Assembly: GCA_039798825.1 (NCBI GenBank) | Contig: JBDKFI010000001.1 | Location: forward strand, 1-39,785 | From: Candidatus Parcubacteria bacterium | Lineage (GTDB): Bacteria > Patescibacteriota > Minisyncoccia > Phycocordibacterales > UBA5272 | Direction of reading: 5' to 3' | DNA length: 39,785 nt | In this document: positions 1 through 39,785 of the stretch, piece by piece | How positions within the stretch are numbered: position 1 is the stretch's first letter | Layout of the letters: every line of letters starts with the position of its first letter | The notes under the pieces: model-generated | Told to the model about the DNA's origin: nothing | Database searches by the model: none | The model's input: the letters and a program-made list of their open reading frames with translations, nothing else | Made by a program: the position numbers and the translations under genes

Positions 1-134
1 ATCATCATGATGAGCGGGGCGATAAATGCCGTCCAGGTAATGATCACTGCCACCACGACGGCGGCAGCGAATCGGAACCATTCCCAGGCCAGGTCAAGCT
101 TGGTTGCAGGCTCGGGTGCCTTGGTGTCTGTCAT
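1..134 (-). CDS. hypothetical small membrane protein, N-terminal part only (gene runs off the left edge)
   Basis: ATG at 134-132 (minus) with GGAAGGAG ending 7 nt upstream. It translates to MTDTKAPEPATKLDLAWEWFRFAAAVVVAVIITWTAFIAPLIMM.. with one hydrophobic helix. It is below the size cutoff of the ORF track and GC-richer than its neighbours. Confidence 0.45.
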   Translation of the reverse strand, partial: MTDTKAPEPATKLDLAWEWFRFAAAVVVAVIITWTAFIAPLIMM

Positions 135-193
135 CTCTGTTCTCCTTCCGCGTACCAAAGCAATGTGTTTGGGTTTTTGTGCGGCTATAGTAT

Positions 194-222
194 ATTATAA
201 TACATATTGTTGCTTTTGTCAA
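194..222 (-). promoter_or_regulatory. consensus sigma70-type promoter TTGACA-N17-TATAAT for the 1..134 gene
   Basis: Reverse complement of 217-222 is TTGACA and of 194-199 is TATAAT, with an exact 17-nt spacer. This leaves a leader of about 50 nt that carries the SD. Confidence 0.55.
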
Positions 223-429
223 TTTGCATATGTGGAGATATATAGTATTGTAAAAGTATCCCGTTACGTCTGATTATCCACCTTTGTCCGCCCAGCAGAA
301 CTGCTACACTGAAAGAAAGAAAATCCCAGTTTCGTCTGTATAACCGTATACGAGATGTGTTTGAATTATGAATTTGAATGCACTATGCATTTTCTAAAGT
401 CTATTGTCTAAGGTCTAACATCTATCCAT

Positions 430-3126
430 ATGCCTCCAAATTTCAACAATTTCACCACCAAAGCAAAAGAAGTGATTCGCCGAGCTCATGAGCTCGCTAT
501 CGAGCGAGGGCAGAACCAGGTGAGCCCGCTACATTTGATGGGAGCGCTTCTCACACAAGAGGAGTCTCTTGTGCATGCCATATTAGAGCGGTTAGATATC
601 GATGTTGTACATCTTACGGACAGTATTGTGGATGCAATCGAAGTCCCCGGAGCATCTGCTACGATGAGTCCGTCATACCAAATGTATTTGACGCCTGAGC
701 TTGCAACCACACTTGAGACATCGCTTAAAGTCGCTCAGGTACTGGGAGACGAGTTTGTTTCCACAGAACATCTCTTTCTTTCTCTTTTGGAAGCACAAGG
801 TCAGGTACGTGAAGTGCTCGCACGTTTTCGTATCGATAAAGATGCGGCGTATCACACACTTGAGGATTTGCGCTCACAGAACATCACCGAAGCACAAGGT
901 GGTAAGAAAAATAAAGCACTTGCGAAGTACACGCGGAATTTCACCGAGCTTGCACGTGCAGATAAGCTTGATCCAGTGATCGGTCGTGATACAGAAATCA
1001 TGCGTCTCATGCAGATTCTTTCTCGACGTACCAAGAACAACCCGATCTTAATCGGAGAAGCAGGTGTGGGAAAGACAGCCGTTGTCGAAGGGCTTGCCAT
1101 TCGTATGGCAAAGGGTGATGTGCCTGAGTCACTGAAAGACAAAGAGCTCGTGTCGCTTGATCTTGGCATGCTTATCGCAGGAACGAAGTTTCGTGGAGAG
1201 TTTGAAGAGCGCCTGAAGGCGATCATGAAAGAAATCGAGCGCTCAGAAGGAGGCATCATTCTTTTCATCGATGAGATCCACACCATTGTGGGCGCAGGTG
1301 CTACAGAGGGGTCAGCAGATGCTGCGAATTTACTTAAACCAGCACTTTCTCGCGGTGAGCTTCGCGCGATTGGTGCGACAACGCTCAAAGAATATCAAAA
1401 GCACATCGAAAAAGATCCAGCGCTTGCTCGACGTTTCCAACCAGTCTTTGTAGAAGAACCAACTGAGGCGGATGCACTTGCTATTTTGCGAGGACTTAAA
1501 GAAAAGTATGAACTCTTTCACGGTGTTCGCATTACAGATGATGCACTTGTCTCTTCCGTGAATCTTTCGACACGCTACATCACCTCACGATTCCTTCCAG
1601 ATAAGGCGATTGACTTGATCGATGAAGCTGCTTCATCGCTTCGCATTGCACTTGAAAACAAGCCACCAGTGCTTGATGAAGCGCATCGTAAAATCATGCG
1701 TCTTGAAATTGAAAAAGAAGCGCTCACAAAAGAAATCATGGCACACGACGACGATGACGACACAAAGACCGAGAAGCGTATTCATGATATAGAGGAAGAG
1801 ATCGCAAATATTAAAGAAAAGACCCACGAGCTTGAACTTAAGTGGAAGAACGAAAAGAAGACGCTCACTGAAATGGGTGAGATCAAGAAGTCACTTGAAT
1901 CACTTCGTGTGGAAGCAGAGAATGCAGAATTGCGTGCGGACCTCACTCGCGTTGCAGAGATTCGTTATGGTCAAATCCCAGAGCTTACACGGGAACTTAA
2001 CGAGCGCATTGAAAAGTTGAAGAAACTTCAAAAGACTCGCCGTATCTTGAAAGAAGAAATTACCGAAGAAGACATCGCACAAGTGGTTGCTCGTTGGACC
2101 GGTATCCCAGTATCGAAGATGCTTGAAGAAGAGCAAGAGAAACTGTCTCGTATGGAAGAAGAGCTTGGTAAACGTGTCATCGGTCAGCGCGAAGCAGTCG
2201 AGAAGATAAGTGGCGCTGTTCGCAGAAGCCGAGCCGGCATCAATGATCCACATCGACCGATTGGGTCATTCCTTTTCCTTGGTCCAACGGGAGTTGGTAA
2301 AACAGAGCTCACGAAAGCGCTCGCAACTTTCATGTTCAACGATGACAAGGCACTCATCAAGGTGGACATGAGTGAGTACATGGAAAAGCATAGCGTGTCG
2401 AAGCTTATTGGTTCACCTCCTGGGTATGTGGGCTATGAAGAATCAGGACAACTCACCGAGGCGGTTCGTCATCGACCGTACGCTGTTATCTTGTTTGACG
2501 AAATAGAAAAAGCGCATCCAGAAGTCTTCAATCTACTTCTTCAGGTCTTAGATGAAGGACGTCTTACGGACTCTAAAGGGCGTGTGGTGAACTTCAAAAA
2601 CACCATCATTGTCATGACATCCAATATCGGAAGTCAGTACATTCAAAAGATGGAGCAGATTGGATTTACTAATCATCTTGCAGGGTCAGAATATGTGCAG
2701 GTGAAGGAACGTGTTATGGAAGCTCTCAAAGAGTTCTTCAAGCCGGAATTCCTGAATCGTTTGGACGAGACAATCATCTTCGATGTTCTCTCACAAGAAG
2801 AGATCAAGAAAATTGTTGGTCTTCAGATCACGAGTCTCGCAACTCGTCTTGCAGAAAAAGATCTTGTGCTTGAAATGAGTGAAGAAGCTGTTGCTCACAT
2901 CGCAGAGAAGTCATTCGACGCTCACTACGGCGCTCGACCAATTAAGCGCTACATTCAAACGCATATCTTAAACAAGATCGCATCACTCATGCTTTCGAAG
3001 AAGTTTATGAAAGGTGGTATTGCTTCAGTGTTTGTTGATAAAAAAGGAGATCTTGATGTGGAGGCGAAGAAGCCGCGTAAGATTCCAAGCCCAATCACTA
3101 AAGAAGAGCTTGTCGCTAAAAAATAA
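430..3126 (+). CDS. clpB: ATP-dependent chaperone/disaggregase ClpB
   Basis: 898 aa with a Clp_N repeat region, two AAA+ modules ([15 protein letters not shown] and [15 protein letters not shown] Walker A motifs) and a long coiled-coil middle domain between them. Confidence 0.95.
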
Positions 3127-3138
3127 TATAGTAAATAA

Positions 3139-3174
3139 CGAAAAAGATAATCCCGCAAGGGGTTATCTTTTTCG
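3139..3174. terminator. bidirectional hairpin between convergent clpB and folD
   Basis: cgaaaaagataatccc (3139-3154), loop gcaa, ggggttatctttttcg (3159-3174): a 16-bp stem with one G-U pair and A/T runs on both sides. The folD stop codon (3163-3165) lies inside the right arm. Confidence 0.7.
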
Positions 3175-3990
3175 TTGTGCAGAGAGGATGACATTCTGAA
3201 AGAGATATGAAACAGTGAGAGGTCCGACGCCACCTGGTACTGGAGTGAATATGCGCGCTTTGGTGGCACACAATGGATCACAGTCTCCAGAGAGCACACC
3301 TGCATCCTCGCTTGTGCCAGCATCAATGAGGACGACATCGGACGATATATCTTCTGGTGTAATGTGATGTGGTGAACCACTTCCTGCAACGATAATGTCT
3401 GCGTTCTTGAGAAGTTCTGCACGTATGTCTGCAGGGGTATCTTTGTCGATTGCGGTGACATGCGCACGCTGTTGTTGTGCCCATGTACATACAGGCGCGC
3501 CGACGAGTTTACCGCGCCCCACAATCACCATGTTTTTTGATGAGATGTCTGTTTTTGTATCGCTGAGTATATGTGCAACAGCACTCACCACAGTTGGAAG
3601 TGGTGAACCTTCGTGTTCGAATTTTTGGTATGCGTGTGTGGTGAGTACGTCCACATCTACATGAGATGGAATGCAGTCGAGTATCTCTTGAGCATTAAAT
3701 GATGGAGGGAGTGGTAGTTGGACGATAATGCCATCACATGATTTTTCTTGTACGAGATCTCTGATGTGGTGCTTGATCATTTCTTGGGTAGCAGATGTAT
3801 CGAAGTGACGTTCCAAGATGGTAACACCTATCTCTTCTGCATATGTTCGTTTAATTTTTATGAATGACTGTATGCTTGGATGATCTGTTGCAGAAATGAT
3901 GGCAAGTATGGGGGATCTCCCAAGTGAAGCGATGTTTGACCTCAGTGTGAGCTTCATCTGTTCAGACGCTTCTTTTCCGTTATAGATCAT
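3163..3990 (-). CDS. folD: bifunctional methylenetetrahydrofolate dehydrogenase/cyclohydrolase FolD
   Basis: 275 aa from MIYNGKEASEQMK.. It has the DGIIVQLPLP motif, an NAD(P)-binding-loop equivalent (VIVGRGKLVGAP) and a PVPGGVGPLT C-terminal motif. The longer ORF-track start (4098) would run through a tRNA gene. Confidence 0.9.
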   Translation of the reverse strand: MIYNGKEASEQMKLTLRSNIASLGRSPILAIISATDHPSIQSFIKIKRTYAEEIGVTILERHFDTSATQEMIKHHIRDLVQEKSCDGIIVQLPLPPSFNAQEILDCIPSHVDVDVLTTHAYQKFEHEGSPLPTVVSAVAHILSDTKTDISSKNMVIVGRGKLVGAPVCTWAQQQRAHVTAIDKDTPADIRAELLKNADIIVAGSGSPHHITPEDISSDVVLIDAGTSEDAGVLSGDCDPLCATKARIFTPVPGGVGPLTVSYLFQNVILSAQRKR

Positions 3991-4009
3991 AGAATTAAAC
4001 GTGCTTGTT

Positions 4010-4096
4010 TGGTGCGCCGGGCTGGATTTGAACCAGCGAAGCCCGAAGGGCGACAGATTTACAGTCTGTTGTGATTGACCACTCCACCACCGACGC
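4010..4096 (-). tRNA. tRNA-Tyr (anticodon GTA), long variable arm, CCA encoded
   Basis: The reverse complement folds as a cloverleaf. Acceptor GCGTCGG/CCGGCGC, anticodon stem ACAGA/TCTGT with loop CTGTAAA, variable arm CGCCCTTCGGGC.., T arm GCTGG-TTCAAAT-CCAGC, then A-CCA. Confidence 0.9.
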
Positions 4097-4107
4097 ATGT
4101 AGACACT

Positions 4108-4116
4108 ATCCTACCA
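4108..4116 (-). promoter_or_regulatory. extended -10 box TGGTAGGAT upstream of tRNA-Tyr/folD
   Basis: Reverse complement of 4108-4116 is TGGTAGGAT, 11 nt before the mature tRNA 5' end. Confidence 0.5.
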
Positions 4117-4142
4117 CAAAATCAAAAACCTGTGAATTCACA

Positions 4143-4151
4143 TGGTACACT
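4143..4151 (+). promoter_or_regulatory. extended -10 box TGGTACACT, 7 nt before the msrA ATG (leaderless)
   Basis: TGG at 4143-4145, TACACT at 4146-4151, 7-nt spacer tttcatt, ATG at 4159. There is no SD. Confidence 0.55.
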
Positions 4152-4158
4152 TTTCATT

Positions 4159-4698
4159 ATGATTAGATCACTCATACTTGCAGGCGGTTGTTTCTGGTGC
4201 GTGGAGAATGACCTCCGCGAAGCGCCAGGTGTCGTGTCGGTAACGTCCGGATATTCAGGTGGTGAGTCAACCGACCCGACATACGAAGATCACAGAGGAC
4301 ATCGAGAGGTGGTACTTGTTGAGTATGACGATACAACAACCTCGTATAAAACATTGCTACAATTTTTCATCGATCATATTGATCCAACTGACACGGGCGG
4401 ACAGTTTGCTGATCGAGGAGAAAGCTACAGAACTGCGATCTACTACGAAACTGAGGAAGAAAAGAACATTGCAGAGGGTGTACTGGAAGAATTAGATAGA
4501 AGTGGTGTTTACGAACAATCTCACGCAGTCGATCTTCTACCGAGGAAACAGTTCTATCAAGCAGAGGAGTACCATCAGAAGTACGCAGAAAAGAACCCTT
4601 CACATTACGCAACGTATAGAACTGGAAGTGGTCGAGAAGAGTTTGTGAATCGTACCTGTCAGATTCGCGAAGAAAAGCACATCATCTGGAGTAAATAA
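4159..4698 (+). CDS. msrA: peptide-methionine (S)-S-oxide reductase MsrA
   Basis: 179 aa with GGCFWCVE at the N-terminus (the GCFWG-type active site), then GYSGG and EYHQKY motifs. The start at 4159 avoids overlap with the tRNA and fits the -10 spacing. Confidence 0.9.
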   Translation: MIRSLILAGGCFWCVENDLREAPGVVSVTSGYSGGESTDPTYEDHRGHREVVLVEYDDTTTSYKTLLQFFIDHIDPTDTGGQFADRGESYRTAIYYETEEEKNIAEGVLEELDRSGVYEQSHAVDLLPRKQFYQAEEYHQKYAEKNPSHYATYRTGSGREEFVNRTCQIREEKHIIWSK

Positions 4699-4704
4699 TC
4701 ATCT

Positions 4705-5088
4705 ATGAATATCGAAGAACGTAAAAAAGAATTATCGGACGAAGAAAAACATGTGCTCTTTAATGGTGGTACAGAAGCGCCTTTTACGGGTGAACTTTTA
4801 CATGAGCATAGAAAGGGAAACTTTATGTGTAAGGTGTGTGGTACGCCACTTTTTTCTTCGGACACTAAATTTGATTCAGGTACAGGGTGGCCATCATTTG
4901 ATCAAGCCCTTCCAGGGGCTGTTGAATATGTCGAAGATGCCACGCTTGGCATGGTTCGCACTGAAGTGAGGTGTGCAACATGTCACGCACATCTAGGTCA
5001 TGTTTTTGACGACGGTCCAGGAACAACAGGTAAACGATACTGCATGAACTCAGTGTGCATGGAATTCGCAGAAGATACAGCTGTATAG
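4705..5088 (+). CDS. msrB: peptide-methionine (R)-S-oxide reductase MsrB
   Basis: 127 aa SelR domain with CKVCGTPLF and CATCHAHLGHVFDDGP zinc CxxC pairs, GWPSF, and the RYCMNS catalytic Cys. Confidence 0.92.
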   Translation: MNIEERKKELSDEEKHVLFNGGTEAPFTGELLHEHRKGNFMCKVCGTPLFSSDTKFDSGTGWPSFDQALPGAVEYVEDATLGMVRTEVRCATCHAHLGHVFDDGPGTTGKRYCMNSVCMEFAEDTAV

Positions 5089-5148
5089 TATTTGTTGCTC
5101 GTTTACTATAAACTGGTATCTATTAACGAGTGACTACTAACGATTCTT

Positions 5149-5532
5149 ATGTCATCCATTTTCACAAAAATCATTGCAGGGGAATTGCCAAGCTACAAGA
5201 TTTATGAGGATGAGTATGTTTGTGCGATTCTCGATATTAAACCAATTCAAAAAGGTCATGTGCTTGTGATACCAAAGCAAGAAGTTGATCAACTCTTTGA
5301 GCTTGATGAAAAGATGTTTGACCACATGATGCACCGAGTTCGTTACATGGCGCAAGTGATCAAAGCAAAAACAGGCTGTGCTCGTGTCTGTGTCTTTGTG
5401 GAGGGATACGGTGTGCCACACGTGCACGTTCACCTGGTTCCTACAAATACATCTGAAGAGTTTGATAAGAAGTGGCAGTACGACGCTTCAGAAGAAGAAT
5501 TGAAAGAAATGCAGGCACTGCTTGCTCACTAA
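5149..5532 (+). CDS. HIT (histidine triad) family nucleotide hydrolase
   Basis: 127 aa. N-terminus is IFTKIIAGELPSYKIYEDE and the histidine triad is HVHVHLVP. Confidence 0.9.
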   Translation: MSSIFTKIIAGELPSYKIYEDEYVCAILDIKPIQKGHVLVIPKQEVDQLFELDEKMFDHMMHRVRYMAQVIKAKTGCARVCVFVEGYGVPHVHVHLVPTNTSEEFDKKWQYDASEEELKEMQALLAH

Positions 5533-5799
5533 ATGATGAGTATGACAACGTTTCAAGAAGCTGTGTATCAAGTAGTGAGATCTATCGAAGAAGGGTCACA
5601 CATGACATATAAGGATGTTGCGCATGCTGTCGGTAGACCGGGTGCATCTCGTGCTGTAGGAAGTGCGCTTAAGAAAAACTACGATCCAACCATTCCATGT
5701 CACAGAGTAATACGTAGTGATGGACATGTGGGGCAGTATAATCGAGGAGGTGCAACAAAGAAGCTTGAGATTTTAAAAAGGGAAGGAGCTATACTGTAA
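5533..5799 (+). CDS. MGMT-family protein (O6-alkylguanine-DNA alkyltransferase DNA-binding/active-site domain only)
   Basis: 88 aa with the IPCHRVIRSDGHVGQY (PCHRV active-site) motif and no N-terminal Ogt domain. The start abuts the HIT stop codon. Confidence 0.8.
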   Translation: MMSMTTFQEAVYQVVRSIEEGSHMTYKDVAHAVGRPGASRAVGSALKKNYDPTIPCHRVIRSDGHVGQYNRGGATKKLEILKREGAIL

Positions 5800-5803
5800 C
5801 TAT

Positions 5804-6142
5804 ATGATGTATATTATTATCCGAACGGTATCTGTGCTTGTTACAAGCTACATAACAAAAGTGGGGGTGCCAATTGTATTTGCCTGGCAGACTGGCTGGA
5901 GTGCCTTTGTGTTTGCGGTAGTGCTCGCGATCATGAATCACACGATTAAACCAGCAATCGCAGGCATCACACTCCCTATCACCATACTTACGCTCGGTCT
6001 TTTTTCAGTTGTGGTGAATGGTGCGATGGTGTATCTCGCAGCACTTGTTGTTCCCGGAGCATCTATTCCTTCATTTGTGATGGCGATGGTGTTTGCAACA
6101 GTGCTCACCATGGTGAACTTCGTTCTCCATGCGTTTGAATAA
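5804..6142 (+). CDS. small 4-TM membrane protein, DUF360/phage-holin-4_2-like family
   Basis: 112 aa with the pattern NHTIKPAIAGITLPITILTLGLFSVVVNGAMVYLAALVVPG that is typical of that family. Confidence 0.65.
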   Translation: MMYIIIRTVSVLVTSYITKVGVPIVFAWQTGWSAFVFAVVLAIMNHTIKPAIAGITLPITILTLGLFSVVVNGAMVYLAALVVPGASIPSFVMAMVFATVLTMVNFVLHAFE

Positions 6143-6168
6143 AGTCTAGCTAAAGCATTTTCTCCCAA

Positions 6169-6606
6169 CTATCGTACTCCTAAGCCGGGTTCGTGTTCCT
6201 CGGTTATCTCTTCAACATCTTCCTGAATCTCGTCGATGTCTTCTTGCATTTCTTCCACGTCTTCAGCAATGTCTTCGACATCTTCTGCGATTTCCTCCAC
6301 ATCCTCCGCAATCTCTTCAACATCTTCTTGAATTTCATCGATATCTTTCTCAACGTTTGCAAGCGCGCGTGCTTGGTGGTTGACACTCATTTGAATGAAT
6401 ATTGAGAGGTAAATAGCTTCAAGAGACACAACCGTGGTAAGCACAAGAAGCACTCGTTCTAGATCAGCGCCCAACCACACAAGTAAAAACGCGCCAAAAA
6501 ACGCACACGTATGAAGTATGACCGACCAGATGGACCCAACCCATTTTGTGACAGAAAGGGCCAAGGTTTCCAGATTTTCCACAGGAGAATCAATGGGTTT
6601 TGACAT
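6169..6606 (-). CDS. DUF1003-like 2-TM membrane protein with acidic heptad-repeat tail
   Basis: The TM pair and VVSLEAIYLSIFIQMSVNHQA resemble DUF1003. An ATG at 6606 is preferred over the GTG at 6615 because TGATATAGT sits 7 nt upstream of it. Confidence 0.6.
   Translation of the reverse strand: MSKPIDSPVENLETLALSVTKWVGSIWSVILHTCAFFGAFLLVWLGADLERVLLVLTTVVSLEAIYLSIFIQMSVNHQARALANVEKDIDEIQEDVEEIAEDVEEIAEDVEDIAEDVEEMQEDIDEIQEDVEEITEEHEPGLGVR
6196..6345 (-). repeat. seven tandem 21-nt (7-aa) coding repeats, D[IV][DE][ED][IM][AQT]E
   Basis: Protein residues 91-140 of the long ORF read DIDEIQE DVEEIAE DVEEIAE DVEDIAE DVEEMQE DIDEIQE DVEEITE. Confidence 0.85.
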
Positions 6607-6613
6607 AATTCCC

Positions 6614-6622
6614 ACTATATCA
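6614..6622 (-). promoter_or_regulatory. extended -10 box TGATATAGT, 7 nt before ATG 6606
   Basis: Reverse complement of 6614-6622, followed by spacer gggaatt. Confidence 0.5.
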
Positions 6623-6628
6623 TAGAAG

Positions 6629-6637
6629 TGGTAGAAT
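6629..6637 (+). promoter_or_regulatory. extended -10 box TGGTAGAAT for the 6658 gene
   Basis: It lies 20 nt before ATG 6658 and back-to-back with the divergent -10 at 6614-6622. Confidence 0.45.
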
Positions 6638-6657
6638 TAGGGTGTACCAACATAATC

Positions 6658-7758
6658 ATGGCAACAATCCTATTACTCGTACTGTTCGCGTTAGTGCTCC
6701 CCGTTATTGGAATTGGCGCTCTTGTGTACTTTCTCTTTATAAAACCTACTACCTCTATGGAATCAAAAACAAAAGCAATAGATGTATTCTTGTATGTTGG
6801 GATTTTCATCTCACTTGTAGTTTCTGTTACTAATATCATTTCTATTCTCTTTACTGCTATTGAGCGAAAGTTTACAGATGTTCTCGAAGCAGGAATGTAT
6901 GTGGATGTGTATGGAAGCGATATGCGTATGGCAGTTGCATCACTTATTGTTATCTTTCCTATCTACCTCCTCCTCTCGATGTATGTTTCTCGAGATATTA
7001 AGAAGTTTCTTTATAAGCGAGATCTACTCATTAGAAAGTTGTTCGTCTACACTACGTTGTTTGTGACAGTCTGTACGTTGCTTGGTTCACTGGTAACCAC
7101 TATCTATTACTACTTAGGTGGTGAGCTTACCGTGCGATTCGGTCTTAAGGCACTCACGGTATTTGTCATCGCCGGAGCTGTGTTCGGGTATTACTTCTAC
7201 GCACTTCGTCGTGACTACACAAAGTCAAACGTGGTACCAAATGTGATTGCCGGCATTGCATCACTTCTCGTACTCCTTTCTCTTGTGTGGAGTATCTCGA
7301 TTATTGGCACACCTGCATCTATGCGACTTAACCGTATCGACGATGCACGTCTGTCGGATGTATCGCGACTTCAGCAGGAAATCTTTAATCACTTCCAGAC
7401 TAGTGACAAACTTCCAAGTACACTTGTGGAATTAAATGATGCCTTCCAAGGGTACGCTGTTCCGCAAGACCCTGTTACTGGAGAGAGCTATGTGTACAAA
7501 GTGATTCAGCAACCAGTGGTTCGAAAGAACCTTCAGTCAAATACAAAAGAACTTGTCACACCTGCTGTCTTTGAATTGTGTGCAACCTTTGCAACAAAGC
7601 GTGACTACGATACACGTGGAACACCAGTTCTTTCAGAGAAAATGTACTCAGCTTCGAATTACTACTATTCAGGCGATACGACACCGTTTTGGAATCACGA
7701 AGCGGGGTATACATGTTTTAGACGGGAGATTACGTCTGACATGTACTACGGCCGTTAA
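6658..7758 (+). CDS. multi-pass membrane protein (DUF5671-like) with pilin-like C-terminal domain
   Basis: 366 aa with about six hydrophobic helices. The tail RIDDARLSDVSRLQQEIFNHFQTSDKLPSTL...VPQDPVTGESYVYK resembles the D-x-R-x-x-DL...P-x-DP pseudopilin-type module. The family name is recalled from memory, not searched. Confidence 0.6.
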   Translation: MATILLLVLFALVLPVIGIGALVYFLFIKPTTSMESKTKAIDVFLYVGIFISLVVSVTNIISILFTAIERKFTDVLEAGMYVDVYGSDMRMAVASLIVIFPIYLLLSMYVSRDIKKFLYKRDLLIRKLFVYTTLFVTVCTLLGSLVTTIYYYLGGELTVRFGLKALTVFVIAGAVFGYYFYALRRDYTKSNVVPNVIAGIASLLVLLSLVWSISIIGTPASMRLNRIDDARLSDVSRLQQEIFNHFQTSDKLPSTLVELNDAFQGYAVPQDPVTGESYVYKVIQQPVVRKNLQSNTKELVTPAVFELCATFATKRDYDTRGTPVLSEKMYSASNYYYSGDTTPFWNHEAGYTCFRREITSDMYYGR

Positions 7759-7889
7759 AAGAAAAATATATTTCATCTACTGCGTTACGGGTCCCACGTT
7801 TTGCAGTCAACGTAGTACTACCTACATCTCCTTTAAAACTTTTCCCGTGCCTTGTATATGAAACAATTTTTCTCTTAACGAAGTTTGAT

Positions 7890-7946
7890 AGACAACCAAA
7901 GAGCGACGCCTTAGGCGTCGCTCTTTGGTTGTCTAGTCTTTTCTTG
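7890..7946 (+). terminator. intrinsic terminator, perfect 21-bp stem
   Basis: agacaaccaaagagcgacgcc (7890-7910), tta, ggcgtcgctctttggttgtct (7914-7934), followed by a T-rich tail tagtcttttctt. Confidence 0.7.
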
Positions 7947-7953
7947 GTATTAT
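7945..7953 (+). promoter_or_regulatory. extended -10 box TGGTATTAT, 9 nt before the leuS ATG
   Basis: TGG at 7945-7947, TATTAT at 7948-7953, ATG at 7963. Confidence 0.5.
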
Positions 7954-7962
7954 GGAGAAATT

Positions 7963-10860
7963 ATGGAACCCTACATCCCTAAAAACATCGAAGGTAAGTG
8001 GCAGAAGATTTGGTCAGATACAAAGCTCTACGAGATGAACGTACACTCCGATAAAGAGAAGCTCTATGTTCTCGATATGTTTCCGTACCCTTCAGGAGAG
8101 GGGCTTCATGTTGGACATCCGAAGGGATACATCGCTACTGATATCTATTCTCGTATGAAGAAGATGTCAGGCTATGAAGTGCTTCACCCTATGGGGTGGG
8201 ATGCGTTTGGTCTTCCTGCAGAACAGTTTGCACTTAAAAACAAAGTTCACCCGCGCGTCGCTGTAGAGCGAAACATTGCGCGATTTAAGGAGCAGCTTTC
8301 GATTATTGGATTTAATTATGATTGGACCAAGGAGGTCAACACCACGGACCCTGAGTTTTACAAGTGGACGCAATGGATTTTTAAACAGATGTGGAAGAAG
8401 GGACTTGCCTACGAGAGTTATGAGCCGATTAATTGGTGTCCATCGTGCAAAACAGGTCTTGCAAACGAAGATCTAGAAGGGGACGCGTGTGAGCGTTGTG
8501 GTACCAAGGTGGAAAAGAAGCCACTTCGTCAGTGGGTGCTTAAGATTACGGATTATGCAGACCGTATGATTGCTGATCTCGACAAACTTGATTGGCCAGA
8601 AGGAGTCAAACTTGCGCAGAAGAATTGGATTGGAAAAAGTGAAGGTTCCGAAATCAGGTTTAATCTATGTGTCACAGGAGTAGCAGATGGAACGTATTTT
8701 GTTGATGTGTTCACGACGCGCGCAGATACGCTCTTGGGCGCTACGTTTATCGCTATTTCTGCAGAGCTTGCACAAACGTGGATATCGATGGGCTGGAAAC
8801 CTTCTGAAAAGATCACGTCATTTATACAGACGACACTTGAAGACGAGAAAAACAGAAGCGTTGATTTCAAAACAGAGCTTTTAAAGGATGGCGTTGATAC
8901 AGAAGTGTTGGCGATTAATCCACTTACTCAAGAAAAGATTCCTGTGTATGTTGCTAATTATGTTATTTCTGGCTATGGCACAGGTGCACTCATGGGTGTT
9001 CCGGCTCACGACGAGCGTGACTACGCATTTGCAAAGCAGCACAATCTTCCTGTTAAGGAAGTTGTTCGTCCCTATGTGATCGATCATGTGAATGTGCCCC
9101 GTCCTGATAAGCCAACTAAGGTGCGACGCAACGTGCATGCAATCGTGTATGATCCTGCGACAGATACATATCTCATTCTTCGCAACTCAGTTCATCACTG
9201 GGACACGGTAGTGATTGGAGGTGTCGAAGAAGGTGAAGATCTAGTTGAGGCTGCGAAGCGTGAGCTACGAGAAGAAACCGGATATACCGACGTCACCTTT
9301 AAACGAATTTTGGGCAATCCTGTACAAGCTGGTTACTTTGCGCCGCACAAGGATGAAAACAGAGTCGCTATCGCCTCTGCCGTGTACTTCGAACTTGCGA
9401 GCGATGCTCGAGTGGAAATTCCAACTGATGGCGAAAATGAAGGAAATGAAGTTCTGTGGGTAGACGCATCAGAATTTGTTCCAGGAAAAATGATTAATTC
9501 AGAACTTGGACATTGGCTTGTGCGTCTGAAAGTACAAGACGATATCCCTTACACAGGAGAAGGTATTCTTGTTAATTCAGGAGCGTATGACAACCTTGCA
9601 TCCGAAGAAGCGAGAAAGAAAATAACAGAAGATGCAAAGGGAAAGCTGCTCTCACAATACCGTCTTAAGGATTGGGTGTTTGCGCGTCAGCGATATTGGG
9701 GTGAGCCATTTCCTATTGTGTTTGATGAGCATCATGTTGCCCACGTAGTTGCAGACAGTGAACTTCCTGTGAAGCTTCCTCAAGTTGAAGCATATGAACC
9801 AACTGGCACAGGTGAGAGCCCGCTTGCTGCTATTTCGGAATGGGTGAACGTGACGGGGTTCTTAAACGAAGATGGGGAATTTGTGAGTTGCGATCCATCA
9901 GATCCGAAAGCAAAGCATTTTACACGAGAGACAAATACCATGCCCCAATGGGCGGGATCTTCATGGTACTATTTACGCTTTGCGGATCCGAAAAATAATA
10001 CGACACTTATTGATCCTTCCCTTGATAAGAAATGGCAACCGGTTGATGTATATGTCGGTGGAGATCATGCGACACGTCACCTTATCTATGCGCGATTTTG
10101 GCATAAATTTTTGTACGATATCGGTGTCGTGTCCTATGATGAACCATTTAAACGACTTGAGTTCTTAGGATTTATTTTGGCAGAAGATGGACGCAAAATG
10201 AGTAAGCGATTAGGGAATGTCATCAATCCAGACGACGTGGTAGCGATCTACGGTGCAGACACGCTTCGTGTGTATGAAATGTTTATGGCACCGTTTGAAC
10301 AAACAGTTGCATGGGATACAAAAAGTATTGTGGGTGTGGAGCGCTTTTTGGAACGCGTGTGGAAGTTGCAAGCCAAGGTGCGTGATGAAAAAGATAGCTC
10401 AGATGCACTCACAGTACTTCATAAAACGATTAAGAAAGTAGGGGAAGACATCGATGCGTTTAAGTTCAACACCGCTGTTTCTTCAATGATGATTTGTCTG
10501 AATGCAGGAGAGGCTGCTCCGCATGTTTCTTCGTACTGGTACAGCACATTCATCACCCTCCTTGCGCCATTTGCACCACATATCTCAGAAGAGCTTTGGC
10601 ACACACTTGGCGAACGTGGTTCAGTGCACGAGCAGCCCTGGCCTTCATTTGATGAGACGTTACTTGTAGACACTACGGCAACTATTGCAATTCAAATAGG
10701 GGGCAAACTTCGCGAGACTATTACCGTTCCTCGAGATACTGCTGAAATGGGGGTCTTAGACGAGGTAAAAAAGACACAAAGTTACCAGAAGTATGTCGGG
10801 TCAGCGACCCCAAAGAAGGTGATTTTCGTCCCAAATAAGTTGATAAATATAGTGATTTGA
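7963..10860 (+). CDS. leuS: leucyl-tRNA synthetase with an inserted Nudix domain
   Basis: 965 aa with HVGHP (HIGH), KMSKR (KMSKS), CP1 editing motifs TTRADT and GTGALMGVPAHDERD, and RLKDWVFARQRYWGEPFP. Residues ~385-525 carry the Nudix box GGVEEGEDLVEAAKRELREETGY. Confidence 0.95.
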   Translation: MEPYIPKNIEGKWQKIWSDTKLYEMNVHSDKEKLYVLDMFPYPSGEGLHVGHPKGYIATDIYSRMKKMSGYEVLHPMGWDAFGLPAEQFALKNKVHPRVAVERNIARFKEQLSIIGFNYDWTKEVNTTDPEFYKWTQWIFKQMWKKGLAYESYEPINWCPSCKTGLANEDLEGDACERCGTKVEKKPLRQWVLKITDYADRMIADLDKLDWPEGVKLAQKNWIGKSEGSEIRFNLCVTGVADGTYFVDVFTTRADTLLGATFIAISAELAQTWISMGWKPSEKITSFIQTTLEDEKNRSVDFKTELLKDGVDTEVLAINPLTQEKIPVYVANYVISGYGTGALMGVPAHDERDYAFAKQHNLPVKEVVRPYVIDHVNVPRPDKPTKVRRNVHAIVYDPATDTYLILRNSVHHWDTVVIGGVEEGEDLVEAAKRELREETGYTDVTFKRILGNPVQAGYFAPHKDENRVAIASAVYFELASDARVEIPTDGENEGNEVLWVDASEFVPGKMINSELGHWLVRLKVQDDIPYTGEGILVNSGAYDNLASEEARKKITEDAKGKLLSQYRLKDWVFARQRYWGEPFPIVFDEHHVAHVVADSELPVKLPQVEAYEPTGTGESPLAAISEWVNVTGFLNEDGEFVSCDPSDPKAKHFTRETNTMPQWAGSSWYYLRFADPKNNTTLIDPSLDKKWQPVDVYVGGDHATRHLIYARFWHKFLYDIGVVSYDEPFKRLEFLGFILAEDGRKMSKRLGNVINPDDVVAIYGADTLRVYEMFMAPFEQTVAWDTKSIVGVERFLERVWKLQAKVRDEKDSSDALTVLHKTIKKVGEDIDAFKFNTAVSSMMICLNAGEAAPHVSSYWYSTFITLLAPFAPHISEELWHTLGERGSVHEQPWPSFDETLLVDTTATIAIQIGGKLRETITVPRDTAEMGVLDEVKKTQSYQKYVGSATPKKVIFVPNKLINIVI

Positions 10861-10876
10861 CGTTTTTGACAAGTTC

Positions 10877-10885
10877 TGGTAGAAT
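10877..10885 (+). promoter_or_regulatory. extended -10 box TGGTAGAAT
   Basis: It lies 21 nt upstream of ATG 10907. Confidence 0.45.
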
Positions 10886-10906
10886 GAATAGTATACATTT
10901 ATAGAT

Positions 10907-11935
10907 ATGGCAGGCATCACCTTCAAACCAAAGGCAGTTTCCAAGAAACTCCTCACCACACTTAACCCTCGCACACGCGAGATTGTTGTTAGTCGCTACG
11001 GACTTGAGAAAGAAAACCGTATGACGCTCGAGGCTATCGGAAAGACATACGACATTACTCGTGAGCGTGTTCGACAGATTGAGAATTTCGCTCTTGCTTC
11101 TATCAAGAAATCAAAAGAATACAAAGAACACGCGTTCGTATTCGATGAGCTTAAAGCTGTCGTGAAGGAGCTTGGTTCTGTCGTGTCTGAAGAGCAGCTC
11201 ATGCGCCATGTTTCTAAGGACCCTATCGTTCAAAATCACATAAACCTCTACCTTGCTCTCGGTGATGAGTTCAAGAAGCACAAGGAAGACGATCATTTCC
11301 ATGCTCACTTCACTATCGACGACAAGCATGCAACATCTGTTCGTAATGCGCTCCACAAGTTGTATGAATCTATCGACGAAGAGGATCTCGTGAGTGAAGA
11401 AGAAATCTTCAATCGATTCATGGGACACCTAAGCGAAGTGATCGGAGAGTTTAAAGATAATAAAGAAATCATCTATCGATACCTCGCACTTTCTAAGGTT
11501 ATCGGTAAGAATCAGCTTTCTGAATGGGGTCGCACATCATCTCCACATGTCAAAGCCCGCGGTATTAAGGATTACGCATACCTCATTATGCGTCGTGCTG
11601 GTCGTCCTATGCACTTCAAGGAAGTTGCAACTGAGATCAATAAAACATTTGGTAAGCGAGCGCATGTTGCGACATGTCACAATGAACTCATCAAAGATCC
11701 TCGTTTTGTACTTGTAGGTCGCGGTATGTACGGTCTTAAGGATTGGGGGCACACAGGAGGCGTTGTACGCGATGTCATCACTGAAGTTCTCAAAGAATCT
11801 GGTCGTCCGCTTCCAAAGGATGAAATCATTAAGCGAGTGCTTGCGAAGCGCATTGTTAAACCAAATACCGTTCTCGTAAATCTTCAGAACGCAAAGTTCT
11901 TCCGAAAGGTTGCAGGAGAATACACACTAGCGTAA
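10907..11935 (+). CDS. sigma-70 region-4-like HTH plus HARE-HTH (RpoE-delta-like) domain protein
   Basis: The N-terminus REIVVSRYGLEKENRMTLEAIGKTYDITRERVRQIENFALASIKK matches sigma region 4. The C-terminal half has two winged-HTH-like units (DYAYLIMRRAGRPMHFKEVATEI.., VITEVLKESGRPLPKDEIIKRV..). Confidence 0.7.
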   Translation: MAGITFKPKAVSKKLLTTLNPRTREIVVSRYGLEKENRMTLEAIGKTYDITRERVRQIENFALASIKKSKEYKEHAFVFDELKAVVKELGSVVSEEQLMRHVSKDPIVQNHINLYLALGDEFKKHKEDDHFHAHFTIDDKHATSVRNALHKLYESIDEEDLVSEEEIFNRFMGHLSEVIGEFKDNKEIIYRYLALSKVIGKNQLSEWGRTSSPHVKARGIKDYAYLIMRRAGRPMHFKEVATEINKTFGKRAHVATCHNELIKDPRFVLVGRGMYGLKDWGHTGGVVRDVITEVLKESGRPLPKDEIIKRVLAKRIVKPNTVLVNLQNAKFFRKVAGEYTLA

Positions 11936-11961
11936 GTACGTTTCGGTTTGAATAAGAAAAA

Positions 11962-11990
11962 GACATGATCCAAAAGATCATGCCTTTTTC
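11962..11990. terminator. weak hairpin terminator
   Basis: catgatc, caaaa, gatcatg stem-loop flanked by aaaaa and ctttttc. Confidence 0.4.
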
Positions 11991-12021
11991 CATCACCCAC
12001 TGTTCACTTACTACTGTTCAC

Positions 12022-12030
12022 TGCTATACT
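12022..12030 (+). promoter_or_regulatory. extended -10 box TGCTATACT, 7 nt before ATG 12038
   Basis: Spacer ggttcct, no SD. Confidence 0.5.
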
Positions 12031-12037
12031 GGTTCCT

Positions 12038-13534
12038 ATGCAACTTGTTATCGACATTGCTCTCAGTCTTATCTATTTTTGCATCTTTTTACTTGTCTGT
12101 GCATGGGCATGGAGGTTCTGGAAGATGTACATTACGCAGAAACATTTCTCAGGCTTAGATTGGGTAATGCTCGAAATCAAGCTACCTCGAGAGATTTTTA
12201 AATCTCCCTACGCAACAGAAGTTGCTATTTCATCTCTTCTTCAAACTGGAGGTGTAGGAACCTGGTATGCACGAGAAATAAAAGGTGCTATGCCTGTGTT
12301 TGCTTCCCTTGAAATAGCATCAACGGAAGGAATTATCCATTTTTATGTTCGTATTCAGCGTAAATTTAGGCCGCTTGTGGAGTCTAATTTCTATGCACAA
12401 TATCCAGGCATTGAGATTACCGAAGCGCAGGATTATACAAGCGTGCTTCAGTATCACCATTTAACAAAAGATGTCGCGATGTGGGGAGAGTCCTACAAAC
12501 TCGACGCTTCATGGGAGCCTTGGAATTGGGAGAAAGGTGAGCGGTATGTTGACCCTAAAGATAGCAGTAAAAAGTATTCAATGAAGGCAGACTTTTTGCC
12601 TATTAAGACCTATGTGGACTATGGTTTGGATAAAGATCCAAAAGAAGAGTTTAAAATAGAGCCACTTGCTCCACTTCTTGAAACGATGGGGTCGCTTGGT
12701 AAAGGTGAGCATCTATGGTATCAAGTCCTTCTTCAATCAGAAGCCCTCTATAACGGCACCAAGATGCCAAAGATGTATCACAATGAAGTCACACATGAGG
12801 CGATGAGTTTGTCTAAAATGGTGGAGGAATTTAAAAAGTCCATTCGAGTCGAAGGGTTTACTCCTGCTGGCCAAATGATTACAGAAAAGATCGACATTGA
12901 CGAAAATGGCAATCCAGTTCCTAAGAAGGTGCTTAACGAAGAACCGATTGTGAAGACGAAAAAGGAGATGGATTTGAGCACAGACGATAAAGACAAACTT
13001 GAGTCGATTAACAAGAAGCTTGCTAAACCGATTGCTTCTGCCATCATACGACTCATGTATGTTGTCGATAAAAACAAAGCCTCGTTTAATCCAGCACTAA
13101 TACAAAACATACTCGCTTTCCCAAAACCATTTGAAGGAAGGTTTAATAAACTCACCATGGGTAAAACAAGTGATCCGTATGAGTACCCATGGGAGAACTT
13201 TCGCAATCGTCGTGTACCGTGGAGGTCTGAGGAGTTCTTTGAGGCGTATGTTGAGCGGGAAGGATTCTTTCCACATATAGAGGGTCGCGATTCTCTCGAC
13301 AAACTTGAAGATACTTTCTTCTGGGGATTCAGTATGAAAACACGAAAGACATGGCGTATGCTCTTTGAGGCCATTATGTTTCCATTCCATCACCCACATG
13401 CGGACGAAATCACCGCTCTTAACATGGAAGAGGTTGCAACCATTTGGCATCTTCCTGGTGCTATTATTACTACACCGACACTTCCTCGAATTGATAGTGC
13501 GAAAGCTGTTGCGCCGGTTAACCTCCCACAGTAG
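12038..13534 (+). CDS. conserved-looking hypothetical protein, N-terminal membrane anchor
   Basis: 498 aa with one N-terminal TM helix followed by a WVMLEIKLPREIFKSPYATEVAISSLLQ segment. No nucleotide-binding motif was seen. It ends 5 nt before mltG. Confidence 0.7.
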   Translation: MQLVIDIALSLIYFCIFLLVCAWAWRFWKMYITQKHFSGLDWVMLEIKLPREIFKSPYATEVAISSLLQTGGVGTWYAREIKGAMPVFASLEIASTEGIIHFYVRIQRKFRPLVESNFYAQYPGIEITEAQDYTSVLQYHHLTKDVAMWGESYKLDASWEPWNWEKGERYVDPKDSSKKYSMKADFLPIKTYVDYGLDKDPKEEFKIEPLAPLLETMGSLGKGEHLWYQVLLQSEALYNGTKMPKMYHNEVTHEAMSLSKMVEEFKKSIRVEGFTPAGQMITEKIDIDENGNPVPKKVLNEEPIVKTKKEMDLSTDDKDKLESINKKLAKPIASAIIRLMYVVDKNKASFNPALIQNILAFPKPFEGRFNKLTMGKTSDPYEYPWENFRNRRVPWRSEEFFEAYVEREGFFPHIEGRDSLDKLEDTFFWGFSMKTRKTWRMLFEAIMFPFHHPHADEITALNMEEVATIWHLPGAIITTPTLPRIDSAKAVAPVNLPQ

Positions 13535-13539
13535 CGCTC

Positions 13540-14430
13540 ATGACTCAAAAGATACAACTCATGTCAGTGCTAGGCGGTCTTGCTTGTCTACTTCTCTTCA
13601 TTATGTACGGATTTTCTGCCCCTCGTGGATTTCCATCACCTGCACGGTTTGAGGTGCAAGAAGGTGAGAGTGTTCATGCAATGAGTGTTCATTTGGAAGA
13701 TTACAACATCATAGGATCTGCGCTCCTCTTCCGCACCTGGGTGTCGCTTCTTGGTAAAGACACACGTATAGGGCTCGGTGTGTATACATTTGATAGAGCA
13801 ACATCTCTGCCTGGGGTTATTGCAAAGCTTACTTCCGGGCCAGATGAACCGCTTCTTTCAGTCACCATACCGGAAGGGTATTCAACAAAAGAAATAGCTG
13901 ACGCATTTGCAAAAGCGCTCCCTTCTTTTTCTGTTGATACGTTTGGAGAAGTTGTCCAAAAAGATGGTCTCGATGGGTATTTATTTCCGTCCACGTACTA
14001 TCCGCTCCCATCTTCTTCAGAAGAGGATATCGCGCGCATGATGCACGAAACGTTTGAAAAGGAGTACAGCAAAGAATTTGCATCAAGCGCTTTCCCGACG
14101 TATGTCCCCACACAAAACGACGTGATCTCACTTGCTTCTATTTTGGAAGGTGAAGCAAAAACACCAGAGGATATGAAACTAGTGTCAGGTATCTTGCAGA
14201 AGAGATTAGAAAAGGGTATGCGGTTACAGGTGGATGTTGCAGAAGTGACGTACAAGGAAACAGGTATTCCAGATCAACCTATAAACAACCCAGGTATTGT
14301 TGCGATAAATGCAGTGTTTCATCCAAGCACGAGCAACTACTTGTATTATCTTACTGGTAAGGATGGTAGAATGTATTACGCTACAACGTTTGAGCAACAC
14401 AAGAGGAATATTGTTAGGTATCTTAAATAA
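13540..14430 (+). CDS. mltG: endolytic murein transglycosylase MltG (YceG family)
   Basis: 296 aa with an N-terminal TM helix and the motifs TIPEGYSTKEIA, LASILEGEAK, LQVDV, NNPGIVAINAVFHP and YYLTGKDGRMYYATTFEQH. Confidence 0.85.
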   Translation: MTQKIQLMSVLGGLACLLLFIMYGFSAPRGFPSPARFEVQEGESVHAMSVHLEDYNIIGSALLFRTWVSLLGKDTRIGLGVYTFDRATSLPGVIAKLTSGPDEPLLSVTIPEGYSTKEIADAFAKALPSFSVDTFGEVVQKDGLDGYLFPSTYYPLPSSSEEDIARMMHETFEKEYSKEFASSAFPTYVPTQNDVISLASILEGEAKTPEDMKLVSGILQKRLEKGMRLQVDVAEVTYKETGIPDQPINNPGIVAINAVFHPSTSNYLYYLTGKDGRMYYATTFEQHKRNIVRYLK

Positions 14431-14526
14431 ATTACAACTGTGTAAATGTACAGTAAGTACGCTATACTCTAATCTCTATTTGAAAGTATTTAATACCCAC
14501 TGTCTACAAGCTAATTTCTGCTCATC

Positions 14527-15078
14527 ATGAAGTCCCACAATCTTGCATTTATCGACACAGAAACAACAGGAACGAATCCCGAGAAGCATGAGATCATTGA
14601 GCTCGCATGCATTATTGCTCGTCAGGTAGAACGACCAGGAAAAGGTCCTTCACTTGAAATTGTAGAGGAGTGTGAATGGAAGATACAACCAAAGCGACTC
14701 GATCTTGCTGAAGAAGAAGCTCTTCGTGTAAATGGGTACAATGAAGTAGATTGGATGTTTGCGGTGACTCGAGAAAAAGCAATGGAAGAATTTGCCAAGA
14801 AAACGCAGAGTTGTACGTTTGTCTCGCATAACCTTGTGTTTGACTACGCATTCATACAGAAAGCATTTGAAGAAACGGGTGTAGAAAGCCGTATGCACTA
14901 CGCGAAGCTTGATACCATCTCTATGGCATTTGCTCGACTCTATGATGCACCACAGGCGGATAAGTTTTCATTGCGCGCACTCTGTGAACTTCTTAAGGTA
15001 GAGAACAGCAAGGCTCACACCGCACTCGCAGATACCAAAGCGCTCGTTGCATGCTACCGCAAAATGATGGGAGCATAA
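14527..15078 (+). CDS. DEDDh 3'-5' exonuclease (DnaQ/epsilon-like)
   Basis: ExoI FIDTETTG, ExoII HNLVFDYAFI, ExoIII HTALADTKAL. Confidence 0.85.
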   Translation: MKSHNLAFIDTETTGTNPEKHEIIELACIIARQVERPGKGPSLEIVEECEWKIQPKRLDLAEEEALRVNGYNEVDWMFAVTREKAMEEFAKKTQSCTFVSHNLVFDYAFIQKAFEETGVESRMHYAKLDTISMAFARLYDAPQADKFSLRALCELLKVENSKAHTALADTKALVACYRKMMGA

Positions 15079-15162
15079 TACTTTGCAGAATTTTCAATGT
15101 TCTAATTTTCAATTTTAAAACCAAGAACTGATTACTTTAAAATTCACTTTTGCTTTGTAACG

Positions 15163-15171
15163 TGGTAGATT
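15163..15171 (+). promoter_or_regulatory. extended -10 box TGGTAGATT directly before the mnmA start
   Basis: ATG codons at 15175 and 15178 lie 3 and 6 nt downstream, so the second ATG may be the real leaderless start. Confidence 0.45.
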
Positions 15172-15174
15172 TCT

Positions 15175-16284
15175 ATGATGAACGCAAGAAAAGCAAAAGT
15201 TTTTGTCGGTATGTCAGGCGGGGTGGACTCGTCTGTTTCCGCAGCACTGCTTAAAGAACAGGGGTACGATGTGACCGGTGTATTCATCAAGGTATGGCAA
15301 CCGGATTTTATCGAATGTACCTGGAAAGAAGACAGACTTGATGCGATGCGTGTAGCTGCACAGCTTGGTATTCCTTTTGTCACACTTGATTTGGAACAAG
15401 AATACAAGCAAGGAGTGATCGACTACATGATCGAAGAGTACAAAGCTGGGCGTACACCAAACCCAGATGTGATGTGTAATCGCGAGGTGAAGTTCGGGGC
15501 GTTTTGGAAGTGGGCACAGGAGCAGGGTGCGAACTATATCGCAACTGGGCACTATGCTCAGGTAGAGACGACAGACAATAGACAGGAGACAGTAGATATT
15601 ACGCCTGTGGCGTCGAAGCGGGGGTTTAATCTTGTTACAAGTAAAGATGACAACAAAGATCAAACCTATTTTCTTTGGACGCTCACAGAAAATGATCTTG
15701 CACACGTTCTTTTTCCGATTGGTCACATGACAAAGGAAGAGGTGAGAAAGGAGGCCCACAAAAGAAATTTATATACAAGTACAAAAAAAGATAGTCAGGG
15801 GTTATGCTTCGTAGGCTCTATTGATCTCAAAACACTCTTGAAAGAGTACATCAAAGAAGATCGTGGAGAAGTTGTGAATGAAGAAGGTGTTGTGGTAGGA
15901 ACACATGATGGTGTCATGTTCTATACAATTGGTGAGCGACATGGATTTACTGTCACCAGAAGGGGCACTAACGACGCCGCGTACTATGTCATCGGGAAAG
16001 ACTTGAACAACAACAAGCTTGTCGTGTCACACACCCGACCGGCTACCGAAAAAAGTCACCGGATTCTACTTGAATCTGTTAGTTTTGTACATGACGTACC
16101 ACAAGAAGGCATACTCTACGAGGCTCGCGGCAGGTATCGTGCACCACTTGCAAAGGTATCCATGCAACAAGATGCAGATGGTTGGACTGCTACTGTCGTG
16201 GAGGGTGAACTTATCTATACATCAGGACAATCTCTTGTGATCTATGATGGTATACGTTGCTTGGGTGGCGGAATTATGAAGTAA
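15175..16284 (+). CDS. mnmA: tRNA-specific 2-thiouridylase MnmA
   Basis: PP-loop VGMSGGVDSSV, then GRTPNPDVMCNREVKF, ATGHYA and KDQTYFL. Confidence 0.93.
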   Translation: MMNARKAKVFVGMSGGVDSSVSAALLKEQGYDVTGVFIKVWQPDFIECTWKEDRLDAMRVAAQLGIPFVTLDLEQEYKQGVIDYMIEEYKAGRTPNPDVMCNREVKFGAFWKWAQEQGANYIATGHYAQVETTDNRQETVDITPVASKRGFNLVTSKDDNKDQTYFLWTLTENDLAHVLFPIGHMTKEEVRKEAHKRNLYTSTKKDSQGLCFVGSIDLKTLLKEYIKEDRGEVVNEEGVVVGTHDGVMFYTIGERHGFTVTRRGTNDAAYYVIGKDLNNNKLVVSHTRPATEKSHRILLESVSFVHDVPQEGILYEARGRYRAPLAKVSMQQDADGWTATVVEGELIYTSGQSLVIYDGIRCLGGGIMK

Positions 16285-16293
16285 TACGTTGGT

Positions 16294-16959
16294 CTAGTGC
16301 TTGTGAGAGTTGTGTTGTTTGTGGTGACTGTATTCAAGATAGAGAATCCAGAGCACAATTGCGCCCAACGAAGAAACACTCACAATCTCCAAGGTGTGGA
16401 ACTGTTCTTCGCTGAAGTTTTGGCCGAGCATAAACACAAAGACGGCAGCAAGAGGTGATCCTATTTGTGCAAAAATGCCGTACATAATAGTTTGTCGTAC
16501 GGAAAGTCCAAGACTTCTGAAGACTGCAAGTGTGCCTAAGATTTTTGGAAGTTCGTGAATCATAATACCCACGGTCGCAGCACCTCCAATTACTGGACTG
16601 ACGAGGTATGTTGCACCGATCACCGTACCATCGATGATGGAGTGAAATGCTTCACTTATAGCAATCCCACGAGCCCCGTCTTCTTCTTGCCCGTGGGTGT
16701 GTCCATGATGGAATCGTGAAAGGATAAAAAGAGTGAGAGAAGCTGTTATAACACCGAGCAGTATGTCGAGCGTCCCGACCCCTTCTGCATGCTCTTTAAA
16801 TGTTTCAAAGACGGTGTACAAAAGAAGCCCAAGCCCAAGCGTAAGCACCACCATGCGCGTCTTTCCTTGAAGTAATCCTGTTCGTAGGAATACACCAAGA
16901 AGCGCAAGCGCCGGAAGGGCGCTTGCACTGATGAGGGTTAGAATAAGATGATAGTTCAT
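16294..16959 (-). CDS. ZIP-family divalent metal (zinc) transporter
   Basis: 221 aa multi-TM protein with a His-rich loop HHGHTHGQEEDG, plus HSIIDGTVIG and IHELPKILG motifs. Confidence 0.85.
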   Translation of the reverse strand: MNYHLILTLISASALPALALLGVFLRTGLLQGKTRMVVLTLGLGLLLYTVFETFKEHAEGVGTLDILLGVITASLTLFILSRFHHGHTHGQEEDGARGIAISEAFHSIIDGTVIGATYLVSPVIGGAATVGIMIHELPKILGTLAVFRSLGLSVRQTIMYGIFAQIGSPLAAVFVFMLGQNFSEEQFHTLEIVSVSSLGAIVLWILYLEYSHHKQHNSHKH

Positions 16960-17029
16960 GCTGTATAGTGATTCTAGTCTAGTCTACTATGCTCATATCT
17001 GCAAATGTGTCGCATATGTGTATGACGTA

Positions 17030-17038
17030 TGATAGACT
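17030..17038 (+). promoter_or_regulatory. extended -10 box TGATAGACT, 6 nt before ATG 17045
   Basis: Spacer ccatat, no SD. Confidence 0.5.
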
Positions 17039-17044
17039 CCATAT

Positions 17045-17473
17045 ATGGCAATGTACTCCCGAGATGATCTGGTTGTCCTTCTTAAGGAAGCTAATTTGCG
17101 CGTGACAGACCACCGTCTTTTGGTGCTCGAAACTGTTGCAAAAGTAAAGCAACCAGCTACCGTGTATGAATTGGTAGAAACTCTCCGTAAAAAAGAAAAC
17201 ATCGATCAAGCAACCGTCTATCGTAATCTCTCCTCGCTCCACGAAGCAGGTCTTCTTCGGAGGCTTGATTTTAACCATGGCCATGCACACTATGAACTTG
17301 AAACAGGTCGTGCATCTCATCAGCTTGTATGTGGCAACTGTGAGACGATAGAAAAGATAGAGGGTATCTCGATTGATGACGTGGTAAAGAAAATGCTCAA
17401 GAAGAGTAAGAAATTTAAACACACAACGACACATTCTATGGAGATCTACGGTCTCTGCAAATCGTGCGCATAA
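17045..17473 (+). CDS. Fur-family metalloregulator (Zur or PerR type, not resolved)
   Basis: 142 aa with a winged helix (VTDHRLLVLE..ATVYRNLSSLHEAGLL), HGHAHYEL, and two CxxC pairs (CGNC, CKSC). Confidence 0.88.
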   Translation: MAMYSRDDLVVLLKEANLRVTDHRLLVLETVAKVKQPATVYELVETLRKKENIDQATVYRNLSSLHEAGLLRRLDFNHGHAHYELETGRASHQLVCGNCETIEKIEGISIDDVVKKMLKKSKKFKHTTTHSMEIYGLCKSCA

Positions 17474-17478
17474 ATCAT

Positions 17479-17949
17479 ATGATACACATAGGCGATGAAG
17501 CACCACTGTTTTCACTTCCTGATCAAGATGGAGTTATCCATACTCTTTCTCAGTATCAAGGAAAGAAGGTGTTGCTGTATTTTTATCCAAAGGATGACAC
17601 ACCTGGATGTACTACCGAAGCATGTACGTTTCGTGATGGGTATGATGAGTTTGTAAAGATGGGACTAGTCATACTTGGTGTAAGTAAAGACTCAGTGAAA
17701 AGTCACAAGAAGTTTGCAGAAAAGTTTTCGCTCCCATTTCCACTTCTCTCAGATGAGTCGGGGGATGTTATTAAACAGTATGGATCGTGGGGAAAGAAAA
17801 AGTTTATGGGGCGGGAGTACGAAGGGATTCTGCGAAACAGCTTTCTTATTGATGAAAAGGGGAAGGTTGCGAAAGTGTATGAATCGGTAAAGACAGCAAC
17901 GCATGCGAACGATGTGCGTACGGATACTCGTGCATACGTGAGGGTGTGA
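17479..17949 (+). CDS. bcp: thiol peroxidase / peroxiredoxin Bcp
   Basis: 156 aa. GDEAPLFSLPDQDG is followed by YFYPKDDTPGCTTEAC. ATG 17479 lies 5 nt after the Fur-family stop codon. Confidence 0.9.
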   Translation: MIHIGDEAPLFSLPDQDGVIHTLSQYQGKKVLLYFYPKDDTPGCTTEACTFRDGYDEFVKMGLVILGVSKDSVKSHKKFAEKFSLPFPLLSDESGDVIKQYGSWGKKKFMGREYEGILRNSFLIDEKGKVAKVYESVKTATHANDVRTDTRAYVRV

Positions 17950-17965
17950 AGTATAGTTGAGGAAT

Positions 17966-17995
17966 AAAAAAGCCGGATGTCTTTCGACATCCGGC
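17966..17995 (-). terminator. intrinsic terminator of the minus-strand orphan gene (also ends bcp transcription)
   Basis: gccggatgtc (17972-17981), tttc, gacatccggc (17986-17995), with an A-run at 17966-17971 that is a U-tract on the minus strand. Confidence 0.7.
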
Positions 17996-18012
17996 CGTTT
18001 GCGTGTCGCCCT

Positions 18013-18363
18013 TCACGCCGCCTTCAGGAGTGGCGGGCTTGTGCACCGCGAGGTGCGGAAGGTGACGCTTTCCAGGTCGAGTTTCTTCGACATCGCCATA
18101 CCAAGCAGTTTGACGCTCATGCTGCGGTCCGTGGGGACGTAACAGGCATCTCCCACCACGAGCGCCACATCGTAGTTCTGGTTGTTCACCCTCACTTCGA
18201 TCGTATCACTCGGCTCGATGGGCACAAACTCGTTGGTCTGACCCACACCCCGCATCGTCACATGCAGGCACGCATCACCCGATTGTCGGGCGGACTCGAT
18301 CGCCGACCTCAGGAGGTCGCGGTAGATCTCTGCCTGTGTCGGGCCCTGCTCTTCTTCTTTCAT
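18013..18363 (-). CDS. orphan hypothetical protein (116 aa), GC-rich cassette
   Basis: GAGGAG lies 8 nt upstream of the ATG and a terminator lies about 18 nt after the stop. The protein-like sequence reads MKEEEQGPTQAEIYRDLLRSAIESARQ.. The opposite-strand ORF is Arg/His-rich junk. Confidence 0.55.
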   Translation of the reverse strand: MKEEEQGPTQAEIYRDLLRSAIESARQSGDACLHVTMRGVGQTNEFVPIEPSDTIEVRVNNQNYDVALVVGDACYVPTDRSMSVKLLGMAMSKKLDLESVTFRTSRCTSPPLLKAA

Positions 18364-18483
18364 TGAAAACGCTCCTCAAGAACTACGGAAATGTGGCGCA
18401 GTTGCTACGCCACGACTTGTTGTGCTGTTTGGTACGAGGGGGTCTTTTGTATACAAGTGCCCCGTCCCTTACCGCACCTCGTA

Positions 18484-18512
18484 ATCCTATACCTCTACAT
18501 GACCTTTGTAAA
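18484..18512 (-). promoter_or_regulatory. candidate promoter TTTACA-N17-TAGGAT for the orphan gene
   Basis: Reverse complement of 18507-18512 is TTTACA and of 18484-18489 is TAGGAT. This implies a ~110-nt leader containing the hairpin gtggcg..cgccac. Confidence 0.4.
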
Positions 18513-18590
18513 GTATTCTTGTCAAATCCTTGTGTATAAAGGTATATCACTGTGATACTCTGTGGGTATTACTGATAAACGAAGAACCTC

Positions 18591-19364
18591 ATGGAAACGA
18601 TCAAGGAATTAATTAAAAACAACATAGTAGCATTCGGAATAGTCATCTCCATCGCATGGGTTGCGAGCTCATTTGTCTTGGCAGGAGGACTTGCGTCCAT
18701 CAATGAACGCACATCCATCTCAGTGACAGGGACCTCTGAGCGCATGGTAGAAAGCGACGCTGGTAAATGGACATTCATGATCGCAAAGCAATCTTCTCCT
18801 GAGAGCTATGCGTTTGTGTCCAAACAATTACGCGATGCGTCTGTTGCATCAGTTGCATATCTCACAGAACAGGGTATTGATGGAGCGGATATTACAGTGC
18901 AACCGATTACTTCAAACGTGGTGTGTCAGTCACAACAGCAGGTGATGTATGACGGTATGGGCCGACAGCAGTGTTCTGGTCCGTTTACCTATAGCATTGT
19001 ACAGACAGTGATCGTAGAGTCAGATAACGTCAAGCTTGTGCGTGACTTGTCTTTGAACGCAGCTGGTGTACTTGCAAACAAAGGTATTCAGCTACAAACG
19101 GTATCGGTTGATTTCTTCTACAACAAACTTTCAGAGATTCGTGCAGAGATGCTTGCTGAAGCATCGAAAAATGCAAAAGAACGAGCACAAGCAATCGCAG
19201 AAAGCACAGGAAACAAAGTCGGAAGCGTGAAAGATGCATCACAAGGAGTGTTTCAAGTGACGCAGAGAAATAGTACCGAGGTGAGCGATTATGGAAACTA
19301 CGATACCTCTACGATTGAAAAGAAAATAACAGCAATTGTACGAGCAAGTTTCGAAGTTAAGTAA
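18591..19364 (+). CDS. SIMPL/DUF541-family periplasmic protein
   Basis: 257 aa with an N-terminal TM helix. It shows the ISVTGTSE start of the domain, an ...AKERAQAIAESTGNKVGSVKD segment, and ends ITAIVRASFEV. Confidence 0.65.
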   Translation: METIKELIKNNIVAFGIVISIAWVASSFVLAGGLASINERTSISVTGTSERMVESDAGKWTFMIAKQSSPESYAFVSKQLRDASVASVAYLTEQGIDGADITVQPITSNVVCQSQQQVMYDGMGRQQCSGPFTYSIVQTVIVESDNVKLVRDLSLNAAGVLANKGIQLQTVSVDFFYNKLSEIRAEMLAEASKNAKERAQAIAESTGNKVGSVKDASQGVFQVTQRNSTEVSDYGNYDTSTIEKKITAIVRASFEVK

Positions 19365-19380
19365 ACAAAACGTAATACAC

Positions 19381-19410
19381 AAAAAACCAAGCGAATCCGC
19401 TTGGTTTTTT
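19381..19410. terminator. bidirectional intrinsic terminator
   Basis: aaaaaa, ccaagcg, aatc, cgcttgg, tttttt, located between convergent genes. Confidence 0.8.
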
Positions 19411-19426
19411 GTTCATCGTATGGTTA

Positions 19427-20155
19427 CTACTTTCCGCTTTCTTTATCAAATAGTCGGTCGATAAAACCAAAATATGCATCTTTCCCTTTCTCCTTTCCTG
19501 CGCATTCAACTGCAGCAGCGTAGGGGAGTGCTTGTGGGTGAATTTGTGTGAGGGGAAAGTGTCTGAATGCAAATCCAACACGATTTTGGTAATCGTTCAT
19601 GACAGAGGTAATGGTAGGATGAAAACGAATGCAGTACGGACACTGTATGTCGGCGTATTCCAGAACCATGACATCACCCTCTTTTCCTTTGACAAGTTCG
19701 TCGTCTTTAATCTGTGATCCGGTAAAGGGAGAGGTTTCTGCTTTTCCGGAAAGTGCCTGGTCAAGTGCCGCACGTACAAAGCTTTCTGTCTGAGCTCCTT
19801 CTATTTTTGCAACTGTCGCATAGGTGGAACCCTTTTTCACAAGGATAAACGTCGTAGGTGTACCAGTGACACCAGCTTGCGTTCCGTCAGTAAATTCAGC
19901 ATTGATGGCTTCCATCGTCTCATTTGAGGTGAGACACTGCTCCCATGAGTTACCTTTCAATTTTAATTCCTTAGCAACCTCTTTTACAAAATCCCTCACC
20001 TCATCCGTTACTGGTCGAATGATGTATCCATATGAGACGATGCTAAGCGCCACAATGCCTGATCCGATAAGTATTGCATAGGGTGTGGTGAGCGTGAAGC
20101 GCTGCAGGGGAGATACTACTCTTTGAAACAAGGTTCTTATTTTAGACATATTCAT
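19427..20155 (-). CDS. membrane-anchored DsbA-like thiol:disulfide oxidoreductase (permuted motif order)
   Basis: 242 aa with a TM anchor and a CPYC active site in VLEYADIQCPYCIRFHP. The cis-Pro loop GVTGTPTTFI lies N-terminal to the CxxC. Confidence 0.8.
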   Translation of the reverse strand: MNMSKIRTLFQRVVSPLQRFTLTTPYAILIGSGIVALSIVSYGYIIRPVTDEVRDFVKEVAKELKLKGNSWEQCLTSNETMEAINAEFTDGTQAGVTGTPTTFILVKKGSTYATVAKIEGAQTESFVRAALDQALSGKAETSPFTGSQIKDDELVKGKEGDVMVLEYADIQCPYCIRFHPTITSVMNDYQNRVGFAFRHFPLTQIHPQALPYAAAVECAGKEKGKDAYFGFIDRLFDKESGK

Positions 20156-20179
20156 TTATACTGATGAAACGAGTATATC

Positions 20180-20752
20180 ATGCAAGATCCTTCCATCTTC
20201 TCTCCATCCATGTTTAAGCGTTTGCTGTTTGCAATCATTCTTGAATTTGGTCCGATCTTTATTTTTTTGATGTCATTTCATCATTTCCATATCTACAAAG
20301 CGACGATGTTGCTCATGGTTGCCACTATCATCTCTACGGTTATCACCTATCGTCTTCAAAAACGCCTCCCGTATCTTGCGCTGTACCTTGCATTGCTCAC
20401 CATCGGGTTTGGGTACCTTACGTTGCTCCATAGAGAGCCCAAGTTTATACAGATGCGAGACACGCTCTATGATCTGACATCTGCGGTGACACTCCTTTTT
20501 GGACTTATGATCAACGTGCCGTTCTTGAAAATAGCTTTTCATGAGGTCGTACCAATGACGGTTCGTGCGTGGCACAAACTTTCGTATGCATGGATCGGGT
20601 ACTTCATCGTTATCGCGACACTGAATGAATACATACGAAGATTCTACTCACTTAACACGTGGTTTGATTTTAAGAGCATCATGGTGTTTGTGACCATTGT
20701 GTTTGGTTTTTTGGCACTTCATCTGTGCTACGAGAAAGAACACACAAAGTAA
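20180..20752 (+). CDS. YciB/IspZ-family inner-membrane (septation-associated) protein
   Basis: 190 aa with five hydrophobic helices. LEFGPIFIFL near the N-terminus and the overall pattern resemble YciB. Confidence 0.6.
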   Translation: MQDPSIFSPSMFKRLLFAIILEFGPIFIFLMSFHHFHIYKATMLLMVATIISTVITYRLQKRLPYLALYLALLTIGFGYLTLLHREPKFIQMRDTLYDLTSAVTLLFGLMINVPFLKIAFHEVVPMTVRAWHKLSYAWIGYFIVIATLNEYIRRFYSLNTWFDFKSIMVFVTIVFGFLALHLCYEKEHTK

Positions 20753-20785
20753 TTTAAGATGGTTATAGAAAAACCGTTCGAATTG

Positions 20786-20794
20786 TGATAGAAT
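20786..20794 (+). promoter_or_regulatory. extended -10 box TGATAGAAT, 9 nt before the atpB ATG
   Basis: TGA at 20786-20788, TAGAAT at 20789-20794, ATG at 20804. Confidence 0.5.
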
Positions 20795-20803
20795 TGTCGA
20801 ATT

Positions 20804-21646
20804 ATGCACGAGGAAGAAGTATCACACGGGGGAGAATCTACAAGTATTTTCCACGTTCAGGAAGAAACGCCGACAATTGTCGCCCCTCTCTTGGGTGATG
20901 TCGGTCCATTTGCGATCGCAACGTCAACAACAACAGTTGCGCTCATTACGGTGCTTTTCGTCGCTCTTGTGTGGAAGGTTTCGAAGTCGAGTCTTCTTCC
21001 TTCAAAGTTTCAAACAGCAATGGAACTTTTTTATGAGGCTATCGCTTCGTTTGTGACATCTATCGTTGGAAGTGAAGAGAGGGCAAAAACCATCATTCCG
21101 TACGTGGGAGCGCTTATGACGTACCTATTGGTTGCAAATCTTCTCCCAATGATACCGGGTATAGCAAGTTTCTATGTGTCGCTGCCATCTGGTGAACATG
21201 TACCGCTTTTTCGTGGCACTACCACTGATTTCAATACGACATTTGGTCTTGCACTTGCGGTTGTGGTTACTATGCAAATTGTAGGCATGCGCCAGCAGGG
21301 AGTATTTGGGTATCTTTCACATTTTATACAAATTAAGCAGGTGTGGAAGGGTTTCAGAAAGTCATTTGGCGACGGGGCTGTTTCAATTATTGGGTTTTTC
21401 GTTGGTCTCATTGAAATTATTTCTGAAATTGCAAAAGTGCTATCACTTAGCTTGCGATTGTTTGGAAACATGTTCGCTCACGAAGTGCTCACGGTTATTT
21501 TGCTCGGTGCGTTTGCGTTTGCTGTACCAGCGGTGTGGATGGGTATGGGGCTTCTGGTGGGGGTTGTGCAATCCATTGTGTTTGTGGCGCTCGTCACTGT
21601 GTATTACTCGCTTGTATTGAAGAAGGAAGGGAAAGATACTCACTAA
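20804..21646 (+). CDS. atpB: F0F1 ATP synthase subunit a
   Basis: 280 aa. LSLSLRLFGNMFAHEVL carries the essential Arg motif, and the protein has multiple TM helices. Confidence 0.9.
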   Translation: MHEEEVSHGGESTSIFHVQEETPTIVAPLLGDVGPFAIATSTTTVALITVLFVALVWKVSKSSLLPSKFQTAMELFYEAIASFVTSIVGSEERAKTIIPYVGALMTYLLVANLLPMIPGIASFYVSLPSGEHVPLFRGTTTDFNTTFGLALAVVVTMQIVGMRQQGVFGYLSHFIQIKQVWKGFRKSFGDGAVSIIGFFVGLIEIISEIAKVLSLSLRLFGNMFAHEVLTVILLGAFAFAVPAVWMGMGLLVGVVQSIVFVALVTVYYSLVLKKEGKDTH

Positions 21647-21666
21647 CGGAGTATCTAGAGGTAAAG

Positions 21667-21691
21667 AAAAGAGCGCGCAAGCGCTCTTTTT
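21667..21691. terminator. bidirectional intrinsic terminator after atpB
   Basis: aaaagagcgc, gcaa, gcgctcttttt. Confidence 0.8.
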
Positions 21692-21713
21692 GTTGTTCTG
21701 GTTGAGGGTGCGG

Positions 21714-21941
21714 TCAGAGGGCGTCTTGACCGAGAGCGATGCACTCAGCAAGCGCAAACATCCTTTTCACTGGTATGGGTGGCTCCTCTCTCCACCCATC
21801 CTTCGGATATGGCGTGAGTTGCACGCCTTGTGGTTCAGTGATGACCTTGTAGCTGAAATCCCTTTCCGAGATACTCAGGCATGTGCCGTTTGGAAGGACG
21901 GCAGAGTAGTTGTCGCCGTCCTTGAAAATGATGAGTCCCAT
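21714..21941 (-). CDS. orphan hypothetical protein (75 aa), antisense cassette between atpB and atpE
   Basis: ATG at 21941 with GGAG 8 nt upstream, and its own promoter at 21974-22001. The sequence begins MGLIIFKDGDNYSAVLPNGT.. The upstream part of the 115-aa track ORF is AT-rich and contains the promoter. Confidence 0.5.
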   Translation of the reverse strand: MGLIIFKDGDNYSAVLPNGTCLSISERDFSYKVITEPQGVQLTPYPKDGWREEPPIPVKRMFALAECIALGQDAL

Positions 21942-21973
21942 TTCGTTTTCTCCGTGAACTGTATTCGTTTCAG

Positions 21974-22001
21974 AGTCTAACGTGTATGCGGTATAAGTCA
22001 A
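21974..22001 (-). promoter_or_regulatory. promoter TTGACT-N16-TAGACT
   Basis: Reverse complement of 21996-22001 is TTGACT and of 21974-21979 is TAGACT. Confidence 0.5.
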
Positions 22002-22159
22002 TGAAGATAGTACATTATTTATCCCATGCAAACTGGTCGGATGTGTGCTATGCTTATGCACAAAGCCTTACTTAGGCGATTTTTATTGAAACGTTGCAAC
22101 TAGTATGTAGTGCATGTGTTTTGCATTCAACTAGCAACTACTAACTAATAAACTAATTT

Positions 22160-22378
22160 ATGACTCCAGAAGCAGCTGTATTAATTGCAAAAGGAATGAC
22201 TATTCTCGCCATGGTGGGAACAGCAATCGGACAAGGATATCTCGTTGGTAAAACAATGGAGGCAATCGGACGAAATCCTGACGTTGAAGGATCTCTTTTC
22301 TCAAAAATGATTATCGGTGTTGCTATGACCGAAACAACAGCGATTTTTGCGCTGGTCGCATTCTTCCTATTAGGTTAG
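22160..22378 (+). CDS. atpE: F0F1 ATP synthase subunit c
   Basis: 72 aa hairpin proteolipid with AIGRNPD in the loop and the carboxylate in VAMTETTAIFALV. Confidence 0.92.
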   Translation: MTPEAAVLIAKGMTILAMVGTAIGQGYLVGKTMEAIGRNPDVEGSLFSKMIIGVAMTETTAIFALVAFFLLG

Positions 22379-22455
22379 CTAATAGCCGGTAGATAGTAGT
22401 TCCAGAAAACGAATTTGTAGTTTCTACTGTCTATATGTCTAATGTCTTGTAACGT

Positions 22456-22950
22456 ATGTCTCAAATTCTCACCATTCTCTCATCTGTAGGATTCAATTGG
22501 CATGTTGCGCTTGCCAATTTTGTGAACTTCTTGATTATTTTATTCATACTCAATAAGTTCTTTTTCGGCAAACTTGGGAAAACCATTACTTCTCGCAAAG
22601 AGGCGATAGAGAAGGGTCTTTCTCAGGCAGCTGATGCAGAAAAAGCTCTCATGAGTGCTGAGGAAGAGAAGAAAGAGATCATTCACGCTGCCAAGAAAGA
22701 AGGACATGTGATTGTAACAGAAGCACAAACCCAAGCAAAGGCGCTTGCTTCTTCTATCACCTCCGAAGCAGAGAAAGAAAGAGAAGAGCGTATGCGCATT
22801 CTGAAAGAGAAAGAGGCGGACCTTCAAGCGAAAGTTGAAAAGGATTTTGCACAGCAAGCGCCACGTATTGTTGCGAACCTGTATGCTCAAACGCTTAAAA
22901 AGAATCTCTCAGAACAAGATAATAATGAGCTTATCGCAAGCATGAAGTAA
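22456..22950 (+). CDS. atpF: F0F1 ATP synthase subunit b
   Basis: 164 aa with one N-terminal TM helix followed by a long charged helix (EAIEKGLSQAADAEKAL..). The call also rests on its position in the operon. Confidence 0.85.
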   Translation: MSQILTILSSVGFNWHVALANFVNFLIILFILNKFFFGKLGKTITSRKEAIEKGLSQAADAEKALMSAEEEKKEIIHAAKKEGHVIVTEAQTQAKALASSITSEAEKEREERMRILKEKEADLQAKVEKDFAQQAPRIVANLYAQTLKKNLSEQDNNELIASMK

Positions 22951-22952
22951 GT

Positions 22953-23303
22953 ATGACTCTCTCTAGAAAGATCGCACACACCGTTATAGAACAAGAAGTT
23001 GGAAGTGAGACACTTCTTGCGACACTTTCCAAGTACAACTTAGAGTCTTTACTCCCAAGTATTGTAGCTGAGATGAAAAAGCTTGTACGTATGGAGGATG
23101 GAAGTGCAGCGCTTCATGTCGAGTCGCCATTTCCTCTCGATGAGAGAGCGTTAGCACACATTGTGTCTCTAGCGGAAGCACAAGGTGCACCTATTATCAC
23201 ATCACACAACGAAGAACTTCTCGCCGGTTTCAAGGCTCGTTATAAAGGAATGTTGTACGATGGGTCTGCCGAACGAATCGTACACGCACTTACAAGAAAC
23301 TAG
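22953..23303 (+). CDS. atpH: F0F1 ATP synthase subunit delta (OSCP), unusually short
   Basis: 116 aa. The C-terminus LLAGFKARYKGMLYDGSAERIVHAL matches the delta C-terminal LIGG..V..G....DGS motif, and the gene sits between atpF and atpA. Confidence 0.65.
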   Translation: MTLSRKIAHTVIEQEVGSETLLATLSKYNLESLLPSIVAEMKKLVRMEDGSAALHVESPFPLDERALAHIVSLAEAQGAPIITSHNEELLAGFKARYKGMLYDGSAERIVHALTRN

Positions 23304-23331
23304 AAACAGGAAACTAACAACCATTACAATC

Positions 23332-24828
23332 ATGTCAGTAGAAAAAATAATTAAAGATCTAGAACAGAAAATTGCAACACTCTCTACAGAGGTTGGTACA
23401 AGCGAAATCGGAACAGTGATCTCTGTTTCTGACGGTATCGCGCGTATTTCAGGTCTTGCAACGTGCGCAAGTATGGAAGAACTCCGTTTTGCTTCTGGTG
23501 CAACGGGTCTGGCACTTAATCTCGAATCTGACATGATTGGTGCCGTGATTGTGGCCGGAGGAGACACTGTTCGCGAAGGCGAAGAGGTATCTCGCACAGG
23601 CCGCGTGCTCTCGATTCCTGTTGGAGACGCACTGCTTGGTCGTGTGGTCAACCCGCTCATGAATCCGCTAGATGGCGAACCACTCTCTTCTCTTACGGGA
23701 ATTGAACTTGTGGAAAAGATTGCTCCAGGTGTGATGGAACGTGAACCGGTAAACGTTCCTATGCAAACAGGAGTCAAAGCAATTGATGCGATGATTCCTG
23801 TTGGACGCGGACAACGAGAACTCATCATCGGCGATAGACAAACAGGAAAGACAACAATCGCAATCGATACCATCATCAACCAAAAAGGAACTGGTGTGAT
23901 CTGCGTGTACGTTGCTATCGGTCAGAAGGAGTCAAAGATCGCGCAAATTGTCGAGAAACTTAAAGAAGCAGGAGCACTCCCGTATACAGTTGTGGTGCTC
24001 GCTGGTGCGTCACACTCCGCTGCACTTTCGTATCTCGCGCCGTATGCAGGAACCGCCGTTGCTGAATATTTTATGAATCAAAAGAAAGATGTACTCGTCG
24101 TGTACGATGATCTTTCAAAGCATGCGGTTGCGTATCGTGAAATGTCATTGCTCCTTAAACGACCACCAGGACGTGAGGCATACCCAGGAGATGTCTTCTA
24201 TCTCCACTCACGACTTCTCGAGCGTTCCTGCCGCAGAAATGAGGCTTCTGGAGGGGGTTCTATCACTGCGCTTCCTATTATCGAAACACAAGCAGGAGAC
24301 GTGTCAGCATATATTCCAACAAACGTTATTTCTATCACTGACGGACAGATTTTCCTCGATGCAAACTTGTTCTACAAAGGTATGCGACCAGCGATTGATG
24401 TTGGGCTTTCGGTGTCGCGTGTGGGGTCTGCAGCACAGACAAAGGCGATGAAGAAAAATGCGGGTAAAATGAAACTCGCCATGGCGCAGTATCGTGAACT
24501 TGAAAGCTTCGCACAGTTTGACTCAGATCTTGACCAAGATACAAAGCGTACTATCGAGCGAGGAAAGAGAACGCAAGAAATCTTAAAGCAAGGGAATGGT
24601 GCACCACTTCGTACAGGACTTCAAGTTGCATCTGTGTATGCAGTAAACAATGGTTTCCTTGATTCTGTACAAGTCACAGATGTGAGTGTGTGGGAAAAAG
24701 CAATGCACGCATATATGACATCATCAGGTAAAGACATCGTGGAAGCGGTAGAAAAGGATTGGAATGATGACATTGAGAGCAAGCTTAAAGGTGCACTTGA
24801 GTCATTCGTTCATACGCACTCGCAATAA
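23332..24828 (+). CDS. atpA: F0F1 ATP synthase subunit alpha
   Basis: 498 aa from MSVEKIIKDLEQ. Walker A is GDRQTGKTTIAID. The upstream part of the track ORF overlaps atpH. Confidence 0.95.
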   Translation: MSVEKIIKDLEQKIATLSTEVGTSEIGTVISVSDGIARISGLATCASMEELRFASGATGLALNLESDMIGAVIVAGGDTVREGEEVSRTGRVLSIPVGDALLGRVVNPLMNPLDGEPLSSLTGIELVEKIAPGVMEREPVNVPMQTGVKAIDAMIPVGRGQRELIIGDRQTGKTTIAIDTIINQKGTGVICVYVAIGQKESKIAQIVEKLKEAGALPYTVVVLAGASHSAALSYLAPYAGTAVAEYFMNQKKDVLVVYDDLSKHAVAYREMSLLLKRPPGREAYPGDVFYLHSRLLERSCRRNEASGGGSITALPIIETQAGDVSAYIPTNVISITDGQIFLDANLFYKGMRPAIDVGLSVSRVGSAAQTKAMKKNAGKMKLAMAQYRELESFAQFDSDLDQDTKRTIERGKRTQEILKQGNGAPLRTGLQVASVYAVNNGFLDSVQVTDVSVWEKAMHAYMTSSGKDIVEAVEKDWNDDIESKLKGALESFVHTHSQ

Positions 24829-24836
24829 TAATGTGT

Positions 24837-24871
24837 AATTTTAAATTTAAAATTTTAAATTTAAAATTAAA
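24837..24871. repeat. AT-only tandem repeat (aattttaaatttaa x2.5) in the atpA-atpG spacer
   Basis: Direct reading of 24837-24871. Similar aattttNaa runs occur at 25741-25775 and 15095-15135. Confidence 0.8.
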
Positions 24872-24879
24872 GCAGATTC

Positions 24880-25728
24880 ATGCAAACAAAAGTTATTAAA
24901 CAAAAGATAAAAAGCGTCGGCTCCATCAAGAAAATTACTAAAACGATGGAGATGGTTTCTGCTGCAAAGATGAAGAAAGCGACAGACCAAGCTCTCACGG
25001 TTCGTCCTTTTCACCAGGAAGCACAAGAACTTCTGGAGGATCTTTCGCTTGACCCGCTTGTTGCACATGATCTTCTTAGTCACAACGGTGTGCGCGACGA
25101 AGTGATTGTTATCGTTGCTTCAAATAAAGGTTTGTGTGGAAGCTACAATGTGAACGTGTATCGTAAACTACTCGAAGCATACAGCGAAGAGGAGAGAAAG
25201 CATCTGAAAATTGTTGCGTTTGGTAAATACGCAGAAAAGGTTGCAAAGAAACTTCACGCAGAGACACTTGCTTCGTTCACACATCCAGTCCTTACAGGGG
25301 ATGATGCACGAGTTGTTGCTAACCTCCTTGTGGAATGGTACAAGGCTCGCACCATTGGAACTGTTCGAATTCTCTACACTCATTTCACGTCTGCTACCAC
25401 ATTTACACCGACACTGTTGCAACTCCTTCCATTTTCTTCTGAAGGAAAGCCAGACAGTCATGGTGAACCTCGTTATGAGTACGAACCAGATCAAGAAACT
25501 GTACTCTCAACTATTATCCCTATGATGATTCACAATATCATTTACGGAGCAATTCTTGAGAGCTATGCATCAGAGCATTCTGCACGTATGTTTGCCATGA
25601 AGTCTGCTACAGATAACGCAAGTGAGCTCCAAGACGAACTGAAGCTGTACTACAACCGAGCGCGTCAAGAGCGCGTGACGCAAGAAATATCTGAAATTGT
25701 GAGCGGAGCACTTGCCGCTGCCGGGTAA
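24880..25728 (+). CDS. atpG: F0F1 ATP synthase subunit gamma
   Basis: 282 aa. The N-terminus is IKQKIKSVGSIKKITKTMEMVSAAKMKKA and the C-terminus is YNRARQERVTQEISEIVSGA. Confidence 0.92.
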   Translation: MQTKVIKQKIKSVGSIKKITKTMEMVSAAKMKKATDQALTVRPFHQEAQELLEDLSLDPLVAHDLLSHNGVRDEVIVIVASNKGLCGSYNVNVYRKLLEAYSEEERKHLKIVAFGKYAEKVAKKLHAETLASFTHPVLTGDDARVVANLLVEWYKARTIGTVRILYTHFTSATTFTPTLLQLLPFSSEGKPDSHGEPRYEYEPDQETVLSTIIPMMIHNIIYGAILESYASEHSARMFAMKSATDNASELQDELKLYYNRARQERVTQEISEIVSGALAAAG

Positions 25729-25760
25729 AGTGGTCACAATTTCAAATTTTTAATTTTTAA

Positions 25761-27215
<1,455 letters not shown>

Positions 27216-27296
27216 ATCTAAGGTATAAGTGCTAAGTAGTAAGGAATAAGTAAAACATGCAACCCTTAAGACTTAAGCCTTAATACGTAACCCTTT

Positions 27297-27713
27297 ATGT
27301 TAAAGCTCAAAGTAGTCACTCCCGATAAAGTGCTCGTCGACGAAATCATCGACAGTGTTTCTATCCCAACCACAACGGGTGTGATTAGTGTGCGAAGTAA
27401 ACACGTACCACTTGTTTCTACGATTAAATCAGGGGAGATGATTGTCTACAAAGCAGGAACAGGGCTTGGGTATGCTGTGTTTAAAGGTTTGGTGAACGTG
27501 CGCCCTCACCGTAAGGGACTCACTGAAGTTGTGGTATTGCTTGAGCGATCAGAACCTATCGAAGAACTTGATCATGCACGTGCAGAAGAAGCGCTTGCTC
27601 GTGCACGGGCCATGGCAGACGAGAAGGATGATGACGTAGACTTCGGACTTTTCGAAGGACTTATTGAAAAGGAACTCAATCGTGTGAAGATCGCAAGGAA
27701 ATATAAGAGATAG
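27297..27713 (+). CDS. atpC: F0F1 ATP synthase subunit epsilon
   Basis: 138 aa with a beta-sandwich N-terminal part (LKVVTPDKVLVDE..) and a helical C-terminal part (RAEEALARARAM). Confidence 0.88.
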   Translation: MLKLKVVTPDKVLVDEIIDSVSIPTTTGVISVRSKHVPLVSTIKSGEMIVYKAGTGLGYAVFKGLVNVRPHRKGLTEVVVLLERSEPIEELDHARAEEALARARAMADEKDDDVDFGLFEGLIEKELNRVKIARKYKR

Positions 27714-27761
27714 CTGGGGGAGATAGACAGGAGACAGCAGACAATAGAAAGATAACAGAAC

Positions 27762-27789
27762 AAAAAAGCCTTACATATAAGGCTTTTTT
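27762..27789. terminator. bidirectional intrinsic terminator after atpC
   Basis: aaaaaa, agcctta, cata, taaggct, ttttt. Confidence 0.8.
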
Positions 27790-27819
27790 GTATGTATTGG
27801 ATTTTGTTATAAAAAAGAC

Positions 27820-27847
27820 TTGACAATTCTTGAGAATTTGATATCAT
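27820..27847 (+). promoter_or_regulatory. promoter TTGACA-N16-TATCAT for the ncRNA candidate
   Basis: TTGACA at 27820-27825 and TATCAT at 27842-27847. Confidence 0.55.
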
Positions 27848-27852
27848 TAGTA

Positions 27853-28045
27853 GTGACCAGAGGTTTGGTCGGGGTCCACCCGTCCTGTAATCTCTAGTAG
27901 ATCTTGATGTTTGAGGAATGGTCAGCCTTAATAAACGTCAAGATAGGAACGTACGATCCGAAATTTCGTACGGGAGATTTGCCTCCTTAAATGGCAAACC
28001 GTCAAGGACCTGACGCGAGCCCCCAGCATGTGCTGGGGGCTTTTT
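27853..28045 (+). ncRNA. ~190-nt structured non-coding RNA candidate of unknown class
   Basis: No ORF; it lies between a good promoter and a strong terminator (gcccccag catg ctgggggc ttttt, 28019-28045). Internal hairpins are 27855-59/27866-70, 27901-09/27936-44 (9 bp), 27950-56/27966-72 (7 bp) and 28000-04/28011-15. Confidence 0.45.
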
Positions 28046-28106
28046 ACATTTTGATCTTTTTTCAATATATAAAAATATTGATTCATTCTTGTTTCAAGCT
28101 TCTATT

Positions 28107-28886
28107 TTACCGTGGGAAGAAAATGGCAAACACGATGATACCGACTATGATGCGATAGAATCCGAACGCGACAAACGTATGTTTGCGAACATAGTCCAAG
28201 AATAGTTTGATGACAAAGGTGGCGATCACAAATGAGGTGACCATACCAACTGCGAGCGTCGAAAGATTGCCCGTTTGAAGCACAACATCTGCATGTTTGT
28301 ATATCGAATAGAGCGTGGCGGCTGACATGGTTGGAACCGCAAGGAGAAATGTGAATTCTGTGAGCATCGATCGGTCTAATTTCATAAGTAATCCTCCAAC
28401 AATGACAGAGCCAGAACGAGATACACCCGGGATCATGGCAAGTACTTGATAGAGTCCAAGGAGAAATGCTTGCTTCACGGAAACATCGTGATGTAGTTTC
28501 GTTTCTCCGTTTTGCTGTGCTTTGTAGTAGCTGTTTTCAACGAAGAGGATGATGATTCCACCAACAAACAATGACACACCAACGATAAGAGGACTTGTGA
28601 GAAGTGCTTTTAAGTGTGGATAGATCACAAACCCGGCGATGCCGGTTGGGATAAATGCAACTGCGAGGCGCTTGATCATCGGAGCGGTGAAGATGCGTTT
28701 CCAGTACATGTAGAGCACTGCACCTATTGCACCGAGTTGAATTGCAACTTCAAATGCTATCAAGAAATCTGTCTGAGCGATCTTTAGTATGTGTGACGCA
28801 AGGATGAGGTGTCCTGTAGAAGAAATTGGGAGGAATTCAGTGAGTCCTTCGATGATACCGAGGTAGAGTGCTTGAATAATGTTCAT
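28107..28886 (-). CDS. uppP: undecaprenyl-diphosphate phosphatase UppP (BacA)
   Basis: 259 aa from MNIIQALYLGIIEGLTEFLPISSTGHL, with PGVSRSG and eight TM helices. The start at 28886 fits the TGGTATGAT box 6 nt upstream. Confidence 0.9.
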   Translation of the reverse strand: MNIIQALYLGIIEGLTEFLPISSTGHLILASHILKIAQTDFLIAFEVAIQLGAIGAVLYMYWKRIFTAPMIKRLAVAFIPTGIAGFVIYPHLKALLTSPLIVGVSLFVGGIIILFVENSYYKAQQNGETKLHHDVSVKQAFLLGLYQVLAMIPGVSRSGSVIVGGLLMKLDRSMLTEFTFLLAVPTMSAATLYSIYKHADVVLQTGNLSTLAVGMVTSFVIATFVIKLFLDYVRKHTFVAFGFYRIIVGIIVFAIFFPR

Positions 28887-28892
28887 GAAATA

Positions 28893-28901
28893 ATCATACC
28901 A
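28893..28901 (-). promoter_or_regulatory. extended -10 box TGGTATGAT, 6 nt before the uppP ATG
   Basis: Reverse complement of 28893-28901. Confidence 0.5.
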
Positions 28902-28912
28902 CAGCAGGTGTG

Positions 28913-28921
28913 TGGTATTCT
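28913..28921 (+). promoter_or_regulatory. extended -10 box TGGTATTCT, 6 nt before the PAP2 ATG 28928
   Basis: TGG at 28913-28915, TATTCT at 28916-28921, spacer tcatac. Confidence 0.5.
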
Positions 28922-28927
28922 TCATAC

Positions 28928-29389
28928 ATGCATTTCGTTATTCTTTTTTGTGCTATCGTGCTTATCTTTGTCGCCATCCTCTTTGCTTTCTTTCGTGTCC
29001 TTGTGCGACACGAAAAGAAGCATCACCTGAGACATATTGTGATGCTTGCGGGCACCTCTCTTGGTTCGTGGTACGCGGCGTTTTTTCTTAAGAATGTGTT
29101 GCTACTCCCACGGCCTGACGCTACACATGCATTGTTTCATCCACTTGCTATGTATAGTCATGGACTACCGTCGGGTCATGCTGCGTTTATGTTTGCACTT
29201 GCTTCGACGATGCACTTTTTCGATAAACGCGCAGGGAAACTCTTGTACATACTTGCATTCATAACAGGCGTGGCACGCATCCTCGCAGGGGTGCATTTTT
29301 GGTATGACATCGTTGCAGGAGCTCTGCTTGGTATCACTGTTTCGTTTGTGGTGGTGACGCTCTGCAATCGTTTGATTGTGAGGAGGTAG
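28928..29389 (+). CDS. PAP2-superfamily (BcrC/PgpB-like) lipid phosphatase
   Basis: 153 aa with the PAP2 signature pieces LPRPD, PSGHAAF and ARILAGVHFWYDIVAGA. Confidence 0.85.
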   Translation: MHFVILFCAIVLIFVAILFAFFRVLVRHEKKHHLRHIVMLAGTSLGSWYAAFFLKNVLLLPRPDATHALFHPLAMYSHGLPSGHAAFMFALASTMHFFDKRAGKLLYILAFITGVARILAGVHFWYDIVAGALLGITVSFVVVTLCNRLIVRR

Positions 29390-29424
29390 ATGACTTTTTA
29401 ATTGTTGAAGGCTTGGTATTCGTG

Positions 29425-29433
29425 TGGTAGGAT
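29425..29433 (+). promoter_or_regulatory. extended -10 box TGGTAGGAT for the small basic ORF
   Basis: It lies 42 nt before ATG 29476, and the leader carries AGGAGG. Confidence 0.45.
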
Positions 29434-29475
29434 TGAGGTGAAATTCTTTCCCAACCACTCCTACAGGAGGTTCCC

Positions 29476-29664
29476 ATGGCCAAAGCAACCACCGTCGGAA
29501 ACGGCGATTTGAGCAAGTCCCTGCGCCAAAAAGGTGCCAAGCCGGAAGACGCACACGGCTTGAAGGACATCGTCCGCACGTCGATGTCACAGACACCGCC
29601 TCATCGACGCACCATGAAGTCGAGCTTCACTGTCGGCGCACCGGTTCCTCCGAGGAGGTGGTGA
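29476..29664 (+). CDS. orphan small basic protein (62 aa)
   Basis: AGGAGG lies 5 nt before the ATG and a perfect terminator lies 21 nt after the stop. The sequence is MAKATTVGNGDLSKSLRQKGAKPEDAHGLKDIVRTSMSQTPPHRRTMKSSFTVGAPVPPRRW (12 K/R against 4 D/E). Confidence 0.45.
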   Translation: MAKATTVGNGDLSKSLRQKGAKPEDAHGLKDIVRTSMSQTPPHRRTMKSSFTVGAPVPPRRW

Positions 29665-29685
29665 GCGGGTGTCTCCTCCCTGTGC

Positions 29686-29720
29686 AATGCACCGTCCTCG
29701 GTAGAGGACGGTGCATTTTT
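29686..29720 (+). terminator. intrinsic terminator, 14-bp perfect stem
   Basis: aatgcaccgtcctc, ggta, gaggacggtgcatt, ttt. Confidence 0.8.
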
Positions 29721-29813
29721 CATAGTGTATTCACCAGTATTTTTCTATCTACATGCTACACTTTTTGGTATGAGTATAGGTTTCTCTCTTCCTCAATCTT
29801 TTTCTTGCTCTCT

Positions 29814-32042
29814 ATGAAGCTCTCATACATCACCCTTCAAGGATTCAAATCCTTCGCCAAGAAAACAACACTTGATGTCACTCACAGTCTGACGGGTGTT
29901 GTTGGTCCAAACGGTTCTGGTAAATCTAACGTCGCAGAAGCGATACGTTTTGTGCTTGGTGAACAATCTATGAAGTCCATGCGTGGAAAGATAGGCGCTG
30001 ATGTCATTTTCAAGGGCTCTGAGCATCTCTCACCGCTTTCTCGTGCATCTGTGGTGATGGTGATCGACAACAAAGATAAAGGAGATGTTTCGCACGCTTC
30101 TGAAACCCTTGCGCCATACCTTGTGTACGACGAGCTCACACTTGCTCGTACGATCTATTCTGACGGTACAAGCGATTATCTTTTAAATGATGCAAAGATA
30201 CGTCTGAAGGATGTTCAGGAACTGCTTTCGTTTGCTGGTATTGGAGGAAGTGCACACACCATCATCAATCAAGGTGAGGCAGATAGGATACTGCTTGCGT
30301 CTCCGAAGGATCGCAAAGAAGCGCTTGAAGATGCGCTCGGTCTTCGTATTTTCCATCTTCGTCTAGGAGAGAGTAAACGCAAACTCGAACGTGTAAAAGT
30401 ACATGTGCATGAAGTTGAACTTCTGCGCAAAGAAATCAAACCTCATTTGGATCATTTGAAACGACAGGTGGATAAAATCGCTTCGCAAGAAGAAGAGAGA
30501 AAGAAGCTCCATGCGCTTTTAGTTGCGTATCTCAAGCGTGAAGAGGCGGAACTAACAGAGCTTCACGATCGTATACGTGAACAGGGAACATCGGCTTCAC
30601 TTCTCCTTATTGCTGATTCAATCAAAAAAGAAGTGCATCTTCTGAAGGAGTCACATACGGACGGGTCTACGGTATCTCTCCAAGAAAAACAAACGGCACA
30701 AGCCGAAATGCGCGGACTACTCGAGAGGCGAGATCAGATTGCAAAGACGCTTGGTCGTCTGGAGGCCGAGAAAGCATACTTACAAAAAGAGCTCCACAAA
30801 GAAGAAGATGGCAAAGCTATAACCCTTGATGGAGATGTGTGGAATAGTGCACATACTGCGATTTCATATGGTATCGAGAACATTTCATCCGCGCTCACCA
30901 TTTCAGATGTTTCTCAAGCTCAGATACATGTAGAGACTTTGAAAGAATCGACAGACTCTTTCTTTGGCGCTCATCGTACACGCGAAGACGGACGCAAAGC
31001 ATCCATGGTGTCGGATATTGCTACTATTGACACAGCTATTGTGGAGTACGAAGCGAAAGAAAAGTCTATTTCATCTGAGATGGTAATGCTACAGGATCGC
31101 ATCGATGCTTTTGATACAACAGCACAAGCAACACTTGCGTCTAAGTATGAGGAGGAAAAGAAAGTGATGATGCTTGAGAGTAAGTACCGTGAACTACAGA
31201 GCTCAATTGCGCTGCGTCTCCAAGAAGAAGAAGGGTATACACTTCGTAAAAACCATTTTGACGCATTACTGCAAGAAGGGGTGCTTGTTGTTGGTCGAGA
31301 AGTGCTCGAATACAAAGCACACAGCACAGATGATAGGTATACCGATACACCAAAACAAGATCTCCTGCGTGCTATTGAGCGCTCTAAGCTTCGCATAGAA
31401 GAAGCTGGTGTACCGAATCGAGAAGAAGTCATTTCTGAATACAATACGACACGAGAGCGTGATGAATACCTTACACAAGAGCTTGCTGACATCAAACAAA
31501 GCGAAGAGAAACTGCTTGCACTTATCGTTGACCTTGAGACGACGTTACAAACTCGTTTTGCAGAAGGGGTGAAAGAGGTATCGAAGATTTTCAGTGAATT
31601 TTTTGGAGAAGTGTTTATCGGAGGAAAGGGCAAGCTTTCTGTTGTTGAAATCGTAAAAGTAGATGAAGAAGGAAATCAGATTACCGAGCACGGTATCGAC
31701 ATTGATGTGTCGCTTCCAAACAAGAAAGTGAAAGAGATCAGCATGTTCTCAGGCGGTGAGCGTGCGCTTGTATCTATCGCACTCCTCTTTGCGATGTCTT
31801 CGATCACACCACCACCATTTATGGTGCTCGATGAAACAGATGCACCACTTGATGAAGCAAATGCACGAAAGTATGGTGTCATGCTCAAGCGACTAGCAGA
31901 GAAAAGCAAATTACTCGTGATCACCCACAATCGCGAAACGATGAATCATTGCGATATGCTCTATGGAGTGACGATTGGAGTAGATGGATCATCCAAGCTC
32001 CTTTCGATAGATTTCAAAGAAGCAGAAGCGTTAGCGCAATAA
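29814..32042 (+). CDS. smc: SMC-family chromosome-condensation ATPase, short form (742 aa)
   Basis: The N-terminus is MKLSYITLQGFKSF..GPNGSGKSN (Walker A). The C-terminus has the signature FSGGERALVSIALLFA and Walker B FMVLDETDAPLD, with long coiled-coil text between. The upstream part of the track ORF crosses a terminator. Confidence 0.85.
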   Translation: MKLSYITLQGFKSFAKKTTLDVTHSLTGVVGPNGSGKSNVAEAIRFVLGEQSMKSMRGKIGADVIFKGSEHLSPLSRASVVMVIDNKDKGDVSHASETLAPYLVYDELTLARTIYSDGTSDYLLNDAKIRLKDVQELLSFAGIGGSAHTIINQGEADRILLASPKDRKEALEDALGLRIFHLRLGESKRKLERVKVHVHEVELLRKEIKPHLDHLKRQVDKIASQEEERKKLHALLVAYLKREEAELTELHDRIREQGTSASLLLIADSIKKEVHLLKESHTDGSTVSLQEKQTAQAEMRGLLERRDQIAKTLGRLEAEKAYLQKELHKEEDGKAITLDGDVWNSAHTAISYGIENISSALTISDVSQAQIHVETLKESTDSFFGAHRTREDGRKASMVSDIATIDTAIVEYEAKEKSISSEMVMLQDRIDAFDTTAQATLASKYEEEKKVMMLESKYRELQSSIALRLQEEEGYTLRKNHFDALLQEGVLVVGREVLEYKAHSTDDRYTDTPKQDLLRAIERSKLRIEEAGVPNREEVISEYNTTRERDEYLTQELADIKQSEEKLLALIVDLETTLQTRFAEGVKEVSKIFSEFFGEVFIGGKGKLSVVEIVKVDEEGNQITEHGIDIDVSLPNKKVKEISMFSGGERALVSIALLFAMSSITPPPFMVLDETDAPLDEANARKYGVMLKRLAEKSKLLVITHNRETMNHCDMLYGVTIGVDGSSKLLSIDFKEAEALAQ

Positions 32043-32075
32043 AAAATGAAAAGGCCAGCGACGAAAGTCGCTGGC
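32041..32075 (-). terminator. intrinsic terminator of the minus-strand orphan gene
   Basis: gccagcgac (32054-62), gaaa, gtcgctggc (32067-75), with an A-rich run at 32041-32053 that is a U-tract on the minus strand. Confidence 0.7.
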
Positions 32076-32093
32076 TGAGGAAGGGTACATCTC

Positions 32094-32312
32094 TTACAGG
32101 TTGACAGCACCGTTGGCGCCGTACTGCATGCAGGTGGTGACAACCATCTGGTCGCCCAGGATGATGAGCACCGGCATTGGGGCTGCCGGCGGCTGGCTCA
32201 AGTTGGCGTGGGCGAGGTTGCCCGTGAACAGGACCTCGATGTTGTCCTTCTGGAGAGCGGTCATGCACGCGTCCCGTTCCTCGGGAGTGGAAAAGAAAAC
32301 CAAGAACTTCAT
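32094..32312 (-). CDS. orphan hypothetical protein (72 aa), GC-rich cassette
   Basis: The sequence MKFLVFFSTPEERDACMTALQKDNIEVLFTG.. looks protein-like. It has its own TTGACA promoter, a weak AAAGG SD and its own terminator. The overlapping frames give junk translations. Confidence 0.5.
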   Translation of the reverse strand: MKFLVFFSTPEERDACMTALQKDNIEVLFTGNLAHANLSQPPAAPMPVLIILGDQMVVTTCMQYGANGAVNL

Positions 32313-32357
32313 GATGGGCCTTTCTGCCGGGTGCTCGCAGTATTTGCGAGTGAAACA

Positions 32358-32386
32358 ACACTACAACTTATTTATTATTTTGTCAA
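32358..32386 (-). promoter_or_regulatory. promoter TTGACA-N17-TAGTGT
   Basis: Reverse complement of 32381-32386 is TTGACA and of 32358-32363 is TAGTGT. Confidence 0.5.
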
Positions 32387-32424
32387 AATGTTTTTGTATC
32401 CAACAGTCCCCAATCCTTCACGTT

Positions 32425-32447
32425 AAAAAGCGCCCGCGGAAGCGGGT
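32425..32447 (-). terminator. terminator-like hairpin oriented for the minus strand
   Basis: aaaaag c gcccgc ggaa gcgggt on the plus strand. On the minus strand this reads as a stem followed by gcttttt. Confidence 0.4.
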
Positions 32448-32548
32448 AGCTGAGATAGAGTGCATTTCTTAGCAAAGAAATGACACAGCTTTTTAAGGTG
32501 GAGGATTAAAAAGAAAAAGTGTTTATTTTAAATAAAACATGCGTTTCG

Positions 32549-32557
32549 TGGTATAGT
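32549..32557 (+). promoter_or_regulatory. extended -10 box TGGTATAGT, 11 nt before the rnr ATG
   Basis: TGG at 32549-32551, TATAGT at 32552-32557, ATG at 32569. Confidence 0.5.
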
Positions 32558-32568
32558 TAAAAGAATAT

Positions 32569-34503
32569 ATGGAACGAATCTTTACTGGGCAAATTAGCAT
32601 CACTTCGAAGAAGGATGGCTATGTGCGCGTAGACGCACTCGAGCACGATGGTGCTATTTTTATTGACCACAGTCACCTCGGAACTGCACTTCATCATGAC
32701 ATTGTTGAAGTAGAACTTCTTGGGAAGAAAGATAACGCAAAGGGTGAAAAAGAATTGTATGGAAAAGTAACCGCAATTGTTGAACGTGGAAGAAAAGGCT
32801 ATGCGGGAGTGATAGAAGAAGATAATGGTATGTTTTTTCTTGTTCCTGATGACAAGAGAATGTATACGGATATCATGATCGCCCAGGATGGCTTAAACGG
32901 TGCTTCTGTAGGAATGAAGGTAATAGCAACTATTGATCTCTGGAAGGATCCAAAAAAATCTCCAATTGGAGTTGTCTCAAAAGTGCTCGGACATCCTGGA
33001 GATAATGATGCAGAAATGCTGGCATATGCGCTTGAGCGTGGGTTTAGCGACGAGCACAACGATGCGGTCAACAAAGAAGCAAACGACATCAAGCAACGGA
33101 GTATCACGGAAGAAGATAAAGCGAACCGAAGAGACTTCCGCACAACGCCTACCTTTACGATTGATCCAATAGACGCAAAGGACTTCGACGACGCTATCTC
33201 GTTTAAGAAACTAGACAATGGACACTACGAGGTCGGTATCCACATCGCAGATGTGTCGTACTATGTGCGTCCAGGGATGGCACTTGATGATGAAGCGATA
33301 GCGCGTGAGACATCGGTATACCTCGTGGATCGTGTGATACCCATGCTTCCTGAGGTGCTTTCAAATGATCTCTGCTCGCTTGTGCAAGGTGAGGACAGAC
33401 TCGTCATGTCTGCGGTGTTTGAACTAGATGATGAAGGAGTGGTTCATGGTGAATGGTATGGTCGTTCGATCATCAACTCCCATCGTAGGTATTCATATGA
33501 GGATGCGCAAACGACACTCGACACAAAGCAGGGTGACTTCTATGAGGAGTTGAACATTTTAAATACGATTGCAAAAAAGATGCAACAAGTGCGTTTCGCA
33601 TCTGGCGCGCTTGTGCTTGAAACAGAGGAAGTGAAGTTTAAATTAGACGAAAAGGGTGTACCAATCGATGTGTATGTGAAAGAACGAGGAGACACACATA
33701 AATTGATCGAGGAATACATGCTTCTTGCGAACAAGTATGTGAGCAAGTTCATCACGGAAGTGCAGGAAAAGAAAAACGGACGCTCGATTTGTGTGTATCG
33801 TATTCACGACAAACCAGACGCGGACAAGATGCATGATTTGGATCTGTACATACGAAGTCTTGGGTTTAAGGTTCGCTTCATCGACGGTCTTATCCCATCG
33901 CAAGACTTGAATGATCTTTTGGCAAAAATGGGAGATAGACCAGAAAAGCAGTTGCTCCAGGTGCATATCACGCGATCCATGGCAAAGGCTATCTATAGTA
34001 CGAAAAATGTTGGACACTATGGACTTGGGTTTGAATACTATTCTCACTTCACGTCTCCAATTCGTCGTTATCCAGACGTGCTTACTCATCGGCTACTCAT
34101 GCGAGTGCTAGGAGAGGATTATCCAAAAGAAGAAGAACGAGGACTGTTTGATTCATTGTGTGCAAAAGCCTCACGCCGAGAAAAAGAAGCGTCCGATGCG
34201 GAGCGTGGATCGATTAAGTATAAACAGGTGGAGTACATGTCGTATCGTATCGGACAAGAGTTCGATGGTATTGTCTCGGGTGTTTCTGAGTGGGGTATTT
34301 ATGTGGAAGAAAAGAAAAGTAAATGTGAAGGTATGATACGACTTCGTGACCTTGGAGATGATTTCTATAACTACGATCAAAAAGGTGGACGAGTGTTCGG
34401 TGAGCGATCAGGTGTTGAGTGGAAGATAGGAACGCCAGTGAAAATTAAGGTGAAGAATGCGAACTTGGATTTGCGAGTCATCGACTACGTTCTTCTTGCG
34501 TAG
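32569..34503 (+). CDS. rnr: ribonuclease R (RNB-family 3'-5' exoribonuclease)
   Basis: 644 aa with N-terminal cold-shock-like OB folds, RNB motifs TIDPIDAKDFDDAIS and HFTSPIRRYPDVLTHR, and a C-terminal S1 domain (EFDGIVSGVSEWGIYVEE). Confidence 0.93.
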   Translation: MERIFTGQISITSKKDGYVRVDALEHDGAIFIDHSHLGTALHHDIVEVELLGKKDNAKGEKELYGKVTAIVERGRKGYAGVIEEDNGMFFLVPDDKRMYTDIMIAQDGLNGASVGMKVIATIDLWKDPKKSPIGVVSKVLGHPGDNDAEMLAYALERGFSDEHNDAVNKEANDIKQRSITEEDKANRRDFRTTPTFTIDPIDAKDFDDAISFKKLDNGHYEVGIHIADVSYYVRPGMALDDEAIARETSVYLVDRVIPMLPEVLSNDLCSLVQGEDRLVMSAVFELDDEGVVHGEWYGRSIINSHRRYSYEDAQTTLDTKQGDFYEELNILNTIAKKMQQVRFASGALVLETEEVKFKLDEKGVPIDVYVKERGDTHKLIEEYMLLANKYVSKFITEVQEKKNGRSICVYRIHDKPDADKMHDLDLYIRSLGFKVRFIDGLIPSQDLNDLLAKMGDRPEKQLLQVHITRSMAKAIYSTKNVGHYGLGFEYYSHFTSPIRRYPDVLTHRLLMRVLGEDYPKEEERGLFDSLCAKASRREKEASDAERGSIKYKQVEYMSYRIGQEFDGIVSGVSEWGIYVEEKKSKCEGMIRLRDLGDDFYNYDQKGGRVFGERSGVEWKIGTPVKIKVKNANLDLRVIDYVLLA

Positions 34504-34532
34504 TTTGATGCTTTTTGAAAATGAATCTTCCG

Positions 34533-34541
34533 TGGTAGAAT
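34533..34541 (+). promoter_or_regulatory. extended -10 box TGGTAGAAT for the orphan gene 34611
   Basis: It lies 69 nt before the ATG, and the leader ends with AAGGGAG. Confidence 0.4.
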
Positions 34542-34610
34542 AGAGTTCTAGAGAGTAGTGCGCTTGGTACTATTCAATAATCTCTCGTTAAAAAGAAAGG
34601 GAGCGTGAAA

Positions 34611-34961
34611 ATGAAACGCGATCTTGAGCTTTGTTACCCGCAAGAAGTGCAGCAGAACGTAGGGTACTTGCTCCAACTCGACAGAGGAAGGTACATGGTT
34701 CGATTGACTGGTGGAACAGTCATCTATGAGGCCACAGATTGGTCTGTGACACAGGAACAAGATCATGTGGTGGTGGTCTTGCATGATGCACATGTCATGG
34801 ATTCCCAAGGGCGTCGTTTCGTGACCGAGATGACTCGGGTTAGCCGGACACCACACATCCCCATCTACATGGGGAAGAAAATGAGTGTGTTGTGGAGTGG
34901 CGGTGGGTACTATGTCCCTCTGCCGCGAGCATGCTCACTCCTCTTCCTTCTGTGTGCGTAA
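34611..34961 (+). CDS. orphan hypothetical protein (116 aa)
   Basis: The GGGAG core of AAGGGAG ends 8 nt before ATG 34611 and a terminator follows the stop. The sequence begins MKRDLELCYPQEVQQNVGYLLQLDRGRYMV.. and has a hydrophobic C-terminus LLFLLCA. Confidence 0.5.
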   Translation: MKRDLELCYPQEVQQNVGYLLQLDRGRYMVRLTGGTVIYEATDWSVTQEQDHVVVVLHDAHVMDSQGRRFVTEMTRVSRTPHIPIYMGKKMSVLWSGGGYYVPLPRACSLLFLLCA

Positions 34962-34964
34962 CGA

Positions 34965-34992
34965 AAGCCTCCCTGCGGGGGCTTTTCTTTTT
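34965..34992 (+). terminator. intrinsic terminator
   Basis: aagcctccc, tgc, gggggctt, followed by ttctttttc. Confidence 0.65.
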
Positions 34993-35002
34993 CGTATGTT
35001 TA

Positions 35003-35011
35003 TGGTAGAAT
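35003..35011 (+). promoter_or_regulatory. extended -10 box TGGTAGAAT, 7 nt before the rpsP ATG 35019
   Basis: Spacer gggggac. The ORF-track start at 35010 would lie inside the -10 box. Confidence 0.55.
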
Positions 35012-35018
35012 GGGGGAC

Positions 35019-35321
35019 ATGTTAAAAATCAGACTACAACGTACAGGACGCAAGAACGACCCACATTTTCGTCTTATCGTCACTGAAAGCACGCTTAAGC
35101 CAAAGACTTCACAGTTTGCAGAAATTGTAGGAACCTACAACGTAAAAGCTGGTATCTTTGAAGCGAAAGCTGACCGTATCAAGCACTGGATGTCCAATGG
35201 CGCGCAAGTGACACCAACAGTACACAACCTCCTCATTTCAAAGGGAGTGCTCGAAGGAAAGAAGCTTAACGTACTTCCAAAGAAGACAGTTCAAGCAAAG
35301 AAGGAAGCGAAAGCTGCATAA
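35019..35321 (+). CDS. rpsP: 30S ribosomal protein S16
   Basis: MLKIRLQRTGRKNDPHFRLIV is the canonical S16 N-terminus; the protein is 100 aa. Confidence 0.93.
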   Translation: MLKIRLQRTGRKNDPHFRLIVTESTLKPKTSQFAEIVGTYNVKAGIFEAKADRIKHWMSNGAQVTPTVHNLLISKGVLEGKKLNVLPKKTVQAKKEAKAA

Positions 35322-35322
35322 T

Positions 35323-35352
35323 AAAAAATCCGAGAGCTCTCTCGGATTTTTT
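35323..35352. terminator. bidirectional intrinsic terminator
   Basis: aaaaaa, tccgagag, ct, ctctcgga, tttttt. Confidence 0.8.
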
Positions 35353-35450
35353 AGTATGAGCTGTTGTGGGAAATACCGCTTGTGTATAAGTTGCATATAA
35401 ACGGGCCAATTACTGATACGATTGAAAGATAAGAACAAAGAAAAACCGAT

Positions 35451-35780
35451 ATGAAAGATCAAGAATTTGTTGAGTATGTGGTGAAAGCGCTTGTGGATAA
35501 TCCAGAGAAGGTGAAAGTGGAACGCAGAGTTGATGAAATGGGTGTGCTTATTACCCTTGATGTAGGCGGAGAAGATATGGGGAAAATCATTGGACGTGAC
35601 GGTGCAACAGCAAAAGCACTTCGGACACTTCTTCGTGTCGTTGGTATGAAGAACAATGCTCGTGTGAATTTGAAGATCAATGAACCAGAGGGACGTTCAT
35701 ATGAAGCTGGTAGTGGGTACACTCCGCGCTATGATACCTCAGATGTGGATGCAGTGATGAACGATTTGAAGTCTTTGTAG
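35451..35780 (+). CDS. KH-domain RNA-binding protein (YlqC/UPF0109-like) with C-terminal extension
   Basis: VKALVDNPEKVKVE...DMGKIIGRDGATAKALRTLL carries the GxxG KH motif. The gene sits in the classical position after rpsP. Confidence 0.85.
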   Translation: MKDQEFVEYVVKALVDNPEKVKVERRVDEMGVLITLDVGGEDMGKIIGRDGATAKALRTLLRVVGMKNNARVNLKINEPEGRSYEAGSGYTPRYDTSDVDAVMNDLKSL

Positions 35781-35795
35781 AAAGAATCTCAACAA

Positions 35796-35825
35796 GAAAG
35801 TCGCCCTTCCGGGCGACTTTCTTTA
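35796..35825 (+). terminator. intrinsic terminator
   Basis: gaaagtcgccc, ttcc, gggcgactttc, ttt. Confidence 0.75.
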
Positions 35826-35866
35826 AGTAAAGAATGGAACAGGACATTGATAATATGACTACATTT

Positions 35867-35875
35867 TGTTATACT
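35867..35875 (+). promoter_or_regulatory. extended -10 box TGTTATACT, 7 nt before the trmD ATG
   Basis: Spacer gtcaagt, ATG at 35883. Confidence 0.55.
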
Positions 35876-35882
35876 GTCAAGT

Positions 35883-36578
35883 ATGAGATATCACGTTGTG
35901 ACGATCTTTCCCAATATGTTCGACTCGTACTTTGCGGAGTCGATTATTTCTCGTGCAATTGAAGATAAACTGATCGACATCTACACCTACGCGCTTCGTG
36001 ACTACACGACGGACAAACACAGACGTGTGGATGGCAAACCATACGGAGGTGGACCAGGTATGGTCATGTGGGTGGATCCTATTCTTAATTGCGTTGAAGC
36101 AATTAAGAAGAAGCAAGAAACACGAGATAAGAAGCGAGGAGAAACATCAAAGACACTTGTGGTTATTTTTAATGCTGGTGGACAGAAGTTCACCAACACG
36201 CTTGCTCAAAAATCTGCGAAAGGATACACCGACATTATTTTTATCTGTGGCAGGTATGAAGGTATTGACTCTCGTGTGAAGAAGATTTTGAAAGCCAAGG
36301 AATGGAGTATCGGTGAATATGTCTTAACAGGTGGAGAGCTTCCTGCGATGGTCTGTATCGATGCGATTTCACGCCAAATCAAAGGCGTGCTCAATGACGA
36401 ACTCTCGCTTGAAGAAAAGCGTATTGCAAGTCACGAGATCTACGCCCGCCCTGAAGTGTACGAACATGCTGGCAAAAAGTACCGCGTTCCGAAAGTGCTT
36501 CTTTCAGGCAATCATAAATTGATCGACGAGTATCGCGCAAAGAAAGAGAATACGATAGGGAAAAAGAAAGAGAAGTAA
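35883..36578 (+). CDS. trmD: tRNA (guanine37-N1)-methyltransferase TrmD
   Basis: 231 aa with VVTIFPNMF, DDKPYGGGPGMVM-type (VDGKPYGGGPGMVM), CGRYEGIDSRV and IGEYVLTGGELPAMV. Confidence 0.93.
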   Translation: MRYHVVTIFPNMFDSYFAESIISRAIEDKLIDIYTYALRDYTTDKHRRVDGKPYGGGPGMVMWVDPILNCVEAIKKKQETRDKKRGETSKTLVVIFNAGGQKFTNTLAQKSAKGYTDIIFICGRYEGIDSRVKKILKAKEWSIGEYVLTGGELPAMVCIDAISRQIKGVLNDELSLEEKRIASHEIYARPEVYEHAGKKYRVPKVLLSGNHKLIDEYRAKKENTIGKKKEK

Positions 36579-36609
36579 TTAGTTTTATCTATCAACCATA
36601 ACGATCAGC

Positions 36610-36822
36610 ATGTATCTAAAACTCAAAGTCATCCCAGACTCCAAGCAGGAGAACATCGAGCAGCTCAAAGATGATGAGTATCGTATATGGGTGAAAGCGC
36701 CCGCAGAAAACAACAGAGCAAACGAACGTGTGCTTGAAATCATGCGAGACATGTTTAAAGAGAAGCGTATACGTCTCGTTTCAGGACACACGAGTCCGTC
36801 GAAGATTGTTTCTGTGGACTAG
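36610..36822 (+). CDS. DUF167 (YggU/UPF0235) family protein
   Basis: 70 aa. The pattern is WVKAPAENNRANERVLEIMRDMF....IRLVSGHTSPSKIVSV. Confidence 0.75.
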   Translation: MYLKLKVIPDSKQENIEQLKDDEYRIWVKAPAENNRANERVLEIMRDMFKEKRIRLVSGHTSPSKIVSVD

Positions 36823-36835
36823 ATAATACTTAGTA

Positions 36836-36911
36836 TGGAGCCAGAGGCGAGGATCGAACTCGCGACCTCTTCGTTACGAGTGAAGTGCTCTACCAACTGA
36901 GCTACTCTGGC
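36836..36911 (-). tRNA. tRNA-Thr (anticodon CGT), CCA encoded
   Basis: The reverse complement reads GCCAGAG TA GCTC AGTTGGTA GAGC A CTTCA CTCGTAA CGAAG AGGTC GCGAG TTCGATC CTCGC CTCTGGC T CCA. Confidence 0.9.
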
Positions 36912-36929
36912 AAAAGATCGTTGATCTTG

Positions 36930-37002
36930 AGCCGTTGGCCAGAATCGAACTGGCGACCTTTTCCTTACCATGGAAATGCTCTACCGACTGAGCTACAACG
37001 GC
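36930..37002 (-). tRNA. tRNA-Thr (anticodon GGT), CCA not encoded
   Basis: The reverse complement reads GCCGTTG TA GCTC AGTCGGTA GAGC A TTTCC ATGGTAA GGAAA AGGTC GCCAG TTCGATT CTGGC CAACGGC T, followed by CAA. Confidence 0.9.
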
Positions 37003-37075
37003 GTATATACGTACACAGTCGCCCTATTCTAACGAATTTGTCTTATAATTTCAATGTAAAGTAATGTCTTTCTCT

Positions 37076-37084
37076 TGGTATACT
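37076..37084 (+). promoter_or_regulatory. extended -10 box TGGTATACT, 8 nt before ATG 37093
   Basis: TGG at 37076-37078 and TATACT at 37079-37084. Confidence 0.5.
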
Positions 37085-37092
37085 GTGCCCAC

Positions 37093-38145
37093 ATGAAAAA
37101 GATCTTCTTGTTTCTTGTTGTGTGTGGGGTTATCGTCTACGGGATATGTTGGCGATTAAGCGAGATGGGATGGACGATCTTTGACACAGACACTCCAACT
37201 GCTGCAGTTCAAACACAAACCTCGGAATTATCTGTAGCAACGTCGACTCCGCTTCTTTTTGTGGGAGACATCATGCTCGGGCGTTATGTAGAAAAGTTTG
37301 CACACGAGGAAGGAAACGACTTGAGATCATTTGAAATGATGCGAGACTTTCTCAAAGCGCACATCACCATCGCCAACCTGGAAGGTCCGATACCAGATAC
37401 TCATACTCCAACGCCTGCGAATGGGTTTTCGTTTTCCTTTTCTTCATCCACTCCGCACGTTTTGCGAGAGGGTGGTGTTACTGCTGTGTCACTTGCAAAC
37501 AACCACATGTTTGACCACGGAACATCAGGATACGAAGCAACCAAGCAAGCACTAGCACGTGGTGATGTGAAGCACTTCGGTGGCTATGCGCCGACTACGG
37601 ACGACTACTTCGAGACGAAACTGGGCACAACAACGGTGATTGTGTATGGCATCACCATGATCGCAACTGGATGGGACGAAGAACAAGCTCTCGCGATCAC
37701 CAAGACGTTGCGTGCTGAGCATCCATCTGCGTATCTGGTTGCATTTCTTCACTGGGGTGATGAGTATGTGACACAGAACACGTATCAGCGTGCGTTTGCG
37801 CACAGGCTTGTCGATGAGGGTGTGGACACTATCATCGGATCGCATCCACATGTTGTGCAAGGTATTGAGATGTACAAGAATGTACCCATCTTCTACTCAC
37901 TTGGTAATTTTATTTTTGATCAGTATTGGCGAAGCGACTTGGAGGATGGTGTACTTGTGCAGATAGAACAAGAACAAGGATCCTCTGCATATACGCTCAT
38001 CCCCATCAGGTCATCTCGTTCTGTTCCATACATAGCAGAAGGACAAGATAGGACACGCATCCTTGCGCGCATTGCTGAACAATCAGATGAGAATTTGAAA
38101 GCGGATATTTTGGAAGGAACAATCAGTATTTCTTTGCATGATTGA
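37093..38145 (+). CDS. CapA/PgsA-family metallophosphatase-like protein (poly-gamma-glutamate synthesis family)
   Basis: 350 aa with an N-terminal TM helix and the motifs GDIMLGR, ANLEGP, LANNHMFDHG, LHWGDEY, IIGSHPHVVQG and YSLGNFIFDQ. Confidence 0.85.
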   Translation: MKKIFLFLVVCGVIVYGICWRLSEMGWTIFDTDTPTAAVQTQTSELSVATSTPLLFVGDIMLGRYVEKFAHEEGNDLRSFEMMRDFLKAHITIANLEGPIPDTHTPTPANGFSFSFSSSTPHVLREGGVTAVSLANNHMFDHGTSGYEATKQALARGDVKHFGGYAPTTDDYFETKLGTTTVIVYGITMIATGWDEEQALAITKTLRAEHPSAYLVAFLHWGDEYVTQNTYQRAFAHRLVDEGVDTIIGSHPHVVQGIEMYKNVPIFYSLGNFIFDQYWRSDLEDGVLVQIEQEQGSSAYTLIPIRSSRSVPYIAEGQDRTRILARIAEQSDENLKADILEGTISISLHD

Positions 38146-38241
38146 TGCGAACGTCGCATTTGCGAGTTGTTGTAAAAAGGAGTACAGTACTGGTTGATTG
38201 TTCGTAAACCAACGCCCCGAACATGGGGAGAGAGGCGTATC

Positions 38242-38931
38242 ATGAGCATTATGCCAAAAAGGGTGAGCCGCGATCAGCAGGCAGGGGTGAGGTATGACCG
38301 CCTCCCCAAGTACCCAGAAAAGTGCAAGACGTGGGAGGAGTTCGTGGAGTTCATGGCGAAGAAGCCACAACTCGCCCCGTTTGCGTTCCGTGTCATGGAG
38401 CAACCGTATACGCACGGTATACCAACTTCCTTTTCTTTCGGGTCAGATAGCGTGCTGCTTGACCCGATTTTCTTCGGACTCTGTCGGAGAGGCGAAGGTA
38501 GCACGCTTGGCTCGCACTGCATGTTCATGAATGATCGGCGGGAGACCTTCTTTCTCGACTCGATTAGTCACGACATCACCGGTCTCGGGCCGGACCTCTT
38601 CTCGTGGGATGGATCAGGCAAGCATGGCAAGATCTCCGCGCTCTACCTTTCGCCGGACCAGGTGATGGGGCAGCTTCACGGATGGATGAAGTATCAGTTG
38701 AGCGGGGACGAGGTCATGAGCTCCGAGCGCGCCCGCGAACAGCTCAAAGCCAAGTACTGGCTGAAGGTGTTCCTCGCAGTGTTTCTGCATGTGCCATCAG
38801 AAGTTCAAGCCCTCGTGACGGAGCTCGAAGGGAAGCTCGCAAAGTATCGTGAGCAGAAAACCAAAGAGCTCGACGTGGTGCGCCAGCAGATCGTGGCCCT
38901 GGAAGAAGAGATCAGGATCTTCTCGCAGTAG
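38242..38931 (+). CDS. orphan hypothetical protein (229 aa) with C-terminal coiled coil, GC-rich island
   Basis: GGGGAGAGAGG lies 6 nt before ATG 38242. I recognise no known motif. The C-terminal heptad-like text reads VQALVTELEGKLAKYREQKTKELDVVRQQIVALEEEIRIF. Confidence 0.55.
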   Translation: MSIMPKRVSRDQQAGVRYDRLPKYPEKCKTWEEFVEFMAKKPQLAPFAFRVMEQPYTHGIPTSFSFGSDSVLLDPIFFGLCRRGEGSTLGSHCMFMNDRRETFFLDSISHDITGLGPDLFSWDGSGKHGKISALYLSPDQVMGQLHGWMKYQLSGDEVMSSERAREQLKAKYWLKVFLAVFLHVPSEVQALVTELEGKLAKYREQKTKELDVVRQQIVALEEEIRIFSQ

Positions 38932-38952
38932 ATCCAAGGCTCCGCACGTGAG

Positions 38953-38974
38953 GCCGGATTCGTCCGGCTTTTTT
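38953..38974 (+). terminator. intrinsic terminator
   Basis: gccgga, ttcg, tccggc, tttttt. Confidence 0.8.
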
Positions 38975-39021
38975 GTTGGACAAAGAAGGTGTTTTTGGGT
39001 AGTGTGAGGTTTGTTCTGTTC

Positions 39022-39030
39022 TGGTAGGAT
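39022..39030 (+). promoter_or_regulatory. extended -10 box TGGTAGGAT
   Basis: It lies 16 nt before ATG 39047, and GGGAGGG lies in between. Confidence 0.4.
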
Positions 39031-39046
39031 TATGTCTGGGAGGGTT

Positions 39047-39313
39047 ATGCAAGAAAGTCTCAAAACACCTCTGATTTCTGGTGTGTATGCATGTGTTTCG
39101 TGGCAAAGAATGTCCGCTGTTGAAGTCCATCAGCTCTATACCGACTACAACAACAATTTGTCGTGGATGAGAAGAACGGCGCCAGTTTCTTTGATGACTA
39201 TCGAGTGGGCACTCGATGCACTCGTCAAGGAGAAGTTGGTTTGCAAAGAGCTCACCATCTTTACAGATCAAGCTCTCACCGAAGATACGTATGTGTACTT
39301 CAAGTCACCATGA
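39047..39313 (+). CDS. orphan hypothetical protein (88 aa)
   Basis: GGGAGGG lies 3 nt before ATG 39047 (short spacing, so the start is uncertain; the track start is 39011). I recognise no known motif. Confidence 0.4.
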   Translation: MQESLKTPLISGVYACVSWQRMSAVEVHQLYTDYNNNLSWMRRTAPVSLMTIEWALDALVKEKLVCKELTIFTDQALTEDTYVYFKSP

Positions 39314-39344
39314 GTCCCTCCACGAGAGGGGCTTTTTTATACAA

Positions 39345-39376
39345 ATAAAAAAAGTGCGCAAGCTTTACTTGCGCAC
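39345..39376 (-). terminator. intrinsic terminator of the minus-strand Nudix gene
   Basis: gtgcgcaag (39354-62), cttta, cttgcgcac (39368-76), preceded on the plus strand by an A-run that is a U-tract on the minus strand. Confidence 0.75.
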
Positions 39377-39389
39377 CACGACCCCTTGT

Positions 39390-39782
39390 TCATTCGAAGA
39401 TCTTTGAAAGACTTCTCTCCAACAGTTTTGCGTGCACGTTGAAGATGAAGTAGTCTCCGACTCGGATGTTCTTCCTCGCTGCTTCAAGGACATCTCTCGC
39501 ATCGAAGAGCTTTGCGACGATTTCTTCGTCGCCGTCGATTGTCATGGGCACGAAGTCTTGAAGTGATGTGACTTCACCCACGAACACGTATTGAGTGTGC
39601 GTGTCGCTCGGGTTGACTCGGCTCGGTTTCAGGATGGGTTCCAATACGGGCCGAGGTTCGTCGACCCACAAGCCAGTCTCTTCGCGAAGTTCTCGCACTG
39701 CAGCAGCAGAGAGCTCTTCACCTTCTTTCACACCACCACCGGGTATTCTCCATAGCGGTCTTCTGTAGTTCAGTGATGCCAC
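39390..39782 (-). CDS. Nudix hydrolase, 5'-truncated by the window edge
   Basis: The Nudix box is GGVKEGEELSAAAVRELREETGL. Only about 13 residues precede the PGGG, so the N-terminal strands must lie beyond 39785. Confidence 0.8.
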   Translation of the reverse strand: MASLNYRRPLWRIPGGGVKEGEELSAAAVRELREETGLWVDEPRPVLEPILKPSRVNPSDTHTQYVFVGEVTSLQDFVPMTIDGDEEIVAKLFDARDVLEAARKNIRVGDYFIFNVHAKLLERSLSKIFE

Positions 39783-39785
39783 GAG

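Follow-up and report, generated by a model that had tools for sequence, protein, structure and literature searches.

Conserved gene order and eight orphan ORFs

The chromosome segment described here raises the question of why small open reading frames (ORFs) of no recognizable family, most of them led by a strong Shine-Dalgarno (SD) sequence, lie between conserved genes that start without one. The window, i.e., the whole 39,785-nt stretch that was analyzed (contig JBDKFI010000001.1 of assembly GCA_039798825.1, titled 'Candidatus Parcubacteria bacterium' at NCBI), is a chromosome segment of a tiny-genome member of the Parcubacteria (CPR). Its gene order is conserved, being common to 43 loci from genomes and 80 from metagenomes of Patescibacteria/Parcubacteria, and Pfam searches identified its core genes, including the CPR-typical DUF5671. 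The core backbone comprises 38 recognizable genes (clpB to PGA_cap; 430-38145) without SD sequences. All eight orphan ORFs reported in a preliminary description (O1 to O8) were recovered with unchanged coordinates.

Translation start signals of core and orphan genes

SD strength was scored as the duplex energy of positions -20 to -3 with 5'-ACCUCCUUU-3', from which this genome's own 16S 3' tail may differ. The median was -0.45 kcal/mol for the 38 core starts vs. -8.7 for the eight orphans (Mann-Whitney p=1.2e-5), confirming the contrast first drawn by hand. A dG of -6 or lower was found for seven of the eight orphans, with O5 as the weak exception that had been claimed, and at only three core starts (holin4, leuS, and rpsP). 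The G-runs of these three adjoin or fall within a TAnnnT -10 box, as had been noted for leuS and rpsP. Orphan SDs also outperformed shuffles of each orphan's upstream 30 nt (combined p=1.5e-6), and the orphan signal therefore exceeds local G-richness. Across the clade, a dG of -6 or lower occurred at 1.5% of 613 core starts (about 140 related loci) and at 25 of 32 slot-gene starts. These results show two classes of start signal.

Boxes resembling a -10 element cluster 6-10 nt upstream of the ATG, with 388 matches vs. ~10 per position elsewhere. Such a box at 6-10 nt precedes 90-98% of rnr, rpsP, and atpB starts, vs. 0-9% of internal atp cistrons. In the window, examples are the rnr box TGGTATAGT (32549-32557) and the rpsP promoter TGGTAGAAT (35003-35011), which directly follows the O6 terminator and serves an apparently leaderless rpsP start at 35019. 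Judged by motif positions alone, the first cistrons of the core look leaderless. The spacers before internal core cistrons are short, A/C-rich, G-poor (10% G), and ACUAAC-rich, with the 5-mers ACTAA, AACTA, and CTAAC enriched 18-19 fold. Some leadered core genes (smc, clpB, and KH) have no SD either, so that a leader does not generally imply an SD in this genome.

Structure and coding status of the orphan cassettes

A promoter-like element accompanies every orphan, in agreement with the earlier reading. The hairpin terminators it described were found as well, although their number rises from six to all seven complete orphans, each of which ends in a hairpin and T-run. O1 is the 5′ part of a small minus-strand ORF that leaves the window (1-134), with a predicted TM helix, a GC3 of 0.73, and a GC periodicity of p=0.05. 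Its expression signals (142-222) consist of the promoter TTGACA-17-TATAAT (194-222), a 5′ UTR of ~50 nt, and the SD GGAAGGAG (142-149; dG -9.4).

O2 (18013-18363, minus strand) encodes 116 amino acids, with a GC3 of 0.76 and GC periodicity (p=3e-6). Upstream (18364-18512) lie the promoter TTTACA-17-TAGGAT (18484-18512), a structured 5′ UTR of ~110 nt, and the SD GAGGAG (18372-18377), and this leader is kept in relatives even before an unrelated ORF (O2′ in locus L052). The O2 terminator (17964-17996; 11-bp hairpin and T-run) is bidirectional, also lies 3′ of bcp, and is kept in L052 and L054. Between O2 and its L054 homologue (73% identity), differences at the three codon positions numbered 15, 15, and 32 in the minus frame and 36, 22, and 25 in the plus frame; since the third-position bias occurs in the minus frame only, minus is the coding strand.

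O3 (21714-21941, minus strand) is a 75-aa ORF embedded in the atp operon in the opposite orientation, with a GC3 of 0.62. Its signals (21950-22001) are the promoter TTGACT-16-TAGACT (21974-22001) and the SD GGAG (21950-21953), and a bidirectional terminator hairpin separates its 3′ end from atpB (21667-21691). Homologues in the same slot are 52% (L052/L056), 49% (L054), and 34% (L055/57/58/60) identical, with differences biased toward the third codon position, and they retain AAGGA or AAGGAG as a motif resembling an SD; atpE shows 100% identity across all of these loci.

O4 (29476-29664, plus strand; 62 aa, GC3 0.70) follows signals at 29425-29470, namely the extended -10 element TGGTAGGAT (29425-29433) and the SD AGGAGG (29465-29470; dG -11.0), which could pair with an upstream CUCCU as a small hairpin. 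It ends in a 14-bp hairpin and T-run (29689-29720), 5′ of smc. As smc starts at 29814, the two genes do not overlap. A partial homologue (60% over 35 aa) occupies the same slot of L046. A promoter-terminator unit without an ORF (27820-28045) neighbors the cassettes.

O5 (32094-32312, minus strand; 72 aa) has the highest GC3 (0.85), a weak SD (GAAAGG; 32319-32324), the promoter TTGACA-17-TAGTGT (32358-32386; signals at 32319-32401), and a terminator with a 9-bp hairpin and T-run (32049-32075). In L145, the corresponding slot contains a distant homologue with the same orientation, g72 (21% over 66 aa; E=4e-5). O6 (34611-34961, plus strand; 116 aa, GC3 0.57) is a member of a small protein family marked by the motifs DSQGR and PLPRACSL. 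Its signals (34533-34603) include the promoter TGGTAGAAT (34533-34541), in a stretch identical to L046 at 29/32 positions, a 5′ UTR of ~60 nt, and the SD AAGGGAG (34597-34603); its terminator spans 34963-34991. Homologues in the rnr-rpsP slot are 36% (L141), 30% (L145), and 26% (L063) identical, and the L141 orthologue is leaderless-looking and lacks an SD.

O7 (38242-38931, plus strand) encodes 229 amino acids (GC3 0.73), with a C-terminal coiled coil. Its signals (38160-38235) comprise the promoter TTGCGA-17-TACAGT (38160-38188) and the SD GGGGAGAGAGG (38225-38235), which lies partly in a hairpin, and its terminator is at 38952-38974. Its sole homologue (45% identity) occupies the corresponding slot of L046-L050; dN was 0.50 vs. 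about 0.06 for neighbor genes, and codon-position differences numbered 96, 78, and 129. The O8 unit (39022-39338, plus strand) consists of TGGTAGGAT (39022-39030), the SD GGGAGGG (39038-39044), an 88-aa ORF (39047-39313; GC3 0.52), and a terminator (39314-39338). O8 orthologues in L006, L021, L002, L019, and L024 (31-41% identity) all have a GGAGG-type SD. The 3′ part of a NUDIX hydrolase gene (39390-39785, minus strand; GC3 0.57), whose start lies past the window end, belongs to the same SD-led, GC3-raised class, and its orthologues carry the SDs AAGGAGG (L046), CAGGAG (L007), and TAGGAG (L036).

The preliminary description had allowed for orphans that lack any coding signature. They might then be non-coding, i.e., GC-rich spacers or RNAs whose long ORFs and G-runs are products of chance, as the non-significant periodicity of O4 (p=0.12), the low-confidence AlphaFold models of O2 and O7, and the ORF-less unit next to the cassettes would allow. 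We regard this as highly improbable. O2, O3, O6, O7, and O8 have protein homologues whose divergence is biased to third codon positions, and O2, O3, and O7 show a dN/dS below 1. GC periodicity supports coding in O2, O5 (p=2e-8), O6, and O7 (p=1e-13), and SD placement beats the upstream shuffles. Homologues, periodicity, and SD placement refute the non-coding reading for most orphans, which are thus shown to be real genes; coding status is least secure for O4.

Conserved slots with changing contents

The idea that the cassettes are lineage-specific insertions held in part. Diverged homologues of O3, O5, O6, O7, and O8 occupy the same slots in relatives, which does not fit it, whereas the contents of slots were found to vary and to be replaced. 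Slot genes evolve ~8 times faster than core genes. Close relatives carry either O2 or the unrelated O2′ behind one shared leader and terminator, the rnr-rpsP slot keeps its promoter while its content varies, and in some relatives the same slots measure only 26-81 bp. The O5 slot of L046 is filled by pyrE, and a relic of the pyrE 5′ end, its ATG mutated to ATA, was left beside O5 in the window (32380-32401, minus strand).

Orthologues of nudix, O8, h117, and O3 keep their SDs at identities as low as 31-40%, also in genomes of 32-38% GC, and their GC3 excess is only about 0-0.05. In the GC-rich relative L145, which has the same gene order, the GC3 contrast vanishes and the SD contrast stays. Because the SD is conserved where GC3 is already host-like, it is a maintained signal and not a relic of a donor.

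This conservation over long divergence, independent of GC, would also be expected if the small genes formed a class whose translation is switched by anti-SD availability on ribosomes that normally work independently of the SD, with GC3 raised by selection for mRNA stability or codon choice. That the SD contrast persists in L145, and a GC3 offset of ~+0.15 in the O6 and O3 families despite saturated core dS, speaks for such a gated class, as does a precedent in Flavobacterium (PMC9976891, PMC7797042, PMC13000453). So does the reduced pS of O2 (0.34 vs. 0.61-0.72 in its flanks) and of nudix (0.38 vs. 0.50-0.64), which codon constraint predicts and which could reflect such constraint instead of recent transfer. 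Nevertheless, the class would be functionally incoherent (a NUDIX hydrolase, pyrE, a membrane peptide, and unrelated ORFans), its slots are empty or hold unrelated genes in close relatives, which is unusual for a regulon, and the distant nudix, O8, and h117 orthologues have no GC3 excess. We therefore consider translational gating of this kind unlikely, if worth keeping in mind.

Composition and origin of the cassettes

GC3 was 0.43 ± 0.06 in core genes vs. 0.52-0.85 in orphans (mean 0.68; p=1e-7), and the codons CGG, AGG, CCC, GCC, and CTG, avoided in the core, are used in orphans, so that the deviation expected at the outset was borne out. Plain GC was less telling: the eight earlier hand counts of 60-nt lines were exact on recounting, and the contrast was rightly called uneven, as 150-nt windows separate the two classes only partly and O8 is core-like. 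GC3 ranges from 0.11 to 0.68 among clade members.

Direct transfer from an unrelated, GC-rich, SD-using organism (the host of an episymbiont, or a phage) would leave SD and GC3 as undrifted relics. It would account for a codon usage typical of a ~55-65% GC genome, for the L046 slot pyrE, whose nearest named relatives are Proteobacteria (~45% identity), and for the combination of highest GC3 with narrowest distribution in O5, O2, and O1. Against it, the orphans have no homologues beyond this Parcubacteria clade: none was found for O7 or O2 among 5.8 billion proteins, and phmmer gave nine hits to O6, i.e., about eight relatives, among 1.8 billion representatives (the two that were looked up lie in clade genomes). 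O7 had no match in 50,697 phage records or IMG/VR, and the orphans had none in PHROGs or Pfam; searches for an integrase, a transposase, or flanking repeats also came back empty. Direct transfer, to which we assign a low probability, also disagrees with the homologues that related Parcubacteria carry in the same slots and with the SDs retained in orthologues with host-like GC3. Of the earlier proposal of acquisition from a GC-richer donor, slot turnover, foreign-looking codons, and the low pS of O2 and nudix remain in its favor; a host as donor is unsupported, and the SD as a relic did not stand.

Comparison with known systems

Phage 'morons' are reportedly promoter-gene-terminator units inserted between conserved genes. 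The window cassettes are likewise self-contained, atypical in composition, and placed between genes that are adjacent in relatives, but they sit in the backbone of a cellular chromosome (with ATP synthase, smc, rnr, and rpsP) instead of a prophage, with no phage genes or PHROG hits, and are GC-richer than that backbone. Horizontally acquired genes and ORFans are said to be short, fast-evolving, narrowly distributed, and compositionally deviant, all of which applies to the orphans. Atypical genes are, however, usually AT-richer than their host (PMC6028130), whereas the orphans exceed it in GC, are found in fixed slots, and have a translation-initiation signal unlike that of the core.

The 'group C' genomes of GeneMarkS-2 (Actinobacteria, Deinococcus) combine leaderless first cistrons with SDs on other genes (PMC6028130). 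The window resembles them in its Pribnow box 6-10 nt before first-in-operon starts and in a second, SD-type model for leadered genes. It differs in that internal operon genes have no SD, nor do several of the leadered core genes; SDs occur almost exclusively before small accessory genes, and the lineage is CPR, a group not mentioned in the text of PMC6028130. In Bacteroidia, which a gated class would resemble, the anti-SD is masked by bS21, and rpsU, which bears an SD, responds when ribosomes lack bS21 (PMC7797042, PMC9976891, PMC13000453). Genome-wide SD depletion, A-rich and G-poor upstream regions, and a few strong-SD genes are common to both systems, but first cistrons of Bacteroidia are not leaderless, and their SD gene is rpsU with a defined autoregulation, whereas the SD genes of the window are diverse, fast-evolving accessory ORFans. 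Within the same phylum-level group, Tsurumaki 2022 (PMC9297842) reported that only 48% of Parcubacteria carry the anti-SD motif, with no SD helix predicted where it is absent. The core genes of the window similarly lack SDs, but this clade conserves SD motifs before one gene class, which argues that an anti-SD is retained in the clade.

A proposed explanation

The explanation that we favor, with somewhat better than even confidence, is an SD-less native core combined with SD-led accessory cassettes in exchangeable slots. Native core genes would start translation without SD pairing, their first cistrons on leaderless mRNAs from (extended) -10 promoters ending 6-10 nt 5′ of the ATG. Eight or nine small accessory genes occupy fixed intergenic slots, each as a self-contained unit of promoter, 5′ UTR (10-115 nt), SD of the GGAG type, ORF, and intrinsic terminator; because their mRNAs have leaders, they would need the SD, which they keep. 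The ribosome of the clade would still have a usable anti-SD; if the clade 16S rRNA lacks the motif, the SDs cannot work as proposed. Slot contents turn over between relatives, which would most simply occur by homologous recombination via the conserved flanks, and the GC3 excess seen here would stem from recent import from a GC-richer gene pool.

Given L145, which combines GC-richness with the same gene order, that pool is most likely to be found among GC-rich relatives within the clade and not in a host. No donor allele turned up, and the L145 homologues of O5 and O6 are just 21-30% identical. In our reading, the SD is a functional mark of this class of accessory genes, and the raised GC3 points to recent import. 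The GC3 excess of about +0.15 that the O6 and O3 families show in several lineages, though core dS is near saturation, is not predicted by import followed by drift and counts against the import reading. Taken as a whole, core and flexible genes of this lineage seem to use different expression set-ups.

Gene content and conserved gene order

The window is a complete contig of 39,785 bp. Thirty-eight ordinary genes were recognized in it with Pfam, and three tRNAs are present. The core genes run in the order clpB, folD, msrA/B, a HIT protein, ogt, a holin-like gene, DUF948, DUF5671, leuS, a sigma-r4/HARE-HTH protein, mltG, an RNase T-like exonuclease, mnmA, fur, bcp, SIMPL, a DsbA-like protein, ispA, the atpBEFHAGDC operon, uppP, PAP2, smc, rnr, rpsP, a KH protein, trmD, DUF167 and a PGA_cap protein. 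This order recurs in 43 genome loci and 80 metagenome loci (denoted L plus a number), all of them Patescibacteria MAGs labelled Nomurabacteria, Paceibacterota, Parcubacteria or, loosely, Saccharibacteria; the NCBI label on the contig's own proteins is "Candidatus Parcubacteria bacterium". Exact look-ups with the orphan ORF O2, the annotated O7 product, DUF167, rpsP and KH yielded no further close relatives, or the same strain only.

Several features of the core genes were recorded alongside. The leuS gene (7963-10860) carries a NUDIX domain inserted past the editing domain (aa 388-508; insert ~9124-9486). A 66-nt part of this insert (9216-9281) shows 73% complementarity to positions 39673-39738 in the stand-alone nudix gene, on the opposite strand, and the two therefore look like paralogues. 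Directly upstream of the leuS promoter lies a perfect 23-nt palindrome (7889-7935) that may serve as an operator or terminate transcription in both directions; its weak, sub-threshold Rfam matches to the SpF25 sRNA on both strands are probably due to chance. The gene for the DUF948 coiled-coil protein, 6197-6347(-), has six tandem 21-nt (7-aa) repeats, and the protein encoded at 10907-11935 combines an N-terminal sigma-70 region 4 with HARE-HTH in the absence of region 2, which is odd for a sigma-like factor.

SD motifs and third-position GC distinguish orphan from core genes

Eight small orphan ORFs (O1 to O8) lie between the core genes of the window. Start codons of folD (3990), msrA (4159), atpA (23332), bcp (17479), smc (29814), rpsP (35019) and PGA_cap (37093) were amended before scoring, and SD energy was taken as the anti-SD duplex energy of positions -20 to -3, with a threshold of -6 kcal/mol. 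The median SD energy was -0.45 kcal/mol for 38 core starts versus -8.7 kcal/mol for the orphans (n = 8; p = 1.2e-5), and the orphans had a GC3 of ~0.68 compared with ~0.43 +/- 0.06 for the core (p = 1e-7). The orphan signal exceeded that of shuffles of the same upstream sequences (combined p 1.5e-6), and orphan starts ranked near the top among 1,264 possible starts of ORFs of >= 50 aa. The sole true core start to rank there was rpsP, whose GGGGGA sits between the -10 box and the ATG, just where the preliminary description had placed it. That description had also divided the genes into SD-led orphans and an SD-less core, and both tests bear the division out; its GC counts of eight 60-nt lines, made by hand, were all exact on recount. 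A promoter-like element is present at 8/8 orphans, in keeping with the claim that each has its own promoter. Hairpin terminators had been ascribed to six of the seven complete orphans; the terminators stand, and the count becomes 7/7 (hairpin plus T-run).

Codon usage deviates as well. CGG, AGG, CCC, GCC and CTG are avoided in core genes and used in orphans, O8 being an exception to the compositional deviation. The shift in the orphans is toward both C- and G-ending codons, including those that the core avoids, and their usage therefore looks like that of a different genomic background. Translational selection for C-ending codons was considered as the cause of the high GC3 and rejected, because G-ending and rare codons (CGG, AGG, CTG) rise too. 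An automatic lineage-wide survey of GC3-rich ORFs gave an association between SD and GC3 (rho = -0.24, p = 2e-23), which is supporting evidence only, since antisense and off-frame ORFs contaminate the survey. Taken as a whole, the presence of two architectures is real and extends across the clade.

Two of the SD motifs may be partly masked, as judged from local pairing: the O4 SD (AGGAGG) can pair with CUCCU five nt upstream (29455-29470), and that of O7 shares nucleotides with a CCCC/GGGG hairpin, in its 3' arm.

The orphan ORFs are genes

O7 has one homologue, 45% identical, among 5.8 billion proteins, and this homologue occupies the same PGA_cap-[O7]-[small ORF]-nudix slot (a slot being a fixed intergenic position) in L046, a close relative whose smc and rnr are 90% and 97% identical to those of the window. 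Each close relative retrieved by its identical atpE has an O3 homologue, from 52% down to 34% identical, in the atpB-atpE interval and on the opposite strand. O6 is one of a small family sharing the motifs DSQGR and PLPRACSL, with further members in the rnr-rpsP slot of L141, L145 and L063. In L145 a distant homologue of O5 matches it in slot and strand, and O8 has orthologues in five more distant relatives. GC periodicity is strong in O2, O5, O6 and O7. The dN of O3 and O7 is ~0.5, about 8 times the ~0.06 of neighbouring core genes, with dN/dS < 1. The orphans are thus genes, O4 being the least certain of the set.

The strand of O2 was settled by a 73%-identical homologue in L054. Differences between the two by codon position are 15, 15 and 32 in the minus frame and 36, 22 and 25 in the plus frame, so the minus strand was read correctly from the start. 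Because this pattern favours the minus strand, the public plus-strand calls for the O2 slot, the GC-rich bcp-SIMPL interval, are probably wrong; such calls are L054:387-821(+), L052:1798-2256(+) and L051:5904-6299(+). In L052 and L051, ORFs with SD-like motifs (O2', unrelated to O2) are likewise on the minus strand. A search of the protein database with O2 returned only O2 itself, and the L054 homologue was not found there.

Remote homology searches, which the preliminary description had proposed for the orphans, gave nothing meaningful: neither Pfam nor PHROGs at E <= 1 for any orphan, and the O6 family profile gave chance matches only (E ~0.9) against PDB sequences. AlphaFold2 models of O2 and O7 (pLDDT 51 and 46) were too poor for a fold search, and no Rfam family was found in any orphan leader or body, either at gathering thresholds or at E <= 1.

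Core genes are apparently initiated without SD motifs

Among 613 orthologous core starts located in the related loci, 1.5% reached -6 kcal/mol and the median SD energy was +0.3. Boxes resembling the -10 element and ending 6-10 nt before the ATG occurred 388 times, versus ~10 per position elsewhere. This pile-up was seen at first cistrons (rnr, 98%; rpsP, 93%; atpB, 90%; fur and bcp, 100%) and was missing (0-9%) at internal cistrons (atpE through atpC, DUF167). A -10-box signature of leaderless transcription has been described for the "group C" genomes of GeneMarkS-2 (PMC6028130), and the first cistrons here are apparently leaderless, given that their pile-up matches it. As in group C, the box lies 6-10 nt before first-in-operon starts, by motif position. 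In group C genomes, however, internal operon genes and leadered first genes bear SD motifs, whereas here such motifs are found on accessory cassettes only.

SD motifs are absent from atpE through atpC, msrB, ogt, mltG and DUF167, and also from smc, clpB and KH. The spacers before internal cistrons contain 10% G and 39% A, with T favoured at -1, and across 223 orthologous leaders the 5-mers ACTAA, AACTA and CTAAC were enriched 18-19 fold. Spacers with AACTAAC-like words occur at 22130-22159, 23299-23331, 25784-25823 and 5120-5148, as well as in relatives, and atpA and atpD have the leader AACTAACAACCAT in common. The AACTAAC-rich spacers may serve as unstructured enhancers or bind the ribosome through a non-SD motif.

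The anti-SD motif is present in only 48% of the Parcubacteria 16S genes surveyed (PMC9297842), so low SD use in the phylum is not new in itself. The main rival to the reading favoured below is an SD-gated regulon of the Bacteroidia type (PMC9976891, PMC7797042, PMC13000453). SD-blind translation of that type comes with genome-wide SD depletion, and depletion was seen here across the related loci. It also involves a canonical 16S anti-SD that is hidden by bS21, bS18 and bS6; no 16S gene is present in any of the related loci. In Bacteroidia the SD-bearing gene is the autoregulatory rpsU, whereas in the window and related loci it is a NUDIX hydrolase, pyrE and ORFans, with no rpsU among them; we regard such a regulon as rather unlikely.

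Fixed slots with exchangeable contents

The smc-rnr slot holds O5 in the window and a GC-rich, 264-aa orotate phosphoribosyltransferase gene (pyrE) on the same strand in L046. A relic of pyrE persists in the window, where about its first 20 nt are retained and the ATG is mutated to ATA. In the 197 nt adjoining rnr (32372-32568) the two loci are 92% identical; the cassette bodies do not align. Between the same loci, synonymous sites of the genes flanking this segment differ by 50-64%. The rnr promoter lies in this segment together with two hairpins and with an attenuator-like hairpin and T-run, the latter upstream of pyrE in L046 but of no gene in the window. In the bcp-SIMPL slot a terminator and a ~150-nt leader/promoter are conserved in the window, L054 and L052, around an ORF that is O2 in the window and L054 and O2' in L052 and L051. 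In the rnr-rpsP slot the promoter TGGTAGAAT is conserved, and the content downstream differs between the window and L046. The same slots shrink to 26-81 bp in some relatives. Patchy presence of the kind expected of genomic islets was seen for O5/pyrE, O2/O2' and the empty slots, whereas O3, O6, O7 and O8 have diverged homologues in the same slot instead.

The window contains no integrase or transposase, and a window-wide repeat search found no shared cassette ends (attC-like sites, target duplications, inverted or flanking repeats). Homologous recombination through the conserved flanks would be the simplest mechanism of exchange. Integron cassettes are flanked by attC, accompanied by intI and lack their own promoters; the cassettes of the window carry promoters and share no repeats or inverted repeats. 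They match phage morons in consisting of a promoter, an ORF and a terminator between genes that are adjacent elsewhere. Morons, however, lie in phages or prophages, and the cassettes here are flanked by housekeeping genes and have no PHROG matches.

A further unit was noted at 27820-28045(+), with a near-consensus promoter (TTGACA-16-TG-TATCAT), ~190 nt without a convincing ORF and a strong 11-bp terminator. Its RNA folds far better than shuffles (z = -6.1), the 115 bp between atpC and uppP in L051 lack it, and it matched no Rfam family. This unit is a candidate small RNA in a cassette-like slot.

The SD motif is conserved and the GC3 excess is not

The stand-alone nudix gene, 39390-39785(-), is a further member of the SD-led class. 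Well-spaced GGAG-type motifs are retained in orthologues of nudix (L046, L007, L036) and O8 (five genomes), in O3 (four genomes) and in h117, a slot-gene family named from L046 (three genomes). Retention reaches down to 31-40% protein identity and into genomes of 32-38% GC, and 25 of 32 slot-gene starts were at or below -6 kcal/mol. The GC3 excess of the distant nudix, O8 and h117 orthologues was only ~0 to +0.05. In L145 (a 10,068-bp Logan contig, SRR22388113), which has the window's gene order, 54% GC, a core GC3 of 0.52-0.70 and an rnr 81% identical, the composition contrast is gone and the slot genes are still SD-bearing; rpsP and trmD are still leaderless, by motif, and KH and DUF167 are still SD-less.

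From this conservation we conclude that the SD is maintained, presumably for a function, in a leadered accessory class, which would imply a usable anti-SD in the clade. Anti-SD-less Parcubacteria (Tsurumaki 2022) have a 16S 3' end without CCUCCU and lack uL1; the window and the related loci contain neither a 16S gene nor rplA, and the conserved SDs before slot genes argue indirectly against membership in that group. We conclude that the GC3 excess in this genome reflects the source and timing of the present alleles.

Origin of the present alleles

Typical GC3 across the clade spans 0.11 to ~0.68, a range unusually wide for such conserved synteny, and GC-rich relatives with the same flanks therefore exist; no close donor was found among those examined. 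The pS of O2 is 0.34 versus 0.61-0.72 in its flanks, and that of nudix is 0.38 versus 0.50-0.64. These low values fit recent exchange, and codon constraint could also explain them. In several lineages the O6 and O3 families retain a GC3 excess of ~+0.15 despite near-saturated core dS, a persistence that misfits simple import and drift toward host composition; at the slots, selection or GC-biased recombination may thus contribute.

Direct transfer from a host or phage would be another source of foreign composition. The orphans, except O8, share the composition and codon deviation of atypical acquired genes (genomic islets), for which an identifiable outside donor is expected. No donor outside the clade was found: searches with O7 and O2 gave only themselves or clade members, two O6 relatives that were looked up were both in clade genomes, and O7 had no match by tblastn in 50,697 phage records and no relative in IMG/VR. 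The preliminary suggestion that the donor was the host of an episymbiont is therefore unsupported, and we consider direct transfer from either source improbable. The only slot gene with distant relatives of proteobacterial type (~45% identity) is pyrE of L046.

Several relatives carry a pyrE of the type whose nearest named relatives are in Proteobacteria (L046:2613-3407(-), L039, L030, L041). Its GC3 lies 0.18-0.41 above that of the host genome in the three measured copies (L046, L039, L030). The copies are only 40-45% identical to that of L046, yet their GC3 is raised.

Interpretation and implications

On balance, we favour, with some reservation, the reading that SD-led, self-contained accessory cassettes occupy fixed slots in a genome with a leaderless, SD-less core, and that the contents of the slots would be exchanged within the clade's own gene pool. 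In the literature searched, the combination of group C leaderlessness, atypical genes and moron-like units was not found described for CPR bacteria. A bolder proposal, which we put forward only tentatively and think doubtful, is that SD/anti-SD pairing is retained solely to translate fast-turnover small accessory genes in fixed slots, all other initiation being SD-free. Under that proposal, core and flexible genomes would be split at translation initiation; anti-SD availability, or the balance of 70S-leaderless and 30S-leadered initiation, could make this split switchable, and selection on the mRNAs or GC-biased slot recombination would keep third positions GC-rich.

For the annotation of CPR genomes, a single-model gene caller will mis-start leaderless core genes, and callers can choose the wrong strand in GC-rich slots, as seen for the O2 slot in public assemblies. 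Such errors leave some of the small accessory proteins out of protein databases, as with the O2 homologue of L054. For work on recombination and gene flow in CPR populations, the fixed slots make good markers, since their contents can be exchanged. If true, the proposed division would explain why the anti-SD persists in mostly SD-less lineages of a very large uncultured group: it would serve the flexible gene pool.

Follow-up and report, generated by a model that had tools for sequence, protein, structure and literature searches.

Extended -10 promoters of the form TGnTAnnnT very probably start transcription at the AUG, or within a few bases of it, in this 510 kb MAG of the Parcubacteria/Paceibacteria type (Patescibacteria, CPR). 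Because the box lies 6-9 nt from the start codon at about a quarter to two fifths of genes and ribosome-binding sites are missing, the majority of messages from first-in-operon genes probably begin at the AUG itself; each in silico test performed agrees with this leaderless reading, which is well supported at that level.

Placement of the box relative to start codons

In the window (the whole 39,785-nt stretch of DNA analysed here), TGnTAnnnT occurs 72 times against 78 expected, indicating that the departure from chance lies in where the motif is placed and not in its abundance. An annotation-free count of TGnTAnnnT-Nx-ATG over the genome gave 62 loci at x=6 and 38 at x=7, compared with about 17 at other spacings and a range of 7-28 at x=12-30. 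We then used home-made and crude gene calls (433 ORFs, of which the placement count covers 421). The strict box was found 5-10 nt upstream of an early candidate start in 93 of 421 ORFs (22%) versus 0.4% of in-gene decoys, a 55-fold difference, and the bare TAnnnT in the same placement was found in 52% of ORFs versus 17% of decoys, or about 42% after decoy correction. Among 106 box/start pairs, spacers of 6 nt (n=46) prevailed over those of 7 (n=19), 9 (n=13) and 8 nt (n=11), the start codon was ATG in 98 (92%), the box consensus was TGnTATACT, and the base at -1 to the start codon was a pyrimidine in 72-95% of cases. The in-register/off-register index, for which the off-register N16/17 spacing served as control, was 2.5 in this genome, whereas four of the five non-CPR genomes gave 0.9-1.2; a reversed-pattern control was dropped as a null, since non-CPR genomes give 1.3-2.4 fold with it.

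The 12 box/start pairs named in an earlier note on this DNA are all present where it located them, with the spacers it gave. Its expectation of a peaked genome-wide spacing histogram was borne out, with the peak at 6-7 nt; the placement it claimed, 6-9 nt, thus contains the peak, but the pairs are concentrated at 6-7 nt and uneven over the range.

It is extremely improbable that the pattern is an artefact of base composition or of ORF definition, in which a TAG or TAA in the box would serve as the upstream in-frame stop. TAA or TAG does occur inside 31 of the 106 boxes, and gap lengths of 6 and 9 nt keep the frame of the start, but the ATG spacing peak persists without annotation, gaps of 7-8 nt are enriched though out of frame, gaps of 3 and 12 nt show no enrichment although they keep the frame, and the decoy rate is very low.

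The box behaves as a promoter

TGn directly precedes TAnnnT and the -35 is weak or absent, which places these sites in the extended -10 class. The earlier note had seen no evident -35 element; in agreement, base composition upstream of the box is flat across the 106 pairs, and a -35-like hexamer (TTGACA, at least 4 of 6 positions, 17 bp) accompanies only 11 of 97 boxes, versus about 4-5 at other offsets. The primary sigma factor has regions 1.1 to 4 (regions 2-4, including region 3). Of 90 genes that follow a same-strand gene by less than 16 nt, 4 have the box; of 255 genes that have a divergent neighbour or a gap of more than 40 nt, 139 have the box or TAnnnT. The 41-nt divergent gap between uppP and PAP2 holds back-to-back putative leaderless promoters (Table 1). 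The box also lies within 60 nt of 11 of 25 tRNA genes, at distances of 11-46 nt and never 6-9 nt. Its occurrence before tRNA genes, at least 11 nt away, argues that it is not a translation signal, and the tRNA-Tyr site suggests that the motif drives untranslated RNA too.

Table 1. Candidate extended -10 sites in the window, with orthologous sites and family-profile alignments
Feature	Region	Strand	Box	Gap (nt)	Start	Orthologues and profile
tRNA-Tyr promoter	4097..4116	-	TGGTAGGAT (4108-4116)	11	tRNA 5' end 4096	kept in G016
msrA	4143..4161	+	TGGTACACT (4143-4151)	7	ATG 4159	box not conserved in G016; residue 5 = profile position 3
gene 6169-6606	6604..6622	-	TGATATAGT (6614-6622)	7	ATG 6606	G016: box at 8 nt
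leuS	7945..7965	+	TGGTATTAT (7945-7953)	9	ATG 7963	G016: gap 13 nt
gene 12038-13534	12022..12040	+	TGCTATACT (12022-12030)	7	ATG 12038	G016: box at 6 nt
mnmA	15163..15180	+	TGGTAGATT (15163-15171)	3 or 6	ATG 15175 or 15178	box at 6 nt in G016, 7 nt in G017
Fur-family regulator	17030..17047	+	TGATAGACT (17030-17038)	6	ATG 17045	G016: box at 9 nt
atpB	20786..20806	+	TGATAGAAT (20786-20794)	9	ATG 20804	G016: box at 10 nt
uppP	within 28884..28930	-	28893-28901	6	ATG 28886	kept in G016 and G017; residues 1-2 = profile positions 1-5
PAP2	within 28884..28930	+	28913-28921	6	ATG 28928	kept in G016
RNase R/II (rnr)	32549..32571	+	TGGTATAGT	11	ATG 32569	G016: box at 10 nt
rpsP	35003..35021	+	TGGTAGAAT (35003-35011)	7	ATG 35019	box and 7-nt gap kept in G016 and G017; residue 2 = S16 profile position 1
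trmD	35867..35885	+	TGTTATACT (35867-35875)	7	ATG 35883	G016: box at 7 nt; residue 1 = profile position 1
capA-like (PGA_cap)	37076..37095	+	TGGTATACT (37076-37084)	8	ATG 37093	

Start sites, conservation and exceptions

In 49 bacteria, TSS positions centre on the base 7 bp beyond the -10 element (PMC12641261), so that with a 6-nt gap the A of the ATG falls at the usual +1. Six of the 12 starts are shorter than the longest ORF, and the shortened starts proposed in the earlier note agree with the beginnings of the family profiles for rpsP, trmD, uppP and msrA (Table 1). The longer msrA ORF (TTG-4075) would overlap tRNA-Tyr. For mnmA, the spacing in G016 and G017 favours the start at 15178. The rnr site, which was absent from the earlier list, would probably give a leader of about 5 nt, and N9-N11 cases in general would have leaders of about 2-5 nt.

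Such cases bear on the possibility, which we consider unlikely, that the boxes act as promoters of mRNAs with short but genuine leaders, or of mRNAs translated from a later codon. The gaps of 9-11 nt (leuS, atpB, rnr, and Fur in G016) leave 2-5 nt before the AUG, and gap lengths differ among orthologues; against this, the commonest gap is exactly 6-7 nt, the pyrimidine at -1, next to the first base of the ATG, is consistent with start-site choice at that codon, and the box-adjacent ATG is where the family profiles begin.

Box and spacing are kept in same-genus genomes for rpsP, uppP, PAP2, mnmA, trmD, the Fur gene, atpB, the gene at 12038 and rnr. The spacer sequence drifts between the two congeners compared while the box stays, as in rpsP, where the gap sequence differs. 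In G016 neither msrA nor leuS retains its arrangement; in many CPR orthologues of leuS the box lies 6-8 nt from the ATG. Several genes plainly have leaders, such as smc (ATG 29814, nearest box 51 nt away), rpoD (15-nt gap) and the gene at 10907 (21-nt gap). The description of leaderless initiation as the default in the earlier note holds for roughly half of operon-first genes and not for all of them.

As to annotation, the earlier name DUF1003 for the gene starting at 6606 is wrong, its only profile matches being weak ones to SLATT and DUF948. Profile searches gave no family match for gene 12038-13534, and an Rfam search of the 34.5-35.0 kb gap gave no match.

Shine-Dalgarno signals, 16S tail and ribosomal proteins

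SD motifs are not enriched before genes: GGAG/GAGG was found at 5.9% of starts versus 8.8% of internal codons, and in the box-less gene class SD-type motifs reached 14.4% versus 12.3% in decoys. An excess of only about 20 AGGAG-N6-ATG loci, located in front of small GC-rich ORFs, would be odd if the anti-SD is truly missing. The 16S of four congeners ends GGATTAATTCAATG, without CCTCC, and CCTCC is likewise missing from the 16S in five same-order genomes; the assembly of this MAG does not include its own 16S, and from the congener genes we infer a probable anti-SD loss in this organism as well. Searches for the uL1 gene (rplA) gave nothing in this genome and in four relatives that are 100% complete, but recovered it in 14 of 14 control genomes. 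bS21 was likewise not found in this genome or the complete relatives; the control genomes of Thermus, Deinococcus and Corynebacterium lack it too. IF3 is present, as is a short bS1.

The altered 16S tail of the congeners, together with the position of TGnTAnnnT where an SD would usually lie, might suggest that the motif is no promoter but a translation-initiation element, a replacement ribosome-binding site pairing with that tail. We regard this as highly unlikely, as the motif also precedes the tRNA genes mentioned above, is missing at operon-internal genes, which likewise need translation signals, and is not complementary to the 16S tail. A "new SD" pairing with the altered tail was also rejected: complementary k-mers showed no clean enrichment and are confounded by TAA. 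The idea that the leaderless signal goes strictly with anti-SD loss was rejected as well, since 13 of the 15 high-signal CPR genomes that could be tested keep CCTCC (for example G212, G135, G199, G227, G286, G226 and G125).

Discussion

On the promoter reading, the housekeeping sigma factor would read -35-independent, TG-extended -10 promoters with the consensus TGnTATACT. The box would end 6-7 nt, sometimes 8-9 nt, before the ATG at about one quarter of genes (strict box), about two fifths (any TAnnnT) and about half of operon-first genes. RNA polymerase would begin the transcript on the first base of the AUG, or 1-3 nt from it at most, and the resulting leaderless mRNAs would be translated through recognition of the 5'-terminal AUG without Shine-Dalgarno pairing. 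Downstream operon genes, mostly 0-10 nt after the preceding stop, would presumably be reached by re-initiation or coupling. Placement of the motif, its promoter-like behaviour, the missing SD signal, the congener 16S without an anti-SD and the conservation at orthologues are shown here; where transcription begins and how ribosomes load are deduced.

Taken jointly, the data may point to a genus, and probably an order, that has no SD/anti-SD pairing at all, with 5'-terminal AUGs serving operon-first genes and re-initiation across short gaps serving downstream ones. Since the leaderless grammar also occurs in CPR genomes keeping CCUCC, it may be older and wider in Patescibacteria than anti-SD loss, and so may have eased selection for keeping the anti-SD, permitting its loss. 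We put this joint reading forward tentatively, at slightly less than an even chance.

In such genomes many starts will be misplaced by gene finders that rely on SD sites or choose the longest ORF, and genetic tools for CPR would need leaderless expression cassettes. The promoter layout provides the functional side of the losses published for Parcubacteria (anti-SD, uL1 and bS21), and offers a natural bacterial system in which to study SD-independent initiation.

Leaderless-rich genomes (GeneMarkS-2 group C) and anti-SD loss in Parcubacteria have both been published. We found nothing substantive in the literature on leaderless mRNAs in CPR, Patescibacteria, Parcubacteria or TM7x, and no paper linking a leaderless layout to Parcubacteria anti-SD loss. 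A Parcubacteria subgroup without anti-SD and uL1 was described by Tsurumaki et al. (RNA 2022, PMC9297842), and this genome resembles it in lineage, in congener 16S without CCTCC, and in that uL1 and bS21 were not found. That paper deals with the losses in rRNA and proteins; neither start codons abutting a promoter nor leaderless mRNAs are described in it, and the term "leaderless" was not found there.

In group C, comprising the leaderless-rich Actinobacteria and Deinococcus-Thermus, a Pribnow-type box lies 6-8 nt before the starts of operon-first genes, the predicted share of leaderless transcripts is about 25-50%, and AUG dominates (PMC6028130). The present genome is similar in that its -10 motif is localised near gene starts, with a peak at 6-7 nt, AUG is dominant, and a sizeable share of operons is affected, mainly at first genes (139/255 versus 4/90 for tightly following ones). 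It differs in phylum (Patescibacteria), in its TG-extended promoters with a TATACT-like hexamer, and in that the remaining genes of group C use SD sites, whereas here SD enrichment is absent and the congeners have no anti-SD. E. coli promoters with an extended -10 (TGn) and mycobacterial promoters made of a minimal -10 plus G(-14/-13), both cited in PMC12641261, share with the sites described here a TG one base before the hexamer, a dispensable -35 and a sigma factor with region 3. In the present genome such promoters appear to dominate instead of forming a minority class.

Box placement and start codons

The extended -10 motif TGnTAnnnT (hereafter the box) is found 72 times in the window against 78 expected, no excess over chance, so any signal must lie in its placement. 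An earlier note had described such a box a few nucleotides ahead of twelve genes (msrA, the 6606 gene, leuS, the 12038 gene, Fur, atpB, uppP, PAP2, rpsP, trmD, capA and mnmA), and every position and gap was borne out by the sequence. The source assembly, to which the window belongs as contig C1, comprises 510,816 bp in 36 contigs (GC 45%, completeness 84.8%), and the relatives of its LeuRS place it in the Patescibacteria (CPR), alongside MAGs carrying the labels Parcubacteria, Paceibacterota or Nomurabacteria. Across this genome, with a crude call of 433 ORFs that together take up 82% of the sequence, the distance from the box to the start of the longest ORF has a sharp maximum at 6 nt (35 genes); 9 nt (9) and 7 nt (8) come next, and other values are almost absent. 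A box lies 5-10 nt before 13% of first starts versus 0.46% of in-frame start codons deep in genes; when any candidate start within 120 nt is allowed, the counts are 93 of 421 genes versus 0.4% of in-gene decoys. By the latter criterion the bare TAnnnT reaches 52% of genes versus 17% of decoys, which implies roughly 40% of genes. An annotation-free search for TGnTAnnnT-Nx-ATG on both strands gave 62 matches at x=6 and 38 at x=7, versus 7-28 at x=12-30. The distance distribution is thus not flat, and its maximum lies at 6-7 nt rather than being spread evenly across 6-9 nt.

NCBIfam and Pfam profile coordinates agree with the box-adjacent ATGs as starts. Residue 2 of rpsP from 35019 falls on S16 profile position 1, residue 1 of trmD on TrmD position 1, residues 1-2 of uppP from 28886 on UppP positions 1-5, residue 5 of msrA from 4159 on MsrA position 3, and residue 2-8 of mnmA on MnmA position 1. 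The same profiles uphold the earlier gene names for all but the 6606 gene, whose label DUF1003 gives way to weak SLATT and DUF948 matches only. Two ORFs run over tRNA-Tyr, the longest one for msrA (TTG 4075) and one of 311 aa on the minus strand (to 4098), and the called starts of both are therefore probably wrong.

Features with coordinates (window unless stated)
Feature	Position	Strand	Description
tRNA-Tyr box	4108-4116	-	TGGTAGGAT, 11 nt upstream of tRNA-Tyr
tRNA-Tyr and msrA promoters	4097-4161	-/+	back to back in 44 nt
Box and ATG of gene 6604-7758	6629-6660		TGGTAGAAT, 20 nt ahead of in-frame ATG 6658
SD-led cassette between PAP2 and smc	29425-29716	+	box TGGTAGGAT, ~42-nt leader, AGGAGG, ORF, hairpin
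Probable smc leader	29754-29816		~45 nt, pyrimidine-rich, SD-free, to ATG 29814
rnr-rpsP gap	34504-35002		500 nt
Box in rnr-rpsP gap	34533-34541		perfect, TGGTAGAAT, no ATG nearby
rpoD box (source genome)	C6, L144 833-850		TGGTATAAT, 15-nt gap to ATG

The box as a predicted promoter

Six lines of evidence indicate that the box is, as judged from sequence, a promoter. The consensus over 106 box/start pairs is TGnTATACT, and base composition is flat in the 35 nt upstream. The reported absence of a -35 element holds, a TTGACA-like hexamer occurring at 17 bp in only 11 of 97 cases versus about 4-5 at other offsets; the boxes are accordingly best described as putative -35-independent extended -10 promoters. 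Regions 1.1, 1.2, 2, 3 and 4 can all be recognised in the 473-aa primary sigma factor. Boxes are nearly missing from genes starting <16 nt behind a same-strand neighbour (4 of 90), and a box or TAnnnT stands before 139 of 255 genes with a gap >40 nt or a divergent neighbour. Eleven of 25 tRNA genes have a box <=60 nt upstream, versus about 1.4 expected from motif density, at 11-46 nt in every case and at 6-9 nt in none; the box ahead of tRNA-Tyr occupies a position unexpected of a translation signal. The start codon beside the box is ATG in 98 of the 106 pairs, and a pyrimidine occupies position -1 in 72-95% of cases; next to the A of ATG this is the Y(-1)R(+1) start-site preference. In 49 bacteria the transcription start lies 7 bp past the -10 element (PMC12641261), which is where the A of ATG falls when the gap is 6 nt. 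The twelve-site pattern is confirmed, and the leaderless interpretation, in which the mRNA would begin at or near the AUG, is supported in silico and probably correct.

Shine-Dalgarno signal and the ribosome

No SD enrichment was detected upstream of starts (GGAG/GAGG at 5.9% of starts versus 8.8% of internal codons), where G is depleted, nor among box-less genes (14.4% versus 12.3% of decoys). The source assembly is without a 16S gene; in four same-genus genomes the 16S 3' end reads GGATTAATTCAATG versus GGATCACCTCCTTA in E. coli, and five same-order genomes likewise lack CCTCC. Protein uL1 was found neither in the source genome nor in four complete relatives and is present in all 14 control genomes; bS21 was found neither in the source genome nor in its family. 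IF3 was identified, as was a short bS1 with four domains. Pairing of a replacement SD with the altered 16S tail was considered and rejected, as tail-complementary k-mers gave no clean enrichment. Tight operon-internal genes mostly begin 0-10 nt past the upstream stop (43 of 171; mode 4-7 nt, few overlaps), from which we infer re-initiation or coupling.

Several loci depart from the box-adjacent pattern. Instead of GTG 29658, where its longest ORF opens, smc probably begins at ATG 29814 (MKLSYITLQGFKSF), 51 nt from the nearest box. The gap is 21 nt at the 10907 gene, and rpoD, the housekeeping sigma gene itself, is non-leaderless. AGGAG-N6-ATG occurs 42 times genome-wide versus about 21 at other spacings, mostly ahead of small ORFs of 53-68% GC. 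The ~20 extra loci make up a small SD-like group for which the lineage offers no evident reader, unexplained if the anti-SD is missing. One of them is the self-contained cassette between PAP2 and smc, in which AGGAGG lies 6 nt ahead of ATG 29476, which opens a 62-aa ORF (60% GC) followed by a GC-rich hairpin and a T-run; it is SD-led, yet congeners lack an anti-SD. The rnr-rpsP gap holds no convincing ORF and no Rfam match even at E up to 1, and it may harbour an unassigned small RNA.

Conservation and spread

Synteny with the window was seen in contigs of G016 and G017, both genomes of the same genus. Boxes and their spacing are kept, with altered gap sequences, at rpsP (7 nt in both), uppP (6 and 9 nt), PAP2 (6 nt), mnmA (6 and 7 nt), the 12038 gene (6 nt), trmD (7 nt, in G016), Fur (9 nt), atpB (10 nt), rnr (10 nt) and the 6606 gene (8 nt). 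The tRNA-Tyr box is likewise kept; the msrA arrangement is not retained, and the leuS gap in G016 is 13 nt. In gene 6604-7758 the G016 orthologue has its box 6 nt ahead of the ATG equivalent to 6658, so the spacing has moved between congeners. Over 80 leuS loci, a box lies 6-8 nt before ATG in many CPR MAGs, whereas Chloroflexi orthologues have GGAG-type SD sites in its place.

Genomes were compared by dividing in-register (N6/7) by off-register (N16/17) counts; a reversed-pattern control was rejected as a null, since non-CPR genomes already gave 1.3-2.4 fold. The ratio is 0.9-1.2 in four of five non-CPR genomes (the fifth gave 2.15 on only 43 and 20 matches), 2.5 (100/40) in the source genome, 1.6-4.4 in near relatives and 3-6 in some other CPR lineages (G212, G258, G226, G135, G286, G068, G199). 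Families f32, f116, f45 and f43 gave 0.55-0.9, which suggests promoters more distant from the ATG. CCTCC follows the conserved AAGTCGTAACAAGG in 13 of 15 testable high-signal and 24 of 25 testable low-signal genomes, counts from related, non-independent genomes from which no statistical inference is drawn. The leaderless-type grammar is thus widespread, not universal, in the phylum, and extends beyond lineages without an anti-SD.

Comparison with known systems

Anti-SD loss in Parcubacteria is already published, and the same-genus 16S tails and missing uL1 fit the subgroup lacking both anti-SD and uL1 described by Tsurumaki et al. (PMC9297842). The part of the literature covered held no report linking CPR with leaderless mRNAs. 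The bS21 model had no match in Thermus, Deinococcus, Corynebacterium or Thermotoga control genomes; the first three represent leaderless-rich phyla and in this respect parallel the bS21-less source lineage. GeneMarkS-2 places 1028 of 4769 bacteria, for the most part Actinobacteria and Deinococcus-Thermus, in its leaderless-rich group C (PMC6028130), an established category that the source genome would join.

Follow-up and report, generated by a model that had tools for sequence, protein, structure and literature searches.

The window analysed here is a stretch of 39,785 nucleotides from Candidatus Parcubacteria (contig JBDKFI010000001.1), and one of its genes, leuS, encodes a leucyl-tRNA synthetase (LeuRS) with a Nudix hydrolase domain embedded in its CP1 editing domain (Table 1). 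The product is deposited at NCBI as MEN9337697.1 (Candidatus Parcubacteria MAG) under the label 'hypothetical protein', an illustration of how annotation can break down, and is matched at 100% by protein P0009. A separate gene for a HIT-family protein was also identified in the window at 5149-5532; this family is known to act on and hydrolyse aminoacyl-adenylates.

Table 1. Features of leuS and its product (nucleotide positions are those of the window; residue numbers are those of the LeuRS)
Feature	Residues	Position	Strand	Basis or remark
leuS, 965-aa bacterial-type leucyl-tRNA synthetase with embedded Nudix domain		7963..10860	+	ORF list
HIGH signature HVGH	49-52	8107..8118	+	synthetic site
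CP1 editing domain, N-terminal three quarters	220-371	8620..9075	+	PF13603, profile positions 1-143 of 185 only
T-rich motif TTRADT	251-256	8713-8730	+	within CP1 editing domain
Catalytic AHD	348-350	9004-9012	+	within CP1 editing domain
Inserted module, about 157 aa	372-528	9076..9546	+	borders by alignment with insert-free relatives P0031, P0034 and P0039
Nudix domain proper	388-508	9124..9486	+	PF00293
Nudix box GGVEEGEDLVEAAKRELREETGY, putative metal-binding catalytic motif	419-441	9217..9285	+	strict regex
Post-box segment Y458-F459-A-P-H-K463	458-463	9334..9351	+	candidate base-stacking and phosphate-binding residues
Editing domain, C-terminal quarter and return strand, YTGEGILVNSG...YRLKDWVFARQ	529-575	9547..9687	+	
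KMSKS-type signature KMSKR	745-749	10195..10209	+	

The LeuRS scaffold

Bacterial LeuRS is among the best-studied of the synthetases and is a drug target. The window protein is recognised by TIGR00396 (leuS_bact) with 914.8 bits against a cut-off of 548.4, the match falling in two stretches parted by the insert. Its Pfam domains stand in the order tRNA-synt_1, tRNA-synt_1_2 (the editing domain, PF13603; E 6.1e-50), NUDIX (PF00293) and Anticodon_1. Among 85 aligned LeuRS, H49, G51 and H52 of the HIGH signature are invariant and V50 is conserved in at least 90%, while K745 and K748 of the KMSKS-type signature are invariant and M746, S747 and R749 nearly so. T252, A348, H349 and D350 of the editing site are likewise invariant, as are W571, F573 and R575-G580; the conserved Asp of the CP1 editing domain serves to anchor the amino group of the substrate.

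In its domain order, HIGH and KMSKS signatures, ZN1 cysteines, C-terminal domain and CP1 editing domain with T-rich and AHD motifs, the protein resembles the canonical bacterial LeuRS of E. coli and T. thermophilus (PDB accession nos. 4aq7, 1h3n and 2bte). Unlike that of T. thermophilus, it possesses no leucine-specific domain, five residues standing against Thermus 580-637. A full-length AlphaFold2 (AF2) model (pLDDT 87.5, pTM 0.76) places the scaffold close to the solved E. coli and T. thermophilus enzymes in Foldseek comparisons (target-normalised TM 0.80-0.84). Judged from its intact synthetic and editing signatures, the gene product is a complete bacterial-type LeuRS, predicted to be active in both leucylation and editing.

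The inserted Nudix domain

Alignment with T. thermophilus LeuRS (1h3n) pairs residues 1-369 of the window protein with Thermus 1-363 and residues 530-740 with Thermus 377-579, the segment 529-575 being aligned from Thermus 377 on; between these stretches stand some 160 residues against 13 in Thermus, the 157-aa Nudix module taking the place of the CP1 loop. The insert-free relatives P0031, P0034 and P0039 (71-81% identical) possess a linker of 5-8 residues between KEV(V/M)xx and (Y/F)TGEG. The CP1 loop of 5-13 residues that the insert replaces lies about 20 residues past the Asp that is catalytic in the AHD motif. The span which the first-pass annotation gave for the insert, 9115-9537 (aa 385-525), falls inside the module as delimited here. 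The module, with an N-terminal extension (YVIDHVNVPRPDKPTKV) and a C-terminal helix (SELGHWLVRL) of its own, amounts to a complete small Nudix protein; including both flanks, it also occurs free-standing (P0005, 168 aa) and at another LeuRS site (L029).

No marked composition break was found, in agreement with the earlier impression, the GC fraction being 0.46-0.49 in the insert and 0.42-0.47 in the parts of the ORF on either side. A chimeric assembly is ruled out: a second 965-aa member of the identical cluster comes from another NCBI contig (11.8 kb), and both junctions are common to more than 100 diverged homologues. The sequence is also present at JGI and in Logan.

The domain matches PF00293 with E 3.5e-14 (53.4 bits against a gathering cut-off of 21.1), and the predicted box fits the strict pattern GX5EX7REUXEEXGU exactly, as had been claimed. 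Comparison of 101 inserts at the same site, only 20-86% identical to that of the window, showed the box residues G419 (101 of 101), E425 (96), R433 (98), E434 (100), E437 (101), E438 (101) and G440 (101) to be the best conserved columns of the insert (95-100%), together with R388 and K463. Every catalytic residue of the box is kept, a pattern that is indicative of purifying selection on the catalytic residues. The AF2 model of the module alone reached a pLDDT of 91.6 and a pTM of 0.85, and in the full-length model most of the Nudix domain (aa 381-480) has a pLDDT of 88-96, and aa 481-530 one of 79-90. Foldseek analysis of the module gave a probability of 1.0 to Nudix structures and 544 PDB matches at E<=0.001, the best 50 of which are all Nudix proteins. 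Structural neighbours include 2azw (TM 0.71/0.79), E. coli RppH (about 0.65) and C. elegans Ap4A hydrolase (0.60/0.70).

The insert is therefore confidently predicted to fold as an independent Nudix domain of the alpha/beta/alpha type. The structure prediction, like the Pfam architecture, upholds the initial proposal of an in-frame Nudix domain within CP1 of an otherwise canonical LeuRS. The embedded domain is apparently active, metal-dependent pyrophosphohydrolase activity being predicted solely from its conserved catalytic residues.

Distribution and sites of insertion

The survey of relatives that was suggested together with the alignment revealed the fusion to be common in public data. A query spanning the junctions retrieved at least 120 clusters (50% identity) at E<=1e-30, and PF00293 was detected in 112 of the 120 best LeuRS clusters. 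The design is not rare, being common to well over 100 related species; the hosts of the LeuRS-embedded domain belong to the Patescibacteria, in the Parcubacteria/Paceibacteria group of the candidate phyla radiation (CPR). No description of a LeuRS with an embedded Nudix domain was found in the papers searched.

Nudix modules occur at three LeuRS sites, in several sequence lineages and with up to three per protein: site A is the CP1 editing loop, site C lies before CP1 and site B is in the catalytic body. Some relatives add HAD (FDFDG motif), alpha/beta-hydrolase (GHSLG) or ASCH domains to their LeuRS, and one protein of more than 1700 aa carries up to five extra hydrolase domains. The A-site module has been lost in some close relatives, often with a B-site module present instead, and the several losses left the editing-site residues in place. 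We infer that the A-site domain is ancestral to a large LeuRS clade, in which loss, relocation or multiplication has occurred time and again; this suggests that the domain confers a benefit but that LeuRS itself can do without it.

A pattern scan of GTDB species genomes for the Nudix domain only yielded 80 loci, a sample biased to vertical relatives of the query, of which 79 lie inside LeuRS; the remaining one is inside the ProRS of a Woesearchaeota MAG. This ProRS insert is common to five clusters of a small DPANN clade (Woesearchaeota-labelled; L079, P0274-P0278). It belongs to the same Nudix subfamily (43% identical, with the motif HK(D/N)ENR) and is likewise internal, but its host is an archaeal class II enzyme, in which the insert separates the anticodon-binding domain from the C-terminal one. 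The same module has been acquired by an archaeal ProRS.

The gain of extra domains by tRNA synthetases is generally regarded as a eukaryotic trait. Here a clade of uncultured bacteria has long kept an apparently active nucleotide hydrolase in the proofreading domain of its LeuRS. Among its members the hydrolase has been shifted between three sites and multiplied, and with the addition of further hydrolases the proteins reach as much as about 1700 aa. Added domains are also known from IleRS with a GNAT domain (NCBIfam NF040702), from the B2/OB-fused TyrRS and LysRS of CPR bacteria (PMC5370408) and from eukaryotic synthetases. These accretions are terminal and mostly non-catalytic, whereas the LeuRS insert is an internal hydrolase at three sites and in up to three copies. 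Another parallel is NadM-Nudix (PRK05379), a bifunctional NMN adenylyltransferase/ADP-ribose pyrophosphatase (PMC7824862) in which a HIGH-motif nucleotidyltransferase and an active Nudix domain share one polypeptide. Weak matches to the NadM-Nudix models (NCBIfam) were seen. That protein, however, is an end-to-end fusion with another transferase, and the window Nudix domain lies inside a domain of a tRNA synthetase.

Putative function of the embedded domain

The favoured reading, at a probability of roughly 0.55, is a bifunctional LeuRS with an autonomous Nudix lobe probably standing outside the editing chemistry and possibly acting on Ap4A or another NDP-X compound. An entire small Nudix hydrolase of about 157 aa has been put into a surface loop of CP1; the LeuRS part would carry out ordinary aminoacylation and proofreading, and the lobe would be a Mg2+-dependent pyrophosphohydrolase. 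The likeliest substrate class would be that of Ap4A, comprising dinucleoside polyphosphates that contain adenine and NDP-X compounds, which arise as side products when synthetases form adenylates; through the fusion the two activities would be co-expressed 1:1 and the lobe would lie close to where its substrate is made. Most of the Ap4A in cells comes from synthetases; LeuRS is not known as a strong producer. The association appears to be tied to synthetases and not to any host, as 79 of 80 loci lie in LeuRS, at three sites in all, and the other in ProRS.

Dunn et al. are said to have shown in 1999 that a Tyr 16-18 residues past the Nudix box marks Ap4A hydrolases. In the window protein Y458 stands 17 residues after Y441, the end of the box (Tyr in 68, Phe in 18 and Gly in 15 of 101 inserts), and is aligned with the Tyr of human NUDT2 ELNYVA, which stacks on adenine in Ap4A hydrolases (PMC4734340). 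The P1-phosphate ligands of NUDT2 are His32, Lys42 and Lys89 (PMC4734340). The window HHW aligns with that of NUDT2, but H412 is Gly, Asn or Lys in most inserts; I418 stands at the position of Lys42, where there is no Lys; and K463 (Lys in 98 and Arg in 3 of 101 inserts) follows the Tyr by five residues, against seven in NUDT2. By sequence, the insert comes closest in the PDB to lupin Ap4A hydrolase (1f3y, profile E 1.6e-9) and human NUDT2 (3u53), mostly in the box region, with other Nudix classes scoring close behind. Among structural neighbours RppH, NudI, MutT1 and the uncharacterised 2azw rank equally, which speaks against a firm assignment to Ap4A hydrolases. With free-standing Nudix proteins (1f3y, 3u53, RppH 4s2x and 2azw) the insert has in common the box, the fold and an aromatic residue some 17 positions further on, but it is only 15-25% identical to them, reaches no subfamily cut-off and is embedded in another enzyme. 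The PDB sequence matches, the aromatic residue and the near-invariant Lys close to it offer a weak hint that the lobe may be an Ap4A/NDP-X hydrolase. The earlier suggestion of a link to Ap4A is plausible, with weak support from these matches and the aromatic residue.

Were the lobe to act on Ap4A-type by-products, it would represent a natural fusion of alarmone producer and destroyer, and would open a direct way into the long debate on what the Ap4A made by synthetases does in the cell. More broadly, and only tentatively, the synthetase-embedded domains may reflect a recurrently evolved functional coupling in which the synthetases of ultra-small symbionts (CPR bacteria and DPANN archaea), LeuRS foremost, serve as scaffolds for the turnover of nucleotide signals and by-products. 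Such a synthetase would carry one to three active Nudix lobes, in some cases alongside HAD, alpha/beta-hydrolase and ASCH domains, that break down Ap4A-type dinucleotides or caps where they arise and tie translation to alarmone or nucleotide homeostasis. Bacteria and archaea would then show an accretion of domains on synthetases on a par with the one regarded as typical of eukaryotes.

The lobe may instead be an active general hydrolase of nucleotide sanitation or salvage with no mechanistic link to aminoacylation, a reading to be taken seriously though we consider it somewhat improbable. Its substrates would be compounds such as oxidised or non-canonical NTPs or ADP-ribose, and in a streamlined genome LeuRS would do no more than provide surface loops that tolerate an insert and a gene that is expressed constitutively. 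The LeuRS of the same clade also host HAD, alpha/beta-hydrolase and ASCH domains, and the free-standing homologue P0005 has as neighbours HIT, CYTH, dNK, dUTPase and two more Nudix genes, a neighbourhood of nucleotide salvage and sanitation; on these two grounds such a role fits at least as well as one of the Ap4A type. The existence of close relatives without the insert is in keeping with it, as are the subfamily models, which do not single out Ap4A hydrolases. The curated NCBIfam Nudix subfamily models all remained far from their cut-offs (best about 26-29 bits against 95-400), and the MutT models TIGR00586/PRK10776 were matched by only 5 of 23 inserts (E about 1e-6 to 1e-7), that of the window not among them; JGI labels such proteins generically as MutT-like. 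An arbitrary host, however, would predict hosts other than the LeuRS and the single ProRS (from another domain of life) that were seen, an argument which the bias of the sample keeps from being decisive, and the three independent LeuRS sites with the apparent replacement of A by B suggest a selected association. Even if only co-expression is gained, the three LeuRS loops represent naturally permissive sites for whole-domain insertion, of use in engineering.

An RNA-directed, RppH-like role, in which the lobe, next to the acceptor end of the bound tRNA, would remove a 5'-pyrophosphate or a cap (NAD, Np4A) from tRNALeu or another RNA, is unlikely. Structures of E. coli RppH in many states figure among those that the insert matches best (TM about 0.65). 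The RppH models of NCBIfam are the commonest matches (21 of 23 and 19 of 23 inserts), weak ones all far under the curated cut-offs (about 26 bits against 116-118; 23-27 bits for PRK00714). AvrM14 Nudix effectors, which reportedly decap mRNA, appear among both sequence and structure matches, and some relatives carry, in addition, an inserted ASCH domain of the RNA-binding type. LeuRS CP1 handles the acceptor end of the tRNA, and sites A and C lie in or beside it, whereas site B and the ProRS site are not obviously near the tRNA 5' end; mature tRNAs, moreover, normally have a 5' monophosphate.

The first-pass annotation had proposed that the lobe couples proofreading to clearance of the mis-activated aminoacyl-adenylate, in effect pre-transfer editing in cis. 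Its location within the editing domain, close behind the catalytic Asp, is consistent with this, but the proposal is very improbable and is not supported. Nudix enzymes cleave pyrophosphate bonds, and the aminoacyl-adenylate is an acyl-phosphate lacking such a bond, so its clearance by the lobe is chemically unlikely. Related modules are found outside CP1 (sites B and C) and in ProRS, close relatives manage without the insert and retain their editing-site residues, and the HIT-family gene of the window also speaks against it.

Least probable of all would be a non-catalytic sensor, in which a nucleotide signal bound by the Nudix fold would tune LeuRS allosterically in the manner of NrtR-type regulators. 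CP1, which bears the insert, is mobile and its rotation gates the LeuRS cycle. Sensor-type Nudix domains, however, usually have degenerate boxes, whereas the catalytic Glu and Arg residues are 95-100% conserved here.

Nudix module in the editing domain of the leucyl-tRNA synthetase

The product of leuS scores well above the NCBIfam equivalog for bacterial LeuRS (TIGR00396; 914.8 bits, cut-off 548.4), and Pfam analysis identified the class I catalytic and anticodon-binding domains. The LeuRS editing domain (PF13603) was matched at aa 220-371 along positions 1-143 only of the 185 of its profile, and a NUDIX domain (PF00293) was identified at aa 388-508 (E 3.5e-14; 53.4 bits, cut-off 21.1), placing the protein in both the LeuRS family and the Nudix superfamily. 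The first-pass annotation had proposed a Nudix domain at this place from the sequence, with Pfam analysis, LeuRS alignment and structure prediction as checks, all three of which bear it out. The landmarks it listed (HVGH, KMSKR, TTRADT, GTGALMGVPAHDERD and the Nudix box at aa 419-441) lie where it had put them, and GC content does not change markedly across the insert, in agreement with its remark that no composition break is visible.

Alignment with LeuRS of Thermus thermophilus (1h3n) pairs residues 1-369 with Thermus 1-363 and residues 530-740 with Thermus 377-579, so that approximately 160 residues occupy the place of 13 in Thermus. The borders of the module (Table) were set from three insert-free homologues, P0031, P0034 and P0039 (71-81% identical to the window LeuRS), since only 5-8 residues separate KEV(V/M)xx from (Y/F)TGEG in these proteins. 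The module exceeds the Pfam domain at both ends, N-terminally by an extension (YVIDHVNVPRPDKPTKV) and C-terminally by a helix (SELGHWLVRL). These flanks recur in P0005, a free-standing Nudix protein of 168 aa (42% identical by BLASTP, 40% in alignment A1), and both travel with the module at a different LeuRS site in locus L029; essentially a whole small gene has thus been inserted. A transposon-like insertion was rejected, as the borders show no direct repeats or target duplications and their inverted repeats are short and at chance level. An intein was rejected as well, with no intein family in any Pfam scan and flanks that are not intein-like. Nor is the gene a product of chimeric assembly: the identical sequence is present in JGI and Logan, the 90% cluster of the window LeuRS (P0009) includes another protein of 965 aa, from an NCBI contig of 11.8 kb, and the arrangement is shared by relatives.

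Modelled alone, with 23 diverse inserts in the input alignment, the module folds as a Nudix domain (pLDDT 91.6, pTM 0.85), and the 50 best matches listed among PDB structures are all Nudix proteins. In the full-length model (pLDDT 87.5, pTM 0.76), pLDDT ranges from 88 to 96 across aa 381-480, which make up most of the Nudix domain, and from 79 to 90 across aa 481-530; the LeuRS scaffold superposes on the Escherichia coli and T. thermophilus enzymes (target-normalised TM 0.80-0.84). Among 101 same-site inserts, which are 20-86% identical to that of the window (mean 48%), conservation peaks at the catalytic columns: G419 (101), E425 (96), R433 (98), E434 (100), E437 (101), E438 (101) and G440 (101). 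Further conserved columns are R388 (95), K463 (98), N466 (90), E491 (88) and W499 (88). This pattern marks selection on catalysis and not a decaying passenger. The active-site residues for synthesis and editing are just as intact, with H49/G51/H52, T252, A348-H349-D350 and K745/K748 invariant in 85 aligned LeuRS with and without the insert. It is very probable that the window protein has this architecture together with the predicted catalytic competence.

The leucine-specific domain is absent from the window LeuRS in the 1h3n alignment, in which about 58 Thermus residues are replaced by five. The sequence at this point, AEDGRK, is reminiscent of the tetrapeptide GKDG in the LeuRS of Mycoplasma mobile (PMC3643597). 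The NCBI entry for the window protein (MEN9337697.1) reads 'MAG: hypothetical protein [Candidatus Parcubacteria bacterium]', and this clear LeuRS bears the name 'hypothetical protein RIQ41_11'. The insert divides the TIGR00396 match into two stretches, which may be the cause of this failure of automatic naming.

Coordinates of features in the window, the LeuRS family and related loci
Feature	Position	Strand	Remarks
Redox/oxidative-damage genes	4075-5088, 17464-17949, 19427-20155
HIT-family protein, 127 aa	5149-5532	+	PF01230, DcpS_C; 2.4 kb upstream of leuS
leuS, 965 aa	7963-10860	+	ORF list, NCBIfam, Pfam
Inserted module	aa 372-528, nt 9076-9546	+	Borders from insert-free P0031, P0034, P0039
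AEDGRK	aa 740-745, nt 10180-10197	+	Query 740 = Thermus 579, query 746 = Thermus 638
498-aa ORF	12038-13534	+	Directly downstream of HARE-HTH gene
ATP synthase subunit b	22456-22950
ATP synthase alpha	23185-24828
Site A	CP1 loop		As in window LeuRS
Site B	Catalytic body, between WVNVTGF and RETNTMPQW
Site C	Between N-terminal catalytic half and LDWPE..NWIG.SEG strand leading into CP1
Giant LeuRS frame, >1700 aa	L013:3203-8314		Candidatus Taylorbacteria MAG PLXZ01000004.1
Archaeal-type ProRS with Nudix	L079:2786-4807		Woesearchaeota-labelled MAG JBFHXM010000039.1

Distribution, insertion sites and ancestry

A query of aa 340-570 gave 8 mostly fragmentary matches and suggested that the architecture is rare; full-length and exhaustive searches overturned this. 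When aa 330-580 were compared by HMMER with 1.84 billion representatives of clusters formed at 50% identity, at least 120 scored E<=1e-30, most of which align flank, Nudix and flank as one continuous stretch. Among the 120 top-ranking LeuRS clusters, formed at 90% identity, 112 carry PF00293, and 101 of those clusters have an AHD-to-RQRYWG spacing of 220-235 residues, the mark of the same insertion site (76-91 without insert). A scan of GTDB (one genome per species), using two patterns from the Nudix part alone that were built on the closer alignment A4, found 127 relatives; same-strand LeuRS segments surround the Nudix in 79 of the 80 loci kept. Relatives are labelled Nomurabacteria, Taylorbacteria, Giovannonibacteria, Vogelbacteria, Uhrbacteria, Parcubacteria and Paceibacterota; the labels 'Saccharibacteria' and 'Gammaproteobacteria' on some automated submissions were considered untrustworthy. 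Two relatives are fragmented (LeuRS in three ORFs in L001, coverage 0.5 in L002). A split LeuRS was rejected in favour of frameshift-ridden assemblies, because synteny and sequence run on across the breaks.

Full-text searches of PMC and bioRxiv gave no description of a LeuRS-Nudix or other synthetase-Nudix architecture, and neither PMC7824862 nor PMC5370408 describes one. Pfam matches are precomputed for such LeuRS and one relative bears the JGI label 'leucyl-tRNA synthetase/8-oxo-dGTP pyrophosphatase MutT', so that within the literature searched the architecture is unreported rather than unseen. The architecture itself is common in public databases. The nearest precedents are NadM-Nudix (Nudix joined to a nucleotidyltransferase with a HIGH motif), IleRS with a GNAT domain (NCBIfam NF040702), CPR synthetases fused to OB/B2 (PMC5370408) and eukaryotic synthetase appendages; unlike the LeuRS described here, none of the four has a hydrolase inserted internally in an editing domain, and none is multi-site and multi-copy. 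An embedded Nudix should surprise synthetase specialists and is directly testable, the function of the lobe being a prediction.

When 155 full-length relatives were sorted by landmarks, three Nudix insertion sites were identified (Table). Site A only is the arrangement of about 113 proteins, followed by C,C+A (9), A+B (8), no Nudix insert (8), C+A (6), B only (5) and A,A (1), with a few further combinations. B-site Nudix domains constitute a separate family, with 66% identity among themselves and 26% to those of site A (box GGIEKGQ...ARQEVREETGF), and each of the two C-site copies, C1 (first) and C2 (second), likewise belongs to a distinct family. Site A itself holds at least two Nudix lineages: where the LeuRS core is 62-64% identical to that of the window, the insert is just 25-30% identical, and in other LeuRS, with cores 56-65% identical, insert identity is 60-69%. 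A module of the window type (HKDENR motif) occurs at site C in 12 GTDB loci, including L029, where it is 58% identical and the A-site is empty. Identity between copies inside the same protein is just 20-38% (45% in P0132), compared with 43-90% for same-site copies from different proteins; the copies are thus old, and recent intragenic duplication was rejected.

Other domains have been added in larger relatives: ASCH in P0037, a serine alpha/beta-hydrolase with GHSLG in P0058 (1477 aa) and L033, and a HAD phosphatase with FDFDG in P0117 (1522 aa). In the giant LeuRS of L013, a HAD domain (FDFDG) and a serine hydrolase of the alpha/beta type (GHSLG) accompany three Nudix domains, spread over three insertion sites; P0117 and P0058 resemble it. 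P0035 (1101 aa) has a B-site Nudix and a CP1-site insert of ~120 residues (aa about 371-490) that gave no match to the local Nudix profile or to Pfam; the insert may be an unrelated domain or a degenerate remnant.

In a rough neighbour-joining tree of LeuRS cores, built without support values, sister pairs are frequent among the insert-free and B-only forms (P0039/P0040, P0088/P0072, P0031-32/P0035). Because the A-site insert is present in every major branch, and these forms occur at six or more scattered places within the window's own subclade, the A-site Nudix reads as an ancestral feature that was lost repeatedly, sometimes with a B-site Nudix instead.

The sole non-LeuRS locus among the 80, L079, encodes a ProRS in which a member of the same Nudix family (43% identical) lies between the anticodon-binding domain and ProRS-C_1. 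This insert is common to five clusters (P0274-P0278), and about 115 related DPANN ProRS are without it. When the DPANN ProRS relatives P0356, P0379 (716-722 aa) and P0393 (627 aa) were examined for domains, some were found to possess a B3_4 (PF03483) or YbaK-type tRNA_edit (PF04073) domain; these are further cases in which synthetases of ultra-small archaea have acquired extra domains.

Putative role of the Nudix lobe

The window protein would combine two functions, with a Nudix lobe that acts independently of the LeuRS. The preferred explanation, a bifunctional LeuRS with an autonomous Nudix lobe and a likely Ap4A-type substrate, is given a probability of roughly 0.55; taken by itself, the assignment of an Ap4A-type substrate is tentative. 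The first-pass annotation had suggested that the lobe couples proofreading to clearance of adenylate or Ap4A. Nudix enzymes cleave pyrophosphate bonds, of which an aminoacyl-adenylate has none, and HIT enzymes act on aminoacyl-adenylates and dinucleotides. A link to editing is unlikely for this chemical reason, and also because Nudix modules sit outside CP1 and in ProRS, the insert is dispensable and the window encodes a separate HIT-family gene.

The top PDB sequence matches of the insert are Ap4A hydrolases, namely the lupin enzyme (1f3y; E 7e-4 by single sequence, 1.6e-9 by profile) and human NUDT2. Y458, located 17 residues past the Nudix box, aligns to the NUDT2 tyrosine, and this position is Y/F in 86 of 101 inserts; in Ap4A hydrolases a tyrosine of this type stacks on adenine (PMC4734340). 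The remaining phosphate ligands of NUDT2 are not conserved in the inserts, no curated threshold for a Nudix subfamily was reached or approached in NCBIfam, PDB sequence or PDB fold searches, and the structural neighbours of the module include, on equal terms, RppH, NudI, MutT1 and the uncharacterised 2azw. A general part in nucleotide house-cleaning or salvage is favoured instead by the HAD, esterase and ASCH domains that accompany Nudix in larger LeuRS relatives, and by the position of the free-standing P0005 amid HIT, CYTH, dNK, dUTPase, deoxyribosyltransferase and two other Nudix genes. The two known hosts, LeuRS and ProRS, are both tRNA synthetases, which favours a substrate tied to synthetase chemistry, for which Ap4A-type dinucleotides are the obvious candidates.

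Gene content of the window

The window also encodes ClpB, DUF5671, a Sigma70_r4/HARE-HTH protein, YceG, MnmA, F-type ATP synthase, SMC, RNase R and TrmD, a gene content that fits a small CPR chromosome. The order DUF5671-leuS-HARE-HTH is repeated in L001. No Pfam match at E<=1e-4 was obtained for the 498-aa ORF. The delta/OSCP subunit is expected between subunits b and alpha of the ATP synthase, where the ORF list (22456-24828) has no ORF of at least 120 aa; from its first start codon, about 70 residues of the alpha ORF precede the first Pfam domain. A start-codon artefact is one possible cause, a small or missing delta another. Locus L083 likewise has a HIT gene, close to the free-standing Nudix homologue. 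Genes related to redox and oxidative damage are found in the same 40-kb stretch as leuS, encoding MsrA, MsrB, an AhpC/TSA peroxiredoxin and a DsbA/thioredoxin-like protein.

Follow-up and report, generated by a model that had tools for sequence, protein, structure and literature searches.

The window analyzed here is a stretch of 39,785 nt from the genome of a Candidatus Parcubacteria bacterium, in which the genes atpC and uppP converge on a gap of 393 nt. Direct reading places the stop of atpC at 27713 and the end of uppP at 28107, in agreement with the original prediction, which had also described the gap as free of ORFs; the longest frames that we found in it are of 25-55 aa. A consensus scan of the gap returned a single outstanding promoter and a single strong + strand terminator, both anticipated by that prediction. 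The promoter scores 11/12 and carries a TG before the -10 hexamer, while the terminator, with its stem at 28017-28042, lies 170 nt past the promoter and also past the terminator that belongs to atpC itself. The latter had been proposed as a separate element at 27762-27789, where we read a perfect 14-nt inverted repeat, and the atp operon is terminated upstream of where the putative sRNA unit begins. The second terminator has no U-tract on the opposite strand and is oriented for the + strand only. The RNA itself has a GC content of 48-50%, compared with 32% and 19% for the pieces of spacer on either side of it and 45% genome-wide. The positions of all these features are compiled in Table 1.

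Table 1. Features predicted in the atpC-uppP spacer. Positions are counted from the first nucleotide of the window; H1 to H5 are the hairpins of the minimum free energy (MFE) fold.
Feature	Position	Strand	Description
atpC intrinsic terminator	about 27760-27791	bidirectional	A6-GCCTTA-CATA-TAAGGC-T6; 14-nt arms 100% complementary
Sigma-70 promoter	27820-27847	+	TTGACA-N16-TATCAT; extended -10 TG; A-rich stretch immediately upstream
Predicted transcript, ~195 nt	27853-28047	+	start inferred 6-8 nt after the -10, end in the U-tract
H1, 5' domain	27856-27898	+	AGAGGUU/AAUCUCU around GGGG/CCC(G); apical loop GUCCA
H2	27901-27944	+	interrupted stem of 16 pairs, two of them G-U; 9-nt loop AAUGGUCAG
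H3	27950-27972	+	7-bp stem CGUACGA/UCGUACG; 9-nt loop UCCGAAAUU
H4	27978-27998	+	6-bp stem UUUGCC/GGCAAA; 9-nt loop UCCUUAAAU; includes GCCUCCUUA (27981-27989)
H5	28000-28015	+	5-bp stem CGUCA/UGACG; loop AGGACC
Intrinsic terminator	28017-28047 (stem 28017-28042)	+	11 pairs, 8 of them G-C; 4-nt loop; U5

The quality of the promoter was evaluated by scanning the whole 0.51-Mb assembly of the source genome, with shuffled genomes as background. Sites scoring at least 11/12 number 30 in the real genome and 7-16 in the shuffled ones, and the difference is much larger for the TG of the extended -10, which is found in 16 of the 30 sites but in only 0-1 (about 0.6) in shuffled genomes, an enrichment of about 25-fold. 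Since TG-bearing sites of this score are so rare in shuffled sequence, the promoter of the atpC-uppP spacer is far beyond what chance would produce. Most sites scoring at least 11/12 are followed either by a structured leader of 40-90 nt that precedes a GC-rich small ORF with a strong SD, or by a short unit that lacks an ORF and ends in a terminator. Based on its sequence, the promoter studied here belongs to the same class as those predicted to drive the accessory, SD-led small-ORF cassettes of this genome. Other examples of near-consensus promoters are located at C3:24471, C6:8172, C10 (minus strand, 19763), C21:3651, and C33:5665, and the genes under such promoters look like an accessory class, probably acquired, with an expression grammar of its own.

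Folding of the segment 27853-28048 gave an MFE of -81.2 kcal/mol, which corresponds to z = -6.1 when the terminator is included (0/200 shuffles as good) and to z = -2.9 when it is left out (1/200 shuffles as good), the latter being a modest gain over shuffles. The - strand folds at -67.4 kcal/mol, 14 kcal/mol worse than the + strand, whose structure includes five G-U pairs that become A-C on the opposite strand. Four stems had been paired by hand in the original prediction, and all four can be formed where they were placed; the MFE fold retains three of them and drops GACCA/UGGUC, which gives way to a larger alternative 5' domain (H1) and persists as an alternative local hairpin within it. The fold also adds a fifth hairpin that had gone unnoticed, UUUGCC/GGCAAA, with arms at 27978-83 and 27993-98. 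According to the partition function, the apical loops are unpaired with probabilities of at least 0.92, and the trinucleotide UCC is present in three of them.

Some further pairings were considered within the same RNA. The segment AAUCUCUAGUA (27889-27899) can pair with UACGGGAGAUU (27969-27979) at 82% complementarity, in competition with AGAGGUU (27859-27865), to which it is paired in the MFE fold, and this arrangement is a possible conformational switch. Two loop-loop pairings, GGUCC at 27873-77 with GGACC at 28006-10 and GACCA at 27855-59 with UGGUC in the loop of H2, were rejected as evidence because chance would produce about as many, by our own estimate over roughly 60-70 unpaired nucleotides.

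We searched for relatives of the RNA with several methods. BLAST against 40 relatives gave a match to the terminator only. We also built a covariance model from this one sequence folded into its MFE structure. It detected no homologue in 52 species of the same genus, and none in 150 genomes that represent 131 genera of the order; when 23 atpC loci were scanned with the filters of the model switched off, its best score, 16.6 bits, fell in an unrelated AT-rich spacer. Neither nhmmer, blastn-short, and tblastx on the atpC loci of relatives, nor the inspection of 6 metagenome loci, yielded a homologue; the RNA had no match in phage and plasmid collections, and its exact 19-23-mers had none in GTDB genomes and IMG/VR viral contigs. 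As a control, the tmRNA of the same genome, searched by the same BLAST route, matched 49 of the 52 congeners at 68-89% identity. The only other copy that we found is in a Logan contig of the same strain, an independent assembly that encodes identical AtpC and UppP proteins and in which the RNA is 100% identical. Because no homologues were found and the Logan copy is identical, no signal of covariation or of purifying selection can be read from these comparisons. Absent from about 200 related genomes, the putative RNA would be strain-specific, and any function that we ascribe to it is putative as well.

The gene pair that encloses the RNA behaves differently. The convergent atpC-uppP arrangement is widely conserved in the genus, while the spacer can be as short as 21 nt or as long as about 600 nt, with a content that is unrelated from one species to another. 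In three relatives, G016, G047, and G050, whose AtpC and UppP proteins are 84-86% and 73-75% identical to those of the source genome, the spacer measures 21 nt, 154 nt, and 349 nt, respectively, the last of these being of unrelated sequence. The spacer of G050, the closest relative (L004 1915-2263), contains two unrelated short units, each with its own G+C-rich terminator; in the second of them there is a promoter-like site, together with a 41-codon frame that includes Cys. The atpC-uppP spacer looks like a hot spot for small insertions. Given that the gene pair is conserved, that the spacers are variable and unrelated, and that the RNA has no homologues, we consider the unit to be a recent, lineage-specific insertion. 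With respect to a transposition signature, the flanks hold just a weak, AT-rich direct repeat of 27 nt with 70% identity.

Membership in a known RNA family was evaluated with Rfam. At gathering thresholds, the whole window contains three tRNAs and nothing else, and with permissive filters at E<=10 a region of 451 nt around the RNA returned only terminator look-alikes. The whole-genome search located RNase P RNA at C28:4569-4910 and tmRNA at C3:15593-15981, which shows that divergent housekeeping RNAs can be picked up in this genome; the RNA of the spacer is neither of these two.

The size of the RNA had led the original prediction to mention 6S RNA as an option, that is, a divergent RNA that would sequester RNA polymerase. 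The length of ~190 nt fits, and the likeness to RF00013 extends to the predicted gene, which stands alone and has a promoter and a terminator to itself. The place of a 6S RNA also appears vacant, since the Rfam model found no match elsewhere in the genome or in 40 congeners, although this model is weak and matches in just 5 of 14 control genomes. On the 451-nt region, however, RF00013 (gathering threshold of 46.4 bits) has no match even at E<=10, nor does it have one in the whole genome. The candidate is a chain of local hairpins that lacks the rod shape of 6S RNA, its closing stem, and its central bubble, and the partition function puts the expected number of pairs joining nt 1-45 to nt 121-165, where a closing stem was sought, at 0.13. 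It is also absent from the 52 congeners, most of which yielded tmRNA in the same search, so the conservation of a 6S RNA is missing. The 6S option did not survive these comparisons, and we regard it as extremely improbable.

A second housekeeping RNA to be weighed is a divergent SRP RNA. The 5' domain contains, in H1, one short motif, CCUGUAAUC, which we take to resemble the U-turn of the Alu domain and which lies beside a small G+C-rich hairpin, a likeness to the Alu-type SRP RNA (RF01854); the rest of the genome gave no Rfam match to an SRP RNA. Against this, the RNA matches neither RF00169 nor RF01854, it lacks the helix-8 motif, and it is not conserved among relatives. The small and large SRP RNA models have no match in the whole genome or in 41 relatives, and the model of the small SRP RNA likewise had none when 150 genomes from across the phylum were searched. 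The protein components gave the same picture: the Ffh M domain (PF02978) was detected in 0 of 41 genomes, and the SRP GTPase domain (PF00448) in 0 of 5, comprising the source genome and four relatives that are 100% complete. The DTAGR motif is absent from the six-frame translation of the source genome, no DNA that could code for it was detected in five near-complete genomes, of which two are closed, and the FtsY model returned only P-loop noise, while the SecY control was found in 5 of 5 genomes with E-values of about 1e-100. We excluded the SRP reading, whose probability is close to nil, on the grounds that the lineage shows no detectable SRP protein and that the RNA has neither a model match nor conservation.

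The SRP search led to an observation in its own right, namely that the whole SRP system is undetectable in this genome and in the Patescibacteria genomes that we sampled. Among 300 genomes of the phylum with at least 90% completeness, PF00448 has one real match. It has been mentioned in passing that many CPR bacteria lack SRP subunits (PMC8080830), and our literature search returned no in-depth treatment of SRP absence in these bacteria.

The chain of short hairpins, together with the loop AGGACC on a 5-bp stem that looks like a CsrA site, also gives the RNA some likeness to the CsrB/RsmZ sponges. The difference is in the number of GGA motifs, which by eye is four in 164 nt, where about 2.6 are expected, and only one of them is located in an apical loop. 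We rejected a sponge of this type because the GGA motifs are too few and because CsrA (PF02599) was found in 0 of 5 genomes, namely the source genome and four relatives. The search for Hfq gave a more varied result. In the two closest relatives Hfq is present (PF17209, E about 1e-29; G050:C1:24079-24264 and G016:C1:22120-22305), the search did not detect it in G017 and G023, and in the source genome the gene is missing from the syntenic site, which is contiguous in the assembly (C5, about 4735-4820). With hfq missing from this site and CsrA not found, any action of the RNA would be independent of both proteins.

The original prediction also pointed to a segment similar to the 16S anti-SD tail, GCCUCCUUA, whose CCUCC it described as exposed. 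This holds for part of the motif. The bases UCCUUA are free, with unpaired probabilities of 0.92-1.0, but GCC is paired in the stem of H4, with unpaired probabilities of 0.00-0.07 for G129, C130, and C131. The 8-mer CCTCCTTA is not enriched, with 13 genomic copies where 15.6 are expected, and the genome contains no exact complement of the RNA of at least 13 nt. When duplex energies were calculated against the 5' windows of ~500 genes, in a crude scan that uses no accessibility model, the best value was no better than those of 23 shuffles. None of the 16S rRNA signatures that we looked for (515, 1390, 1492, and the anti-SD region) was found in the 36 contigs of the assembly. SD masking by this RNA was speculation when it was put forward, and it is now weakened, with half of the CCUCC buried in a stem and the motif at chance frequency. 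In its strongest form, the idea would make the RNA a functional decoy of the anti-SD, in which UCCUUA and the UCC loops copy the 3' tail of 16S rRNA and mask the SDs of acquired SD-led cassettes, the core genes being leaderless; we consider this very improbable. If it were true, it would amount to class-wide translational control of foreign genes.

The unit has the generic features of a base-pairing sRNA: a promoter of its own, a Rho-independent terminator, and no ORF. From the comparisons described above, the predicted RNA is an orphan that falls outside the described RNA families and is not 6S, SRP, or another housekeeping RNA. Our preferred reading, to which we assign a probability of roughly 0.45, is that a non-coding RNA of ~195 nt is encoded by a young, stand-alone gene, restricted to a strain or species and inserted in the hypervariable atpC-uppP spacer. 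The RNA would be transcribed from the extended -10 promoter and would act in trans by base pairing, without Hfq. Pairing would take place through the single-stranded, pyrimidine-rich loops, that is, the three apical loops with UCC and the UCCUUA of H4, and the targets would be the purine-rich ribosome-binding sites of SD-led accessory genes rather than the leaderless core genes. That SD-led accessory genes occur under this class of promoter is consistent with the proposed targets.

The closest functional parallels are RNAIII and the Rsa sRNAs of Staphylococcus and RsaE/RoxS of Firmicutes, which reportedly are trans-encoded and pair with SD regions through pyrimidine-rich loops. The candidate resembles them in having a sigma-70 promoter and a Rho-independent terminator, in falling within their size range of 100-500 nt, in being non-coding, and in folding into several hairpins whose loops expose UCC or UCCU; action free of Hfq is plausible here as well. 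It differs from them in that they have genus-wide or wider conservation, mapped transcripts, validated targets, and C-rich motifs that are repeated and conserved, whereas the candidate, a predicted RNA, has neither a homologue nor a target signal.

The main rival of this reading is a decayed or functionless accessory cassette. Under this explanation, the unit would be the remnant, now devoid of an ORF, of one of the orphan cassettes, and although its promoter and terminator may still fire, the RNA would have no function. The class of its promoter is the one common to SD-led cassettes, none of the relatives carries the unit, and in other species the spacer hosts unrelated short units. An SD-like GAGGA, possibly residual, also precedes a frame of 31 aa that stops 3 nt before the terminator. 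In addition, a second unit without an ORF, C6:19194-19314, is likewise unique to this genome. However, the ORFs in the spacers of relatives have no similarity to the spacer studied here (tblastn and tblastx), and five near-perfect hairpins with G-U pairs in a GC island are atypical of a coding region in decay. We judge the remnant to be unlikely, though more plausible than any of the other alternatives. The same 31-codon frame (27918-28013, ATG to TGA) could instead be a living gene for a small protein, translated from the 65-nt leader of the promoter, and its geometry is suggestive, with a promoter, a hairpin leader, GAGGA beside the ATG, and a stop just ahead of the terminator stem. The GAGG, however, ends 1 nt before the ATG, which by the established rules of SD spacing is too close for SD-led initiation, and the frame crosses four stable hairpins. 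Its product would be hydrophilic and basic, whereas the small ORFs of the other cassettes are hydrophobic, and a comparison with 1.84 billion protein representatives, of low power at such a length, gave no relative. Translation of this frame is, in our opinion, quite improbable. A leaderless frame of 14 codons starting from the GUG at 27853 was judged too short to be meaningful.

A cis-acting role was considered as well, in which the element would be a buffer between convergent operons that stops read-through from atpC and collisions with transcription of uppP, the match to a promoter being incidental. The position between convergent genes suits such a role, and uppP has no U-tailed terminator, so that its transcripts would meet the hairpin at 28042-28017. 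Yet atpC has its own terminator, the closest relatives manage with spacers of just 21-154 nt, and it is very unlikely that a TG-bearing promoter of 11/12 is there by accident. A buffer is therefore improbable, and the reading as a young, stand-alone RNA gene is the one that we retain, as a reasonable sRNA candidate and not as a discovery, given that it is built on sequence signals. Our search of the literature returned no report on regulatory RNAs in CPR/Patescibacteria, and a stand-alone sRNA, once verified, would be a useful first example in these bacteria. Its apparent restriction to one strain, beside accessory cassettes with strong promoters, would also bear on the origin of RNA genes in streamlined genomes.

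Two additional elements under promoters of the same type were observed elsewhere in the genome. The unit at C6:19194-19314 on the + strand (locus L073:95-215), of a design similar to that of the spacer RNA, consists of a TTGACA-N16-TATACT promoter with TG, a hairpin-rich RNA of ~115 nt, and a terminator; it has no match in Rfam and no homologue among the 52 congeners. At C2:18896-18960, also on the + strand, a short G+C-rich hairpin with a U-tract lies within ~10 nt downstream of a 12/12 promoter that has the TG, and the gene that comes after it is SD-less and secE-like. This hairpin may be an attenuator-like leader.
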